The position numbers and the translations under genes were made by a program. Positions 1-64,000 of a stretch of DNA of 64,000 nucleotides are shown here, in pieces. The notes under the pieces are model-generated. The model worked only from the letters and a program-made list of their open reading frames with translations, was not told where the DNA came from and did not search any database. This DNA is from Phormidesmis sp. (GTDB lineage Bacteria > Cyanobacteriota > Cyanobacteriia > Leptolyngbyales > Leptolyngbyaceae), in the NCBI GenBank assembly GCA_965248535.1, contig CBDFJR010000002.1, forward strand, positions 1,696,001 through 1,760,000. The letters run 5' to 3'. How positions within the stretch are numbered: the first letter of the stretch is position 1; each line of letters opens with the position of its first letter.

Positions 1-76
1 GTTGTTGCCATTGATTGTGGTTCCCTTTCACATGGTTTGAGGTGCGATCGCGGGCTGTTTTGGGTGAAGTCAACCT

Positions 77-1624
77 CTATCGCCGCAGTGCTACCCAGGT
101 TGAAGCCAGCTTTTTCACCAATGGCGTTAAACGAGTGCGGCTATACTCGTCGGCTACTTTGCGGATAGCTTCGGCTTGGGTCGGGTAGGGGTGAATTGTG
201 CTCGCGATCGCTCCAATTCCCAGTTTATTTGTCATGGCTAACGTGATTTCATTAATCATGTCTCCAGCGTGGCGAGCTACGATCGTGGCACCAATCATTT
301 TGCTGGTTCCTTTTTGAAGATGAATCTTGGCAAATCCTTCAACTTCACCATCTATGATCGCCCGATCGATTTTATTCATCGGCACAGAGAGTGTGTGAAC
401 GTCGATGCCTTTTTGCTGCGCTTCTTTTAGCGATAACCCCACCGTTGCCACTTCTGGGTCAGTAAACGTGCAGGATGGCATCACAAGGGAACTGAGCTTT
501 TTGCGTCCCAAGCCAAAAATCGCAAACAGCGCATTTTGAACCAGAATTCGAGCTGCTGCATCGGCTGCGTGGGTATATTTCCACTCCATGCAAACGTCGC
601 CCACTGCATAGATGTTGGGATGGGTGGTTTGCAGATAATCGTTGACGATCACGCCGTGTTTTTGGTCATAGTCTACGCCGACGGTTTCAAGGTTCAAATT
701 CTCGACATTGGGCGATCGTCCGACTCCGACCAAAATTTCATCAACGGTAACGGACTGCTCTTTGCCGTCTAATTCGTAGTGAATAATTTTTTCGTTACCC
801 CGACGCTCGATGCGGCTAATTTTGGATTTTAACAGCAGTTGAATGCCTTCTTGCTCAAAGGTCTTTTGCACGATCGCCGCCGCGTCTTGATCAGCCCGAC
901 TCAACAGGCGATCGCCCTGCTGCAATAAGGTGACTTCCGATCCCAATCGGCGAAAGGTTTGGGCTAACTCACAGCCAATATAGCCACCGCCAATCACTCC
1001 TAGCCGATGAGGACGTTCGGTGAGTTCAAACACGTTTTCGTTGGTGAGATAGCCTGCCTCGGTTAGCCCGGCGATCGCTAGCTCCGTCGCCCGCGCACCT
1101 GTGGCGATCGCCGCTTTGCGAAATTTGAGTGTCTTGCCCGCAACGCTCACCGTGTCAGCACTGGCAAATTTTGCCTCTCCAAAAAAGACATCTACGCCGT
1201 AGTCTTGCTGAAATTTTCGAGCCGAATCGTTGGGACTGATCTCCGATCGCACCCGCCGCAATCGCTCCATCACGGCAGCAAAATCGACTTTGATGTCGTC
1301 CGAGGTGCCAATGCCATATCGAGCCGCGCTCTGAATATCAGCCACGACTCGCGCCGATCGGATCATCGCTTTTGAGGGCACACAGCCCACGATCGTGCAG
1401 TCGCCCCCCATTAAATGCTTTTCGATCAGAGCCACTTTGGCCCCAAAAACTGAGGCCCCGGCTGCTGTGACTAACCCCGCAGTGCCTGCGCCGATCACCA
1501 CCAAATCATAGCGAGGGGCTGGTTCGGGGTTCACCCAGTTAGGCGGATGGACGTTGTTAACCAAGACCTGATTGTAGTGATCCATCGGGGGAACGATGAC
1601 ACGATCGGCGCTAAATTGCGACAT
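77..1624 (-). CDS. Pyridine nucleotide-disulfide oxidoreductase (mercuric reductase/dihydrolipoamide dehydrogenase-like)
   Basis: GAGTAG FAD-binding motif, GGDCTIVGCVPSK redox CxxxxC, GGGYIG NAD(P)H motif, HPYPT C-terminus; lacks the C-terminal Cys-Cys pair of true MerA. Confidence 0.85.
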   Translation of the reverse strand: MSQFSADRVIVPPMDHYNQVLVNNVHPPNWVNPEPAPRYDLVVIGAGTAGLVTAAGASVFGAKVALIEKHLMGGDCTIVGCVPSKAMIRSARVVADIQSAARYGIGTSDDIKVDFAAVMERLRRVRSEISPNDSARKFQQDYGVDVFFGEAKFASADTVSVAGKTLKFRKAAIATGARATELAIAGLTEAGYLTNENVFELTERPHRLGVIGGGYIGCELAQTFRRLGSEVTLLQQGDRLLSRADQDAAAIVQKTFEQEGIQLLLKSKISRIERRGNEKIIHYELDGKEQSVTVDEILVGVGRSPNVENLNLETVGVDYDQKHGVIVNDYLQTTHPNIYAVGDVCMEWKYTHAADAAARILVQNALFAIFGLGRKKLSSLVMPSCTFTDPEVATVGLSLKEAQQKGIDVHTLSVPMNKIDRAIIDGEVEGFAKIHLQKGTSKMIGATIVARHAGDMINEITLAMTNKLGIGAIASTIHPYPTQAEAIRKVADEYSRTRLTPLVKKLASTWVALRR

Positions 1625-1717
1625 AGAAATTTTTCTTTATAACTTCTCTCATTCTAAAGATAGAGCTTAAAAACTTCTCTAACTAACGGGGTAGATAAAA
1701 CTATGGGTCGAATGTGC

Positions 1718-1748
1718 TTGACTTAGAGCGCACTCTAACCGCTAAGGT
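1718..1748 (+). promoter_or_regulatory. MerR-type promoter/operator
   Basis: TTGACT (1718-1723), 19-bp spacer, TAAGGT (1743-1748); palindrome TTAGAG-cgca-CTCTAA (1723-1738) in the spacer. Confidence 0.85.
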
Positions 1749-1755
1749 GATGGGC

Positions 1756-2181
1756 ATGGATGCAGAACTCACAATTCAACAGGTTTCTGAACGCACAGGG
1801 CTGAGTGTCTACACGCTGCGCTACTACGAGCGGAACGGACTTTTGGAGCCAATCAATCGGGCTGCTAATGGCCATCGTCGCTATTCGCCTACCGACATCA
1901 AGCGCATCGAATTTTTAACGAAATTGAGAATGACCGGGATGCCGATTCGACAAATGCAGCAATATGCGCTTTCTCTGCGACAAAATCCCGATGCGTTTAA
2001 TGAGCGCAGAGAGATTTTAGAAACCCATGAACGTGAAGTTCGGCAACGCATTCGAGAATTTAATCAAAATCTGGAGATGATTCAGTGGAAGATTCAAAAC
2101 TATCGAGAAATAGAATCCCGCCACTCAAAAAATAGAACCCTTGACGATCAATTTTCAATCAGTTCTCAACTCCAAAATTAA
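1756..2181 (+). CDS. MerR family transcriptional regulator
   Basis: [25 protein letters not shown]...GHRRY MerR HTH; start moved to ATG 1756 because the upstream in-frame part is the promoter itself. Confidence 0.9.
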
Positions 2182-2186
2182 TCACA

Positions 2187-3170
2187 ATGAAAACACGAAA
2201 ACTTGGCTCAGAACTCACTGTGTCAGAACTTGGTCTCGGCTGCATGGGAATGTCAGAGTTCTACGGCAGCACCGATGAAACCGAATCGATCGCCACCATT
2301 CATCGCGCTCTAGAGTTGGGCGTTGACTTTCTCGACACGGCTGATATGTATGGCATGGGGGCAAACGAGCAACTGGTGGGTAAGGCGCTTAAAGGACAGC
2401 GCGATCGCGTCATTCTCGCTACTAAATTTGGCATTCAGCGCGGCGAAGATCCCGCTTCTCGCGGTGTTAATGGCAAACCTGAGTATGTGCGTCAAGCCTG
2501 CGATGCGTCGCTCAAGCGCTTAAACGTTGACTACATTGATTTGTATTATCAGCATCGCGTTGACCCAAACGTAGCGATCGAAGACACGATCGGGGCAATG
2601 GCTGAACTCGTTCATCAAGGCAAAGTGCGCTATTTAGGGCTTTCGGAAGCGGCGGCCGCTACCATTCGGCGCGCCCATGCCGTTCACCCGATCGCGGCTC
2701 TTCAGTCAGAATATTCGCTCTGGACTCGTGACCCCGAAGATGAAATTCTCCCCACAATTCGCGAATTAGGAATCGGGTTTGTGCCCTATAGCCCAATGGG
2801 GCGGGGCTTTCTGTCGGGACAGATCACCAGCCCCGATGATTTTGCTGCCGATGATTATCGTCAACATTTGCCGCGATTTCAGGGCGAAAACTTCTATAAA
2901 AATCTGGAATTGGTCGATCGCGTCAAAGAAATCGCGGCTCAAAAAAACGCCACCCCCGGACAGTTGGCGCTAGCGTGGCTTTTGGCTCAAGGAGAGGATA
3001 TTGCTCCCATTCCCGGCACAAAACGCCGCACCTATTTAGAAGAAAATGTGGCCGCCGTCGAGATCAAACTGACCTCAGAAGACCTCGATCGCTTAGATGC
3101 GATCGCGCCTAAAAACGGGACGGCGGGCGATCGCTATCCGCAATCCTCAATGGCCGCCCTCGATCGTTAA
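2187..3170 (+). CDS. Aldo/keto reductase
   Basis: [31 protein letters not shown] motifs. Confidence 0.95.
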
Positions 3171-3180
3171 TCGAGTGACC

Positions 3181-3215
3181 CAGATCCCCGATTTCTCGCA
3201 GAAATCGGAGATCTG
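3181..3215. repeat. Palindromic intergenic repeat (AGATCCCCGA...TCGGAGATCT), probably a bidirectional terminator here
   Basis: CAGATCCCCGATTTCT-cgc-AGAAATCGGAGATCTG between convergent genes; related copy at 15561-15594. Confidence 0.7.
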
Positions 3216-3227
3216 AAGTCAGGGATC

Positions 3228-5135
3228 TTAGCTTTCGCTCTTTTCTAATAACGCAGATTGCAGCGTGCTCAACAACTCTTTGACCATAAAAGGCTTTGCC
3301 AAAAAACGCTGCACTCCTGCACTTTCGGCATCGGCAATCATGCCTTTAGAAGACAGCCCGCTCATCGCCACCACTTCCACATCAGGATTGATGCGCTGCA
3401 ACGTGCGAATCGTGCTTGGCCCATCCATCAGCGGCATCATCAGATCGATTAACACTAGCTGAATGTGGTCTTGATGTTTTGAGTAAGTCTCGATCGCGTC
3501 GATGCCGTTGCAGGCCGTCAACACCTGATAGTTATAGTCTTCGAGCGTGATGCGAGTGCTTTCTCGCACGGGGGCCTCGTCATCAACAACCAAAATCAAA
3601 TCGCCGTCGCCCCGGTGCAGTTCTGAGTGCTCGATCGGGGCCGGTTCTCTAATCATCACCGCAGGCAAAAAGACTTTAAACTCAGTCCCTTTGCTGAGTT
3701 GACTCGAAACCGTGATAAAGCCACCATGACTTTTGATGATGCCGACCACCGTCGAAAGCCCCAGCCCGGTGCCGCCGCCCAGTTCTTTAGTGGTGAAAAA
3801 TGGCTCAAAGATGCGATCGAGAATCTCAGCGGCGATTCCCAGCCCGGTGTCAGTCACTGACAGCACACAATAGGGCCCAATTTGAGCCTCTAAATTGGTG
3901 CGCTGATCAACCTCTGTCAGTCGTTGATTGGTGGCAGAAATCGTGAGAATGCCGCCTGCGGGCATGGCATCACGGGCATTGACACACAGATTCATCAACA
4001 CTTGGTGCAGTTGAGTGCTGTCACCAACCACCGTCCACAAATCGTTAGAAACTTCGACCTCGACGGCAATCGATCGCGGCAATGTCTCCCGCAAAATTTT
4101 CTCAATCTCACCGATTAAGTGTCGTGTTTGCAAAATGACGTGTTTGCCTTCAACGCCCCGCGTAAATGACAGCACCTGTTTGACTAAATCTGCCCCTCGT
4201 CGAGCGTTGGTTTCTAAAAGCTGAAGCAATAGCTGGCTGCGATCGTCGAGGTTTTTTAACTTTAACGGCAGCAGTTGAGCGGCGGCTAAAATCGGAGTCA
4301 AAATATTATTTAAATCGTGAGCAATGCCGCTGGCTAAGGTGCCAATGCTCTCTAGGCGTTGAGCGCGAAAAAATTGCGCTTCTAACAGCTTTTTTTCAGT
4401 GATGTTAGTGTCTACGGTCAAAATCGATTTGGGTTGCCCTGCTTCATCTCGCACCAGAGTCCAGCGACTTTCGACCGTGACGACTTGATCGGATTTGGTG
4501 ATGTTCTGCAATTCACCGAGCCATTCGCCTTGGGTGAGCACCTCGGTGAGGGCGGCTCGCAGTTGGGGAGAGGGCTTTCGATAGAGCAGTTGGTCGGCGT
4601 TTTTGCCGATCGCCTCCTCTGCCTTCCAGCCAAATAGCCGCTCTGCGCCTTTGTTCCAATACACGATGCGGTGGTTGAGATCTCTGACTAAGATGGCATC
4701 GGTGGCGATGTCTAGCAGGGCCGCTTGTTGCCGAATTTTTTGTTCGGCTCGTTGACGCTCGATCGCATAGCGCATAGAGCGCACCAACAGGTCGCCCGTC
4801 ACCTCTCCTTTGACTAAATAATCTTGGGCACCCGCTTGCATTGCCCGCAGCGTCATGATTTCGTCGTCTAACCCCGTTAAAACCACAACCGGAATTGCAG
4901 GCACGCGACTGTGAATCGTCACGAGGGTTTCTAAGCCCATGCTATCGGGCAAGGTGAGATCTAGAAGAATAATGTCAAACTTGGTTTTGCCTAGATTGTG
5001 CAGGGCAGTGTCTAAGCGATCGCACTGCGTCACCTGAAAAGGGGTCGTCGGAACGTCTTTGAGAAACTCTAGCAACAGCCGCACGTCAGCCGGGCTGTCT
5101 TCGACTAACAAAACGTTTATCGAGTGCTCGGCCAT
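3228..5135 (-). CDS. Hybrid histidine kinase REC-PAS-HisKA-HATPase-REC
   Basis: LLVED/LLDL receiver, WNKGAE PAS, IAHDLNNIL H-box, NARDAM, DTG, GTGLGL, C-terminal LVVDD receiver. Confidence 0.95.
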   Translation of the reverse strand: MAEHSINVLLVEDSPADVRLLLEFLKDVPTTPFQVTQCDRLDTALHNLGKTKFDIILLDLTLPDSMGLETLVTIHSRVPAIPVVVLTGLDDEIMTLRAMQAGAQDYLVKGEVTGDLLVRSMRYAIERQRAEQKIRQQAALLDIATDAILVRDLNHRIVYWNKGAERLFGWKAEEAIGKNADQLLYRKPSPQLRAALTEVLTQGEWLGELQNITKSDQVVTVESRWTLVRDEAGQPKSILTVDTNITEKKLLEAQFFRAQRLESIGTLASGIAHDLNNILTPILAAAQLLPLKLKNLDDRSQLLLQLLETNARRGADLVKQVLSFTRGVEGKHVILQTRHLIGEIEKILRETLPRSIAVEVEVSNDLWTVVGDSTQLHQVLMNLCVNARDAMPAGGILTISATNQRLTEVDQRTNLEAQIGPYCVLSVTDTGLGIAAEILDRIFEPFFTTKELGGGTGLGLSTVVGIIKSHGGFITVSSQLSKGTEFKVFLPAVMIREPAPIEHSELHRGDGDLILVVDDEAPVRESTRITLEDYNYQVLTACNGIDAIETYSKHQDHIQLVLIDLMMPLMDGPSTIRTLQRINPDVEVVAMSGLSSKGMIADAESAGVQRFLAKPFMVKELLSTLQSALLEKSES

Positions 5136-5143
5136 AGCGATGA

Positions 5144-5575
5144 TTACTCCGGCGGCAGTTTAACGATCGTGAACCAAAAGTCTTCGATCGATTTGACGAT
5201 CTTAATAAACTGATCAAAGTCAACAGGCTTAGAAATGTAGCAGTTTGCACAGAGGTTATAGGCTTTGATGATATCCTCCTCGGCTTGAGACGTGGTTAAA
5301 ATCACAACCGGAATGCGCCTTAACGCTTGGTCAGCTTTGATCTCAGCCAGCACTTCACGCCCGTCTTTTTTGGGTAAATTAAGATCTAACAAAATTAAAT
5401 CTGGGTGGGGAGATCTGGCATAAGCGGCCTGCTTACGCAGAAATGCCATCGCTTCTACGCCATCATCGACAACGCTGAGATTAATGTGCATTTTACCATC
5501 TTCGAGCGCAATCCGAGTCAGTTGAGCATCACCTGGATTATCTTCAACCAACAAAACTTGAATCGGTAAACTCAT
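5144..5575 (-). CDS. Single-domain response regulator, Rcp1-like
   Basis: LLVEDNPGD, PDLILLDLNLPKKDG, ANCYISKP, FWFTIVKLP tail typical of phytochrome-associated RRs. Confidence 0.9.
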   Translation of the reverse strand: MSLPIQVLLVEDNPGDAQLTRIALEDGKMHINLSVVDDGVEAMAFLRKQAAYARSPHPDLILLDLNLPKKDGREVLAEIKADQALRRIPVVILTTSQAEEDIIKAYNLCANCYISKPVDFDQFIKIVKSIEDFWFTIVKLPPE

Positions 5576-7716
5576 CGGCTTGGGCTACTTCTAGACAACG
5601 TAAAATAGAATGTGGTTCTTTGCCCTGGCTGCGACTCAAACCAAATGCGTCCTCCATGTCGCTCGACAATTTTTTTACACAGAGCTAATCCGATTCCGGT
5701 GCCGGGATATTTGCTGCGTGAATGCAGTCTCTGAAAGATTGCAAAGATGCGATCGTGATATTGAGACTCAATGCCAATGCCGCGATCGCTTACATAAAAT
5801 GTCGTTTCGGTGTCGTTATGGCTTAACACTCCGATGTGAATGTGCGGGGCTTCTGATCGCCGAAATTTAAGCGCGTTTCCAATCAGGTTTTGAAAAAGCT
5901 GAGTTAATTGGGTGGCATCGGCCGTGACGTTGGGGAGCAGATCATGGGTGATCACCGCCTCATTTTCTTGAATGGCGAGTTGCAGATTGGCGATCGCCCG
6001 CTTCAAGGCCATATCGCTGTCTACATTAGTGAACGGCTGCCCGCGAGTGCTGACCCGTGAGAAGATCAACAAATCTCGAATCAAGATTTGCATCCGCTCT
6101 GCCCCTTCGATCGCATAGTTAATAAACTCGTCTGCGCTGGCATCAAGCTGAAGTTTATAGCGTCGCTCTAAGAGTTGCAAATAGCTAATCACCATTCGCA
6201 GCGGTTCTTGCAAATCGTGAGACGCAACGTAGGCAAATTGTTCTAACTCAGAATTCGATCGGGTTAGTTCTTGGCGTTGATAAGTTTCTTGCTCTAGCAG
6301 TTGTGATTGTGTGATCGCGATGCCGATCTGGTTGGCGAGTTGCTGTAATAATTCTGTTTCAAAATCGCTCCACTGTCGTGGGTGATTGCATTGGTGAGCA
6401 ATCAGCAATCCCCAAAGATTTTCTCGGCAATGGATCGGGACGACGAGATTTGCTTTGACTTCAAACGTCTGCAAAAACCGACGATGACACGCCTGAATGT
6501 GAGCAGATTGGATATCGGCGATCGCGCTGACTCGGCCCGATCGATATTTCTCTCGATAGTCTTGATGAAAACAGTGATCAATAATCTCTTTTCCCTGCGA
6601 GACTGTGTAGGGCGGCAGCACGGCTTCTTGCACTACCTGCCCCGCTCCATCTGCATGAAGTTGAAAGATCAGGACGCGATCGGCGCTCAATAGTTTTTGA
6701 ATCTCTCGAACTGTGATCTGCAAAATCTCATCTAGCTGCAACGATTGGCGAATTTTGAGCGTGATTTCGGTGAATAATTGATGGCTCAAATTTTGAAGCT
6801 GAAGCTCGGACTCAGCCCGCTTGCGATCGCTGATGTCAATACAAGATCCGATGTAGCCTAAAAAACGTCCCCCCGACGTAAACCGCGGCACGCCCGTATC
6901 CAAGATCCAGCGATAGTTACCATCGTGTCGCCGCAGTCGATATTCCATGCAGAACGATCGCTGGGACTCAAACGCTGATTGATAGACGGCTAAACAAGCG
7001 GCCAAATCTTCAGGGTGAACGCCCTCGGCCCAGCCGTTGCCCATTTCTTGCTCTGGGGTGCGCCCCGTAAAGTCGAGCCAGAATTGGTTAAAAAAAGTGC
7101 ATCCCGCATCGGTTCCAGAAGTCCAGAGCAGCACGGGGGCGCTGTCTGCCATGGTGCGAAACCGTTCTTCGCTTTCTCGCAAGGACTCTTCGACTTTCTT
7201 TTGCTTGACGCTCACCTGAGCTAAAACCCTGAGATTGCGCCTCAACTCTAGTTGAGTGATCACCTGCTGACCCAGCGCTTCTAGTGATTGAATCTGGTCG
7301 ATCGTGAGGTGTCGGGGCACGAGATCAATGACACACAGCGTCCCGATCGCGTCTCCGGTCGGCGTGATCAGCGGCACCCCGGCATAAAAGCGCACATAGG
7401 GTGCCGCCTGAACAACGAGATTGTTTGCCCACCGCTCATCGGCTTGGGCATCTGGCACAATCAGGGTTTCTCGCTGCTTGAGGCAATCTAGACAGAGGCC
7501 AATCTCTAGCGGCAGTTCTGTAATATCTATGCCAATCTTGGCTTTAAACCACTGGCGATCGTCAGAAATTAAATTGATCAGCGCGATCGGGGTTTGACAA
7601 ATCTGAGCCGCTAACATCGCCAAATCATCAAACGATTGCTCAGAGTCACTGTCAAGAATCTGATATTGCTGCAAGGCGATGAGCCGGGATTGCTCGGCGA
7701 TCGAGGCGAGTTCCAT
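5572..7716 (-). CDS. GAF-PAS-GAF(cyanobacteriochrome)-histidine kinase, Cph1-like transmitter
   Basis: RFYAGVPL GAF, WAEGVHPED PAS, second GAF with DHCF and CH motifs, FAYVASHDLQEPLR H-box, GTGIGL. Confidence 0.9.
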   Translation of the reverse strand: MELASIAEQSRLIALQQYQILDSDSEQSFDDLAMLAAQICQTPIALINLISDDRQWFKAKIGIDITELPLEIGLCLDCLKQRETLIVPDAQADERWANNLVVQAAPYVRFYAGVPLITPTGDAIGTLCVIDLVPRHLTIDQIQSLEALGQQVITQLELRRNLRVLAQVSVKQKKVEESLRESEERFRTMADSAPVLLWTSGTDAGCTFFNQFWLDFTGRTPEQEMGNGWAEGVHPEDLAACLAVYQSAFESQRSFCMEYRLRRHDGNYRWILDTGVPRFTSGGRFLGYIGSCIDISDRKRAESELQLQNLSHQLFTEITLKIRQSLQLDEILQITVREIQKLLSADRVLIFQLHADGAGQVVQEAVLPPYTVSQGKEIIDHCFHQDYREKYRSGRVSAIADIQSAHIQACHRRFLQTFEVKANLVVPIHCRENLWGLLIAHQCNHPRQWSDFETELLQQLANQIGIAITQSQLLEQETYQRQELTRSNSELEQFAYVASHDLQEPLRMVISYLQLLERRYKLQLDASADEFINYAIEGAERMQILIRDLLIFSRVSTRGQPFTNVDSDMALKRAIANLQLAIQENEAVITHDLLPNVTADATQLTQLFQNLIGNALKFRRSEAPHIHIGVLSHNDTETTFYVSDRGIGIESQYHDRIFAIFQRLHSRSKYPGTGIGLALCKKIVERHGGRIWFESQPGQRTTFYFTLSRSSPSR

Positions 7717-7986
7717 GAGGGTGGCTCCGGGTCGCTCAGAGATTTATGTTATTGAGGCATTTTTAGTTTAATGTTCTCTTGCAAAGGTTGGACTTTTATG
7801 ACGCAAAACTCAACTTTTGTGAAAAAACTCTCATATTTCTTGGCCAATCTTGCTCCAAATCTTAACCACTTCAGGAATCTACACGGACTCGATCGAGCCA
7901 AAATCCTTGATCGAATACAATAGGAGTTGGCAAAGAGTCCCTTAGCTCAGGGGTCTAACCTCTGTTTTCATTTGAGATTGACGTGA

Positions 7987-8322
7987 ATGGCTGATTCCAG
8001 TTCAGAAATTACTCCGCAAATTTTAAAAGCGATCGACGTTTTAGAAGGGCTAGAAGACCTGCTTGATTTAGCCTCTAATGACGAAATCGAAGCAATCTTA
8101 CAAGAAGCGTGGATTAAAGTCACCGATACGTTTCCAGAAGATTTTAAAGATGCGACCGCCGAAGATGCCAGTGCAGAAGGGTTGCGGCGCTACATTCGAG
8201 TTAAAGCTTTTTTCTCTAATCCGACCGAAAAATCGATTAGTCGCTTAGATCTAGAGCTTTATTATCGCAACCACGTTCTGTCGATCGATGAAGACTCACC
8301 CGATTTCTTTTTGCCTGATTAA
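7987..8322 (+). CDS. Hypothetical acidic protein
   Basis: 111-aa ORF, 5 bp before the next same-strand gene. Confidence 0.65.
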   Translation: MADSSSEITPQILKAIDVLEGLEDLLDLASNDEIEAILQEAWIKVTDTFPEDFKDATAEDASAEGLRRYIRVKAFFSNPTEKSISRLDLELYYRNHVLSIDEDSPDFFLPD

Positions 8323-8327
8323 CGCTA

Positions 8328-9431
8328 ATGATCAACCGCATCAACCGCAAAGGGCTATTTGGACTGATTGCGATCGGGGCGATCGTGCTGTTAACGATTT
8401 TTGCGGCTCCTAGCCATAACCGTCAGCAGGTAAGCGGGTCTACATTTAGCCATGCGCCCGATGGCTATGGCGCTTGGTATGCCTACATGGAGCGGCAGGG
8501 CGCTTCTATTCAGCGCTTGCAAAAACCCTGGACAGACGGGCTAACCCGTTCATCTCCCGCGACGTTTTTGCGGATCGATGCTGATGGTCAAAGCGGGGCT
8601 GGCTCAATGGCGCTGGGGTCTGAGCAAGAACGCTGGCTTCGCAATGGCAACACGCTGATTGTTTTGGGTGCGCCAGCCCTGTCTACCGATCGCCCCTTTA
8701 CGACCATGCAGACTAGCGATCGGGGCTTGGTCAAAGTCGAGACGACTCGCCGATGGCAACTCAATGGACAAAAGCAGCTTTTAGGCGATCAAGGGGGCGC
8801 GATCGTGTGGCAAACCCCTGTTGGCAAAGGCCGCATCATCTTCGCCAGCACTCCCTATCTGGCCGCCAACGCCTACCAAGACGAGCCAGGAAACTTTGCA
8901 TTTTTGGCTCAACTAGTCCGGCAAAACGGCGGCTCTATCTGGGTTGACGAATATATTCATGGCTATAAAGAAGCGGCGATCGTCGCCCGCGAAGGAAAGG
9001 GCAGTTGGGTGGGCTATCTGAGCAAAACGCCACTGCTGCCGATTTTGGTGCAGTTGGGAGTGGTGTTGCTGGTGTTGATCTGGGCAGCTAATCGTCGCTT
9101 TGGGTCACCGCTGCCGTTGACAAGCGTTAAACCCGATAACAGCGAGGCTTATATTCAGGCATTGGCGGGCGTTTTGCACAAAGCGGGTCGCAGTGAGTTT
9201 GTGCTGGATGGAGTCGGCAAACACGAGCAGCTACAGATTCAAAAAGCGCTGGGTCTGGGTTCGACTCTGCTGGAAGTAGAAGCGATCGTTGAAGCCTGGA
9301 CTCAGCAAACAGGTCGCCCAGCCGCCGAGTTAGAACAGGTTTTGCAGGCTCGAAGCGGCCAACGCCTCAGCGAGCTAGACCTGCTCACCTGGGTTAAAAA
9401 TATCCAACTCGTGCGGCAAAAGCTGCCCTAA
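8328..9431 (+). CDS. DUF4350 domain membrane protein
   Basis: GSTFSHAPDGYGAWY, VDEYIHGY, NRRFG, YIQALAGVL motifs. Confidence 0.8.
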   Translation: MINRINRKGLFGLIAIGAIVLLTIFAAPSHNRQQVSGSTFSHAPDGYGAWYAYMERQGASIQRLQKPWTDGLTRSSPATFLRIDADGQSGAGSMALGSEQERWLRNGNTLIVLGAPALSTDRPFTTMQTSDRGLVKVETTRRWQLNGQKQLLGDQGGAIVWQTPVGKGRIIFASTPYLAANAYQDEPGNFAFLAQLVRQNGGSIWVDEYIHGYKEAAIVAREGKGSWVGYLSKTPLLPILVQLGVVLLVLIWAANRRFGSPLPLTSVKPDNSEAYIQALAGVLHKAGRSEFVLDGVGKHEQLQIQKALGLGSTLLEVEAIVEAWTQQTGRPAAELEQVLQARSGQRLSELDLLTWVKNIQLVRQKLP

Positions 9432-9542
9432 CGATCGGGGATTAAATAATTTGCATAACAAAAGCCTTCTGACTGACGGGATCAAAAGGCCTTGCAAAAT
9501 ATTTCGAGTGCCGCGTAAATCTCGATCGTAGCTCTAGCGAGA

Positions 9543-10151
9543 TTAAGCCTGACGGGAGTAGTACTCAACCACCAGCAGTTCATTGATTTGAATCGCGATC
9601 CATTCGCGCTCAATCACACTATTCACTTTGCCTGTGAGCTTGTTTTTATCAAACTCTAAGTGACTCGGTAGGTTTGCCAAACCAGGATACTGCAAGTTTT
9701 GCTCAACTAACTTGCGAGAAGCCTCTTTGTCTTTGACCGCAACCACATCACCAGGGCGACACTGATAGCTGGCAATATCGACGACGCGACCGTTAACGGT
9801 GACGTGCCCATGATTGACTAGCTGACGCGCACCCGGAATGGTCGGAGCCATGCCCATGCGAAACACCGTGTTATCTAGACGCATTTCGAGCAGTTGCAGC
9901 AACACTTGCCCGGTAGAGCCAGAGGCCCGACGAGCTTTTCTGACATAGCGCAGCAACTGACGCTCGTTAACGCCATAGTTAAAGCGGAGCTTTTGTTTTT
10001 CTTCTAAACGAACGGCGTATTCAGAGCGCTTTTTGCGTTCTTGCCCGTGTTGACCGGGGGGATATGCCCGCCTGGGTGACTTGCGGGTTAGACCGGGTAG
10101 GTCTCCTAAACGCCGCACAATTCTTAAGCGCGGACCTCGATATCGCGACAT
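9543..10151 (-). CDS. rpsD: 30S ribosomal protein S4
   Basis: [16 protein letters not shown]...LEMRLDN...VVEYYSR. Confidence 0.99.
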
Positions 10152-10250
10152 TCTGACTTCCTCGTCTCGAAAATTTAGACAGCTTATCTAGTATAGAGGG
10201 TGAAGCTGTTAACTTCAAACTAAGATGATCTTTTTGAGGGCGATCGTCCT

Positions 10251-10496
10251 ATGAAACTGCTGCTGATCGGACTGGTTCGTGGCTATCGAGTCTTTATTTC
10301 GCCCTGGCTTTTGCCGTCGTGTCGGTTTCAGCCCACTTGTTCACAGTATGCGATCGTAGCCCTCGATCGTCACGGAGCTTTAAAAGGCAGTTGGCTGGCA
10401 ACGTGCCGCATCTGTCGCTGCCATCCGTTTAATGCAGGAGGTTACGATCCGGTGCCTGATCTCAAAACATCTGACAGGTCTGAGAAGCCGGAATAA
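10251..10496 (+). CDS. yidD: Membrane protein insertion efficiency factor
   Basis: [10 protein letters not shown]...RCHPF...GGYDPVP. Confidence 0.95.
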
Positions 10497-10524
10497 ATGA
10501 CGCGAGAAATGTCGTCTGAGAATG

Positions 10525-11142
10525 CTATTCGCGGATGTCTGCCTGTTTGCGTTCGCTGTGGCGATCGGTTAAATGATCAACGTGATCGCGCAGCAAAACC
10601 GTGAATTTATAGAGTTCTTCCATCACATCGACGACGCGATCGCGGTAGGCAGAGTCTTTCATCGTGCCATCGTCGTTAAATTCTTGATAGGCTTTGGCAA
10701 CCGAAGACTGATTGGGAATTGTAAACATTCGCATCCAACGCCCCAAAATTCGCAGGGTGTTGACTGCATTAAAAGACTGTGACCCGCCACTGACTTGCAT
10801 CACGGCTAAGGTTCTGCCTTGAGTGGGTCGAACGGCCCCGATCGTCAGCGGAATCCAATCAATCTGATTCTTAAAAATCCCAGAAATGTTGCCGTGCATC
10901 TCAGGGCTTGACCAAACCTGACCTTCTGACCATTGACTCAACTCGCGTAGCTCTTGCACTTTGGGGTGAGTGTCGGGCACACTGCCATAAATTGGTAGCT
11001 CAAGCGGGTCAAAAAACCGCACCTCTGCCCCAAACTCTTGCAAGATTCGAGCCGCTTCTTCGGCTAATAGGCGACTATAGGAGCGATCGCGCAACGAGCC
11101 ATACAAAAACAAAATTCTAGGCGGATGATCGGCAGTCGTCAT
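10525..11142 (-). CDS. arsH: Arsenical resistance NADPH-FMN oxidoreductase
   Basis: [34 protein letters not shown]. Confidence 0.97.
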
Positions 11143-11194
11143 AGTTCGGCGTTTAGATTTCTAAAACTCAAGTAAGCATCAGGTCGGGCTGCGC

Positions 11195-11590
11195 TTAAGC
11201 ACTGAGCGTATCGATCAGTTTGATAACCCGTTCTCTAACTTCATCTCGCACTCTTGGAAAGATTTCCAATTGTTCTGCGGGGTCGTCAAGCTGCCAATCT
11301 TCAAACACGCCCCGCGTCACCCACTCAGGCGGCAAATTTACGCCACAGCCACAGAGAGAAATCACGGCATCGAAATCTTCTGGTTTGAACTCACTCAAGG
11401 CATTTGAGGTTTGATGGCTAATGTCAATGCCCACATCGTTCATTGTCGCGATCGCTTCCGGTCTGACCTGACTCGCCTCTAATCCTGAACTCGTCACCTC
11501 AATCGTTCCGGCTCCTAAGTGCTTGGCGAAACCCTCTGCCATCTGAGAACGGGCAGAGTTCTTTTTACAAACGAACATTACGCGCTTCAT
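11195..11590 (-). CDS. arsC: Arsenate reductase (cyanobacterial LMW-PTPase/glutaredoxin type)
   Basis: CKKNSARSQMAE, SLCGCG, WQLDDP; in ars operon. Confidence 0.95.
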   Translation of the reverse strand: MKRVMFVCKKNSARSQMAEGFAKHLGAGTIEVTSSGLEASQVRPEAIATMNDVGIDISHQTSNALSEFKPEDFDAVISLCGCGVNLPPEWVTRGVFEDWQLDDPAEQLEIFPRVRDEVRERVIKLIDTLSA

Positions 11591-11616
11591 GATTAACTTT
11601 CTCCTAAATTTTAGAA

Positions 11617-12690
11617 CTATAGCCCTGTTGATTGAGCGTCTCTGAAGTAACGCCGTTCAAACCAGAACGCTAAGTTGACGAGTGCAATTAAAGCAGGCAC
11701 TTCTACTAACGGCCCGACCACTGCCGCAAACGCAGCCCCGGAGTTGATGCCAAACACCGCAACGGCAACGGCGATCGCTAACTCAAAGTTATTCCCGGCA
11801 GCAGTAAATGCAACGCTGGCAGATTTAGCATAATCAGCTTTTATCCGCCATGCCAGATAAAAGCTAACCAAGAACATGATTGCGAAGTAGATCATTAGGG
11901 GAATGGCAATTCGCACAACATCCATCGGAATCTGAACAATCTTTTCTCCTTGCAGACTGAACATAACGACGATCGTGAACAACAGCGCAATTAAGGTAAT
12001 CGGGCTAATTTTAGGAATGAATTCTTCGTGATACCAGCGTTTGCCCTTGGCTCTGACCAAGAAAAATCGAGTGAAATATCCGGCTAAGAAAGGAATGCCC
12101 AGATAGATGAACACGCTCTTAGCAATCTCGGCAATGCTCACGTTGACCACACTGGACTGCAAGCCAAACATCGGCGGCAACACCGTCAGAAAAAACCAGG
12201 CAAACGGGCTGTAGAAAATTACCTGAAAGATGCTGTTAAAGGCAACTAATCCAGCCGTGTATTCGGTGTTGCCCCGCGCCAAATCGCTCCACACCACAAC
12301 CATGGCGATGCAGCGGGCTAGCCCAATCAAAATCAGACCCACCATATATTCGGGATAGCTTCTGAGAAAGGTGATTGCCAGCCCAAACATCAAAACTGGG
12401 CCAATCACCCAATTGAGCAGCAGCGATAATCCGAGAATCTTGCGGTTGCGAAAGACATCGCCTAACTCTTCATATCGGACTTTGGCGAGGGGTGGATACA
12501 TCATCAGAATCAGCCCGATCGCGATCGGGATATTAGTCGTCCCCACCTGAAACTGATGCACAAATTGCTCAATGCTGGGAATGTAGTAGCCCAAGGCGAC
12601 CCCGATCGCCATTGCCAAAAAAATCCACAGCGTCAGGAAGCGATCGAGAAAGGAAAGCTGTTTGACCTTAACAACTGCTGTTGTCGCCAT
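11617..12690 (-). CDS. acr3: ACR3 family arsenite efflux transporter
   Basis: [35 protein letters not shown]. Confidence 0.97.
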
Positions 12691-12743
12691 AAAATGCCGC
12701 CAAATAAAACACGAGGCGCAAAAACGCGAACCTCTTCTAATGA

Positions 12744-12767
12744 ATATATCAACTTTTATTGATATAT
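12744..12767. promoter_or_regulatory. ArsR operator
   Basis: Perfect inverted repeat ATATATCAA-N6-TTGATATAT upstream of acr3; fits the cyanobacterial ATCAA-N6-TTGAT ArsR box. Confidence 0.8.
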
Positions 12768-12831
12768 GATCACTGATTAATGCGAGCCTTTAGAAATTAA
12801 GTTGAATTACTTTGCATTCAGAAAAGATGAG

Positions 12832-13158
12832 CTAGTCATCACGGCAAATGCGAGCCGGGGCAATCTGACTAAACCGTCGATAGTCTGCCAGATATTGCTC
12901 GATCGCGATAAACTGAGGCAAATTGAGACGGTAATAGATCCAGCGCCCTTCTTGACGAGTCTTAACCAATTGAGCTTCTTTGAGAGTTTTGAGGTGAAAC
13001 GACAGTTTTGATTGCGGCACGTCTAGCACCTCGCACAATTCGCAGACGCAAAGCTCCTGATCTCGCAAAAGCTCTAGAACTTGAATGCGAAGCGGATCAG
13101 AGAGGGCATGAAATCCCAAAACAACTAAAGTTGGTGTTTTTATAGTCTGCTTCATCAA
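12832..13158 (-). CDS. arsR: ArsR/SmtB family repressor
   Basis: FHALSDPLR, ELCVCELC, SKLSFHLKTLKEA, GRWIYY. Confidence 0.93.
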   Translation of the reverse strand: MMKQTIKTPTLVVLGFHALSDPLRIQVLELLRDQELCVCELCEVLDVPQSKLSFHLKTLKEAQLVKTRQEGRWIYYRLNLPQFIAIEQYLADYRRFSQIAPARICRDD

Positions 13159-13231
13159 CTTTACTGAAAGAACGTCCTAGTTTTAAATCATTCAATTTGC
13201 TGCGATCGTCCCTTTAAGGATGACCACCGAC

Positions 13232-14437
13232 TTAACAACAGCTATCGGTGCTGCACGATGACTTCGACTCACTTTTAAGGGTGACCCGATAGTCTAAACC
13301 CTTGGTATCACGCGGGTCGCGGACGGCATCCCCAGAGCAGTTGAACGCCTGAGCAGACTCTAAAGCAATCTCGTTGTGAGGCAACACCGGAATTAAATCA
13401 CCGTGATAGGGGCTGCTGGCATCGGTGTAGAGGTGAAAGGTTTTGTCGCAGACTGCCATGCGTTCGCCGCGATAGAGCGTGTGCCCGTCATCGTCTTGCA
13501 CTGCCCGCCACGGCCCTTTATAGATGACGGCTTGATGGCGCTCCCAGCAGTCGCCCTGCTTGCCTTTAAAAGCGCGGACAGTCAGCGATCGGAACTCAAC
13601 CCCATCGATCACCTGCCAGGGTTCTGCCTGTCTGCTCAAGATCTCGATGCCGTGAAACCCAGCCCGCTCAAACATTTCGAGAAATCCGTCTTCTCTAAAG
13701 GCACCTGCAATGCAGCCGCTCCACAGATCGGGGTCGTTGAGAATCACGGGAGTGGGGTTTTCATCGCAGACAATATCAGAAATCACCGCCCGTCCGCCTC
13801 GCTTGAGCACCCGAAAGATTTCATCAAAAAGCTGCGCTTTGTCTTGAGGACGCACCAAATTTAACACACAGTTAGAAATCACCACATCGACGCTATCAGA
13901 CTCAATTAAGGGCTGTTCTTGCCGGAGGCGATCGCACTCGGTTTCAAAGCTAGCGAGTTGCGCGATCGCGGCGATCGGGTTCTGAGTTAACCAAGCCTGA
14001 ACCTGATCCAGATTCAACGCCAGATCTTGAATCTTGGCTTTGACAAACTCGACATTGTGATAGCCAAATTTATCGCCCATTTCAGTCAGATATTTGCGCG
14101 ACAGATTGAGCATTTCATCATTGAAGTCAACCCCAATAATTCGCCCGGCTTGGCCCACTTTTTGCGCGAGAATGTAGCAGTTTTTTCCAGCACCTGATCC
14201 CAGATCGACGACCGTTTCGCCCAGGCCCACATAGCGAGTTGGGTCGCCACAGCCATAGTCTTTTTCAATGATTTCTGATGGCAAAGCCTCTAGATAGCGG
14301 CTGTCATAACCATCAGTGGGACAACAGAGTTCGGCTTGGGGCTGTTGGGCCCCGGCTCCATAGCGTTTTAAGACTGCCTGTTCAATATCGTAGGTGACAG
14401 GGTTTGGAGTCAGCGAGTCAGTTGCAAGGTCAGTCAT
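13232..14437 (-). CDS. Arsenite methyltransferase-like SAM methyltransferase with C-terminal extension
   Basis: LCCP, YGCGDP, VDLGSGAG, DVVISNCVLNL, WSGCIAGA; directly upstream of arsR. Confidence 0.8.
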   Translation of the reverse strand: MTDLATDSLTPNPVTYDIEQAVLKRYGAGAQQPQAELCCPTDGYDSRYLEALPSEIIEKDYGCGDPTRYVGLGETVVDLGSGAGKNCYILAQKVGQAGRIIGVDFNDEMLNLSRKYLTEMGDKFGYHNVEFVKAKIQDLALNLDQVQAWLTQNPIAAIAQLASFETECDRLRQEQPLIESDSVDVVISNCVLNLVRPQDKAQLFDEIFRVLKRGGRAVISDIVCDENPTPVILNDPDLWSGCIAGAFREDGFLEMFERAGFHGIEILSRQAEPWQVIDGVEFRSLTVRAFKGKQGDCWERHQAVIYKGPWRAVQDDDGHTLYRGERMAVCDKTFHLYTDASSPYHGDLIPVLPHNEIALESAQAFNCSGDAVRDPRDTKGLDYRVTLKSESKSSCSTDSCC

Positions 14438-14600
14438 GGTTGTGTTGGAGGGATCTCTTGGATTTAGTCTAAGCGCTTCTAGGTTGGCAAAGTTGAGCCG
14501 TTTCTGAAGAAAGTCTGAAACTCAGCCCTCGGTGAGGGTTATTCTCTCAATCAATTACCTAGGATGCTGGTCTGAGCTTGCATTATTGGGAGAGATTTAG

Positions 14601-15551
14601 ATGGAATATCGGCACTTAGGAAAACAGGGCGTTCGCGTTTCGGAAGTTTGTTTGGGGTCGTGGCTCACCTATGGCGCAGCAAAAGATGCCGCGATCGCCC
14701 GTGACTGCATTGAGAAAGCCTATGATTTGGGCGTTAATTTCTTTGACACCGCCAACGTTTACGCACGAGGAGCCGCCGAAAAAGTGGTCGGAAGTGTTTT
14801 GGGGCAATATCCCCGTGAGTCTTATGTGTTGGCGACAAAAGTTTATTTTCCAATGGGGCCAGGAGCCAACGATCGGGGTTTGTCGCGCAAACACATTATC
14901 GAACAGTGCAATGCCAGCCTTAAGCGTCTGAATGTGGACTACATCGATCTCTATCAGGCGCATCGCTACGATGCTAGTGTGCCGTTGTCTGAGACGCTAA
15001 TGGCGTTTGATCATCTGGTGCAGCAGGGCAAGATTCTCTACTATGGCGTGTCAGAGTGGAGTGCAGGACAACTTGCTCATGCGGCAGACTTGACCCGATT
15101 GGCGGGGCTGGCGGCGATCGCCTCTAATCAACCTCAATACAGCCTGATCAAACGAGATATTGAATCGGAAATCATGCCGCTCTGTCAGCGTGAAGGCATT
15201 GGCGTGATCAACTTTTCGCCTCTGGCTCAAGGCATTCTCACGGGCAAATATAAGCCCGGTGAGGCGCTACCTGAAGGATCTCGCGCCAGCGACCCCAAAC
15301 AAAACTCGTTTATGAATAAGGGAGAATTGGATCAAGATTTGCTCACGAGAGTTCAAAAATTGGTGCCTTTGGCAGAGCAAGAAGGCTTAACATTGAGTCA
15401 ACTAGCGCTAGCTTGGTGTCTGCGAAATGAGGCTCTGAGTAGTGTGATTATTGGAGCGACAAAAGCGGCGCAGGTAGAAGACAACGTAAAAGCATCGGGT
15501 CGGAAGCTGTCGTCAGAGACATTGAGCGCGATCGAGACTCTCTTCGGTTAA
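14601..15551 (+). CDS. Aldo/keto reductase (Kv-beta/Tas-like)
   Basis: LGSWLTYG, DTANVY, GLSRKHI, IDLYQAHRYD, FSPLAQGILTGKY. Confidence 0.93.
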   Translation: MEYRHLGKQGVRVSEVCLGSWLTYGAAKDAAIARDCIEKAYDLGVNFFDTANVYARGAAEKVVGSVLGQYPRESYVLATKVYFPMGPGANDRGLSRKHIIEQCNASLKRLNVDYIDLYQAHRYDASVPLSETLMAFDHLVQQGKILYYGVSEWSAGQLAHAADLTRLAGLAAIASNQPQYSLIKRDIESEIMPLCQREGIGVINFSPLAQGILTGKYKPGEALPEGSRASDPKQNSFMNKGELDQDLLTRVQKLVPLAEQEGLTLSQLALAWCLRNEALSSVIIGATKAAQVEDNVKASGRKLSSETLSAIETLFG

Positions 15552-15560
15552 GTCTCAGCC

Positions 15561-15594
15561 AGACCTTCGACTTTTTTAGAGAAGTCGGAGGTCT
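15561..15594. repeat. Second copy of the AGAtCccCGA palindromic repeat
   Basis: AGACCTTCGACTTTTT-ag-AGAAGTCGGAGGTCT just after the AKR stop. Confidence 0.6.
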
Positions 15595-15787
15595 AGTCTA
15601 AATCAGGGGTTCTCGATTGATTAAAAATAGTTTTTGACTGTTATTTGATATTAACGATTTTGTATCTAAATCTATCTATTCATCACTGTGGTTTTGACCA
15701 ATAACGGCGAGAAAGGTAACAAAAAATAATTGGAATAATCGCAGCTTCAATCACTGAAACCCTTATCTAGAGTGATTTTTGCTGTAG

Positions 15788-15850
15788 TTAAAGATTTACT
15801 TATAGATTCTATTGGATAATTCTTTGGTTATCCATAGAAATTTGCTTTAC
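15788..15850 (+). promoter_or_regulatory. Putative LysR-type (CmpR/CcmR-like) binding boxes upstream of cmpA
   Basis: GGATAA-N8-TTATCC (15814-15833) plus adjacent ATAG-N8-TTTA in an AT-rich leader. Confidence 0.5.
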
Positions 15851-16115
15851 TTTCAAACACTTGAACAGTAGTCTTAGTTTTAAGCGTTCAGTTAGTTAAA
15901 TGACAAGCAATAAACTGATTGGCAATGTCAATGCTAATCATTGCTTTAATTCAATGAAGGTTAAACTCATTGATTAATTTGAACGATCATTCTTAACTCT
16001 AATTTTTGACTCAATTCTTGACGAGATTTATCTCGTGAAAATTGCTGTCTACCTTTTTCTGCCCGGTAGCATTTGCTTGCCGGGAACCCGATCGCTTTAT
16101 CAAAAGGAGAGAATC

Positions 16116-17468
16116 ATGACGGAGTTTTCAGCCTGGTCTCGGCGCAGGTTTCTATTAGCGACTGGTGCAACGGCAGCAACTTCTATTCTTCTCAAAGGCT
16201 GTTTAGGAAATCCTCCTGACACGGTGACGAGTGCGCCCTCTGCGCAAGGTGCTAAACCTGTTGTGAGTGTGAAAGCGGGCGAAGAACCCGAAGTGACCAC
16301 GGCAAAATTGGGCTATCTCCCGATCGTAGAATCGGCTCCGTTGATCATCGCTAAAGAGAAGGGCTTTTTCGCGAAATATGGCATGGTCGATCTGAAGATC
16401 GACAAGCAGGCAAACTGGGGCGCTGCCAGAGATAATGTCAAAATTGGCTCGGCTGGGGGCGGCGTTGATGGTGGACAGTGGCAGATGCCCATGCCCTATC
16501 TGATTTCAGAAGGGTTGATCACCGACAATCTAAAAGTCCCCATGTATATTCTCGCGCAGCTAAACACGCAGGGAAATGGGATCGCGATCGCGAACAAACA
16601 CATGGGCAAAGGCATCGGATTAAAACTTAACGAACAAGTTGCCTTTTTTAACAACCTCAAGTCGGGCGGCACTCGATTTAAAGCGGCTTACACGTTTCCG
16701 AGATCAAATCAAGATTTCTGGATTCGCTATTGGCTGGCCGCAGGCGGAATCGACCCAGACGCAGAGGTGGAATTGCTCACGGTGCCCACTGCACAAACGG
16801 TTGCAGACATGAAGCGCGGCGCGATGGATGCTTTTAGCACCGGAGATCCGTGGCCTAATCGCATTGTGGCAGACAAGATCGGATTCGTTTCTGCCTTGAC
16901 CGCAGAAATCTGGAAGGCACACCCCGAAGAATATTTGGGAATGCGAAAGGATTGGGTTGATAAACACCCAAAAGCAACCCGAGCGATTATCAAAGGAGTC
17001 ATAGAAGCTCAACAGTGGTGTGACAACTTTGATAATCGTGCCGAGCTTGCCAAGATTCTGTCAAAGCGAGAATATTTTAACGTGCCAGAGACCGTTTTGT
17101 TAGAGCCGTTAATGGGTAAATATAATCTGGGTGAACGCACGCTCGATGATAAGTCAATGGCAGTTCTCTATTGGAAAGACAGCAAGGGCAGTGTGTCTTA
17201 CCCCTATAAGAGTCACGATCTCTGGTTCCTGACCGAAAGCGTGCGCTGGGGCTTTTTGCCCAAAGAGACGTTAGCCAACGCCCAAACGATGATTGATCAA
17301 GTCAACCGCGAAGATATTTGGAAACAGGCTGCTCAAGAAATGGGCATTGCGGCGGCAGATATTCCCACTAGCACGTCTCGCGGTGTTGAAGAATTTTTTG
17401 ATGGCATCAAGTTTGATCCGGCCAATCCTCAAGCTTATTTAGACAGTTTGAAGATCAAAAAAGCGTAG
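16116..17468 (+). CDS. cmpA: Bicarbonate ABC transporter substrate-binding lipoprotein (BCT1)
   Basis: SRRRFL Tat motif, LKGCLGNPP lipobox typical of Cmp[18 protein letters not shown] before ATG 16116. Confidence 0.85.
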
Positions 17469-17540
17469 AACTCCGGCTAAACCCTGCCCGTTGACGAACC
17501 CATTTCCTCATTCACCGAACCCGAATTTAGGAGCCATTCC

Positions 17541-18386
17541 ATGACCCTCGCTCAAAAACGCAACCCAACCGCTTCTGTCCGCAAACCCGTCAACTCAAAG
17601 CTGATGCAGCGAGTGGATGATATCGTTTCCCCACTGATTGCGCTGATTATTTTGCTGGCGATTTGGCAACTCTTGGCCTCGATTCCAGGATTGACGACTC
17701 TTCCGACTCCGGTGCGAGTTGTGCAAGAGACTTGGATGCCGCTGATTGCTTATCCTTTCTACGATCGGGGCGGCACCGACAAAGGACTTTTTTGGCAAGT
17801 CATGGCGAGTTTGCAGCGAGTGGCGATCGGCTATTCTATCGCGGCAGTGGTCGGTATTGGTTTAGGCATTCTCGTCGGCATGAATCAACGGGTTTCTAAA
17901 TCTCTCGACCCGATCTTTCAAATTTTGCGAACGGTTCCACCGTTGGCTTGGGTGCCGATCGCGCTGGCAGCGTTGCAGCAAAACCAACCTGCTGCTTTAT
18001 TTGTGATCTTCATCACTGCGATTTGGCCCATTCTGATTAACACGGCTGTTGGCGTTCGACAGATCCCCAGTGATTACAATAACGTTGCAAAAGTGTTGCA
18101 GCTTCCTAAATCAGAGTATTTCTTTAAGATTCTCTTTCCGGCTGCGTTGCCCTATATTTTTACAGGATTGCGGATCTCGATCGGGCTAGCTTGGTTGGCG
18201 ATTATCGCGGCTGAAATTGTCATGTCTGGCATCGTCGGCATTGGCTTTTTTATCTGGAATGCTTACCAAAATAGCCAAGTCAGCGAAATTATTTTGGCAC
18301 TGGTTTATATCGGGTTGGTGGGCTGGCTGCTCGACAAAATGATGGAGCGCATTCAAACGCTAATTTTGCCTAGTAGCCAACGTTAA
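17541..18386 (+). CDS. cmpB: Bicarbonate ABC transporter permease
   Basis: ASLQRV, PPLAWVP, AAEIVMSGIVGIGFFIW (CmpB-type). Confidence 0.85.
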   Translation: MTLAQKRNPTASVRKPVNSKLMQRVDDIVSPLIALIILLAIWQLLASIPGLTTLPTPVRVVQETWMPLIAYPFYDRGGTDKGLFWQVMASLQRVAIGYSIAAVVGIGLGILVGMNQRVSKSLDPIFQILRTVPPLAWVPIALAALQQNQPAALFVIFITAIWPILINTAVGVRQIPSDYNNVAKVLQLPKSEYFFKILFPAALPYIFTGLRISIGLAWLAIIAAEIVMSGIVGIGFFIWNAYQNSQVSEIILALVYIGLVGWLLDKMMERIQTLILPSSQR

Positions 18387-18392
18387 ATGGTT

Positions 18393-18419
18393 GTGGGGGC
18401 ACGGCATGCGTGCCCCCAC
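18393..18419. repeat. REP-like GC-rich hairpin inside the cmp operon
   Basis: GTGGGGGCACG-gcatg-CGTGCCCCCAC, perfect 11-bp stem. Confidence 0.7.
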
Positions 18420-18478
18420 GTGTGCCGTGCTTCTCGTGAATTTGTCACACTCACAAATCTAATCGATATAACCTTGCC

Positions 18479-20481
18479 ATGACTCATTTTGTTGCGGTTG
18501 AAAACGTTGAAAAAGTGTTTCCCCTCACGAATGGCGATACCTACATCGCGCTTAAAGGGATTGACTTGACGATTAAAAAAGGCGAATTTGTTTCGCTCAT
18601 TGGTCACTCTGGCTGCGGCAAATCCACGTTGCTCAACATGATTGCGGGGCTAGACCTGCCCACCGATGGCGTGGTGATGCTAGAAGACGAAGAAGTGCTC
18701 AAGCCAGGGCCCGATCGTATGGTCGTGTTCCAAAACTATTCGCTGCTGCCGTGGATGAGCGTTCGGCAAAATATCGAGCTTGCCGTTAAAAACGTGTTGG
18801 GACATTTACCTGCTGCCGAACGCAGTGAGATTGTCGAACATCACATCGATATGGTAGGGCTGCGTCACGCGGCCGATAAACCCCCTGACCAGCTATCAGG
18901 TGGCATGAAACAGCGCGTCGCGATCGCTCGTGCCTTTGCCATCAAACCCAAGCTCTTGCTGCTTGACGAACCGTTTGGCGCATTGGATGCTCTGACTCGC
19001 GGCAACCTGCAAGAAAAGCTGATGGAAATCTGCGAAGAAAATCATGTCACTACGGTGATGGTGACGCACGATGTTGACGAGGCGATTTTGCTGTCCGATC
19101 GGGTGGTCATGCTCACCAACGGCCCCGAATCTAAAATCGGTCAGATCTTGGACGTTGAGATTCCGCGACCTCGCAAGCGCATGGAGGTGATTAGTCACCC
19201 CAACTACTACAGCTATCGCAGTGAGATTATTTACTTTCTCAATCAGCAAAAGCAAATCAAAAAACTGCGTGCCAGAAAGACGGCCGCTGTGGCACGTCAC
19301 GGCTTAGAGAAAATCAATCTAGAGATTGGCTTTGTGCCGCTAGTAGCGTGTGCGCCGTTAGCGATCGCCAAAGAAAAAGGATTCTTTGCTCACCACGGCT
19401 TAGACGAAGTGCATCTAGTGCGTGAATCAAGCTGGCGCGGCATTCAAGACGGCATCGCGGGTGGATATCTGGATGCGGCTCAGATGCCATCAGGGATGCC
19501 CGTTTGGATGACCGTCGGCGGTATGGAGGGCAAATCGATCCCGATCGTCAGTGCCTCACCCTTACCCGCAATGGGAATGCGATCACTTTAGATAAACGCT
19601 TTTATGATCAGGGCGTGCACACGCTGAATGATCTGAAGCGAATGCTGTTAGAAACGGCGGACAAACAGCATATCTTCGGTGTGGTGCATCCTGCGTCAAT
19701 GCATAATTTATTGCTGCGCTATTGGCTGGCAGCAGGCGGAATTGACCCCGATCGCGATCTCTCGATTACGACATTGCCCCCCGCTCAAATGGTCGCGAAC
19801 CTGAAAGCAGCCAGCATCGACGGCTATTGTGTTGGCGAACCGTGGAATATTCGGGCGGCGGTTGAGGGAATTGGCTACACGATCGCTACTGATTTAGAGA
19901 TTTGGAATGGTCATCCCGGCAAGGTTTTAGGCGTGCGAGAAGACTGGGCTAACGCCTATCCCAACACTCATGTAGCTCTGGTGAAAGCGCTATTAGAAGC
20001 CTGTCGCTATTGCACTGACGAAGCCAATCACGAAGAGATTCGCGAGATTCTGTCACGCGGCGACTATCTAAGCTGCGAGTTAGATTTCATTCAACTTGGT
20101 GACCCAAACAATCGAGTTTGCGATCTGCGTCCGTCGCCTAAAGAGTATGCTCACCACCAGTTTTATGGGCAAGGAGTCAACCGTCCGAGCCGCACCGAGC
20201 ATTTGTGGATGATGACGCAGATGGCGCGCTGGGGCGAGATTCCGTTTCCTCGCAACTGGGTCGAGATTTTAGAACGGGTCAGCAAAGTTAGTGTGTTTAG
20301 CATGGCTGCACGAGAGCTAGGGCTGTCTGATCTCACCTACAGTCGCGGCGCGATTCAACTTTTTGATGGGGTTAACTTTAGTGCCGATGACCCGATCGAC
20401 TATCTGAATAATCTCAAAATCAAACACGATATCTACATGGCAGAAGTTGCTCTTGACAAACCTCTCGCACGAACAGCTTAA
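18479..20481 (+). pseudogene. cmpC: Bicarbonate ABC transporter ATP-binding subunit, split by a 1-bp frameshift near 19554
   Basis: ORFs 18479-19591 and 19504-20481 join as IVSALTLTRNGN if one C is restored in gcc(c)tc; Walker A GHSGCGKS plus CmpA-like C-terminal domain. Confidence 0.85.
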
Positions 20482-20526
20482 TTCTTTTTCTCATCTCTGC
20501 AAACGCCAATCGCAACCTAAACTCTA

Positions 20527-21369
20527 ATGATTACTGCAACACAAGATACACAAGCCTCTGATTCACAGAAGAATCAGACTCCGTTTCTGGTCGTCGATCG
20601 CGTCTCCAAAGTCTACCCAACCAAAGACGGCGACGGTTACACTGTTCTCAAAGATGTCAACCTCACCGTCAATCAGGGTGAATTTATTTGCCTGATTGGT
20701 CACTCTGGCTGCGGCAAATCAACGCTGCTGAATATGGTTAGTGGATTTTCTCACCCGACCGATGGAGAAGTGCGACTGCAAGGTAAACCGATCGTCAAAC
20801 CCGGGCCCGATCGCATGGTGGTGTTTCAAGGATATGCCCTGCTGCCTTGGCTGAGTGTGTTTGAGAATGTCTATTTGGGTGTGAATTCAGTCTATCCCCA
20901 AAAGTCTAAAGCCGAGAAAACGCGCATCGTTAAAGAGCATCTGGCGATGGTCGGTCTAGCAGACTCAATGGAGAAAAAGCCTCCCCAGATTTCCGGCGGC
21001 ATGAAACAGCGAGTCGCGATCGCTCGGGCCTTAGCCATTCGCCCCGAAGTGCTGATCTTAGACGAACCGTTTGGCGCATTGGATGCGATCACCAAAGAAG
21101 AACTGCAAGAAGAACTGCTTAAAATCTGGAATGATCATCGCTGCACGGTGCTGATGATTACTCACGATATTGACGAAGCGTTATTTCTCGCCGATCGCTT
21201 AGTGATGATGACCAACGGCCCGGCGGCTGCCATTGGCGAGGTGTTGGATATTCCGTTTCGTCGCCCTCGCGATCGGGCCCGCATCATGGAAGCCCCCGAA
21301 TACTATCAGTTGCGGAACTACGCGCTAGATTTCCTCTATAACCGTTTTGCCCACGACGACACCGAATAA
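20527..21369 (+). CDS. cmpD: Bicarbonate ABC transporter ATP-binding subunit
   Basis: [35 protein letters not shown]. Confidence 0.85.
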   Translation: MITATQDTQASDSQKNQTPFLVVDRVSKVYPTKDGDGYTVLKDVNLTVNQGEFICLIGHSGCGKSTLLNMVSGFSHPTDGEVRLQGKPIVKPGPDRMVVFQGYALLPWLSVFENVYLGVNSVYPQKSKAEKTRIVKEHLAMVGLADSMEKKPPQISGGMKQRVAIARALAIRPEVLILDEPFGALDAITKEELQEELLKIWNDHRCTVLMITHDIDEALFLADRLVMMTNGPAAAIGEVLDIPFRRPRDRARIMEAPEYYQLRNYALDFLYNRFAHDDTE

Positions 21370-21474
21370 GTCGTCTTACGCAGTGAGTGGGTTCGTGATG
21401 GCGTTGCTAATTGGGTCAGTTAGCAACGCTTTTCTGATTGTTAAAGACAATAACTTTTATCTTATTTTGCATTC

Positions 21475-22341
21475 CTATTCTTGTTCTAGCATCTCTTTAG
21501 CTACTGATAGTTGCTGCTGGTGCTCTTCGTTTAAAACGGGATATTTTAGATCTAGAGAAGCCAGCTTACTGCAAATGATATCTGCCACTATCATGCGTGT
21601 AAACCATTTGTGATCGGCTGGGACAATATGCCAAGGTGCCCATTGGGTGCTGGTGTGATTAAAAACCTTTTCATAAGCGTTCATATAGTCATTCCAGAAA
21701 GCACGCTCTTTTGAGTCGTCGGCAGAAAATTTCCAATTCTTTTCGGGCTGGTTAATTCGTTCTAGAAAGCGTTTTTTCTGCTCTGCTTTAGAGACATTTA
21801 AGAAGAACTTCAAAATAACTACGCCATTGTTGACTAAATATTTTTCAAAGTTGTTAATCGCTTCAAAGCGACGTTTCCAAATATCTTTCTTGAGCGTTGC
21901 TTCTGGCAACTGCTGTTTGGCTAAAACTTCTGGATGCACCCGTGCAATTAACACTTCTTCATAATAAGAGCGATTAAAAATGCCAATGCGACCGCGTTCG
22001 GGCAGGGCGCGAGACGATCGCCACAAATAGTCGTGATCCAGTTCTTCGTCTGAAGGGGCTTTAAAGCTAAACACCTGGCAGCCTTGCGGATTGATGCCCG
22101 ACATCACATGCTTAATTGTGCTGTCTTTTCCGGCAGCATCCATCGCCTGAAAAATAATTAACAACGCATAGCTACTGCTGGCATAGAGCACGTCTTGATA
22201 GGCGGCTAGCCGTTTAATATCACGCTGTAATTTGCTGGCAGTGTCTTCGTCTTTTTGATAGTTGCCAAGATAGCCACTGTCATAGTCGTTGCTCAACGAA
22301 ATTTTTGACTTGGGCGGAACGATGAATGGGTCGTGGTTCAT
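21475..22341 (-). CDS. Polyphosphate kinase 2 family (class III-like)
   Basis: QAMDAAGKD, FNRSYYEEVL, NWKFS, PADHKW. Confidence 0.93.
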   Translation of the reverse strand: MNHDPFIVPPKSKISLSNDYDSGYLGNYQKDEDTASKLQRDIKRLAAYQDVLYASSSYALLIIFQAMDAAGKDSTIKHVMSGINPQGCQVFSFKAPSDEELDHDYLWRSSRALPERGRIGIFNRSYYEEVLIARVHPEVLAKQQLPEATLKKDIWKRRFEAINNFEKYLVNNGVVILKFFLNVSKAEQKKRFLERINQPEKNWKFSADDSKERAFWNDYMNAYEKVFNHTSTQWAPWHIVPADHKWFTRMIVADIICSKLASLDLKYPVLNEEHQQQLSVAKEMLEQE

Positions 22342-22480
22342 ATCTCGACCAATATCCTTTATGGAATCCTACGGCCCTCGATCGTCTACGCTTATCTACT
22401 AGAGTGCAATAACCCTGAGAGAGGTTGTTTGCTTTTTACGGGGGTCGATGCGTCTTGATGCGCCTGCCAACTTTGTGCTT

Positions 22481-23269
22481 TTAAGTTAGGCGATCGGGGT
22501 CTACTCCCAGTCTTCGCAACTCAGCCGCTAGCAACTCGGCTCGCTGGTGCTCTTGGTCTGCTCGCTGGCGCTCTTGGTCGGCTCGCTGCTGTTCTTGGTC
22601 GGCTCGCTGGCGCTCTTGGTCTGCCTGTTCTGCACTCCAAAGCAGCAAATTGCCAGACGCATCCCACCAGCGCAGCCAGTTTGCGGTTTGTCGGAGACGC
22701 TCCCCCGACCAAATTCCTAAAAATAGATTTAACTCAGGAATCCACACCCGCTTCTGCTCGTTGGCTTCTTGCATGATGTAGCGCTTATCCCGCAGGCACC
22801 GCACTTCTAAACTGGGTTCGTAAGGGTCGTAGGTGACATAGGTGGGCACTTGCAAAACTTGCTCATAGAAATAAAGCTTGCCATAGGGAGGAGTCGATCG
22901 CACTGACAGCTCGCCTCCCTCTTCTTGAGAGAGAAACTCCATCGCGATCGCAACTGGGGCACCGTCTAGATTAGGCGTGTAGCTGCGTCGAATCGTGCCC
23001 TCTGCTATGGGATGCACTTGGGGCACATAAAACCAGTCTGGGGCTTTGACCACCGTTTTTTTGTTGACCGTGGCCACCAACCCAAAGTTTGAGCCAATCA
23101 GCATTTCTGGCTGAATACACTCATTTGCTCCTAGGGCATCGGTTAGGGCGGCGGCGAGGGGCGGCTGTTGAATATTTTCCACGGGGTCATCTGTTAACGC
23201 AAAATCAACGGGCAGCGCTTCCCAGGTGACGATCGGGTCTTTTTTGGCAGATGGAGTTTGCAAAACCAT
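22481..23269 (-). CDS. Uma2 (DUF820) family endonuclease-like protein
   Basis: APDWFYVP, EFLS, GKLYFYEQVLQVPTY, WLRWWD..GNLL, coiled tail. Confidence 0.9.
   Translation of the reverse strand: MVLQTPSAKKDPIVTWEALPVDFALTDDPVENIQQPPLAAALTDALGANECIQPEMLIGSNFGLVATVNKKTVVKAPDWFYVPQVHPIAEGTIRRSYTPNLDGAPVAIAMEFLSQEEGGELSVRSTPPYGKLYFYEQVLQVPTYVTYDPYEPSLEVRCLRDKRYIMQEANEQKRVWIPELNLFLGIWSGERLRQTANWLRWWDASGNLLLWSAEQADQERQRADQEQQRADQERQRADQEHQRAELLAAELRRLGVDPDRLT
22540..22623 (-). repeat. 21-bp tandem repeat (ADQERQR x4) in the Uma2 tail
   Basis: Four imperfect heptad-coding units visible in DNA and protein. Confidence 0.85.
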
Positions 23270-23296
23270 AATCTAAGATCCCTCGGCTGATCGGTC

Positions 23297-23665
23297 TTAT
23301 AGAGAGTCTCGATGAGCCGAAATCTCGTCTACCCGAATCTCAGTAAACGGCTCATCTTCGGTGAACGACCCAATCAAAACTCTAGTGCTGGTAGAAAAAT
23401 GCAGCAGCGCGGTCGAAATCGCCACAATGTGGTTGATCACTCGCTGGCTCATGGCTTGATTTGCTCCATTAATTACCAGGGTTGGAGCCGTCGAAATTGT
23501 GGTGAAATACCATTCACAGTTGGTCAGCAGTGCTTGAGTCACGCCGTCACAAGATTCATAAAAATATCGACTGAGGGCTTCTTCAAGTTGGCGACTCAAG
23601 CTGCTATCTGTTTCTTCTAGCTTCAGCGGCGGCAAATCATCAGACGGAAGTGAAGGGTGATTCAT
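23297..23665 (-). CDS. Conserved cyanobacterial hypothetical protein
   Basis: FYESCDGVTQALL..CEW, EIRVDEIS; RBS-like sequence upstream. Confidence 0.7.
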   Translation of the reverse strand: MNHPSLPSDDLPPLKLEETDSSLSRQLEEALSRYFYESCDGVTQALLTNCEWYFTTISTAPTLVINGANQAMSQRVINHIVAISTALLHFSTSTRVLIGSFTEDEPFTEIRVDEISAHRDSL

Positions 23666-24022
23666 AAGGGAAGGGTAGATACAACAGTGATCTCTATCAG
23701 GCTTAAGAGAAGGGAGCAGAGGGATCAGACTTGTCTACAGCAGGGCGAGATTGATTTCCAGAAAGTCACGAGTTTTATTGTTATCATACGCAGCAATTCT
23801 GTGATGGACAAGTCTTGGCTAACGGTCTTATGTATTCGTCGCTACGTTTTGAACCTTTAGCAAGTTATATTTCTGTTTGATAATTTTTATAATCAGTGCA
23901 GAGATTGCCTAAGAGAGCATTAAAAATGTTCGTTTGGGTCATTCTAGTGTTGTGATGTTTAAGTTTTAGTATTGACAGCAACGTTTGTTTAAGTCAGGCA
24001 ACGATTAATAAAGGAATCTTTT

Positions 24023-24823
24023 ATGTGTCAATTATTAGGAATGAATTGCAATGTTCCTACTGATATTTGCTTTTCGTTTGAAGGATTTTCGGCGCGAGGC
24101 GGCAAAACTGATGAGCATCGCGACGGCTGGGGAATTGCGTTTTTTGAAGGCTTGGGGTGCCGAACTTTTTTAGATGTCAAACCGTCGATCGTGTCTCCGA
24201 TCGCTGAGGTAGTTCGTCGCTATCCCATTCACTCGACTCACGTCATTGCCCACATCCGCAAGGCTACCCAAGGCGAAATCTCGCTCGAAAATTGCCATCC
24301 GTTTCAGCGAGAGCTTTGGGGGCGCTATTGGGTGTTTGCTCACAACGGCAATCTTCCCGACTTTGATCCCCACCCTGGTGAGGTTTATCAAGCTGTGGGT
24401 CAAACCGACAGCGAACGGGCTTTTTGCCTGATTTTGAATACGCTCCGAGAGGCGTTTCCTGATGGCAAACCCTCCCTAGAGCGATTGTATCCGGTGTTGA
24501 AAACGATCACCCACACGATCGCGGATCAAGGCGTTTTTAATTATTTACTTTCAGACGGAGATTATTTTTTTGCTCATTGCTCAACTAAGCTTTGCTACAT
24601 CGTTCGGCAGGCTCCCTTTGCGGCGGCACACTTGATCGATCAAGATGTCACCGTCGATTTTCAAGAGTTGACTCAGCCCAGCGATCGGGTCGTCGTCATT
24701 GCCACTACGCCCCTCACCGACAACGAAACCTGGTTCCCCATTCCGTCAGGAGAGTTATTCGTGTTTCTTGATGGTGCGAGGGTCGTGACTGACGATGCCA
24801 ATCTTTTAGGGATCTTGGAATAA
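24023..24823 (+). CDS. Class II glutamine amidotransferase (YafJ-like)
   Basis: N-terminal MCQL, HRDGWG, AHIRKAT, NCHPF, FAHNG, TDSE. Confidence 0.93.
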
Positions 24824-25741
24824 AGCCGTGCTCAAATATCGCTCACCAAAGCTTGGTTGAATCATCACAATCAGCTTGCCTGCATTTTCAGGACGCTGGG
24901 CCACTTGAATCGCGGCAGCTAGATTGGCCCCCGTAGAAATGCCTGACAATAGACCCTCTTCTCTCGCCAATCGACGACCATAGACGATCGATTCTTCATC
25001 CGTCACTTGAATAATTTCATCCACCAGATCTAGGCGCATGATATTGGGCACAAACCCGGCCCCGATGCCCTGAATTTTGTGAGCGCCCGGCTGCCCCCCA
25101 GATAACACAGGACTGTTTTTTGGCTCGACGGCGATCGCTTTAAACTCAGGCTTGCGCGACTTGATCACCTCTGCAATGCCCGTAATGGTGCCGCCTGTGC
25201 CCACGGCCGCCACCAAAAAATCAACTTGCCCATCGGTGTCTGTCCAGATTTCTTCGGCGGTGGTTTCGCGATGGACTTTGGGGTTTGCCGGGTTTTTAAA
25301 CTGTTGCAGCATAAAAGCGTTGGGAGTGCTGGCGGCAATTTCTTCGGCACGAGCGATCGCGCCTTTCATGCCTTGGGTGCCCGGCGTTAATTCTAACTGG
25401 GCCCCGTAGCCTTTGAGCATGGCGCGGCGCTCTGTGCTCATAGTGTCTGGCATGGTCAGCAGCAGTCGATAGCCTTTGGCGGCAGCCACCATTGCGAGGG
25501 CGATCCCGGTGTTGCCAGAGGTGGGTTCGACTAAGAGCGTTTTGCCGGGGTGAATCCAACCTGTGGTTTCAGCGTGTTGAATCATGCTGATGCCAATGCG
25601 ATCTTTCACCGATGACGCGGGATTCATGCCTTCGAGTTTGACAACAATTCTGGCAACACATCCCTCGGCTTGAGGAATTCGATTTAGCTGCACGAGCGGC
25701 GTGTGCCCGATGAGTTGAGTAATATCGTGAGCAATTCTCAT
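24806..25741 (-). CDS. cysK: Cysteine synthase A
   Basis: [39 protein letters not shown]; start placed at MRIAHD. Confidence 0.96.
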
Positions 25742-26102
25742 AAAAGTATTGATGGTATGCGTGGGAGTGGATGCACGATCGAGCACACAGGGATTAGTTC
25801 AACCAATTAATATAGCGTTGGATGGTGTGCTGAGTAAATCTCACTTTTAGCAGATGCTCACGCCTATTATCTAATTTGTCGGAAATGCCCCGCTATAGCG
25901 TTACTCAGCTTGGCGGCAGGATGGAAGGCAGGGCCGCGATGAACTGACCCCTTGAACGATAGATTTTCTATCTTTCCAAATCTGGAAAGGTCGTTGCACG
26001 ATCGGGAATCGATAACTCGATAGATTCCTCTACACTAAAGTCATTCCTGATGAGGCTGTGAGGTTAAGCAGTGGCGGTTGTTGTGTTGGAGCGGTAATCA
26101 AT

Positions 26103-26774
26103 ATGAGTCAAGGCACAACCCATTTAACAAAGCAGACGTTTTTAGTTGTAGATGATCATGAGGCAATTTTGGAGGGCACAGTTCCGGCCCTTCAGCGAGC
26201 CTATCCCACCACTGAGGTGCTGACCGCGCCAGATATTCAGATGGCTCAACTTCAGATGGGGTCGCGTCTGCCTGTGCTGATTGTGTTGGACTTGAGCCTA
26301 CCCGAAAAGCCTCATGCACCCGCCAGTTCTGAAGTTGGGCTACACTTTCTCAAGACCTTGATCGAAGGACAGTCTGCGCCCAATATTTTGGTGCTGAGTA
26401 CCAACGTTCAGCCGCTTGTGCAGCTAAAGCCCATGATTAATGCCTATGAAGGAGGCTTTGCCGCGATGGATAAATCGCTTCCGATTCGAGAGATGTTGAG
26501 GTTAGTAGATTTTGCGCTGCGAGGCTCAATCTATCTACCGCCACAGCTACGATCGCGCACAGAGTTTGATCCCAAATGGTTAGAAGTGTTGACCTTAAAG
26601 TTTCAAGAAGGTTTGACCGATAAAGCGATCGCGCAACGAATGCAGGTCAGCGATCGCACAATTCGGAACTATTGGATTCGGCTGCAAGATGCTCTCGGTG
26701 TTTATGATGAATCAGGGAAAGAACTCAGAATCCAGATTGAGCTTGCCGCCAGAAAAATCGGATTGATTTATTAG
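26103..26774 (+). CDS. NarL/LuxR-type response regulator
   Basis: VVDDH, VLDLSLP receiver; GLTDKAIAQRMQVSDRTIRNY HTH. Confidence 0.9.
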   Translation: MSQGTTHLTKQTFLVVDDHEAILEGTVPALQRAYPTTEVLTAPDIQMAQLQMGSRLPVLIVLDLSLPEKPHAPASSEVGLHFLKTLIEGQSAPNILVLSTNVQPLVQLKPMINAYEGGFAAMDKSLPIREMLRLVDFALRGSIYLPPQLRSRTEFDPKWLEVLTLKFQEGLTDKAIAQRMQVSDRTIRNYWIRLQDALGVYDESGKELRIQIELAARKIGLIY

Positions 26775-26781
26775 CAACACT

Positions 26782-28713
26782 TTGAACCAGCAATATTGGA
26801 GGCGACTGAACCAGCAAGCAAAGATTTGGCGATCGGGAGCATTGCCCGGATTTGTGGTGATTGCCTGCGTGGTGATTGCCCGTCTGACTGGCTCTCTACA
26901 GGTTTTAGAGTGGATGGCCTTTGATCAAGTGCTGCGATCGCGCCCGGTTGAGTCGGTAGAATCGCAAATTGTGATCGTCGGGATTAATGAGAACGACATC
27001 AAAACGATTGGCAAATATCCCATTCCCGATCGAGAGTTAGCAGCCCTACTGCAAAGGCTGCAAAGCTATCACCCAAGAGCGATCGGGTTAGATATCTTTC
27101 GCGATGTGACAACCGGATCAAGTCGGGCAGAACTAGCCGAAGTCTTCAGCAACAGTTCCAATCTAGTCGGCATTGAAATGGCGTTAAGTCCAAATATTGC
27201 ACTGACGGTAAAACCGCCGCCAGAGTTGCCGCCTGAGCGGATTGGTCTTGCAGATGTTGTCATTGACCCAGATGGTAAATTGCGGCGCAGTTTGTTAGCA
27301 AGCAAAGTCGATGATAAAACAAAGTATTCACTTTCATTGTTGTTGGCAGCGATGTATCTGCGATTAGCGCAAAGCACAACTCCGAAGGAACCGCAAGGAA
27401 TCGCCCTTCAGCAGGGAAGTCGCGCCAGTGATCCGATTCAGTTTGGGTCGGTGGTGTTGCCTCGGTTTCACAAGAACACGGGAAGCTATGTCAACGCGAA
27501 AGCAGGGGGAAATCAAGTCTTACTAAATTTTCGCAGTCATTCGCAACCGTTTACGATCGTCTCGTTGACCGACGTTTTAACCCATCAAGTGCAGCCAAGT
27601 TTGATCCGCGATCGCATTGTTCTGATTGGCATGACGGCTGCCAGCGTCAATGATACCTTTATGACATCTGCAACAAAAGGCACATTGTTATCGAACGATT
27701 TAAATGACTCAGAACAATATCAATTTCTCTATGGAGTCGAGTATCAAGCCCATGCAACTAGTCAACTGATCAATGCGGTTCTCAATCATAGACCTCTGAT
27801 CCGCACTTGGCTAGAAGGTTGGGAATATGTTTGGATTCTAACTTGGGGATTGTTTGGCATTGCGTTGGGATTGATGCTGCAATCTCCCTGGAAAACACTT
27901 TTAAGTCTTGCGGTTAGCAGTAGCTGCCTGATATTAGTGTGCAATGGCTTGATGATTTTGGGCTGGTGGATTCCGCTTGTTCCTGCCTTGCTGACCTTGG
28001 GTGCGGCTGGGTTGACGACTTCACTCTTTGATCGTGACTCTAGAGTTTTATTAGAGCAGCGTAGTCTAACGTTAAAATGCACCTATGACGCGGTTCACAA
28101 TGGGCCCTTGCAAACACTTGCAGCTATTCTGAGAAGTCTGGATGAAACGCCGTTGCGATCGCAGTTGGAATCGCTAAATCAGGAGTTGCGATCGGTTTAT
28201 GAATCGATGAAACAAGAGTTACTGTTCGGTGAAAATCGCTATATTTATACCCCGATTCCTGAACTGTTGTATCAAATCTATGAAGATACCTTGCAGCGAA
28301 ATCTGCCAGGGTTCTCCTCGATCAAGACTTATGTTCCCCCTGATTTCAACTCGCTTAAAGACTGCTCTTTGACTCCAGAACAAAAACAAGGACTGTGTAT
28401 CTTTCTGCAAGAAGCCCTTTGTAATGTGGGTAAACACGCGATCGCGGCCAGTCGTCTGGATGTTGTCTGTACTCACCAACATGATGAATGGAGCTTACAA
28501 ATTCTCGATAACGGTGTTCAGGTCAAATCTAGCCAGTCTCGTAGTGGACGAGGGACTGATCAGGCGAGAGAATTGGCGCGATCGCTGGGTGGAAAGTTTG
28601 ATCGGCGATCGCGGTCACCGCAAGGAGTTGCGTGTGAAGTGACGTGGCGAGATTCTAAACCGTGGCGGCAACGCCTTTTTCACCTATTTGGGTACTGGTC
28701 AGCGTCTCCTTAA
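26782..28713 (+). CDS. CHASE2 sensor with HisKA_3-type kinase module
   Basis: IVIVGINENDI, AIGLDIFRD, DPDGKLRR, YGVEYQAH CHASE2; three TM helices; VHNGPLQ H-box, EALCNVGKHA, DNG, GRGT. Confidence 0.9.
   Translation: MNQQYWRRLNQQAKIWRSGALPGFVVIACVVIARLTGSLQVLEWMAFDQVLRSRPVESVESQIVIVGINENDIKTIGKYPIPDRELAALLQRLQSYHPRAIGLDIFRDVTTGSSRAELAEVFSNSSNLVGIEMALSPNIALTVKPPPELPPERIGLADVVIDPDGKLRRSLLASKVDDKTKYSLSLLLAAMYLRLAQSTTPKEPQGIALQQGSRASDPIQFGSVVLPRFHKNTGSYVNAKAGGNQVLLNFRSHSQPFTIVSLTDVLTHQVQPSLIRDRIVLIGMTAASVNDTFMTSATKGTLLSNDLNDSEQYQFLYGVEYQAHATSQLINAVLNHRPLIRTWLEGWEYVWILTWGLFGIALGLMLQSPWKTLLSLAVSSSCLILVCNGLMILGWWIPLVPALLTLGAAGLTTSLFDRDSRVLLEQRSLTLKCTYDAVHNGPLQTLAAILRSLDETPLRSQLESLNQELRSVYESMKQELLFGENRYIYTPIPELLYQIYEDTLQRNLPGFSSIKTYVPPDFNSLKDCSLTPEQKQGLCIFLQEALCNVGKHAIAASRLDVVCTHQHDEWSLQILDNGVQVKSSQSRSGRGTDQARELARSLGGKFDRRSRSPQGVACEVTWRDSKPWRQRLFHLFGYWSASP
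27360..27394 (+). mobile_element. 27-nt short dispersed element inserted in-frame in a HIP1 site
   Basis: GCGAT[TAGCGCAAAGCACAACTCCGAAGGAAC]CGC; 31/35 identical to 37292-37326. Confidence 0.75.
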
Positions 28714-28751
28714 CGCGGTTTAATGGAGTATTCCTCTATTTGCCCACAGCC

Positions 28752-29513
28752 ATGAATCATTTAACGATTAGCGCTAGGCGCAACTCTAAAGGAGCCGCAG
28801 CTTGCCAAAAACAGACAGCAACTAGACTAATATCAGGCATCTTGTTGGCAATGTCGCTGATGCCAATTGCAGCATTAGCAGACGATGATAAAGCGCCTCC
28901 TAGTGGCAGATCTGCTGGAGGTAGGGGCTGTGGAACCACCACACAAATTGCTCAATCTAATGTGCCTAGTTTGATCTTACTTTCTCCTCAAGAATCTTCT
29001 AAACAAGCGGTTTCGACTCGCCCCACTTTTGCCTGGTTTGTGCGCGATGCTGCCCCGGTATTAATGGAATTTAGACTTTATGCACAGGACGCAAACAACC
29101 GCTATCAATTGGTTAAAGAGGTTAAAGACGATCAGTTCAAAACATCTCCTGGCATTATGGTGTTGTCACTGGCTCAAACGACTCCTGAGCTTGCGATCGG
29201 GCGATATCGCTGGCAGGTGGTGTTGATCTGCGATCGCAGCCATCCCTCTGGCAATCTCTTTGCTGAATCTGAGCTAGAAGTGGTTCCATTGCCTGCTGAT
29301 TTGAAGACTCGGTTAGAAAAGACCCACGATCGCGCCTCTCAAGCATCGCTCTATGCTCAAGCAGATTTCTGGTATGACGCGCTGGGAACTGCGATCGGTT
29401 CATCTAATACTGGGCTGAAAGATCCACAATTGTCTCTTCTCAACAAAATGATGCTGAACAACACGGAGCAGCAGTTATTACAAAATAGTGCGATTCATCC
29501 GATACAACGGTAG
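28752..29513 (+). CDS. DUF928 domain protein
   Basis: GGRGC, STRPTFAWF, YRWQVVLIC, YAQADFWYDAL. Confidence 0.9.
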   Translation: MNHLTISARRNSKGAAACQKQTATRLISGILLAMSLMPIAALADDDKAPPSGRSAGGRGCGTTTQIAQSNVPSLILLSPQESSKQAVSTRPTFAWFVRDAAPVLMEFRLYAQDANNRYQLVKEVKDDQFKTSPGIMVLSLAQTTPELAIGRYRWQVVLICDRSHPSGNLFAESELEVVPLPADLKTRLEKTHDRASQASLYAQADFWYDALGTAIGSSNTGLKDPQLSLLNKMMLNNTEQQLLQNSAIHPIQR

Positions 29514-29617
29514 TGTCATACCAATTTCAAAAATGACTGCAATGCCCATGATTCAACAACCGCTCGAACTAAGAATGTGAGCCACTCCTAAGCTCTAACA
29601 ATCTTGCCATCATTGCA

Positions 29618-29962
29618 CTACCCCGCTGGTTCTTCGGGTAATAGTGGTGCGATTATTGCCAATAATCTAGGAATATTATCTTGAGTTACGTCCCAGACAA
29701 CATCAAAGTCAATTCGATCGTATTGATGGATGATGATGTCTCGCATTCCGGCGATATCTTTCCAGGGAATTTCAGGATGTTGGTTTCGATAGTGACTAGA
29801 TAATCGTTTTGTTGCCTCTCCCATAATTTCAATCTGATATAAGATTGCAGAATGGCGCATCACGTCTGTTTCAAGCTCAGATCGGTTTAGACCTTGAGTA
29901 AAAGTCAGAACACGCTGCCCCGCAAGAAAAATGTCCATTACAGATGCCTTATCTCTGGACAT
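29618..29962 (-). CDS. HepT-like (DUF86/HEPN) ribonuclease toxin
   Basis: IMGEATK, IPWKDIAGMRDIIIHQY (RX4HXY). Confidence 0.92.
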   Translation of the reverse strand: MSRDKASVMDIFLAGQRVLTFTQGLNRSELETDVMRHSAILYQIEIMGEATKRLSSHYRNQHPEIPWKDIAGMRDIIIHQYDRIDFDVVWDVTQDNIPRLLAIIAPLLPEEPAG

Positions 29963-30305
29963 AGATTAACCTCGCCGTCCCTAGAATTTCTTTTCGGCGA
30001 ATCCAGTTTTCGCTCTGCCCGATCGATTTTTTTGTGAGCAAGTCTACGCTTCGCATAAACAACGCTGCCAATTCTCGCTTCATTCTGACCAGTTCTAGTA
30101 ATCCACAGACTGCATCAGGATCAACTTGCACCATGACATCGATATCGCTATCGGGGCGAAAATCATCCCGCAGCACAGAGCCAAATAGATAGAATTCCTG
30201 AACGCTCCAACGCTGACAGAATTGAGCAATCTCTGCTTGGGGCAGTTCGATCGCAATTGAGTCAGACAATAACTGAAATCCTGCAACTTCAACTTTTTTC
30301 ATCAC
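29949..30305 (-). CDS. MNT nucleotidyltransferase antitoxin (MntA-like)
   Basis: LFGSVLRDDFRPDSDIDV; overlaps the HEPN gene. Confidence 0.92.
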   Translation of the reverse strand: MMKKVEVAGFQLLSDSIAIELPQAEIAQFCQRWSVQEFYLFGSVLRDDFRPDSDIDVMVQVDPDAVCGLLELVRMKRELAALFMRSVDLLTKKSIGQSENWIRRKEILGTARLIYVQR

Positions 30306-30370
30306 AGTCTTAATGAGGTCAATCAGCGATTCTCAACGTTTCTCAATTTTAACGAACTTGTGGAGTTTTC

Positions 30371-30535
30371 GACTCACTTACGCGATCGCGCCTCTCAATC
30401 ATTCCTCTAGAATCAGACAAATTTTTGGTATGACGCGCTGGGAACTGCGATCGATACAGCACTGAGCAATCGTTATTGCACGACAGTATGATTCATTGTC
30501 TGCAACAATGATGTTATATCTATTGCAACAATGAA
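30371..30535 (+). pseudogene. Degenerate duplicate of the DUF928 gene 3' end
   Basis: 28-bp exact match 30426-30453 = 29370-29397; similarity continues to and past the stop codon. Confidence 0.8.
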
Positions 30536-30596
30536 TACATATAGTTAGGGAGCCTTTCCCAAACGGGAATACTGATGACTCCCTAACCCCAACTTC

Positions 30597-30968
30597 CTAG
30601 AGTTGAATCGTAGTTTTGTTGTGCAACTCCTCCACTTGAATTAAGGAACCCTCACCCAGAACAATGTTGAACTTCATTAAAGAGCGTTCAATTTGATAAC
30701 CGGGCAACACTCGAACAACTTGGTACTCTGTGGTCAAATCACTGGTGCCATCCCATTTGAGAAAGGCCAGTTGATTAGACGCAATCTCACTCAGTTCTGA
30801 GACGAACTCTTCAATGCGATCGCCAACATTCGGAAGAATGCCAGACAGTACAAAAAGATAACGCTCTTGCAAATCTAATCTCACACTGACCCGATAACGT
30901 TTCTCCGTTGAGCATCGCAACTCAACGGTGAACGAAATCGAGCTAGGCACGATCGTCCTAACTGCCAT
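30597..30968 (-). CDS. Hypothetical protein
   Basis: 123-aa ORF with GAGAGG RBS. Confidence 0.6.
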   Translation of the reverse strand: MAVRTIVPSSISFTVELRCSTEKRYRVSVRLDLQERYLFVLSGILPNVGDRIEEFVSELSEIASNQLAFLKWDGTSDLTTEYQVVRVLPGYQIERSLMKFNIVLGEGSLIQVEELHNKTTIQL

Positions 30969-30985
30969 GGTTTTTGTCCTCTCGG

Positions 30986-31105
30986 TTAATTAAAAGAGGA
31001 CAAAAACACGGATCTCTCAGACATTGGGTTGGGGGGAAATCTGTATGCAGGATCTTGATTCCAGCCTTTCAAGATCCCATAGCAAAGCCGACGGTGTACA
31101 ATCAT
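30986..31105 (-). CDS. Putative 39-aa leader peptide (uORF)
   Basis: AGGAGG + 5 nt + ATG; MIVHRRLCYG...FLSSFN*; stop lies in the loop of an SD-sequestering hairpin. Confidence 0.4.
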   Translation of the reverse strand: MIVHRRLCYGILKGWNQDPAYRFPPNPMSERSVFLSSFN

Positions 31106-31327
31106 GAACGCCTCCTGAGTTACTTGCGCTAACTAGGGATGGAAGTCCTCGGAGTCTGATCTGGTAAATCAGGCTTCGGGGCATAACTCCATCACTGCGG
31201 TGTATTGTACAAGAGTTTTTTGTTTTTTGGAAGGCTGAGTTTTTTGGCAGGAGCGATCGTGGTTTGGTTCCGTCTGCTCTAAGCAAGAAGTTACATCTTA
31301 ATAAATCCACAATCCTAAGAAGGTTAG

Positions 31328-32239
31328 TTAAGCTAGCGATCGCTGGTCAATCTTCGTCTCGTTGCCAGGCACCAATTCAATCGTGCGGTAGCCCAAAGCT
31401 GCTAGCAAATCGGTTTCTGGCAGCTTCACAGGAGCGGGCTTTTCGCCTTTGCCGGGTGTGGGCAACGGGTAAGCAGTAGAGGCAGCCGTCAAAAAACGGA
31501 TATTGCCTTCGGTGTGTTGAATGACTTGATGGATATGTCCACTCAACACCGTCACTGACGAAAAGCGGGACAACAACGACAGCGCCTTAGCTGAATCTCC
31601 GGTTGCCCAACCCCACTTTGGATATAGATCATAAAGGGGGATATGGGTAAACACCACGATCGGGGTCTCTCGTTTTTGGGCAGTCAAATCTTTTTCTAGC
31701 AAGTCTAATTGCGCTTGACCTAGCTCCCCTTTTCCGGTTTCACCAAAATCTAGGACATTTGTGAGGGAGACAAAATGCACTCCGCTCTGATCCCAACGCT
31801 GCAAGCCTTCTTTCACGTCTTTTTGGCTGAACATTTCGGAATAAACTTTGCCACGATCGCCGATCGTGTCATGTTCTCCAGGCAATGTAAACAACGGAAC
31901 TTTCAACTGAGACAAGATTTGTTTTGCCTGATCAAACTCTTCTGGCTTAGACAGATGGCTGATATCTCCAGTGTGAACAACAAAGGCAGGCGGTGTCGGA
32001 AGTGCATTGATGGCATGAACGGTTTTTTGGAGTGTATCGATTACGTGCTCATTAGCAGGCTTGTTGAATCCAATGTGCGTATCACTGATCTGCACGAAGG
32101 ATAAGGGTGTCGCATTCTGGGATTTCTGGTTTGTCGAGTCTCCGACTTGGCAGGAAGTTAGTAAGCCATTTTCCCCAACGGCCCACAGAATTCCTAACCC
32201 TGTCCAACTGACGTGTTCAATAAACTTTCTGCGTTTCAT
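31328..32239 (-). CDS. Tat-exported calcineurin-like metallophosphoesterase
   Basis: KRRKFI, ISDTH, HTGD, PGEHD, FTHIP, SGHIH. Confidence 0.92.
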   Translation of the reverse strand: MKRRKFIEHVSWTGLGILWAVGENGLLTSCQVGDSTNQKSQNATPLSFVQISDTHIGFNKPANEHVIDTLQKTVHAINALPTPPAFVVHTGDISHLSKPEEFDQAKQILSQLKVPLFTLPGEHDTIGDRGKVYSEMFSQKDVKEGLQRWDQSGVHFVSLTNVLDFGETGKGELGQAQLDLLEKDLTAQKRETPIVVFTHIPLYDLYPKWGWATGDSAKALSLLSRFSSVTVLSGHIHQVIQHTEGNIRFLTAASTAYPLPTPGKGEKPAPVKLPETDLLAALGYRTIELVPGNETKIDQRSLA

Positions 32240-32670
32240 GGTGTGTTCCTCTTAGGAGTGACGGTGATTGTTCCATGCATGAAGGGATGAATCGAGCAAA
32301 TGTAGGGAAAGGTTCCGGGGGTTGTGAACGTTGATGCCCAAGTTTGGTCTGTATCCAAGGCTTTAGAATCGAAGGAACCATTCTTTGCTGTGACTGTGTG
32401 AGGTTCTTCATCTTTGTTGACAAACTGAACCGTCTCACCAACATTAAGTTTTAGGTCAGCAGGCTGATATTTGAAGTTGGCAATTTTGAGGGTTACATTG
32501 GGGTTTGCCGTATTTACATTGGGCTGCTTTAGCGGTTGATTGACTGTTGTCTTGGGTGTGTCTGTAGCGGTTGTAGCTTGTGGAGTTGAATGACTACAAG
32601 ATGACAATGATAGCAAGATCACTAGCATTGTCGATGTGATTGCCATCCAGAGATAGGTAATGTATTTCAT
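32236..32670 (-). CDS. Cupredoxin (plastocyanin/azurin family), probable lipoprotein
   Basis: EPHTV...YICSIHPFMHG type-1 Cu ligands; LSSC lipobox. Confidence 0.92.
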   Translation of the reverse strand: MKYITYLWMAITSTMLVILLSLSSCSHSTPQATTATDTPKTTVNQPLKQPNVNTANPNVTLKIANFKYQPADLKLNVGETVQFVNKDEEPHTVTAKNGSFDSKALDTDQTWASTFTTPGTFPYICSIHPFMHGTITVTPKRNTP

Positions 32671-32963
32671 GATCTTCCTCCGATGTGTTTGGTCGGATGT
32701 CGCTTAGAAAATAGCCCGGTCATACTCAGACCTGTTGCGAGTAAGCCGAGCAATCCCAGCCCATTCAGAACAGGTAAAGTTGCTGCTAGTCCAAAGATTT
32801 CAAAGGTATGAACTTTCAGCAAGAATCCAACAAACTCGTCTTGGTGGAGCCATTGATCGGCGATCGCGAGGCTAATTCCGCTAGTTGCTGTCACGAGTAG
32901 CGGCAGGCAGAGGACGATCGCTAAAAACCGATGATATTTCCGCAATGTTAGCTTCATGGGCAA
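32667..32963 (-). CDS. Small PepSY-associated TM helix protein
   Basis: RKYHR..A...PL...ATSG, LKVHT, LNGLGL. Confidence 0.75.
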   Translation of the reverse strand: MPMKLTLRKYHRFLAIVLCLPLLVTATSGISLAIADQWLHQDEFVGFLLKVHTFEIFGLAATLPVLNGLGLLGLLATGLSMTGLFSKRHPTKHIGGRS

Positions 32964-33081
32964 TCTCCAAAAATGGGGTGATATCTCAAAAAACTGTTGA
33001 AAGAAGTGGTTCAGCCAGCGCGCTCTGAGCGTGTTCTAGAGACATCACTGGCTGAGGAATTCGTCTATCTTCATTCCTGAA

Positions 33082-33105
33082 GACGATTGGACTGCGACTT
33101 TGGAT
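33082..33105 (-). promoter_or_regulatory. ECF sigma promoter ATCC-N16-CGTC
   Basis: Same motif and spacing at 33732-33755 (-) and 33849-33872 (+). Confidence 0.75.
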
Positions 33106-33139
33106 TTAAAGCTGCTAAATGCCTCAATAGACACGAAGG

Positions 33140-33502
33140 TTAGTCTTCTGAAAATGATTTCAGTTGACTCTCAAGAGCCTGTGAGTAACTCTGGTCAGTT
33201 AACATCTGTTCTGGGAGCCGATGCGCTTTAATTGCAGCTTGAACAACATCTTTGGCGCTCACAGTGCCAGCCTCTAGCTCTGAGACTAGCAACTGTCCAC
33301 CCGGAATGCCTTGATCTTGCAGATAGCCTCGATAGGCAAGAAATGATAAATCGAAGGGGGTTAGCTGGCTGACAGCAGGGTTGGCTGTCACAACCGGGTT
33401 CAATGCCGACGAGTCAACTGGCATAGACTGAGCTTTGACAACAGATGGGCTAGCAACCGCAATGACTAGCATGGACAAAACAGTAGGAACGAACCGTTGC
33501 AT
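33140..33502 (-). CDS. Secreted hypothetical protein
   Basis: Signal peptide; TPFDL..LAYRGYLQDQGIPG motif. Confidence 0.75.
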   Translation of the reverse strand: MQRFVPTVLSMLVIAVASPSVVKAQSMPVDSSALNPVVTANPAVSQLTPFDLSFLAYRGYLQDQGIPGGQLLVSELEAGTVSAKDVVQAAIKAHRLPEQMLTDQSYSQALESQLKSFSED

Positions 33503-33731
33503 AGGAAGACCTCATTAACAAATGGTTTTCTGGACTACAGCAAATTGATCAATTTGGCTCCAACGATCGCTGTCTAGACAGGTAAAACTGCCCCGATAGC
33601 TTGCGCGGAGTCTAGGAGAATTTGACTGAGAAAAGCTGTAGGAGGGAGGCTGTTTAGTGGGTGAGCGGAGATCTTTAAGAAGTGAGTTTCTGAAGATTGC
33701 GCTGGCTAACTGTCTCCTTTCTATTTATCCA

Positions 33732-33755
33732 GACGACCGAACTAAACGGTTGGAT
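33732..33755 (-). promoter_or_regulatory. ECF sigma promoter ATCC-N16-CGTC
   Basis: tttaaATCCaa...CGTC, closely matching 33082-33110. Confidence 0.75.
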
Positions 33756-33848
33756 TTAAACGATTCAGAAAGATATGCAACTAAAACCCAAACGTAAGAA
33801 GGCAGAATGGATTCGGGGTTTTGAGTTCTGATTTTCCCCTTTAGAGTC

Positions 33849-33872
33849 ATCCAGTTGGCTTTACCAATCGTT
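33849..33872 (+). promoter_or_regulatory. ECF autoregulatory promoter ATCC-N16-CGTT
   Basis: Directly upstream of the ECF sigma gene. Confidence 0.7.
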
Positions 33873-33906
33873 TTAGAAATGAAAGAAACGCTGTTTTATT
33901 CTTAAG

Positions 33907-34563
33907 GTGGAGGGTGTGAAACGAGCATTGAAACCCACGCAGCAACGATCGATCCAGAGCGATTTATGGAAAGATATGGAGCCAAGTTCTCACCGTGGCT
34001 CAAATAATGAGCCTGCCGTAACCGATACAGAGATTCTTCATGCGCTGAAGAACAAACATCCAATGGCGCTAGAGAGGCTCTACGATCGCTTTGGCGGAGT
34101 GGTGTATGGCGTGGCACTCAAGGTGTTGAAAAACCATTCAGAAGCTGAAGATCTCACCCAGGAGATTTTTCTAGCACTGTGGCATCGTGCCGCTTTTGAC
34201 CCGGATCACGGTTGTTTCGTCCGCTATCTGATCACAATGACGCGATCGCGAGCGATCGACAAACTGCGCTCCCGTGGGAGAACCTTGAATCTGCTCCAGC
34301 GTTGGGGGCAAACCGCCCATGCAGAGACGACTTCGCCTACACCTTTTGAGCAAGCAGCTTTAACCGAGCGCTCTCAATTTGTGCGCGAGGCATTGACGCA
34401 TCTATCCGATCAACAGCGTCGGGTGATTGAGATGGCTTACGACAAAGGACTTAGCCAATCAGAAATTGCTCAACACTTGAATATGCCATTGGGAACCGTT
34501 AAAAGCTGGACTCGCCAAGCCCTGCTGAAACTCAAGCCTCTCTTACAAGACTCTATTGATTAG
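33907..34563 (+). CDS. ECF RNA polymerase sigma factor (SigK-like)
   Basis: EAEDLTQEIF, RSRAIDKLR, GLSQSEIA...PLGTVKS; true start may be 33976. Confidence 0.93.
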   Translation: MEGVKRALKPTQQRSIQSDLWKDMEPSSHRGSNNEPAVTDTEILHALKNKHPMALERLYDRFGGVVYGVALKVLKNHSEAEDLTQEIFLALWHRAAFDPDHGCFVRYLITMTRSRAIDKLRSRGRTLNLLQRWGQTAHAETTSPTPFEQAALTERSQFVREALTHLSDQQRRVIEMAYDKGLSQSEIAQHLNMPLGTVKSWTRQALLKLKPLLQDSID

Positions 34564-35320
34564 CCCTATGAGCGAACCTCTATTTTCCGAATTTATCGAC
34601 CCACTAGCAGCGGGGTATGTGCTGGGTGATCTCGATCGCGAAGAAACGGAACTCTTTGAGCAACGGTTGGCAACCGATCCAGAGTTAGCCCAAGAAGTTA
34701 GCCGTCTTCGAGTTGTTCTAGAAGAAGTACTTTATGGACTCAATGAAGTTAAACCACCTCAGCAGCTTCGAGCCGCTATTCTTCAGTCTGTTCATTCTTC
34801 AAAGCAGCCTTGGTTAGAGCAAAGCGCAACTGCAAAGCAGCCGACCTCAAGACGGCGACCCCTACCGTGGAACAAAGTCATGGGTAGTATTGCGGCTTTG
34901 TTTATGCTGGCATTGGGATTAGATAACTATCAATTACGACAGGAGTTGACTCATACCCAAGAGGTCAGTACTTTGCTGCAACAGGCTGAAACTCGTCTTT
35001 TCTCCCTCCAAGGAATGCAAGCGGCAAAGCAAGCGCAAGGGAGCTTTGTCCTAAATCTAGGGCAACAAAAAGGAGTTCTCGCAGTTCAAAATCTTCCGGC
35101 TCCGCCTGCTGGAAAGGTCTATCGGCTTTGGGCAGTGGTGGATGGAGAAAAGATTCCGTGCGGGCGATTAAGCGTCAATCCCCAAGGCACCGTGCTAGAG
35201 AAATTTTCTATGCCTGCTGACTTTTATGAAGCAGGGATATCAGCGCTAGTGGTTACTTTAGAGCCTTCTGAGGCGGCTCGGCAACCCGTCGGCCCGATCG
35301 TGATGACGAGTCGCGTGTAG
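34556..35320 (+). CDS. Anti-sigma factor (RskA family)
   Basis: AAGYVLGDL, PPQQLRAAIL, one TM helix, LPAPPAGKVYRLW, VTLEP. Confidence 0.9.
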   Translation: MISPMSEPLFSEFIDPLAAGYVLGDLDREETELFEQRLATDPELAQEVSRLRVVLEEVLYGLNEVKPPQQLRAAILQSVHSSKQPWLEQSATAKQPTSRRRPLPWNKVMGSIAALFMLALGLDNYQLRQELTHTQEVSTLLQQAETRLFSLQGMQAAKQAQGSFVLNLGQQKGVLAVQNLPAPPAGKVYRLWAVVDGEKIPCGRLSVNPQGTVLEKFSMPADFYEAGISALVVTLEPSEAARQPVGPIVMTSRV

Positions 35321-35352
35321 TCTATCTAACCTCTTGCACCATTGTCAACAAG

Positions 35353-35546
35353 CTAGTAGTTCACCCATTCAACTTTGACTAGTACAGAGCTTTGGTGATA
35401 ATGGGATAGTCTTGGGCTGCCAACCCTTGGGGGCGTGCCCCCAAACCCCCATTGGGGGACGGTTGCCTCCCCCAAACCCCCTGCAAACGAAATCTTGGTT
35501 AAGGAGTTCGATATGACTCCTCAGAGTTAGTTTGGCGGACTACTAG
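35353..35546. mobile_element. MITE-like element
   Basis: Terminal inverted repeats CTAGTAGTTCACC / GGCGGACTACTAG; internal GGGGG/CCCCCAAACCCCC hairpins. Confidence 0.6.
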
Positions 35547-35563
35547 GTTTTGTGCCCCAATTT

Positions 35564-38251
35564 CTATAGCCAATTGCCTACAAGCGTTAGGGCAGCCCAA
35601 TAGCCCGGATGATGTCTGGCTCCTGAATGGTGTTGCAGCCAAATTTTTTGGGCGACTTGCAACGCCTTTGCCCGACCCATGCCTTGATTGAGATTTTGGT
35701 AAAACTGGGCAATCAGGTCGGCGGTTGCTTGATCGTCTACCTGCCAGAGAGATGCGATCGCGCTTTTTGCCCCCGCCTGAAGCGAAATTCCAGCAATGCC
35801 AAGTGCATCACGATCGCTTCCGACCGCCGTTTCGCAAGCGGTCAGGGTCAACAGTTCTAGCGGTTTTCCGACCGTTTGCAGAATTTGGTAAAGCTGATTC
35901 ATGGTCAGCTTTTCATTGTAGTTTTGAGGGTTAGATTTTGAGGCTGCTGGCTCTGGAATTTGTTTGCCTGTCACCAGAAATGTGTCTCGCGAATCGATGC
36001 CAAATTTGCCGTGGGTGGCAAGGTGAACGATCGGAAAAGAATTTTGCGTAAGTTCTTGTTTGAGGCGATCGATGGTGAAGGCTTCATCGATAAATTCTTT
36101 GCTGCCCGGAAGGGTTTTAGTAATGCGATCGAGTTCGGTTTTGACATAGCTTAGAGACTCAAAAAAGGTCGAACTGTTTACTGTAGAAGCTTTTGTCAAG
36201 CCGAATCCTAACACGCGCAGAGACCGTTGTTCAAGCTGAGTTGGCTCAATTAAGGTCAGACTGAGGGTACTCGCGATCGCATATTGTTCAACTAAAAACT
36301 GCTTGCCATCATATAGGGCAGTCATGGGAACACTGCGGAGAATTCCATCTTGAATGAATACTAGCGTTTCAATCTCTGCTGTCTGCAAATCTTGAGCAAA
36401 GGGACGAATTAGCCAGTCATAGACTTGCTGTGAGGGTTGTTGATAGGTGTTAGCTAAATCGGATCGATTCTCTAATTTGAGGCGCAGATCATTCACTGTT
36501 GCAACTACAGTTTGACTTTGAGCAGGTATCCAGCGCACGATTGACTGTGATTTAGGCAAAGCGAGAATGACCGCAATTCGATTCTTAAGAATGATGGTGC
36601 TAAAAACCGCAGTTCTATCATTTACTAGAGCCACAGGTTTTGCAAGTGCGGTAATTGTGCAATCTTCTCCTAGATAGTTTTGCAATTCTGCAAGCCTTAA
36701 ACTATCGATGGTCTCTAATGCAGATTCAATATTCTCTTTCTGCTTCTCTAGCGTTTTATTTGGCGTTATAGATTGTAGTTGCAGTTCAGTTAATTCTCGA
36801 TAGACAGGTTCAACTAAGTCGCGAAAATCAAACTGAAAATCACGACTTGCGATCGCTAAATTCCCCCGAATTTCTTGCAAGGCTTTGACCGAGCTTTCGT
36901 AAGCCGCGATTGCTTTCGGCAACAGCGAAGCTCTTGCTGCTGTTGTTCTTCCTTGTGCTTGTAAAATTCGTCCCGTTTGCCAGTCCCACAAATAACGGTT
37001 TGCTTGATTTTGCGCGGCGAACTGGGCCTGTTGCGTCAGGGTTAGTGCCTGAGTAAAACTTTGCTGGCATTCGTAGAAATGCCCCAAACGTCCTAATGCA
37101 AAAGATTCAGCTTGCTGATCGCGAATGCGTTGTGAAACCGCGATCGCCTGATTGAGCAATGTCACGGTCTCAGCAGGAATTTGGGGCAAACACTGGACAT
37201 TAGGATTAAACTTGGAACTATCGCGGGTTAACTGTTGCAGCAAGTTGGCGAGTCGAATCAACCCATAGGCTTTGTCGCGAGAATCGGGTAAGCGATTAGC
37301 GCAAGGCGCAACTCCGCAGGAACCGTAAAGATCAAGCGCTTGTTTGAGCGTGTTTTCGGCAATTTGTGACTCGCTAAAACTGCGTTGGTAAGAGGTTGCT
37401 AAATTTAGCAGTGCGTGACTTTCGTCGGTGGCATTGTTCTGCTGACGAGCCGCCATGACAACGGCTTCAAAGAATTGGACAGCCTTGAGATCGTGGTCTA
37501 TTGCCTGCTGAGTAAACCTATCTATTGCCGCGCGATCGTCTGACTCTGACGCATATTCAGCATAACGATAATCTCGTTTTGCAAGATTTGCATAAGTGTT
37601 TCCTAGTCCATTCTTAGCTGCAATTATGTAAGCTGAATTTTTGATCGTTTCAGCGATCGCTAAACTCTTTTCTAGCAGTCGCAACGATATTTCATAGTCA
37701 CCTTGCAATCGATAAATATTTCCTAAGCTTCCCAATCCGGCGGCTTCTCCAAGCTGATCTGACTGCTGATGTGCGATCGCTAATGCACTGTCTTCTTTAC
37801 AATCTGATTCTGGTTGCTGACCACAGAGAAGCGCGATCGCTTTGCGCTGTTGCCCTAAGTTACTATAAGCCTGTGCTTGTTCAGTGAGGATTCTTCCGAG
37901 TTGGACACGATCGCCGATCTTCTGATAATAGGCAATGAGTGAATTGAGAGATGCGATCGCATCATTAACCTGTCCCATTTGTGAATAAACCCGTGCTAAA
38001 TATTTGAGAAGCACGATTTGATCTTCAGCACTTGGATGATTGCTTAATGCAGTGTTCCAAAGCGTGATCGCACCTTGAAAATCTCCAGCCTGATAGCGCT
38101 CTAACCCCTGCTGAATGGATGAGTTAACAGTTTGGGCTATGACAACGTGATCTACTGCAATGGATTTGAATGTTAGGGAAATGTGACCCCAGCCTAAGCA
38201 AAGCGTAAAGCTAATCAAGAATAAGACACTGAGCCAGCGTCGTTTCAACAT
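35564..38251 (-). CDS. Secreted TPR + CHAT (caspase-family) protein
   Basis: Signal peptide, TPR repeats, IVHLATHG and LTACETA catalytic His/Cys, SLWQVDD, HPGYWAALTLVGNWL. Confidence 0.95.
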   Translation of the reverse strand: MLKRRWLSVLFLISFTLCLGWGHISLTFKSIAVDHVVIAQTVNSSIQQGLERYQAGDFQGAITLWNTALSNHPSAEDQIVLLKYLARVYSQMGQVNDAIASLNSLIAYYQKIGDRVQLGRILTEQAQAYSNLGQQRKAIALLCGQQPESDCKEDSALAIAHQQSDQLGEAAGLGSLGNIYRLQGDYEISLRLLEKSLAIAETIKNSAYIIAAKNGLGNTYANLAKRDYRYAEYASESDDRAAIDRFTQQAIDHDLKAVQFFEAVVMAARQQNNATDESHALLNLATSYQRSFSESQIAENTLKQALDLYGSCGVAPCANRLPDSRDKAYGLIRLANLLQQLTRDSSKFNPNVQCLPQIPAETVTLLNQAIAVSQRIRDQQAESFALGRLGHFYECQQSFTQALTLTQQAQFAAQNQANRYLWDWQTGRILQAQGRTTAARASLLPKAIAAYESSVKALQEIRGNLAIASRDFQFDFRDLVEPVYRELTELQLQSITPNKTLEKQKENIESALETIDSLRLAELQNYLGEDCTITALAKPVALVNDRTAVFSTIILKNRIAVILALPKSQSIVRWIPAQSQTVVATVNDLRLKLENRSDLANTYQQPSQQVYDWLIRPFAQDLQTAEIETLVFIQDGILRSVPMTALYDGKQFLVEQYAIASTLSLTLIEPTQLEQRSLRVLGFGLTKASTVNSSTFFESLSYVKTELDRITKTLPGSKEFIDEAFTIDRLKQELTQNSFPIVHLATHGKFGIDSRDTFLVTGKQIPEPAASKSNPQNYNEKLTMNQLYQILQTVGKPLELLTLTACETAVGSDRDALGIAGISLQAGAKSAIASLWQVDDQATADLIAQFYQNLNQGMGRAKALQVAQKIWLQHHSGARHHPGYWAALTLVGNWL
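36906..36937 (+). mobile_element. 24-nt short double-hairpin insertion in a HIP1-like site
   Basis: GCGAT[TGCTTTCGGCAACAGCGAAGCTCT]TGC; adds RASLLPKA within the TPR motif AIAAY. Confidence 0.55.
37292..37326 (+). mobile_element. 27-nt short dispersed element, second copy
   Basis: GCGAT[TAGCGCAAGGCGCAACTCCGCAGGAAC]CGT; adds 9 codons to the CHAT protein. Confidence 0.75.
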
Positions 38252-38356
38252 AACCTAATCTCGCGATCGTAGGAAATAATGATAGGGTTTTACCATGCTT
38301 TCCTGGTGATCTGGACGATCGTTGAACAAACTTTATTGCATTCTAGGAGTGAGATT

Positions 38357-41137
38357 GTGAGGACTCAAGTTTGGATGCAGATATTATGTCAGATGACTGC
38401 GATTGCACTGAGTAGCCGTTGCATGGCTCAAGTGGTGCCTGATCAGACCTTACCACTGGGGGAACGATCGCAGGTTTCTGGCAATCCTAATACTCAAATT
38501 AATGGGGGTGCAATTCGAGGAAGCAACTTATTTCACAGCTTTCAACAGTTTTCAATTCCTACAGGTGGCAGTGTTGTTTTTAACAATGGCTCAACGATTA
38601 CTAACATCATTAACCGAGTAACTGGAAGCAGTCGCTCTGACATTGACGGATTGATTCGCGCTAACGGCACTGCAAACGTCTTCTTAATCAATCCCAATGG
38701 GATTTTGTTTGGTGCAAATGCACGGCTGGAAATTGGCGGCTCATTTTTAGCTAGTACTGCAAACAGTCTTATATTCGATGATGGTTATTCCTTTAGTTCA
38801 ATAAACCCACAAGTGCCGCCGTTACTGACTATCAGCACCCCGATCGGATTGCGGTTTGGCAACAAGACTGAACCAATTCGAGTGCAGGGAAATGGGCAAG
38901 AATTAAGAGATTTTGTTGCCAACTCTCCACTCATCGACACAACAAAGGGCTTACAGGTTCCATTTAATCAAACGTTAGCGTTAGTGGGAGGTGAAATCTC
39001 TTTAGAAGGAGCACTGCTGAAAACGGCTGGAGGAAGGATAGAACTAGGCAGTGTTTTAGACAACAGCCTAGTTAGCCTCACTCCCACAGGTAAAGGCTTT
39101 GCTTTAGGTTATGATGCAGTGCAAAACTTTGGAGCTATTCAACTTTTTCAAAGAGCTTATGTCGATGCGAGTGGGGAAGGTGGCGGTGATATTTCCATTC
39201 AAGGTGGGCGCATTGTTCTGGCAGGTGCTTCTACGATCGAAGCAAGCACTTTACGAGCAAAACCAGGAGGAAGCTTTACTATCAATGCGCGATCGTCGCT
39301 TGAGATCACTGGAGGAGATACCCTCGCCGAAGAAAGTGGATTATTTGCAGTCACCTATCCAAAAACTACTGGCTCTGGGGGCAACTTGACGATCAATACA
39401 CCGACTTTGCTGGTGCGGAACGGTGGAGAAATCAGTGTCAGTACGTTTGCCGAAGGAACTAGTGGCAATATAGCCATCAATGCTCCTCAGAGCCTGCAAC
39501 TGATAGGAACTTCTAAGGATGGCATGGTGCGCGGTGGTCTATTTGCCAGAGCAAATGGAACCATTGGTGCAGCAGGCAACCTAACGCTTGACACGGGAAC
39601 TTTGATCATCAGAGATGGGGCACAACTCAGCGTTGGTACACGCAGTGCGGGCAATAGCGGAAACATAATCATTAACGCTACTCAAGGCGTAGAATTGAGC
39701 GGCACTTCTGCAAAAAGAGAGTTTTCTAGCGGCTTATTTGCCCAAGCTAATGCAGGTGCAAGTGGAGCAGGCGGAAACATAACAGTCAACACACCGACGT
39801 TGCTAATGCAGAATGGAGCCATAATTGCGGGTGGAACTCTTGGTGAAGGCTCCGCAGGAAGCATAACAATCAATGCTCCCCAAGGAATACACCTGATTGG
39901 AACCTCGCCGAGTGGTGAGCAATCTAGCGGCTTATTTTTGTTTGCTGCGCTAGGCTCAACCGGAGCAGGTGGAGATCTAACAATCAACACGTCTGATTTG
40001 TTGGTAGAGAAGGGAGCCGCAGTGACTGTCGGGACTGATGGTGCGGGCAATGCAGGAACTTTAACGGTAAATGCGACAGATGCGGTGAAAGTCATCGGTA
40101 GCTCTTTTGATGGTCGATATCCCAGCGCTCTGGCTGCTTCAGCAGAGTTGCACTCAACAGGAGCCGCAGGAAAGTTATTCATCAACACTCCTTCGTTGCT
40201 CGTGCAAAATGGAGCAGCGATCAGTGCAGCTACATCAGGCACGGGGGATGGGGGCGAATTGAGCGTGAATGCACCAAATTCAGTTCTAATCAGTGGGAGC
40301 GATTTCACAGGTCGCGTCAGCGCCTTACGGACTTTGACTGAAGGCAGCGGCAACGGCGGGTCACTTTCAATTTTCACCACGAGGTTGCAAGTTCAGAACA
40401 AGGCAGAAATCACGGTTGGCAGTACTGGAATAGGACGATCGGGCAACCTACAAATTCAGGCAAACTCAATTAATCTAGACAATCAAGCTTCTCTGAGTGC
40501 CAGCACGACCAGTGATCGATCGGGAAACCAGGCGAATATTACTTTAACCTCAAATAATTTAGTGTTGCGTCACGGTAGCCGTATTACCACTAATGCTACT
40601 GGAAGTGCTAATGGTGGCAACATTAATCTCAAAAGTGACTTTATCATTGCAGTTCCCAAAGAAAATAGCGATATTAGCGCTAATGCAAAAGAAAGCTTGG
40701 GGGGACGAGTCATCATCACGGCTGAAGGTATCTTTGGGATTCAGCTTCGCGATCGCCTCACTCCCCTCAGCGACATCACAGCAACTTCCGATTTGGGATC
40801 TCAGTTTAATGGAGTCGTGACGATCAACAAACCCGATGTTGACCTAAACCGGGGACTCGTCGCGCTGCCTACAGAACTTATTGACCCTAATGTTCTCATT
40901 GCGAATAGTTGTGTGGCACGTCGCCGTCGTCAAGGTCGCTTTGTGATTACGGGAACCGGAGGATTGGCAACTCAGCCTGATGACTTGGCAAACGCTGCTT
41001 TTCCAACCTATGAGCTAGTTCCTGATCCTGCAAAAGCAGAGAATGTTCGTCCGTCGCCATCTACTTCAGTCACAGAACCCGATCGTATCTATCACCTCGC
41101 GAATGGAGCAGTGGTTTTAGGTCGATCGTGCGAGTAA
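38357..41137 (+). CDS. Filamentous haemagglutinin N-terminal (TPS) domain beta-helical protein 1
   Basis: NLFHSFQQF, NIINRVTG, INPNGILFG, GNAGNITIN repeats; start placed at GTG after AGGAG. Confidence 0.92.
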   Translation: MRTQVWMQILCQMTAIALSSRCMAQVVPDQTLPLGERSQVSGNPNTQINGGAIRGSNLFHSFQQFSIPTGGSVVFNNGSTITNIINRVTGSSRSDIDGLIRANGTANVFLINPNGILFGANARLEIGGSFLASTANSLIFDDGYSFSSINPQVPPLLTISTPIGLRFGNKTEPIRVQGNGQELRDFVANSPLIDTTKGLQVPFNQTLALVGGEISLEGALLKTAGGRIELGSVLDNSLVSLTPTGKGFALGYDAVQNFGAIQLFQRAYVDASGEGGGDISIQGGRIVLAGASTIEASTLRAKPGGSFTINARSSLEITGGDTLAEESGLFAVTYPKTTGSGGNLTINTPTLLVRNGGEISVSTFAEGTSGNIAINAPQSLQLIGTSKDGMVRGGLFARANGTIGAAGNLTLDTGTLIIRDGAQLSVGTRSAGNSGNIIINATQGVELSGTSAKREFSSGLFAQANAGASGAGGNITVNTPTLLMQNGAIIAGGTLGEGSAGSITINAPQGIHLIGTSPSGEQSSGLFLFAALGSTGAGGDLTINTSDLLVEKGAAVTVGTDGAGNAGTLTVNATDAVKVIGSSFDGRYPSALAASAELHSTGAAGKLFINTPSLLVQNGAAISAATSGTGDGGELSVNAPNSVLISGSDFTGRVSALRTLTEGSGNGGSLSIFTTRLQVQNKAEITVGSTGIGRSGNLQIQANSINLDNQASLSASTTSDRSGNQANITLTSNNLVLRHGSRITTNATGSANGGNINLKSDFIIAVPKENSDISANAKESLGGRVIITAEGIFGIQLRDRLTPLSDITATSDLGSQFNGVVTINKPDVDLNRGLVALPTELIDPNVLIANSCVARRRRQGRFVITGTGGLATQPDDLANAAFPTYELVPDPAKAENVRPSPSTSVTEPDRIYHLANGAVVLGRSCE

Positions 41138-41196
41138 GACACTTTCAATAGATGCGATACAAATGAGCCATCCTGTTCAAGGATGGATAACACGGT

Positions 41197-41640
41197 CTAA
41201 ATCCACGAGTCGAGCGCGAAGGACTGAATCTGCCGAATGCGAGTAAAATCCGAATCTGTGGAGAGCAACGTCAAACCATAGTGAATGGCTGTAGCAGCAA
41301 TCCAAAGATCGTTCTCACCAAAGCCAAGGTTTTGAACTGTGAAGTTGCGCCGTTGAACTTTGTCTCTGGGCCCAAGCTGTTTGATCAAGTCGCCTTTGAG
41401 TCTACCGTAAACATCAGGAACTCCTCGATTCACCGGATAGATCGCAATAGTTTGTAGAAAAGCATTGACTGTTCGGAGATTTTCGACAACGCGATCGGAT
41501 TTGTAGACCATATAGAGCATTTCACCCCGCACGATTACACTCGTTGCAACACCGTTTTCTAAATGTTGGTGAAGCACTTGAAGCAGAGCCGCATCGCCAG
41601 CGATGATGCGACTGCAATGGTTGGTGTCAAGAAGATACAT
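41197..41640 (-). CDS. VapC PIN-domain toxin
   Basis: YLLDTN, GENDLWIAATAI, STDSDF. Confidence 0.93.
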   Translation of the reverse strand: MYLLDTNHCSRIIAGDAALLQVLHQHLENGVATSVIVRGEMLYMVYKSDRVVENLRTVNAFLQTIAIYPVNRGVPDVYGRLKGDLIKQLGPRDKVQRRNFTVQNLGFGENDLWIAATAIHYGLTLLSTDSDFTRIRQIQSFALDSWI

Positions 41641-41642
41641 CG

Positions 41643-41915
41643 TTAAAATTCAGCAGGCAATCGAGAATCATATACAGATTGAAGACATTCCTCAAAATCG
41701 TCGCCTTGCCAAGTTCCAGCAAATTGCAAGAGATCAGCAGCCGTCGAGCCTGTCACGATCGGTTGGTCATTGAGTGGAGAAATTGCCTGAGTTGAAAGAG
41801 TTCCTGAGTGTCTAAATTGGAGGAACTCTATAAAATTGGCGACCAGTGCGAGCTGCTCAGATGGCAGTTGAGCCACTTCTTGCAGCACTTTTTGACGTGT
41901 ATCAGAATCTGTCAT
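41643..41915 (-). CDS. Putative antitoxin (DUF2281-like)
   Basis: VANFIEFL, LLQFAGTWQGDDFEECL; directly upstream of vapC. Confidence 0.75.
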   Translation of the reverse strand: MTDSDTRQKVLQEVAQLPSEQLALVANFIEFLQFRHSGTLSTQAISPLNDQPIVTGSTAADLLQFAGTWQGDDFEECLQSVYDSRLPAEF

Positions 41916-42058
41916 GACAAATGTGCCCTGTTGACTACTCCTACAATTGCGGCTTTTTTCCAGTCGCTTCATTTTACACGAAGTGATCGTGGCTGAATTT
42001 AGTCCATCATAAATTTTCTTAAGGAAGCAAGAAAACGCGATAGATCTCTATTGTAGCT

Positions 42059-42188
42059 GGTGACATTACTGCGAGTTCTAATCAACTTGATGATCGTGCA
42101 AACTCTACGATCTGTTTCGCTCACAGAACCCGATCGCATTTATCGCCTCACGACTGGAGAAGTTGTTTTAGGTCGATCGTGCCATTAA
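42059..42188 (+). pseudogene. Collapsed remnant of an FHA-gene 3' end
   Basis: Reads GDITASSNQLDDRANS, then in another frame SLTEPDRIYRLTTGEVVLGRSCH*, matching the C-termini of both FHA proteins. Confidence 0.85.
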
Positions 42189-42197
42189 ACTTTCGGC

Positions 42198-42261
42198 TTC
42201 CAAGATTGGAAAGTCACCTTCCAAAGATGTCGCTGTATTGCAAGAGCGATCGCTCTAATCT
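42198..42261 (+). promoter_or_regulatory. Conserved promoter with TTCCA-N4-TGGAA operator
   Basis: TTCCAAGATTGGAA, second TTCC...ATGTCG box at +21, TAATCT at +58; same at 44903 and 49391. Confidence 0.75.
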
Positions 42262-42409
42262 AGCGGTATGGAGGAAAAGCAGACAATCTAAATCTTCTAG
42301 GATTCGAGGTTTCCAGAACAGCGTCATTGAGAATTAAACCCCGATTTCATCAAATTGGGTTGCTCACGAGTCAACTTTCTAAACACACAACTTCTTCAAA
42401 GAGAAAATC

Positions 42410-42766
42410 ATGTCTACAGTTTCTAAGCAATCCTTTGGAATGAAATTTGTTCCATTGGTCATCCTGTCACTGACTATCTTTTGCCCCAGTGTTCTAGCAG
42501 AGACGTTTTCTAAGTGTGAACGGGTGACTGGCGATGCAGGCCGATGGGAAGACAGCCAGTCTCCCTCTGGGAGGTTAGATGAAATGTGCCGAACCAACCA
42601 ACACATTTATCAGGGCCAAAAAGGAACAATGGTGTTATCGAATATCAATTCTTCCGACTGTGGTGCTGCCATTTCGTATGCGAAGGAACAGGAGAGTTGG
42701 CATGGTGATTGGTTCCTTTGGAGCCATATCACATGTACCAACGGAATGGAGATCCTCATCAAGTAA
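42410..42766 (+). CDS. Small secreted Cys-containing hypothetical protein
   Basis: Signal peptide ending VLA; AGAGA RBS. Confidence 0.7.
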   Translation: MSTVSKQSFGMKFVPLVILSLTIFCPSVLAETFSKCERVTGDAGRWEDSQSPSGRLDEMCRTNQHIYQGQKGTMVLSNINSSDCGAAISYAKEQESWHGDWFLWSHITCTNGMEILIK

Positions 42767-42982
42767 AAGTTGCGAGTATCGCGCATAGCATATCCCAATT
42801 GCAGAAACCTTTTTGCTGGCGATTCCTTCGGCATTGAAAACCCGATACAGAGGTCGCCAAAGCCGATGGATGTTGGAAGCTATGCTTCAGACTAACCGAT
42901 AAAATTCGCGATCGTGCTGGGTTGGCAAATTCATCTAGCCAGTAACCGATATCCAAATCTCAAACAAACAGCAAGGAGAACG

Positions 42983-43282
42983 ATGATGAATGTAAAACGT
43001 GCCCTAAGAGTGGTGCCTGTTACGATCGGGTTGTCCCTAGCAGCCCTCTCCCCCTGTTACGCTGCTCGGATTTACAATGATACGAACGCCGGGATCTATG
43101 TGGGGGGCAATACTGGAGGGTTTGGTACTTAGTACTCGGCTATAGTGAGACCGAGACAAAAGAGCGGCAGCCTGGATTGGACTACCGTTGCTGAAATCTA
43201 TGTCTATGGGAACAATAAGACTTTGTGTCATCTTGAATTTGGCCCTCATGCCCAAATTCAAGAAGAATTGAGCACTCAATGA
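42983..43282 (+). pseudogene. Secreted hypothetical protein with an internal amber stop (43130-43132)
   Basis: AAGGAG RBS and signal peptide; the frame stays open for 49 more codons after TAG. Confidence 0.55.
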
Positions 43283-43400
43283 AAATCGGCTTAAGCATCG
43301 CTAGTGGCAATTGCATCAGTTTCCAACTCTGGCATCGATTAACTGAGTGTAGCGAGGCAAGCTTGATGAGCACTGGGGTTTGAGTACGATCGCTCATAGC

Positions 43401-43544
43401 TGTAGGTTGGCTAAGTCTCCGAAACCCAACAATACTGAGGATTCTGCTACATCACAGCTCTCTTTTCACTGTCGAAACTTTAAGGATTGAAACCCCGATG
43501 TCTAGCTTATGGGCGTTGGATTTCATGCTTCAACTTAACCTACA
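43401..43544. repeat. REPIN-like inverted repeat pair (GTAGGTTGG...GAAACCCAAC / GTTGGATTTC...AACCTAC)
   Basis: Inverted ends TGTAGGTT / AACCTACA with internal complementary segments. Confidence 0.65.
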
Positions 43545-43621
43545 AGATCCGCGATTCACTGAAACTTATCTAATCAGTCAACTGACAGCCAAAGTTCGAT
43601 TTCTACATTAAAGAGAAAACG

Positions 43622-43999
43622 ATGAAAACACTACTGACGCGATCGACGCTACTACTTAGCTTGATGACCTGTGCTTCCGCCTCTCTCGCCTTTCCTGCCT
43701 TGTCCCAGACTGCTGTCCATCCACTGTTTGACTTAACGTGCGAGCAGGGGTATCACGCTGGTGTGCTACAGGACTCCCATTCCGGCGAATTTCTTTACCG
43801 TTCTAAAGGACCCAAGGGTGGATTGGGCTTGCGTGGAGGAACTAGAGTGAGTATAAAAGGAGCGGAAGTGTATAAATTTCAGAATGGTGCTTATGAATAC
43901 CAGGTAGTTTATGGTATGGGCAATAACAGTAAGCAGGGAATTTTAGGGGTGTATAAAGACGGTCGCTCTATCATGAATCTCCATTGTACACATCCTTAA
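43622..43999 (+). CDS. Small secreted hypothetical protein
   Basis: Signal peptide, YKFQNGAYEY, two mature Cys. Confidence 0.75.
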   Translation: MKTLLTRSTLLLSLMTCASASLAFPALSQTAVHPLFDLTCEQGYHAGVLQDSHSGEFLYRSKGPKGGLGLRGGTRVSIKGAEVYKFQNGAYEYQVVYGMGNNSKQGILGVYKDGRSIMNLHCTHP

Positions 44000-44216
44000 G
44001 CGATCTCTGCATTGCTGATAGGACTGTTGGCGTTGAGGAAGCCGAAAATTATCTCTGATACTTCTACACGCAATTTGCTTGCACGACTTTGTTCCAAACT
44101 ACTAAGGCTGAATTCTGGAGACACCCGCCCGAAAGTAAAGCTTTTACCTTTGTCCGCTTTTCTCCTGTGTGTCCCTACTTTGCTTGCCATTGCAATCCAT
44201 ACTTTAGTTAAAACTC

Positions 44217-44588
44217 ATGAAGATTTCTGTTAAACCTTTTGTTTGGGCGATCGCATCTTTGTCCTTCCTCGGTTTTGCGACTCAGAGTTTAGCGGACAAG
44301 CCAATTTATGTCGGCAAAGCTTCGACTGGTGAACCCGTCTACTTTAATGGGGCGCGTTTCCAATGCGGCGACCTTCCACGGACAGACGAATGCTGGTCGC
44401 GCACTCCAATGATCAGCTACAAAATTGGAAAAGATAACGTGACGGCGATCGGCGACTGCAAAAAGCGGGTGTTCAAGACAGTCACACTGGGCGACAAGAC
44501 TGTAGCTCAGAATATGCGACCCCAATCTGCTGCACTATGGCAGGTACTAAATAGAAGCTGCCACAGTGCTAAGTACAGCCAGCATTGA
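44217..44588 (+). CDS. Small secreted hypothetical protein
   Basis: Signal peptide ending SLA, four Cys, PQS.A....L...C tail. Confidence 0.75.
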   Translation: MKISVKPFVWAIASLSFLGFATQSLADKPIYVGKASTGEPVYFNGARFQCGDLPRTDECWSRTPMISYKIGKDNVTAIGDCKKRVFKTVTLGDKTVAQNMRPQSAALWQVLNRSCHSAKYSQH

Positions 44589-44689
44589 GATCTATTTCCG
44601 CAGGTTTCAATACAAAACGTTCCATCATGAGACAAAAAAGGCGCATCAGCAAACAATCTGAGAATATTTAGAACTCCAAATTGATAGAC

Positions 44690-44811
44690 TAGACCTCCTG
44701 CACGAATCCGGGAAAGCCCCCTAAATTCCCCATTTATGGGAGACTTTGAACTCAGAAACTTGGCTTAAAGTCCCCCAGCATAAGGGATTTATGAGGCGTT
44801 TCAGAAAGGTC
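44690..44811. mobile_element. Degenerate MITE-like cyanobacterial repeat
   Basis: AGACCTCCTGCA...AGAAAGGTC ends; internal CCCCCTAAAT/GACTTT...AAAGTCCCCC/GGATTTA inverted segments. Confidence 0.5.
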
Positions 44812-44902
44812 GCTACCTACCGATTCATCCTTGGATTCAGCAACGCCCAAAACTCTTCTAATCTTTGAGTAGTTCCTTCAGAGTTGTGTTTTGCCAATTG
44901 CT

Positions 44903-44966
44903 TTCCAAACGTGGAAGGTGATTTTCCGCAGATGTCGATGTATGGCTGGAAGAACAATTCTAATCT
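44903..44966 (+). promoter_or_regulatory. Conserved promoter with TTCCA-N4-TGGAA operator
   Basis: TTCCAAACGTGGAAggtgattTTCCGCAGATGTCG ... TAATCT at +58. Confidence 0.75.
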
Positions 44967-45002
44967 ATAGATAAAACTCATAGAATTCCAAAGGGGGCTT
45001 AA

Positions 45003-45230
45003 ATGCAAGGCAACTCAACCCATTTTATTGGCTTTACTCAGCCTAACTCAATTCACCCAGCGGCTGCAAACCCAACCGCTAATGTAACGACACTACTTGT
45101 AATTATTTTTCCTGCCGTTGTGATCTTGAGTGTCGTGAGTTATCGATACTATTGTGTAGCTAGACTGCGCCAACAAATTGCTACTTTAGAAAAGCTCTGG
45201 CAGCTTACCTCCAGTCAAAAATTATTCTAA
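45003..45230 (+). CDS. Small single-TM hypothetical protein
   Basis: AGGGGG RBS, TM helix, LRQQIATLEKLWQL tail. Confidence 0.7.
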   Translation: MQGNSTHFIGFTQPNSIHPAAANPTANVTTLLVIIFPAVVILSVVSYRYYCVARLRQQIATLEKLWQLTSSQKLF

Positions 45231-45887
45231 GACTATAGAGATACCTACTAATTGCTTTACTCCAGTCTCACGCTGGGAGTCGGGCAATGGTTGATCTCGC
45301 TAGTTCCAATCTGCTTTCCTTGCGACGCGGGGCGATGTCCTTGTTAGCCTCCTTTCTTAGGATAAAAGAAGGGAAGCCAGATTAGAAGTCTCTCATGATT
45401 GCTAGGTTAATGAAATTTTTCTCTCAAAACTCACGATCGCGATCGCCAACATAGAGATTCTTTCCACAAATGCGAAGAACAAACCCTCATTCATTAAAAC
45501 TGCGATCGCGTTGATCAAAAATGAAGATCGGAAATACGGAAAATACAATCTCAACCTCATACACATAGACTTAAATACGAAAAATGCAGCTTCGTTGACC
45601 AAAATAAGGTCGTCTGCATAGGAAATGCGATCGCGTTTATTGAAGCGGCGATCGCATTCTCTATAAATAAGTCCTGATTTCCATAGTTTCCCCATTCATT
45701 TTTAAACTGAACGTAAATGCTTCAGGTAAATTGTGTATAAACACCCTGCTTTTTTTGCTCTTTTCCGTATTACAGACAAACTTTAATCAATCTTTATCTA
45801 AGCTTTTGCAAACAACCGTCAAAAATACGACTCTCCTGGCAAGGATGATTTAGCTATGGTAGAAAAAATCAATCAGGAGACCCTATC

Positions 45888-46337
45888 ATGACCCTTCAAA
45901 CTCGCGGATCTGCTGCGATTAACAAAGCTCAACGCCGTCTTGCCAGTCTCAAATCCATCGACGAAAACCTGGATTTAGGCCATGGACTAACAACTGGTGC
46001 TTATACTCAAATGATCGAAGCGGTTCGCAGCGCTGTCGAAGCTCACAACACCTTTGTCTCCCAGATCGACGAGTCTCGCCGCAATGTAGCTGCCCTAGAA
46101 AAAGAACTGGCTGATCTCACTGCCCGGATGTTGAGCGGAGTTTCCACTAAATACGGCAGAAACAGCAATGAGTATCGCAAAGCAGGAGGTAGCCTTCGCA
46201 AAAGCAAGTCCGCGGCTTCTCAGTCCACTTTTCCGTTAACTTCAGAGCCTCTTCAACCTGCTCCTCTAGAGGTGGCACTTTCAACTAACGGGAAGAGCAA
46301 AAGCAAAACTCAAGCAGATAAAACTAACGGACTATAA
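45888..46337 (+). CDS. Conserved cyanobacterial coiled-coil hypothetical protein
   Basis: AQRRLASLKSID..LDLG, KYGRNSNEYRKAGG; AGGAG RBS. Confidence 0.8.
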   Translation: MTLQTRGSAAINKAQRRLASLKSIDENLDLGHGLTTGAYTQMIEAVRSAVEAHNTFVSQIDESRRNVAALEKELADLTARMLSGVSTKYGRNSNEYRKAGGSLRKSKSAASQSTFPLTSEPLQPAPLEVALSTNGKSKSKTQADKTNGL

Positions 46338-46583
46338 AGAGCGATCGCTCCTATTTCACAACACTTGAGTCTTAAATTATAACCAGGCTTTCAACTCTAC
46401 GATCGCTAAAAAATTCAACAGATTTTGACTTCTCACAGTTGCAACATAACTTATCTTACGATCGCGGAAAATAGATGATATGGTTCCTGTCAGAACTTCG
46501 TATTGCAATCTGAAATCAGCCCCATAAAAACAGATGCAAAGACAGTTTCATCATTAGATGCATCTAACCTTTAGGAGAAGAGT

Positions 46584-47018
46584 ATGGATAGTGACACAGC
46601 CGACCAGTTGAGCAATAAGTTCGAGTCTGCACTCTCCGAAATTCTGCCTGACCTAACTCAATTACTCCAGCAATATCAAGTGTCAGAAGTTTTAACAATT
46701 GAGCTAAAAATCCTGATGGGTTGCCACCCAACTCCTAATGGTGGTCATGTATGTAACTGGCAGCCTGTTATTGAACCCACGCCTGAAGTACCTGGTTTCG
46801 GTGAAATAGGTGAGCCAGATCCTGAAACTGCACAACAGTTTTGGATAGATATTGCATCAAAAATGTTTGCAACGATGACTCTTTTAAGTCAATCTATCCA
46901 GCAAGCAAAAGAAAAATTTAAAGCTCATATCATTATTGATCCAGCCGCAATGGACAATATCCGCCTGTCTTGTAAGTTTGTTGACGGTGTTCTTCTGTGC
47001 ACTGTTCAGCCACACTGA
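46584..47018 (+). CDS. Hypothetical protein
   Basis: AGGAG RBS; two CxnC segments. Confidence 0.65.
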   Translation: MDSDTADQLSNKFESALSEILPDLTQLLQQYQVSEVLTIELKILMGCHPTPNGGHVCNWQPVIEPTPEVPGFGEIGEPDPETAQQFWIDIASKMFATMTLLSQSIQQAKEKFKAHIIIDPAAMDNIRLSCKFVDGVLLCTVQPH

Positions 47019-47159
47019 TGAACCGTTAAGCGACTGATATCTAGATGATGACTTGCAAAAGAATCAGAGGTCTGATGTAAGCTAATATAATGCCAACATG
47101 GTGTTTGCGCGATATTGGCAACATCTGTGTCGCAGTGACGCTTTGAGTGAGTCGATTTT

Positions 47160-49358
47160 GTGATTCAAAAAAAGATCAGCAAACACTGGAAACTAAAACT
47201 ACTGAGTCCTTTAGCGATCGCGGGTGCTATTGCTATTGCTAAACACCCCGCCTATGCTCAAGTAACACCTGATCATACGTTAGGGGTTGAGCGGTCGATC
47301 GTGAATTCAAGCATAAATAATGGTTCTTTCCGTCAGCAAATCGAAGGGGGAGCAATTCGCGGGATTAATCTGTTTCATAGCTTTCGCGACTTCAACATTG
47401 CGGCAGGACAAAGCCTCTATTTTCAAAACCCGATCGGCATCAAGAACATTATCAGTCGAGTAACTGGCAGCAGTCCGTCCGATATTGCAGGAACACTAGG
47501 GGTATCAGGCGGCAGTGCCAACCTGTTTCTGCTTAATTCAAATGGCATTATCTTTGGAGCCAATGCGCGTCTGGATGTTAGCGGCTCATTTGTGGCAACA
47601 ACAGCGTCTGCACTTCAGTTTGGCACTCAGGGCTTTTTTAGTAGTTCTGCACCTGATTCCCCTCCTTTGCTAACCGTGAATCCGTCTGCTTTTTTGTTCA
47701 ACCAAGTGGCTCGTGCAGCGGTGGTCAATCGTTCAACAACCCCATTAGAATCGGGTAGACAAGGGCTGCAAGTGCCGGATGGTCATAGTGTGCTGCTGTT
47801 AGGGGGCGATGTCAATTTGGCAGGAGGAGGTGTGAATGCGGCTGGGGGGCGGGTAGAACTGGGAGCAGTTGCAGGCACAGGCACAGTAGGGCTGAGTCTG
47901 GATAACAACGATTTGCGCTTGAGTTTTCCTGCTGCGCTCGATCGAGCCGATATTTTTCTCACCAATGGCGCTACGGTCAATACCAGCGGGGAAGGGGGCG
48001 GGTCGATCCAGATTTGGGGCAGGCGCATCTCCATAAATAGCGGTTCTCAAGTTGCGGCTTTTACCCAAGGAGCGAAACCCGGAGGCAGCTTAACTGTGAA
48101 TGCCTCTGAGTCTTTAGAAGTAATTGGATTCGCTCCATTTGGGAATTTATCGACCGTGAGCTTCGGGAATGGTAATGCAGGCGATCTCACGATCGAGACT
48201 CGAAGACTGAGTATTCAAGATGGAGCGTCAGTCTCTTCCGAGACACGCGGCAATGGTTCAGGTGGGAAGTTGAGCGTGAATGCCTCCGAGTCTGTTGAGG
48301 TTGCAGGTCGAGATAGCACTGGTAGCTCTAGCTTCTTGGGTAGTTCTACAAGCAGTGCAGGACAAGCAGGAAATCTCACTATCAACACAAAAAGGCTAAT
48401 CATCCGGGATGGAGGAGCACTATCTACTGAGGCGTTTCCCGTATTTGAAAATGGACAACAGGTTTTTCCGGCATCCGGAGAAGGGGGTAATCTGACGATC
48501 AATGCTTCTGACTCTGTAGAGTTGATTAGAGAAGGATTCATCTTTACAGACACTCAAAGCACTGGAAATGCAGGCAACCTAACGATCAATACGGGTAGCC
48601 TACTGGCTCAAGATGGTAGTGCGATCGGCGCACAAAGCCGAGGTTCAGGAAATGCAGGCAATATCACAGTGCGGGCACGCTCGATTGAGTTGAAGAATCA
48701 ATCGCTAATCTATGCTCAAACCACAGCAAGTCAGGGTGGCAACATCACACTGCAAGTCCAGGATCTGCTGCTGATGCGACAGGGTAGCTTTATTTCCACC
48801 ACCGCTGGAACGGATCAAGCAGGCGGGGATGGCGGCAACATTACCTTTGATGGCAAGTTCATTGTGGCTGTTCCTCAAGAGAACAGTGATATCACAGCCA
48901 ATGCCTTCTCAGGTCGCGGGGGCAACATTCGCATTACCGCTCAAGGCATTTTCGGAATTGAGCCTCGTTTTAAAGAGACTTCCTTCAGTGACATTACCGC
49001 CAGTTCTGCGTTTGGTGTCAGTGGCACGATTACGCTGAATACGCCGGATGTCGATCCGAGTCGAGGCACTGCGGCACTGCCCAGCGGGTTAGTCGATACC
49101 AATGCAATCATTGCGAATAGTTGTGTGGCCCGTCGCCGTCATCAAGGTCGCTTTGTGATTACGGGAACAGGTGGTTTAGCACCTCAGCCTGACGATCTGG
49201 CAAATGCTTCGTTTCCAACCTATGAGTTAGTTCCTGATCCTGCAAAAGCAGAGACGACAGAGAAGGGTCGTCCGTCGCCATCTACTTCAGTCATAGAACC
49301 CGATCGTATCTATCACCTCGCAAATGGAGCGATGATTCTAGGTCGATCGTGTCATTAA
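47160..49358 (+). CDS. Filamentous haemagglutinin N-terminal (TPS) domain beta-helical protein 2
   Basis: NLFHSFRDF, NIISRVTG, GIIFGANARL, GNAG repeats, same C-terminal tail as protein 1. Confidence 0.92.
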   Translation: MIQKKISKHWKLKLLSPLAIAGAIAIAKHPAYAQVTPDHTLGVERSIVNSSINNGSFRQQIEGGAIRGINLFHSFRDFNIAAGQSLYFQNPIGIKNIISRVTGSSPSDIAGTLGVSGGSANLFLLNSNGIIFGANARLDVSGSFVATTASALQFGTQGFFSSSAPDSPPLLTVNPSAFLFNQVARAAVVNRSTTPLESGRQGLQVPDGHSVLLLGGDVNLAGGGVNAAGGRVELGAVAGTGTVGLSLDNNDLRLSFPAALDRADIFLTNGATVNTSGEGGGSIQIWGRRISINSGSQVAAFTQGAKPGGSLTVNASESLEVIGFAPFGNLSTVSFGNGNAGDLTIETRRLSIQDGASVSSETRGNGSGGKLSVNASESVEVAGRDSTGSSSFLGSSTSSAGQAGNLTINTKRLIIRDGGALSTEAFPVFENGQQVFPASGEGGNLTINASDSVELIREGFIFTDTQSTGNAGNLTINTGSLLAQDGSAIGAQSRGSGNAGNITVRARSIELKNQSLIYAQTTASQGGNITLQVQDLLLMRQGSFISTTAGTDQAGGDGGNITFDGKFIVAVPQENSDITANAFSGRGGNIRITAQGIFGIEPRFKETSFSDITASSAFGVSGTITLNTPDVDPSRGTAALPSGLVDTNAIIANSCVARRRHQGRFVITGTGGLAPQPDDLANASFPTYELVPDPAKAETTEKGRPSPSTSVIEPDRIYHLANGAMILGRSCH

Positions 49359-49368
49359 ACTAAAAGAC

Positions 49369-49454
49369 TTCCAACCTTTGCAAGAGCGCCTTCCAAACGT
49401 GGAAGGTGATTTTCCGCGTATGTCGCTGTATCCCAAGAGAAATCGCTCTAATCT
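49369..49454 (+). promoter_or_regulatory. Conserved promoter with TTCCA-N4-TGGAA operator
   Basis: TTCC boxes at 49369, 49391 and 49412; TAATCT at 49449. Confidence 0.75.
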
Positions 49455-49593
49455 AGCAGTGTAGAAGAACAGCAAGCACGCTAAACCTTTTAGCCAAAAA
49501 GAAATGACATCAGTTAATTGATTGAACTATGACCTTAGGGCAACGATCGTTGCCCTAAGCTTACCTCAACTCTAAACCGGAGAAGCCTGCACC

Positions 49594-49785
49594 ATGAAAC
49601 TTATTTACCGTGCGCTCATTCTAGAATCTGTTCCCCGTCCAGTTGCGCCCTATCGCAAACCGCAAGCTTTGCATTGGCGCTTTCATGCTCCTGGTGAAAC
49701 CTATGGTGAAGTTCAGAAATCATCAACTTCTTATCGTTACCCACGGGCGCTAAACTGGCGCTTTCGGATGGCTTCGGAGGTGTAG
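49594..49785 (+). CDS. Small DUF4278-like protein
   Basis: MKLIYR start; internal repeat YRKPQALHWRF / YRYPRALNWRF; GGAG RBS. Confidence 0.65.
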   Translation: MKLIYRALILESVPRPVAPYRKPQALHWRFHAPGETYGEVQKSSTSYRYPRALNWRFRMASEV

Positions 49786-50423
49786 ATGGAACCGTTTCAA
49801 GAATCACAGCAAAGTCACTTGCTAGGATTACAACTTAGCACCACCCGATCGTTACAAATATCTACTCCCAGTCGCTATCAAAATTATCCCTTTTCTATCA
49901 ACGGAGATTCTGTTTTATATGCGTGTTTAGCTTTTACTTATCCATTTGTAGTTCTGTCGCTAATACTCTGTTATTAACAAATCAACGGCATCTAGAACGA
50001 GTTTGATCAGCGCGACTCTTATCCCAAGCTGCCACTCTCGAACAATTGCTCAAGCTTGATCACCCCAAGGCATATTCAGAGCCTTTAGAGGATGCTTTGA
50101 GCATGTTTTTCTGACTCTAGATTTTTTCTCTCGCCAACAAACTCGTTCTGCGTTTGAAAAAGGGACTTTAGATCGCTTGCCCTTTTTTTGATGATGGCTA
50201 GGGGCATCTCCTGACGATTTGATCTGTTGCAAACATCCTCTAAGACGTGTTGGATAGCTGCTTTACCTGAGTGCTGCCCACCTTGAAATCTACGATCGCT
50301 GCCCAGATATTCCCTAAGCAATTAGCCAGCTTAAGCTGAGATTTGAGAGAGAAGACTATATAATTAGCACGTCTTTTGTCAAAATGAATTTCAACCTGAA
50401 CTGTGTGAGTTGCTGAAAGCCCA

Positions 50424-53400
50424 ATGTTTGAAAAAAAAGACAATTCCATCCTCAATCTGGCGCTCTTGACCGCGATCGTAGCGGCATCTCAACCGTTAGC
50501 AGTCCCTTTGGTGACCTCTCCAGGGTTAGCACAAATTGCCGCTGCTGGGGTTCCGACGGCTTTTCCACTACCCACCGCCCTCCCCACCGGGACAACCGTT
50601 CGGATTGATGGCTCAAGCAGCATGGCAACCGCTAACCAGGCGCTAAAACAGCGATTTGAGACACAGTTTCCAGGCACCCGCGTCACCCTCGGCTATGACG
50701 GCACCCCTGCCGCCCTCAAAGCCGTTTTAGATGGAAAAACTGACATTGCAGCGATCGGGCGCTCTCTCACCCCCCAAGAAAAAGCCCAAGGCTTGACCGC
50801 AGTTCCGGTATCACGAGACAAAATCGCGATCGTGATCGGGGCTAACAATCCCTTTAATGGCAGCCTCACCAGTGAGCAGTTTGCCAAAATCTTTCGCGGC
50901 GAGATCACTGACTGGTCAGAAGTAGGCGGCGCTCCGGGCAAGATTCGCGTTCTTGATCGCCCTGAACTCAGTGACACTCGGCAAGCCTTTCGCGGCTACC
51001 CGGTGTTTAAAGCGGCTCCCTTCACCTCAGGCTCAACCACCACCAGACTTTCAGAAGACAGCACTGCGACCGTGATCTCGCAACTGCAAACCGATGGCAT
51101 TGGCTATGCGATCGCCAGTCAAGCACGAGAAGCCGCCGGATTGAAGGTGTTGCCCATGCACAACACCCTCCCGACTGATCCAAGATATCCCTTTTCGCAG
51201 CCGTTGGTGTATGTCTATAAAGGGTCTACTCCTAGCCCGGCGATCGCGGCCTTTTTGAGCTATGCGTCTGCGCCCGATGCGCCCCAGACTCTTCAATCTG
51301 CTCAATTTGACCCTGCCGCCCTGGCTGCCGGAAGCGCGGCTGGTGCTGGTGCGGCGGCTGCGGCGCTCAATGTCGCCCCGACTGCAACGATCGCGCCCAC
51401 CCCAAGCACACCGCCTGACAGTGGCACCACTCCACCGTTAGCGGCCACCCCCACGACACCGGCCACTGCCCCGACAAATGCTCCGACGGCTGTCGCCGAT
51501 GCTCGATCGGCTCAAGTCGATGGTGGCATTCCGCCGTGGCTTTTGTGGCTGCTGCCTCTCGGTTTGCTAGGACTATTTTTGTGGTGGTTTAAAAGTCGTC
51601 GCAGCCCGATTGCAGAGCCTGCCGAAAGCCCGATTGAGCCAGTCGTAGCTCCTAGACCCCCGATCGCGCCAGACCCGACTGTCGTTCCCCCCGCGACTGA
51701 TCTTATCGAGCCTGCTGCTGAGAATCCTAATCTGGCTGCCAGAGCCGGGTCGGTGATCAACTCAGACCGGGCCGCGATCGCCGATCAACCTGCCTCTGAA
51801 ATCAGCGATCCTCGTCTGGAAATCACTTCACCCACCGCGCCAGACTCCAGCCTGATGGGAGCCGCCCTAGCAGCCGGGGCAGGAGCCGCAGCTTGGGCTG
51901 ATCAGTCTGAGCCTTCAGACCTCACTGAGCCTCCTTTAATTTCGTCGCCCCCTGCGCCCGATGTGATCGCGTCACCATCGGCTGAATCAGCATCGGCATC
52001 CCCTATAGAAACTTCTGTCTCAGGTGAGCCGTCAACGCCCGACTCGACGCTGGTTGCGGGAGCCGCCCTAGCAGGTGGAGCAGCTTTAGGGGCAGGAGCC
52101 GCAGCTTGGACAGCCCGATCGCAAGACACCGCGCCCGACGTTTTAGCAGCGCTACCAGATGTGGCTACGAGCGAAGATTTAGAGATCGAAGCCGTGCTTT
52201 CGACCTTTGACACGATCGACCAACTAGATGCTGACCTGCCGATCGCGACCACTGACACCCCAACCGAACTTAACCTAGACGAGGCAACCTCTGCGTCAGA
52301 ATTGCCTGAAACGGGTGCTCCGATCGCTGCTGCCGGGCTAGTTGGCGGGGCTGCCCTAGCTGCGGGGGCTGCGGCTTGGATGTTGAACGATGGCGATCGG
52401 ACTCAGTTGGAGGTCGAAGCCGCCAAATTTGATGTCGGACAAACTGACCTCAGCCGCGAAACCTTAGCCACCGTTGACGAAGGATTGCCCGATTTGCCAG
52501 CAGGCTATGGAGACAGTCGAATTGTTCTGCTGCCTCGTGACCCGCAGTGGGGTTACACCTACTGGGATGTCTCCAACGAGCACAAATCTGAAGTGCGACA
52601 GCAAGGAGGACAAAGCCTAGTGCTGCGGCTCTATGATGTCACTGATATTGAGGTCAATCACCAAACCCCCCACAGCATGCAGCAGTTTGACTGCGATGAA
52701 ATGGCCCGCGATTGGTATCTTGCGATCCCGGTTAGCGATCGTGACTACCTCGTCGAAATCGGCTATCTCACCCAAGATGGGCGCTGGCTGATGTTGGCGC
52801 GATCCCTCCCGGCTCGCATTCCCCCCACTTACCCCTCCGATTGGTTTGAAGAGCAATTTGTGACGATCGACTGGCAAGAAGACCTGCGGAGTAAAACCTT
52901 TTTAGAACTCGTGCCCCCCAGCCAGCGCACCGAGGTCGTTGCTAATCCCATCTATGATCAGCTTTTTGGCATGGCCCAGTCAGCCGAGGCGCAGCGAGTC
53001 GTCGGTTCTCTATTCGGCTCTATGCAGCAGGTAGTGACCCAGCAATCGATTAGCTCGTTTGGCTTGCAGCCCGGAGTTGGCTTTGCCCTAGGAGAATTAC
53101 CCACTCTGTCAGGGATTGGTATGTCAGGTATTGGGATGTCAGGGATCGGCATGTCGGGCATCGGACTGTCGGCATCGGCTGCCCCCATCCGCCCCCGTAA
53201 CTTTTGGCTGGTCGCCGATGCAGAACTGATCGTTTATGGCGCAACCGAACCGGATGCTGAGGTGACGATCGACGGCACCCCCATCACCCTTAACCCTGAC
53301 GGCACGTTCCGGTTTCAAGTGTCGTTTCAAGATGGAGTCATCCACTACCCCATCATTGCGGTGGCCGCCGACGGTGAACAGCTACGCTCCATTCACATGA

Positions 53401-53471
53401 AATTCACTCGCGAAACGCCCCATCGCCACACAAACACTAAAAACGAAGCTCAAGACGAATGGCTTTTTTAG
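50424..53471 (+). CDS. PstS-like periplasmic binding domain + TM + low-complexity linker + DUF4912 fusion
   Basis: RIDGSSSM, IFRGEITDWSEVGG, DGIGY; WLLWLLPLGLLGLFLWWF TM; LLPRDPQWGYTYWD, FWLVADAELIVYGATEP. Confidence 0.85.
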   Translation: MFEKKDNSILNLALLTAIVAASQPLAVPLVTSPGLAQIAAAGVPTAFPLPTALPTGTTVRIDGSSSMATANQALKQRFETQFPGTRVTLGYDGTPAALKAVLDGKTDIAAIGRSLTPQEKAQGLTAVPVSRDKIAIVIGANNPFNGSLTSEQFAKIFRGEITDWSEVGGAPGKIRVLDRPELSDTRQAFRGYPVFKAAPFTSGSTTTRLSEDSTATVISQLQTDGIGYAIASQAREAAGLKVLPMHNTLPTDPRYPFSQPLVYVYKGSTPSPAIAAFLSYASAPDAPQTLQSAQFDPAALAAGSAAGAGAAAAALNVAPTATIAPTPSTPPDSGTTPPLAATPTTPATAPTNAPTAVADARSAQVDGGIPPWLLWLLPLGLLGLFLWWFKSRRSPIAEPAESPIEPVVAPRPPIAPDPTVVPPATDLIEPAAENPNLAARAGSVINSDRAAIADQPASEISDPRLEITSPTAPDSSLMGAALAAGAGAAAWADQSEPSDLTEPPLISSPPAPDVIASPSAESASASPIETSVSGEPSTPDSTLVAGAALAGGAALGAGAAAWTARSQDTAPDVLAALPDVATSEDLEIEAVLSTFDTIDQLDADLPIATTDTPTELNLDEATSASELPETGAPIAAAGLVGGAALAAGAAAWMLNDGDRTQLEVEAAKFDVGQTDLSRETLATVDEGLPDLPAGYGDSRIVLLPRDPQWGYTYWDVSNEHKSEVRQQGGQSLVLRLYDVTDIEVNHQTPHSMQQFDCDEMARDWYLAIPVSDRDYLVEIGYLTQDGRWLMLARSLPARIPPTYPSDWFEEQFVTIDWQEDLRSKTFLELVPPSQRTEVVANPIYDQLFGMAQSAEAQRVVGSLFGSMQQVVTQQSISSFGLQPGVGFALGELPTLSGIGMSGIGMSGIGMSGIGLSASAAPIRPRNFWLVADAELIVYGATEPDAEVTIDGTPITLNPDGTFRFQVSFQDGVIHYPIIAVAADGEQLRSIHMKFTRETPHRHTNTKNEAQDEWLF

Positions 53472-53479
53472 ACAGCAGT

Positions 53480-54418
53480 CTAAGACCAATACTTTTCTAA
53501 AAACGGCAGCATTCCCTCAGCTAACTGCTCAGGATATTCTTCATGCAACCCTAAAGAACCAGGCATCCGATGAACCTGAACTCCCGAAAAATGGGCTAAC
53601 ACCTCCACCTCAGCACGAGACTTGAGCGGCATCTGTTCCCCAATCACCATCATTACGGGCACGGGCAGTGGCTGAAACCAGTTAAACCAGTCCTGCCGCT
53701 TTTTCACAGCATCTAAAGCACCCGTCACAAAAGCAGCCGAAGCAAACCTAGCTCCTCGCTGTTGGGTTGTTTTCCATTTTTGCCGAATCAACTCTCGTGT
53801 GATGTGTTGAGACTCAGCAAATACATGGCGGCTAATCATGAACTTTAAAAATCCACGAGTTGTATTCAAGAAATAGAGTCCCTGCCCAATCACGGGTAAA
53901 TTAATCAGCGTTTGCAAGACTTTATAGAGGCGGCGATGCTCTCCCATTGCCGTCGGCAACGGCCCGCGCCAGGTCGGAGAGACCAACACGATCCACCGCC
54001 AAGGAGCCGATGTGCTGCCTCTGGCTCGACTTGCCAACTCCATCACATATCCGGCTGAGTGCCCTGCGGCAACCACCACCACAGGTTCAGAAAAGACGTT
54101 CTGAACGAAGTTTCGCAAAAAGGCTTCATAGAGGGCAGGCGTGTAGGCGATGTGAGGTCGTGACGACTCTCCAAACCCCACCCAGTCGAGCGCGATCACC
54201 TGATATTTTTGAGACAGCAGTTCTGCCAATCCGCGCATTTCGGTGCGACTAGAGACGCTGCTGAGAGCGGGCAGCAGCAAAATTGGCTTTCCCTCTCCCA
54301 AGACTTCATAAACCCCTGTGATGGGCTGGTTTTTCCAAGTCCAGTGATGTTGTCGGATGCTGCCGCCAATGCCGATCGCTGAAGAAATTGTAGTGGTCGC
54401 GGCAGAATTGTTGCTCAT
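53480..54418 (-). CDS. Alpha/beta fold hydrolase-like protein
   Basis: LLLPALSSVS, ALDWVGFGES, AAGHSAG, PTWRGPLP, HEEYP. Confidence 0.85.
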   Translation of the reverse strand: MSNNSAATTTISSAIGIGGSIRQHHWTWKNQPITGVYEVLGEGKPILLLPALSSVSSRTEMRGLAELLSQKYQVIALDWVGFGESSRPHIAYTPALYEAFLRNFVQNVFSEPVVVVAAGHSAGYVMELASRARGSTSAPWRWIVLVSPTWRGPLPTAMGEHRRLYKVLQTLINLPVIGQGLYFLNTTRGFLKFMISRHVFAESQHITRELIRQKWKTTQQRGARFASAAFVTGALDAVKKRQDWFNWFQPLPVPVMMVIGEQMPLKSRAEVEVLAHFSGVQVHRMPGSLGLHEEYPEQLAEGMLPFLEKYWS

Positions 54419-54454
54419 TCCGGTTTCCCTCAGTCCTCAAATTTCTCAGATTAT

Positions 54455-54643
54455 CAGAAAAATGGGTCTAAAATCCTGTCCTTCTAGGACGGCTTTGCTG
54501 ATACTTTTGCTACAATAGAATCAAGTCGCCATAGGGCATTGGGAGACTATAAACGGACGTGGAGGGACGGTAAGACTACTTCGGTAGCACATCTCAGTGA
54601 AGCGTCAAGAATCATCGCTCCTTTAGGACGGTGAGTATGTCAA
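54455..54643 (+). mobile_element. Non-autonomous IS200/IS605 derivative (LE + RE, no tnpA/tnpB)
   Basis: TTAT target, LE hairpin GTCCTTCTAGGACGG, RE GAAGCGTCAAGAATC...CCTTTAGG...GAGTATGTCAA. Confidence 0.75.
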
Positions 54644-54721
54644 TAGCTTACACCGTGCGATACGCGGTTCTCTAACCGTGACCAATGCAGACGGCTTATC
54701 AATGTGACCAGAGAAACCTTG

Positions 54722-54761
54722 AAAAACAAAAAGAGTCCGCAGCAACCCGCTACGGACTCTT
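54722..54761 (-). terminator. Intrinsic terminator of the PEP-CTERM gene
   Basis: AAGAGTCCG...CGGACTCTT stem followed by a U-rich tract on the minus strand. Confidence 0.7.
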
Positions 54762-54797
54762 GACACACGACTGACTGTGACCCGTGAATGACCGACC

Positions 54798-55607
54798 TTA
54801 TCGATCGGTCTTGCGTTGACGACGCAGGAGCAGACCCGCAGCGCCCAATCCGACTAGCGACAGCGTAACCGAGGGTTCAGGAACAGGCTTGACCAGAGCC
54901 TCCAAATTCTTTTCGCCGATGTCAACCACAAAGACAGCATCGTTGAAGTCGCGATCGGAGTTCTCATTTTTGCCGCCCGTTGCACCTCTAGCCCCGTAGA
55001 GATCTTCAAACCCCAGCAACAGATACTTCTTGCCAACGCCATAGGCGACTACGTGCTGAAGCCCATCTGCATTTAAAGCCGTTTGAGTGCCAAAAACAGT
55101 TGCGTTTGCGTTGCGGTTTAAACCATCAGCACGCAAGAAGAAATCGAGTTGCGACCCCCCCTTGATTTCGCCGACTTTTACGCTGTCACCCAGTTTGAGC
55201 GCATTTCCACCCCAACCTCCTACGCAGCCAGCCCCCTCGCAAGAGATATCTTTCAACAGCAGCCCTTCGGTCTGGGTTTGCCCGGTTGATGTGAACGCTA
55301 GCTGATTTCTGTAGGCTGCCCCTTCATTGATAAAGAAAGCAGAAACGTTGTAGTCATATTTCAACCCTAGCTTGCTGGGGTCGAGTTGAAACTGCCCACT
55401 GTTAGGGATGGCAACTCGTTCTTTCTGCACAAACTGCTGATAGGGTGCATCGCTGAAGCCAGTTTGACTTTTGCCATAAATAGTGGGCTGGGGCTTATCC
55501 CAAACCGCGCTAGACGATGATAGAGCGGTGGCTGGGGCAATTTGAGAAAAGGCTCCCGTGACAGCGGCGGCTGTGATAAACAGACTAGTTGCGAGTTTGG
55601 TATTCAT
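54798..55607 (-). CDS. PEP-CTERM protein with DUF4114-like domain
   Basis: Signal peptide, LGFEDL...SDRDFNDAVF, VPEPS + TM + RRQRK. Confidence 0.92.
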   Translation of the reverse strand: MNTKLATSLFITAAAVTGAFSQIAPATALSSSSAVWDKPQPTIYGKSQTGFSDAPYQQFVQKERVAIPNSGQFQLDPSKLGLKYDYNVSAFFINEGAAYRNQLAFTSTGQTQTEGLLLKDISCEGAGCVGGWGGNALKLGDSVKVGEIKGGSQLDFFLRADGLNRNANATVFGTQTALNADGLQHVVAYGVGKKYLLLGFEDLYGARGATGGKNENSDRDFNDAVFVVDIGEKNLEALVKPVPEPSVTLSLVGLGAAGLLLRRQRKTDR

Positions 55608-56003
55608 AAAATTTGTAGGTGAAGTGCAGACAACCCTCTAACCAGCGCACTCTCAACTTGCTTGTATACTGAATGTGCTGTGTAGCTTTTAATACTTCTA
55701 GCAGAGTTTGTCCGCTGTCGTCATCAGCTTTGGTGATTCTTAGCCGACTCTTCACTAAAAGCCATATCCTGTCGGGTTTATACGCATTTTCTCTAGCGTG
55801 TCCTACATTAGTGTATGTGTGTTTATACTTAAACTTAAATACTTAGATGCGAATAATACGCACCTCTTTAGGCTGATTTCAATCTGCTTTGGTAGCGTTG
55901 ACTGAGTTCCATCAGGAAGGGGCCAGTAAGTTGCAGGAACCCCTTCCGTATAATGTTCTGCACCCTAGAAAAAGAGGCGGCGATCGTGCCCGCAAATCTC
56001 TGC

Positions 56004-57071
56004 CTAAGAATCGCGACGAAACAGGCGAGAATTGGCATATCGTGGGCGGCGGATGACGTGTTTGCGAACAAACTGAGGAATATCTCCGCGATGTCCCATG
56101 ACGATCACCGTGTCTCCTTCACTCAAAACTAGTGTCTGATTGGGATGAGTAATGGTGGTGCCGTCAATTTTACGCAGTGCCACAATGATAAAGGTTCCTT
56201 TGCCGCGCACTTCAACGTCTTCGATCGTTGCCCCCACCATCGGAGAGTTGTGCGCGATCGCCAGTTCATCGACTTGAATATCGACTTGTGATAACAGTTC
56301 GTTTAGACGACTGCGGCCATCGTCATTGCTGAAAAACTCCATCGTGGCAGGATGAGTGATCATGTGAGACATTCTCAGAGCACTAATCGCAGCAGGCAAC
56401 ACAACTTGATTGGCTCCTGCTAACCTGAGCTTTTTTTCAGTCGAAGGCAACTCACCACGGGCCAAAATCATTAACTTAGGGTTAAGCTCACGAGCCGTTA
56501 AAGTAATGAAAACATTGGCGGCATCATCGGGTAACACAGTAGCTAAAACTTTAGCCCGATCGATACCAGCCGTGTGCAATATTGCTTCGTCAGTGGCATT
56601 TCCGACTCGAATTAAATAACCCGACGATTCAGCCATTGCTGTGCGTTCAGCATTATTATCAATGATCACGCAGGGAATGTTAGCGTCTATCATCTTGCGA
56701 GCTAAAATTTGACCCATCCGACCAAAGCCGCAAATAATCACATGGTGTTCTAACGTTTCGATGCTGCGGGTCATTCGTCTTGCTCCTAGCGCTTTATTAA
56801 TTTCTCCTTCTGTGATCATTTGAACGAAACCGCCCACAATGTAAACGGCCGATGAGGTTCCTGCAACAATTACGAAAATTGTGAAGATTCTCAGCGTTGT
56901 ACTAGTGATTGGATGAACTTCGCCGTAGCCAACCCCAAACGTTGTGATCACGACCATATAAATGGCATCCATCAGTGACCAACCAGCCAGCATATAACCC
57001 ACTACAGCCGTGATCATCGTAGTGATAAAAAAGATTGCTCCCGTGAGAATGCGTTTCAGTGATCCTTGCAT
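56004..57071 (-). CDS. Potassium channel protein with TrkA-N/TrkA-C domains
   Basis: TTFGVGYGE selectivity filter, ICGFGRMG, GNAT, LAGANQVVLP. Confidence 0.92.
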   Translation of the reverse strand: MQGSLKRILTGAIFFITTMITAVVGYMLAGWSLMDAIYMVVITTFGVGYGEVHPITSTTLRIFTIFVIVAGTSSAVYIVGGFVQMITEGEINKALGARRMTRSIETLEHHVIICGFGRMGQILARKMIDANIPCVIIDNNAERTAMAESSGYLIRVGNATDEAILHTAGIDRAKVLATVLPDDAANVFITLTARELNPKLMILARGELPSTEKKLRLAGANQVVLPAAISALRMSHMITHPATMEFFSNDDGRSRLNELLSQVDIQVDELAIAHNSPMVGATIEDVEVRGKGTFIIVALRKIDGTTITHPNQTLVLSEGDTVIVMGHRGDIPQFVRKHVIRRPRYANSRLFRRDS

Positions 57072-57520
57072 GGGCGGTTGCCTTGATAAATTGTAAATAA
57101 TTGATGATGTAGTGGCTGATAAAATTAGTGTGTTTAGACAACTCAAAAGCCCTCACTTTATTCATAAACTGTTTAAGAGAGCTTTGTCTGTCTTGTTAAT
57201 ATCTTTTGTTGGTTAATAGCTGTAAGATTTTGAGTTGCCCGATCGCCCACCGTGATAGCCCTTGTGCAGTATTCAGTGGTGTGAGTTCTGAGTGTTGCCC
57301 CAAGGATTTGACCTGCGTGAATACACAGGTAAATTTGACTATTTAGACCAGATTCACCTGCTACTCTAAAGAAATCACTGACTCAAAGCCTTTGCCGGAA
57401 AATCACGAGGGGATGATTTACATCGTGATGATTCGATTAATGCTGCGACGATTAGCTGAAAATCGACGAACTTGGAAGCCTAAGACTGCTTAACTAACAT
57501 TTACAAACACTTTCTTAGCG

Positions 57521-58773
57521 GGTAATGAGCTTAATACTCAGATTCAGTATCGTCTAATTGAGCAGCTTTCAGAATCAGAAAGACGCTATTGAGAGTTGGT
57601 TGAAAACCTGCGTGAAATTGTATTCAAGTGCGATAAACTCGGCAACTTTACGCTGTTGAATAAAGCTTGGACAGCAACTTTAGGCTACAGCGTTACAAAA
57701 TGTCTCAATTGCCCGATCGCCGATTCTTTGCACGCCGAAGAACAAGATTTGTGGTTTGAGGTCTTAGATCAACTGATCAACAAGCAGGAAATCATCTGTC
57801 AGGAATTACGGTTTCATCATCAAACCGCAGAGATCGTTTGGTTAGAGTTATCAGCGCGATCAGAAGAGCCAGGAGAAATCGGGGGTTCCTTAACCAACAT
57901 CACTGATCGAAAACGAGCGCAGGCTGCTTTAAAAGAGACAAATGAAGCACTCTATAGAGCTGAACAGCTTCGGGTTGAGAACGTTGAGCGCAAACAGAAA
58001 GAGGCGATCTTGCTGGAATCTGAAAAGCAGCTAAAGCAGCAAGCCGATCAGCTAGAAACTACTTTACAAGAACTTAGACGAACTCAAACTCAACTCATCC
58101 ACGCTGAGAAAATGTCTAGTTTGGGACAGCTAGTGGCAGGTATTGCTCATGAAATTAATAACCCCGTCAATTTCATTTACGGTAATCTCACCCACGCCGA
58201 GGGTTATATTCAAGACTTGCTTAACGTGCTGAGTCTTTATCAGAAGCTCTCCCAGCCCTCAAGACGCGATTCAAGCTGCGGTGGAGAATGTTGAGCTTGA
58301 GTTTTTGCTAGAAGATCTGCCAAAGCTGATGAACTCAATGAAAGTGGGAGCCACTCGCATTCGTGAAATTGTGGTTTCGCTTCGCAACTTTTCCCGACTG
58401 GATGAGGCAGCCGTGAAGCACGTTAACATTCACGAAGGCATCGACAGCACCTTGATGATTCTGCACAATCGTCTGAAAGGCACCCAAAATCGACCGACGA
58501 TCGAGGTGATCAAAGAATACGGTGACTTGCCCCTAGTAGAGTGCTACGCCGGACAGTTGAACCAGGTGTTTATGAACTTGGTCACTCAGCTACCAGATGA
58601 TTCACGAAGGCATCGACAGCACCTTGATGATTCTGCACAATCGTCTGAAAGGCACCCAAAATCGACCGACGATCGAGGTGATCAAAGAATACGGTGACTT
58701 GCCCCTAGTAGAGTGCTACGCCGGACAGTTGAACCAGGTGTTTATGAACTTGGTCACTCAGCTACCAGATGAT
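57521..58773 (+). pseudogene. Decayed PAS histidine kinase
   Basis: TGA at 57590 in [15 protein letters not shown]-box, frameshift near 58250-58262, HATPase cut after VFMNL, tandem duplication. Confidence 0.85.
58428..58771 (+). repeat. 172-bp perfect tandem duplication
   Basis: 58428-58599 repeated at 58600-58771. Confidence 0.9.
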
Positions 58774-59003
58774 CGTGGAACAACATACGAGGGGAACATT
58801 GGAGTGCTACTCAGAACTAGAGAAGGGAACGGAGTTTTTGGTGAAAATTCCGACTACTCTCCGCCAGTAGATGATGCAGAAGATTTTTGGAACCAACCTG
58901 AATGTTAATTTGTCGGCAGCTATTGATTAACGGGGCAGAGCCTCGGCGAAGCGTTGCGATCAACGCCTCGTCCTTGCAGCCATCAGCTTTCAGAATTTCT
59001 AAA

Positions 59004-59255
59004 TCATTCTCCTCCAGAGGGTCGTCTAGCGTTCCAGGCGGCTCCTACTCCTGCGCCAACTCCTGCAATCATGCCTGTGGCCATTCCTTCTAGAGTTTTG
59101 GCGATCGGGTCTTGAGTCAGGCACTGATTAGTCAGCACCTTTGCCTGCAAACATTGATTACCGTCTGCCCAGCTAGCGGTTCCTCCCACTACCACGCCCG
59201 CAGCACTGCAAAGCAAGATCAACAGCAGGAAGGAACGATGTTTTTTTCTACCCAT
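59004..59255 (-). CDS. Small membrane hypothetical protein
   Basis: Two Gly-rich hydrophobic segments flanking a CLQ...CLT loop. Confidence 0.7.
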   Translation of the reverse strand: MGRKKHRSFLLLILLCSAAGVVVGGTASWADGNQCLQAKVLTNQCLTQDPIAKTLEGMATGMIAGVGAGVGAAWNARRPSGGE

Positions 59256-59380
59256 AGGTCGATGACAAATTGCGACACCATAAAGTTGATTCACTCTAAC
59301 TTACCCATTTACCGGATTGGTTTGAACTCCGATCGAGCATTTAGTGTCGCAATCTTGAATCAGGAATCTCGATTCCTGAC

Positions 59381-61177
59381 TTAATCAACTCGGATATTGA
59401 ACGGCAGACGCACATACACCCCTTTGGGATCGTTCATTGCACGAAGCGAAGCGAGATCTGCCTGAATTTTTTTCAACTCGCTGGTTATGGGGTCGCTCGG
59501 CGTTGCGTTGGTTTCGTTGCCCCCCAAAAACCGCCCCAAGAGTTTCTCTTCTAGGGTGCTGGTTTTAGGATATTCTTCTAGCTGCCAATCGTCACCGAGT
59601 TTTGCCCGGTTTGCCGCTTCTCTCACGGCATCTTCTAGCCCGCCCAACTCGTCTACTAAACCCAGAGATTTTGCCTTGCTGCCTGACCAAACTCGCCCTT
59701 GGGCAATCTCTGCAACCTTTGATTTTTGGAGTTTGCGAGAGTCAGAAACTTTGGTGAGAAACTGATCATAGATTTTGTTGACCGATCGCTGCACCAGTTC
59801 CAACTCTTCGGGGGTTTTAGGACGGCTGATCGTCTGACTGTCAGCAAAGCGCCCGGTTTTAACCACGTCCCACGTCAGTCCGTTTTGGTTGGCGATCTTT
59901 TGAAAGTTGGGCTGCAACCCAAAGACCCCGATCGAGCCAGTGATCGTGTTCGGTTCGGCAAAAATGCGATCGGCGTAGGTTGAAATCCAATAGCCTCCAG
60001 AGGCTGCCACATCGCCCATCGACACCACCACGGGCTTGACCTTGCGAGTCAACACGAGTTCTCGTTGAATGATTTCGGAGGCAGTCGCGCTGCCGCCGGG
60101 GCTATTGACTCTCAGCACGACTGCTTTTACGTCGTCGTCTAGGCGCAGATCTCGGAGTTGTCGGGCCAGGCGATCGCCGCCGACTTGCCCGGCTGTGCCC
60201 TGCCCGTTGACGATTTCACCATCGGCGTAGATCACCGCCACCTGCTGCTTGGCATTGCGCTTTTTAGGGCGATCGTCGGCAATTTTGGCATAGGTCTTGA
60301 GGCTGACCTGCCGGAAGGATTTATTTTCTTCGTCTTCACCTGTTAGGGTCTTTAGCTCGGCTGATATCTCGTCAGAGTAGGCAACTTTGTCAGCCAAACC
60401 TCTCTTTTGAGCCTCTTCTGGGTTGAGAATGCCCTGACTGTCGGCAATGGACTGAAACTGCTGAACGGTCATTTTGCGATCTTTGCTGGTGGCGGCGAGA
60501 AACTCACCCCACAGGTCACCTAAAAGTTTTTCGGTTTGCTCTCGGTTGGCGGGGCTGCGCTTGGTCAGCAAATATGGCTCGACGGCTGACTTATATTTGC
60601 CCACGCGGGTGACCTGCACGCCTACGCCAAACTTCTGCAATGCGCCTGCATAAAACATACTTTCAGAACTGAGACCGTTGATCTCTAATTGCCCGATCGG
60701 GTTAATAGCGATCGTGTCTGCCACAGAAGCCAGATAATATTCGCGCTCTCGCCAATCGACATCATAGGCATAGATTTTTTTGCCTGTCGTCTTGAATTTT
60801 GCCAAGGCTTTGCGGACTTCTTTGAGCGTGGCAAAGCCAGAAGCGCTATTGCTGCTGCTGCCGTGAAGATAGAGGGCAATGATTTTGGGATCGCGGGTGG
60901 CGTGGTCGATCGTGTCTAAAACCGTGCGAAGCGTGATCGTGTCGGGTTCGTCGCCAGAGAGGGCACCACTCACAAGCTCACGAGCCGACGACGATGGGCG
61001 AGAGTCGGTAATGTTTTGAGACAAATCGAAGACCAAGACTGATTTATCCTTCACCTGCGGCCCTGTGTCTCTAGAGGCGGTTGCAATCACCAAAAATAGT
61101 AATCCTCCGACGCTCAAACCTAGAAAGATGCAAATGCCTAATAGAGTCGCAAAGGTGTGTTTGAGAAAGTCACGCAT
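59381..61177 (-). CDS. sppA: Signal peptide peptidase (67K type)
   Basis: GKYKSAVEP, RVNSPGGS, AASGGY, TGSIGV, AQGRVWSG. Confidence 0.96.
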   Translation of the reverse strand: MRDFLKHTFATLLGICIFLGLSVGGLLFLVIATASRDTGPQVKDKSVLVFDLSQNITDSRPSSSARELVSGALSGDEPDTITLRTVLDTIDHATRDPKIIALYLHGSSSNSASGFATLKEVRKALAKFKTTGKKIYAYDVDWREREYYLASVADTIAINPIGQLEINGLSSESMFYAGALQKFGVGVQVTRVGKYKSAVEPYLLTKRSPANREQTEKLLGDLWGEFLAATSKDRKMTVQQFQSIADSQGILNPEEAQKRGLADKVAYSDEISAELKTLTGEDEENKSFRQVSLKTYAKIADDRPKKRNAKQQVAVIYADGEIVNGQGTAGQVGGDRLARQLRDLRLDDDVKAVVLRVNSPGGSATASEIIQRELVLTRKVKPVVVSMGDVAASGGYWISTYADRIFAEPNTITGSIGVFGLQPNFQKIANQNGLTWDVVKTGRFADSQTISRPKTPEELELVQRSVNKIYDQFLTKVSDSRKLQKSKVAEIAQGRVWSGSKAKSLGLVDELGGLEDAVREAANRAKLGDDWQLEEYPKTSTLEEKLLGRFLGGNETNATPSDPITSELKKIQADLASLRAMNDPKGVYVRLPFNIRVD

Positions 61178-61436
61178 AGGAAAGGGGGAAGGGTGAAACG
61201 GTGTAAGTCTGCGATCGTGTCTGCAAGTCTCTCAAGAGCGAACTGCGATCGTCCTTCCATGCTAAACGCTCTGACGAATTCCCAGACACTGACCCTTGAT
61301 CGTTAGGGCGCTAGCCGCCAATTTCAGCAGAGTTTCAGGTCGCAGTTTAAGCCACTGACTTGAACCAACGAGTGGACGATCGCGATCGAGCTAGACGACT
61401 CAAAACCTTTTGTTCCATAAACCATTTCTCTGATCT

Positions 61437-62669
61437 GTGGTCATAATGGGGGCTGGTTTAAAAATGCCATTGAGCGCGAGGAATGGGTTGTCTAAAACGA
61501 CTGAGATTCTAACCAATCGACTGAGAGTGGGGGTGCAGGCGCTGATCGCAGTCGTGTGCTTCGTGAGTCTGATTTGGGTAGCTCACCCAGCCGTCTCTCA
61601 AGAAAAGGGTCTCGACGACCTCAAGCAGCAGCAGCAGCAAATTGAGCAGCAGCGATCGGCGGTGCAAAAAGAGCGCGATCGGGTGCAAAATCTAGAAAAA
61701 TCTGCTCAGACTAATCTCAAAGGTCTTCGCAAAACGATTCAAATCACCGCGGGGCAGGTGCAGACTAGTGAAACGAAGCTGAAACAGGCAGCCCAGCAGC
61801 TTAAAGCGCTGCAAATTGCGTTAGACTCCGCCGATCGCACCTATCGCCAAAAGCAGGCAGCAACGGGGTCTCGACTGCGCTTTTTGCAGCGCCAGCAGAG
61901 AAGTCACGGCTGGGCAGTGCTGCTGCAAAGTCAGAGCCTCAATGATTTTATTGATCGTCGTCAGCAGCTAAAGCGAGTCTATAAGACCGATCGTAAGATC
62001 CTGACAGATTTGAAATCAGCCGCCGTTCGGCTCGATCGGCAACAAAATCAGGTCGAGCAGCAAAAAAACCAGATTGCGCTCATTACCCAAGAGCTATTGG
62101 CGCAAAAGTCAGAATTTGAGGCGCAGGCAGACTATCAAACTAAAGTGGTCGATCGCTTAAAGACCGATCGCCGAGCGCTCGAAGCTGCCGAGGCTCAACT
62201 GGCTAAAGATTCTCAAGGCATCGGATCACTGATTCAAAAAAGAGTGGCCGAAGAACGCGCCAAAAACGGCATTGTTGTCTTGGGTACGGGGCAGATGAGC
62301 TACCCCAGTGATGGCGAGATCACGAGTGGGTTTGGCTGGCGAATGCACCCGATTTTGGGCTACCAGCGCTTTCACTCTGGCGTAGATTTTGGGGCTGACT
62401 ATGGCAGCACGATTCGATCGTCCGATCGGGGCTTGGTGATTTTTGCCGGATGGTATGGCGGCTATGGCAATGCGGTAATCATTGATCACGGCAACAACAT
62501 TACAACCCTTTACGGACATACAAGCGAACTCTATGTCTCAGAAGGGCAAGCGATCGAGCGAGGGCAACCGATCGCCGCAGTTGGCTCAACCGGACTCTCG
62601 ACCGGGCCTCACCTGCATTTTGAAGTTAGACAAAACGGCGAACCTGTTGACCCAATGAGCTACTTTTAG
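61437..62669 (+). CDS. Coiled-coil + M23 peptidase (EnvC-like)
   Basis: Long coiled coil, HSGVD, YGH, TGLSTGPHLHFEVR. Confidence 0.92.
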   Translation: MVIMGAGLKMPLSARNGLSKTTEILTNRLRVGVQALIAVVCFVSLIWVAHPAVSQEKGLDDLKQQQQQIEQQRSAVQKERDRVQNLEKSAQTNLKGLRKTIQITAGQVQTSETKLKQAAQQLKALQIALDSADRTYRQKQAATGSRLRFLQRQQRSHGWAVLLQSQSLNDFIDRRQQLKRVYKTDRKILTDLKSAAVRLDRQQNQVEQQKNQIALITQELLAQKSEFEAQADYQTKVVDRLKTDRRALEAAEAQLAKDSQGIGSLIQKRVAEERAKNGIVVLGTGQMSYPSDGEITSGFGWRMHPILGYQRFHSGVDFGADYGSTIRSSDRGLVIFAGWYGGYGNAVIIDHGNNITTLYGHTSELYVSEGQAIERGQPIAAVGSTGLSTGPHLHFEVRQNGEPVDPMSYF

Positions 62670-62747
62670 CGATCGAGCGAAGGCAAGATTCAAATTTTAT
62701 GCCTCGTTGTCATCTCTATTTTCGGTGCTACAATATTGGCGTGACGA

Positions 62748-62820
62748 GGGCGTGTAGCTCAGTGGATAGAGCATCAGATTCCGGTTCTGAGGGTCGCAGG
62801 TTCGAGTCCCGCCATGCTCG
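62748..62820 (+). tRNA. trnR: tRNA-Arg(CCG)
   Basis: Acceptor GGGCGTG/CATGCTC, anticodon arm TCAGA-TTCCGGT-TCTGA, GGTTCGAGTCC T-arm; TACAAT promoter at 62729. Confidence 0.97.
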
Positions 62821-62827
62821 TATAGAT

Positions 62828-62870
62828 AAAGCCTTTGAGAAGTGTTCATTTCTCAAAGGCTTTAATTTTT
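62828..62870 (+). terminator. Intrinsic terminator after the tRNA
   Basis: AAAGCCTTTGAGAA...TTCTCAAAGGCTTT followed by a T-rich tract. Confidence 0.8.
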
Positions 62871-62890
62871 AAAGATCGGGTTAACGCACC

Positions 62891-64000
62891 ATGACTGACT
62901 CGCCTAGCTCACCTGTGACGCGCAAATCTAGCCAAACCAAACACACGCTTTCGCTGTCTGATCGGCAGATCCATTACACTGCATCTGCTGAGTGGCAGAC
63001 ATTATTTGACCAAGAAAAGCCGATCGCTGAGATGTTTCACGTCGCTTATCTGGCAGAAACCGATGACGCATCAGCACGTCCGATCACGTTTGTGTTTAAC
63101 GGCGGCCCCGGAGCCGCGTCTGCTTACCTACACATGGGAGCGTTGGGGCCAAAGCGCATTCAATTTGGGGTTAACGGCAAGTTGCCCAAACCTCCTGTGC
63201 GGCTAGTAGACAATCTTGAAAGCTGGTTGAGCTTTAGTGATCTGGTGTTTATCGACCCGATCGGGACGGGGTTTAGTCGAAGTTTGCCCAAAGATAAAGA
63301 TGCTGCGGATAAGTCGGGCGACAAGTCTGACTCTAACGAAGCAACGCCGTCTAAAGAAACTGACTTTTGGGAGGTCGAGAGAGATCTAAAATCTCTGGGA
63401 GAGTTCATTCAGCGATTTTTGTCTCGTCAAAAACGCTGGCTGTCTCCGATTTTTATCGCAGGTGAAAGCTATGGCGGCTTTCGAGTGGCCAGGCTGGCCC
63501 GCAAGCTGCAACAAGATTTTGGCGTTGGGCTTTCGGGCGCAATTCTAATTTCTCCGGCTCTAGAATTCAGCTTGTTTGGTGGAAATGACTACACGCTCAC
63601 GTCTTGGGCGACGTTGTTGCCATCTTTAGCGGCGGCAGCGGCTCACCACGATCGCGCTCAGTGGGTGGGTCAACCAGGAGACTTGCAGGCTCAAATCACG
63701 GCAGCCGAGCACTTTGCCCGCCGAACTCTAATTCCGTTTTTGGCGATCGGGGGCAGCAGCACCGCCGAAGAACGCCAGACCGTTTATCAGCAGTTAGCCG
63801 ATCTGATTGGCTTGCCCTTGGCGCTGGTTGAGCGACACGCCGGAAGAATTGGCATTGATGTCTTTGCGAGAGAGTTGCTGCGTGACCAACAGCGCATTGT
63901 TGGACTCTATGACGCATCGATTACGGCGATCGACCCGTTTCCCGATCGGGTGACTTATCAGGGCATCGACCCCACCCTAGACGGACTCGATCGCTTGTTT
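62891..64000 (+). CDS. S10 family serine carboxypeptidase (runs off window; absent from ORF track)
   Basis: ATG 62891; PITFVFNGGPG, DLVFIDPIGTGFS, GESYGG nucleophile motif. Confidence 0.92.
   Translation, partial: MTDSPSSPVTRKSSQTKHTLSLSDRQIHYTASAEWQTLFDQEKPIAEMFHVAYLAETDDASARPITFVFNGGPGAASAYLHMGALGPKRIQFGVNGKLPKPPVRLVDNLESWLSFSDLVFIDPIGTGFSRSLPKDKDAADKSGDKSDSNEATPSKETDFWEVERDLKSLGEFIQRFLSRQKRWLSPIFIAGESYGGFRVARLARKLQQDFGVGLSGAILISPALEFSLFGGNDYTLTSWATLLPSLAAAAAHHDRAQWVGQPGDLQAQITAAEHFARRTLIPFLAIGGSSTAEERQTVYQQLADLIGLPLALVERHAGRIGIDVFARELLRDQQRIVGLYDASITAIDPFPDRVTYQGIDPTLDGLDRLF

What the first reader, a model, noticed from the sequence alone, without database searches (positions are those of the whole stretch)
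25974..49785. Candidate undescribed signalling island: CHASE2 kinase + NarL RR + DUF928 + secreted CHAT protease + two FHA-like proteins + small secreted proteins
Seen: RR-CHASE2 kinase-DUF928 operon (26103-29513); signal-peptide TPR-CHAT with intact His/Cys dyad, divergent from FHA1; a run of small Cys-containing secreted proteins; FHA2. Known: CHAT domains are caspase-clan proteases, and HisKA_3 kinases pair with NarL RRs; I know of no defined function for the combined module. Inference: an extracytoplasmic proteolytic signalling circuit in which CHAT processes FHA or DUF928, CHASE2 senses the product, and the RR drives a local regulon (next finding). No TpsB (ShlB/FhaC) transporter is in the window.
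Basis: partly seen in the sequence, partly recalled or inferred. Interest (0 to 1): 0.8.

Follow-up and report, generated by a model that had tools for sequence, protein, structure and literature searches.

The report
Surface-filament protease relay to CHASE2
This inserted stretch carries one copy of a widespread gene set, for which I found no description in print, in which a small exported protein (DUF928) is predicted to plug into a membrane sensor (CHASE2) with no known direct ligand, and an exported caspase-like protease, likely docked on a surface filament, would switch the sensor on by cutting that protein.

Summary
The genes are real, but the system is smaller than the 24-kb block. The core is a response regulator, CHASE2 kinase, DUF928, exported TPR-CHAT protease and TpsA (FHA) filaments; both TpsB genes lie elsewhere in the genome. 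Around 80 related TPR-CHATs, TpsA occurs in 56 loci, DUF928 in 53 and CHASE2 in 35, also outside cyanobacteria; the small ORFs, ECF block and PIN toxin occur in 0. The block is an insertion: five congeners have 1.2-4.5 kb at this site.

New evidence: (1) a DUF928-CHASE2 model passes (0.72, best control 0.11; mark reached by 116/157 solved, 2/215 mismatched pairs), docking DUF928's N-terminal arm, whose Arg is 98% conserved; (2) DUF928 folds like MtxA; (3) the TpsA tail and the TPR domain are both missing from 28 of 28 fusion-type CHAT proteins; (4) a palindrome lies 57-58 bp before a -10-like box upstream of the regulator and at three sites behind TpsA ends.

Best reading (0.4): the TpsA tail activates periplasmic CHAT, which cuts DUF928 at that Arg and switches on the kinase. 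Cleavage, input and direction are untested. Ten paper searches found no description; this scan's earlier AI notes list the module 81 times.

The parts
25860..50291 (.). Whole inserted block between cysK and the PBP/DUF4912 gene
   Evidence: Five of five congeners examined have 1.2-4.5 kb between the same flanks; three carry a type ISP restriction-modification gene there. GC 0.44-0.50 inside, 0.50-0.52 outside.
25974..25987 (.). Palindrome TTCCA-N4-TGGAA, candidate operator of the regulator; -10-like TACACT 57 bp on
   Evidence: Top genome-wide hit of a matrix trained on 9 sites of relatives; also upstream of the RR in G005 and G007, degenerate in G012; spacing. Binding untested.
26103..26774 (+). 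NarL-type response regulator (core)
   Evidence: REC and weak GerE HTH; D63 and K124 in 32 of 32 homologues; beside the kinase in 18 of 20 loci.
26782..28713 (+). CHASE2 sensor histidine kinase, NarQ/UhpB-like core (core)
   Evidence: PF05226; H439, E544, N548, D576, G578 in 34 of 34; hydrophobic runs at 18-38 and 350-411.
28752..29513 (+). Exported DUF928 protein, Ig + TPR-like fold (core)
   Evidence: PF06051; model pLDDT 77; best match MtxA 4z29, Z 8.7, rmsd 4.1, 144 aligned.
28881..28931 (+). DUF928 N-terminal arm D44-C60 with R58; predicted CHASE2-binding element and candidate cleavage site
   Evidence: Arg in 98% of 250 sequences; arm forms the interface; tandem copies of the motif in some paralogues.
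29618..30458 (-). HepT/MNT toxin-antitoxin pair followed by a diverged 76-bp copy of the DUF928 3' region (passenger)
   Evidence: Pfam; repeat D13, 84% identity.
30597..35320 (.). Metallophosphoesterase, cupredoxin, PepSY-like and 120-aa ORFs; ECF sigma and RskA (passenger block)
   Evidence: Pfam; ECF, RskA, phosphoesterase, cupredoxin and 120-aa profiles hit 0 of 80 TPR-CHAT loci and 0 of 20 kinase loci; the phosphoesterase was found in 2 of 30 relatives at E<=1e-60.
35564..38251 (-). Exported TPR-CHAT protease with H747/C806 dyad (core)
   Evidence: Pfam; N-terminal hydrophobic run 6-21; residues 534-895 match the separase protease domain 5fby, Z 24.1, rmsd 3.2, 301 aligned; TPR part matches LGN 4wnd, Z 25.8, rmsd 6.0, 326 aligned.
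38279..41137 (+). TpsA filament FHA1 with conserved two-Cys C-terminal tail from about 40910 (core)
   Evidence: PF05860, TIGR01901; 195-198-nt repeats; last ~105 aa 78% identical to FHA2.
41197..41972 (-). PIN toxin and likely antitoxin (passenger)
   Evidence: Pfam; lies between the FHA1 end and a relic FHA end.
42088..42261 (+). Relic FHA 3' end, palindrome (42198-42211) and -10-like TAATCT
   Evidence: same element follows the FHA gene in G005 and G007.
42410..44588 (+). Small Cys-containing, probably exported ORFs (42410, 43622, 44217) and a broken one (42983); variable cargo
   Evidence: No Pfam or NCBIfam family; 0 of 80 and 0 of 20 related loci; the 123-aa ORF found in 2 of 30 relatives.
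44903..47018 (+). Third palindrome (44903-44916) and ORFs of 75, 149 and 144 aa; variable cargo
   Evidence: only the 144-aa ORF recurs, in 1 of 20 kinase loci.
47160..49358 (+). TpsA filament FHA2 with the same tail from about 49122 (core)
   Evidence: PF05860; N-terminal hydrophobic run 14-27.
49391..49785 (+). Fourth palindrome (49391-49404), -10-like TAATCT and a 63-aa ORF
   Evidence: no family for the ORF.

Best explanation
This is an inserted copy of a conserved signalling cassette in which exported DUF928 is predicted to bind the kinase's CHASE2 domain through an arginine-bearing arm, the kinase likely phosphorylates the adjacent regulator, and an exported TPR-CHAT protease, likely docked on the tail of the TpsA filaments, would switch the pathway on by cutting DUF928 after that arginine. 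Steps, with my odds. (1) Shown: RR, kinase, DUF928, TPR-CHAT and TpsA are inherited together (0.9 that they work together). (2) Inferred: TpsA is exported by a TpsB encoded elsewhere and keeps its C-terminal tail in the periplasm, as Bordetella FhaB keeps its prodomain. (3) Inferred (0.6): the tail binds the TPR superhelix, so a contact or pull on the filament activates CHAT. (4) Inferred (0.4): CHAT cuts DUF928 after R58. (5) Predicted (0.75): the arm D44-C60 binds CHASE2; cutting would change how it sits there. (6) Inferred (0.9): H439 passes phosphate to D63. (7) Inferred (0.7): the regulator binds TTCCA-N4-TGGAA and activates its own operon and the small genes behind TpsA. The outside signal is not identified.
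For: Neighbourhood: 80 TPR-CHAT loci hold TpsA 56, DUF928 53, CHASE2 35, ShlB 23, and TpsA+DUF928+CHASE2 27; in the 46 loci of 18 kb or more 38, 37, 28, 14, 24. CHASE2 lies within 1.5 kb of DUF928 in 23 of 30 loci, one of them this genome's own. Complex: 0.50/0.72/0.72 against best control 0.11; mark reached by 116 of 157 solved and 2 of 215 mismatched pairs (only roughly valid, own alignments); runs share at least 33% of contacts; partner pLDDT at least 78; interface is arm residues D44-C60. No solved relative of either chain by sequence. R58 98% of 250. CHASE2 D254, in the interface, is kept in 67 of 67 DUF928-paired and 18 of 18 FecR-paired rows with a residue there. Fusions: of 28 hits to the fusion's CHAT region, 24 have TPS, 27 the His and Cys motifs, 0 the tail, 0 TPR; 64 of 68 stand-alone TpsAs have the tail. 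Tail subtype follows the CHAT tree: a 27-row clade (SH-aLRT 99) holds 14 of 15 window-type tails and 19 of 23 kinase-linked CHATs. The cyanobacterial CHAT HetF cuts after R117 and separases after Arg (PMC9457339, PMC11506125). Operator.
Against: No cleavage is shown, and CHASE2 binding alone could explain the conserved Arg; a bound arm may be shielded from a protease. Craspase CHATs cut after Met or Leu, so Arg specificity is not general. The predicted interface is on average less conserved (0.48) than the rest of CHASE2 (0.56). One of three runs scored 0.50. Of 20 kinase loci only 11 had DUF928, 9 TPR-CHAT and 5 all of DUF928, TPR-CHAT and TpsA; several were cut by contig ends, but L015, L027 and L029 had none in 20 kb. 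In Nitrospira the TpsA-ShlB-CHAT-DUF928 set has no CHASE2 hit within 10 kb, though 5 of 5 such genomes encode CHASE2. 15 of 80 CHAT loci had none of the three partners. 42 tails trained the tail profile and the operator pattern came from this window, so both counts are partly circular. The tree is the quick one, and kin share labels. Deleting mtxA gave no phenotype.
Confidence: 0.4

Rival explanations
1. CHAT processes or releases the TpsA filament; DUF928 is an uncut co-receptor of CHASE2. Sensor and filament are linked by regulation, not by a proteolytic relay.
For: Tail and TPR go together. Periplasmic proteases process the FhaB prodomain (PMC8263021). Most tails carry an Arg near the first Cys or in a GRGG motif. 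The intact arm docks in the model.
Against: In fusions CHAT replaces the tail, so the tail is not needed as a substrate there. DUF928 stays next to CHAT in Nitrospira, where CHASE2 has moved away. Tandem Arg motifs in some DUF928s fit repeated cut sites.
Confidence: 0.3
2. The DUF928 arm is a pseudo-substrate held in the CHAT active site, as securin is by separase; a signal at the TpsA tail frees intact DUF928, which then binds CHASE2.
For: Separase-like protease fold; arm only moderately ordered alone, pLDDT 62-66; DUF928 usually adjoins the CHAT gene.
Against: The His-Cys dyad is kept in 86 of 87, which asks for a real substrate; CHAT-DUF928 binding was not modelled.
Confidence: 0.15
3. The cassette is a defence or conflict alarm: the filament senses a phage or competitor and the regulator induces protective exported proteins.
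For: The only characterised periplasmic TPR-CHAT, DdvA, controls a defence island and is the top Foldseek hit. The same site holds restriction-modification genes in three congeners. Two toxin-antitoxin pairs are inside. An FHA-domain gene is among phage-resistance mutations in PMC10811720.
Against: No defence genes were noted among conserved neighbours (PADLOC not run). Known CHASE2 outputs concern biofilm and symbiosis. A hotspot collects unrelated cargo.
Confidence: 0.1
4. The whole 24-kb block, with the small ORFs and the ECF pair, is one fixed functional unit.
For: One insertion in this genome; three candidate operators precede small ORFs.
Against: These genes occur in 0 of 80 and at most 1 of 20 related loci; G005, G007 and G012 have the compact core, and G005 and G007 carry CAP-domain genes in the slot; relic duplications mark later insertions.
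Confidence: 0.05

Closest known systems
MtxA (PDB 4Z29) and its CHASE2 adenylate cyclase, magnetotactic bacteria (PMC4439547, passages read)
   Same: Exported Ig + TPR-like protein encoded before a CHASE2 receptor; only match at Z>=8 among 48,161 chains.
   Different: MtxA has an extra N-terminal domain of about 117 residues; no binding to CHASE2 reported in the passages read; no CHAT or TpsA mentioned there; mutant without phenotype.
Sinorhizobium NsrA - CyaK/CyaD1/CyaD2 (PMC13001267, passages read)
   Same: CHASE2 receptors that respond to a protein signal through an outer-membrane component.
   Different: NsrA is a beta-barrel, the output is cAMP and Clr, and no direct CHASE2 ligand or protease step is given.
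Burkholderia BiofilmReg operon: RR + LysM-FecR + CHASE2 kinase (PMC5192318, passages read)
   Same: Regulator, exported partner and CHASE2 kinase in one operon; FecR partners of CHASE2 carry [VI]RGT in 21 of 23 loci.
   Different: Partner is FecR, not DUF928; CreB-type regulator; no CHAT or TpsA.
Myxococcus DdvA-DdvS (PMC11506125, passages read)
   Same: Periplasmic TPR-CHAT with His-Cys dyad in signal transduction; top Foldseek hit 8rw5, E 7.5e-15, TM 0.27.
   Different: DdvA is a membrane anti-sigma proposed to cut itself; here CHAT is a separate exported protein and the output is a two-component pair.
HetF-PatU3 of Anabaena (PMC9457339) and separase
   Same: CHAT-clan proteases that cut after Arg to control a regulator; shared fold with the separase protease domain.
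   Different: HetF is a divisome protein acting on PatU3; no export, TpsA or CHASE2.
EACC2-caspase-CHASE2 with ECF sigma and DUF1822 (PMC8195603, passages read)
   Same: Matches the two sister modules on contig C5, which also carry a DUF928 or a similarly placed exported gene.
   Different: Caspase is fused to the receptor; the paper's main text has 0 hits for DUF928 or hemagglutinin; the window's receptor is a kinase.
Bordetella FhaB/FhaC (PMC8263021, abstract and passages read)
   Same: TpsA with TPS domain and repeats; C-terminal part kept in the periplasm and handled by proteases.
   Different: Much larger adhesin; no dedicated CHAT and no link to an inner-membrane receptor.

Membership tests
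CHAT / separase-like protease | His-Cys dyad | tested here: met
   H747 and C806 present; 86 of 87 homologues.
CHAT / separase-like protease | Caspase-hemoglobinase fold behind a TPR region | tested here: met
   5fby Z 24.1, rmsd 3.2, 301 aligned; Csx29 and DdvA top Foldseek hits.
CHAT / separase-like protease | Acidic S1 pocket for a P1 Arg | tested here: inconclusive
   D840 in 85 of 87 and D635 in 86 of 87; equivalence to the separase pocket is recalled, and the structure paper was not available.
CHAT / separase-like protease | Proteolytic activity and substrate | not testable with these tools
   Needs an assay.
TpsA (type Vb passenger) | N-terminal TPS domain | tested here: met
   PF05860 and TIGR01901 above cut-off for both.
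TpsA (type Vb passenger) | Signal peptide | tested here: inconclusive
   Hydrophobic run found for FHA2, not for FHA1 at my threshold; no predictor was run.
TpsA (type Vb passenger) | Cognate TpsB | tested here: inconclusive
   None in the window; two on C5; ShlB in 23 of 80 related loci and directly before the RR in G007.
CdiA / polymorphic toxin | Variable C-terminal toxin domain with immunity gene | tested here: not met
   No toxin family hit; the two tails are 78% identical and conserved across phyla.
NarL-type two-component pair | Phospho-His with N and G boxes; REC Asp/Lys with LuxR-type HTH | tested here: met
   H439, N548, D576, G578 in 34 of 34; D63, K124 in 32 of 32; HTH hit is below cut-off.
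NarL-type two-component pair | Pfam HisKA_3 domain | tested here: inconclusive
   No hit at E<=0.01; weak UhpB/NarQ/NarX/LiaS hits over the ATPase part only.
MtxA family | Ig + TPR-like two-domain fold, gene beside a CHASE2 receptor | tested here: met
   Z 8.7, rmsd 4.1, 144 aligned, 11% identity; adjacent gene.
MtxA family | Extra N-terminal domain (residues 25-141) | tested here: not met
   DUF928 has only a 17-residue arm before the Ig domain.
DdvA-type anti-sigma | Cytoplasmic anti-sigma domain and membrane helix before TPR-CHAT | tested here: not met
   The protein starts with a hydrophobic run at 6-21, then TPRs.
EACC2-caspase-CHASE2 system | Caspase fused before CHASE2, with ECF sigma and DUF1822 | tested here: not met
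   The window's CHASE2 protein is a kinase and no DUF1822 is in the window; met by the sister loci L001 and L003.

The most novel reading that the evidence does not exclude
A new class of trans-envelope signalling: two-partner-secreted filaments act as contact or force antennas whose periplasmic tail switches on a separase-like protease; the protease releases an Arg-ended peptide from DUF928; and CHASE2 domains in general are receptors for Arg-Gly protein motifs, supplied by DUF928 in these cassettes and by FecR-type partners in others. One input module would then drive kinases, cyclases or caspase-sigma outputs across several phyla.
Probability: 0.3. Interest if true: 0.9.

Novelty: new variant of a known kind. 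Interest (0 to 1): 0.68.

Why it matters
CHASE2 is a widespread sensor; PMC5192318 calls its signals unknown, and the 2026 rhizobial paper names an upstream protein signal but no direct ligand in the passages read. This locus gives a direct test: a 17-residue arm, one Arg (R58) and one Asp (D254). It would also give DUF928 (7,879 clusters at 50% identity) a function, and the many exported CHAT proteases a substrate and an activator. The kinase subtype is handy because it has a candidate operator to use as a reporter. If the tail model holds, TpsA proteins would be signal antennas as well as adhesins and toxins.

Tried and rejected
Metagenome scan with DUF928 alone gave 1 locus. The DUF928 alignment was too variable for the genome scan, so the TPR-CHAT alignment was used. 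A search for longer DUF928 fusions found 1 weak hit among 7,999 scored candidates, which is weak evidence. The ShlB-TPR-CHAT 'fusion' in L137 spans an unknown base and was dropped. Sequence search of solved structures found no CHAT, CHASE2 or DUF928 relative. The ESM Atlas gave only unnamed clusters for the 123-aa ORF (top 0.90); the 125-aa ORF was not searched. No Foldseek result was obtained for the DUF928 model, only VIA-align. The careful tree did not finish. CHAT-tail and CHAT-DUF928 complexes were not modelled (one job). The idea that the arm binds the most conserved face of CHASE2 was not supported on average. The FecR parallel is a lead only: 8 Arg-type FecRs had no CHASE2 within 1.5 kb and 2 of 23 rows were misparsed. 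A CDI reading was rejected. The only tRNA is at 62748, outside the block; no integrase family was seen among the 35 ORFs scanned. Paper searches without a description of the module; two searches looked for neighbours. No supplements were read; those of PMC8195603 and subscription papers could hold such neighbourhoods.
Full report
OBSERVATION. A PIN pair follows FHA1. Three intact small ORFs and one broken one look exported and contain Cys; the others do not fit that description. The genome has 3 DUF928, 7 CHASE2, 12 CHAT, 6 TPS and 2 ShlB matches; neither ShlB is in the window.

THE BLOCK IS AN INSERTION. In 5 of 5 congeners examined, cysK and the PBP/DUF4912 gene are 1.2-4.5 kb apart, against 24.4 kb here. 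Three of them carry a type ISP restriction-modification gene at the site. Diverged copies of the DUF928 3' region and of an FHA 3' end flank the toxin-antitoxin pairs, so the block was rearranged after assembly.

CORE AND PASSENGERS. I fetched 20 full-length or near-full-length kinase hits from 11 of the 30 relatives searched. The regulator is adjacent in 18, DUF928 in 11, TpsA in 10, TPR-CHAT in 9 and ShlB in 4; 5 have DUF928, TPR-CHAT and TpsA together. Several are cut by contig ends, but three have no partner in 20 kb. G005, G007 and G012 have the compact order RR-kinase-DUF928, then TPR-CHAT back to back with TpsA (G007 over two contigs). Of the best 80 of 596 TPR-CHAT loci, 56 hold TpsA, 53 DUF928, 35 CHASE2, 23 ShlB and 15 none of the first three. 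They include Nitrospira, Verrucomicrobiota, Geoanaerobacter and Entotheonella. Profiles of the window's small ORFs, ECF block and PIN hit none of the 80. CHASE2 is within 1.5 kb of DUF928 in 23 of 30 phylum-wide loci. In a quick tree of 89 CHAT domains a 27-row clade (SH-aLRT 99) holds 14 of 15 window-type tails and 19 of 23 kinase-linked CHATs; kin share labels, so this defines a subtype and does not prove co-evolution.

DUF928 AND CHASE2. DUF928 is predicted to be an Ig-like sandwich followed by TPR-like helices (pLDDT 77). Its best match is MtxA (Z 8.7, rmsd 4.1, 144 aligned; the only Z>=8), which is itself encoded before a CHASE2 cyclase (PMC4439547, passages). Right after the predicted signal peptide is a Pro/Gly-rich arm whose Arg (R58) is kept in 98% of 250 sequences, as well as core residues are; some paralogues repeat the motif up to five times. 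The complex of the CHASE2 domain with DUF928 scored 0.50, 0.72 and 0.72 against a best control of 0.11. The mark was reached by 116 of 157 solved and 2 of 215 mismatched pairs, counts that hold only roughly with my own alignments; runs share at least 33% of contacts and partner pLDDT is at least 78. The interface is the whole arm D44-C60. It includes CHASE2 D254 (67 of 67 DUF928-paired, 18 of 18 FecR-paired rows with a residue) and D121 (57 of 60, not kept in FecR-paired rows), numbered as; but interface residues are on average less conserved than the rest (0.48 against 0.56). An R58-D254 contact is my inference; the output does not list it. No solved relative of either chain was found by sequence. 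FecR proteins beside CHASE2 carry [VI]RGT in 21 of 23 loci, a lead that CHASE2 may read Arg-Gly motifs.

TPR-CHAT AND THE TpsA TAIL. The protease part matches the separase protease domain (Z 24.1, rmsd 3.2, 301 aligned) and the TPR part matches LGN, solved with bound partner peptides (Z 25.8, rmsd 6.0, 326 aligned); DdvA and Csx29 head the Foldseek list. The dyad is kept in 86 of 87. Both filaments end in a two-Cys tail, 78% identical over 106 columns, with relatives outside cyanobacteria. The genome also encodes a 1516-aa TpsA-CHAT fusion. Of 28 proteins found with its CHAT region, 24 have a TPS domain, none has the tail and none has TPRs, while 64 of 68 stand-alone TpsAs have the tail (42 tails trained the profile). 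Tail plus TPR thus looks like a non-covalent substitute for the fusion. That the tail stays in the periplasm is inferred from FhaB, whose C-terminal third is retained there (PMC8263021), and from CHAT having a signal-like start but no TPS domain.

SUBSTRATE. HetF cuts PatU3 after R117 (PMC9457339); separases cut after Arg, craspases after Met or Leu (PMC11506125). An exposed, near-invariant and sometimes repeated Arg motif in the neighbouring exported protein is therefore the best candidate. DUF928 also stays beside CHAT, with its Arg, in Nitrospira, where no CHASE2 was detected within 10 kb although those genomes encode one. This step is inference, and receptor binding alone could explain the Arg.

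OUTPUT. Kinase and regulator keep their catalytic residues (34 of 34 and 32 of 32). TTCCA-N4-TGGAA occurs 9 times in 5.03 Mb, 4 of them in the block; three of the four are homologous copies. It also precedes the regulator in G005 and G007 and follows TpsA in G005, G007 and G012. A matrix from 9 sites of relatives ranks the site at 25972 first in the genome, with 3 of the top 4 in the block (the pattern came from this window). All four sites lie 57-58 bp before a -10-like hexamer, including the non-homologous RR promoter. More distant kinase loci lack this palindrome (17 of 20). The slot behind TpsA holds CAP-domain genes in G005 and G007 and small unknown ORFs here, so it reads as variable regulon cargo.

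COMPARISON. Each part has a known counterpart: MtxA, NsrA-CyaK (PMC13001267), BiofilmReg (PMC5192318), DdvA, HetF, FhaB. The sister modules on C5 match the published EACC2-caspase-CHASE2 systems (PMC8195603), whose main text does not mention DUF928 or hemagglutinin. DUF928 occurs in 1 paper of the library, which notes one CHASE2-DUF928 cluster beside WD40 genes. Searches combining CHAT, CHASE2, hemagglutinin, ShlB, FecR or TpsB found no description. All papers were seen as term-search passages, PMC8263021 also as abstract; PMC3482391, PMC10811720 and PMC5498481 added little; no supplements were read, and most subscription papers are not held. Earlier AI notes of this scan list the module 81 times in at least 52 genomes; I read them after the complex result, and they are not independent support.

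VERDICT. A real, widespread and apparently undescribed trans-envelope cassette, here in a kinase/NarL subtype, inside a patchwork insertion. DUF928-CHASE2 binding is predicted with controls; the protease relay is inferred (0.4 overall). Novelty: new variant of a known kind, with a 0.3 chance of being a new class. Interest 0.68.

Noticed in passing
L001-L002 (G000:C5:2366137-2389327): Larger sister cluster with ShlB, two TpsAs, TPR-CHAT, two DUF928s, a CHASE2 hybrid kinase and a caspase-CHASE2/DUF1822/sigma module; one TpsA and the TPR-CHAT are each split over two frames.
   Followed up: partly
L003:5843-17000 (G000:C5:761842-772836): TpsA-CHAT fusion facing a caspase-CHASE2, DUF1822 and sigma set, with a 247-aa exported-looking gene in the DUF928 position that has no DUF928 hit.
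   Followed up: partly
L001:16661-17983: A 440-aa exported CHAT with neither TPRs nor TpsA, a third architecture.
   Followed up: no
L016, L017, L018, L019, L022, L023, L024, L026, upstream of the RR: A ~240-aa kinase-like ORF with Arg where the phospho-His would be (7 of 8 by pattern); not found in this genome. Possibly a pseudokinase partner.
   Followed up: partly
G000:C5:2356684: Second-best operator hit lies before a 478-aa gene with no Pfam family near the sister cluster; it looks by eye like the sigma-type genes of these modules.
   Followed up: partly
L100, L113, L114, L125, L132: In Nitrospira the TpsA-ShlB-CHAT-DUF928 set is followed by REC-PAS, ABC-substrate-binding and HAMP-GAF kinase genes, often a TonB receptor; a possible alternative receptor.
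   Followed up: partly
L006:5874-8976: FecR-domain gene before a CHASE2 kinase, with the [VI]RGT motif.
   Followed up: partly
window 25860-50291; L220-L224: The cysK to PBP/DUF4912 gap is a variable hotspot with type ISP restriction-modification genes in three congeners.
   Followed up: yes
window 31328-35320: Metallophosphoesterase, cupredoxin, PepSY-like ORF and divergent ECF sigma/RskA pair, patchy among relatives; probably a separate module.
   Followed up: partly
window 42983-43285: Small exported-looking gene interrupted by one in-frame TAG.
   Followed up: no
window 50424-53471: 1015-aa PBP-domain protein fused through a long acidic linker to DUF4912; found in 5 of 5 congeners.
   Followed up: no
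L158:2880, 15733, 15846: In G005 the palindrome also flanks an operon of hybrid kinase-like genes that ends in ShlB.
   Followed up: no
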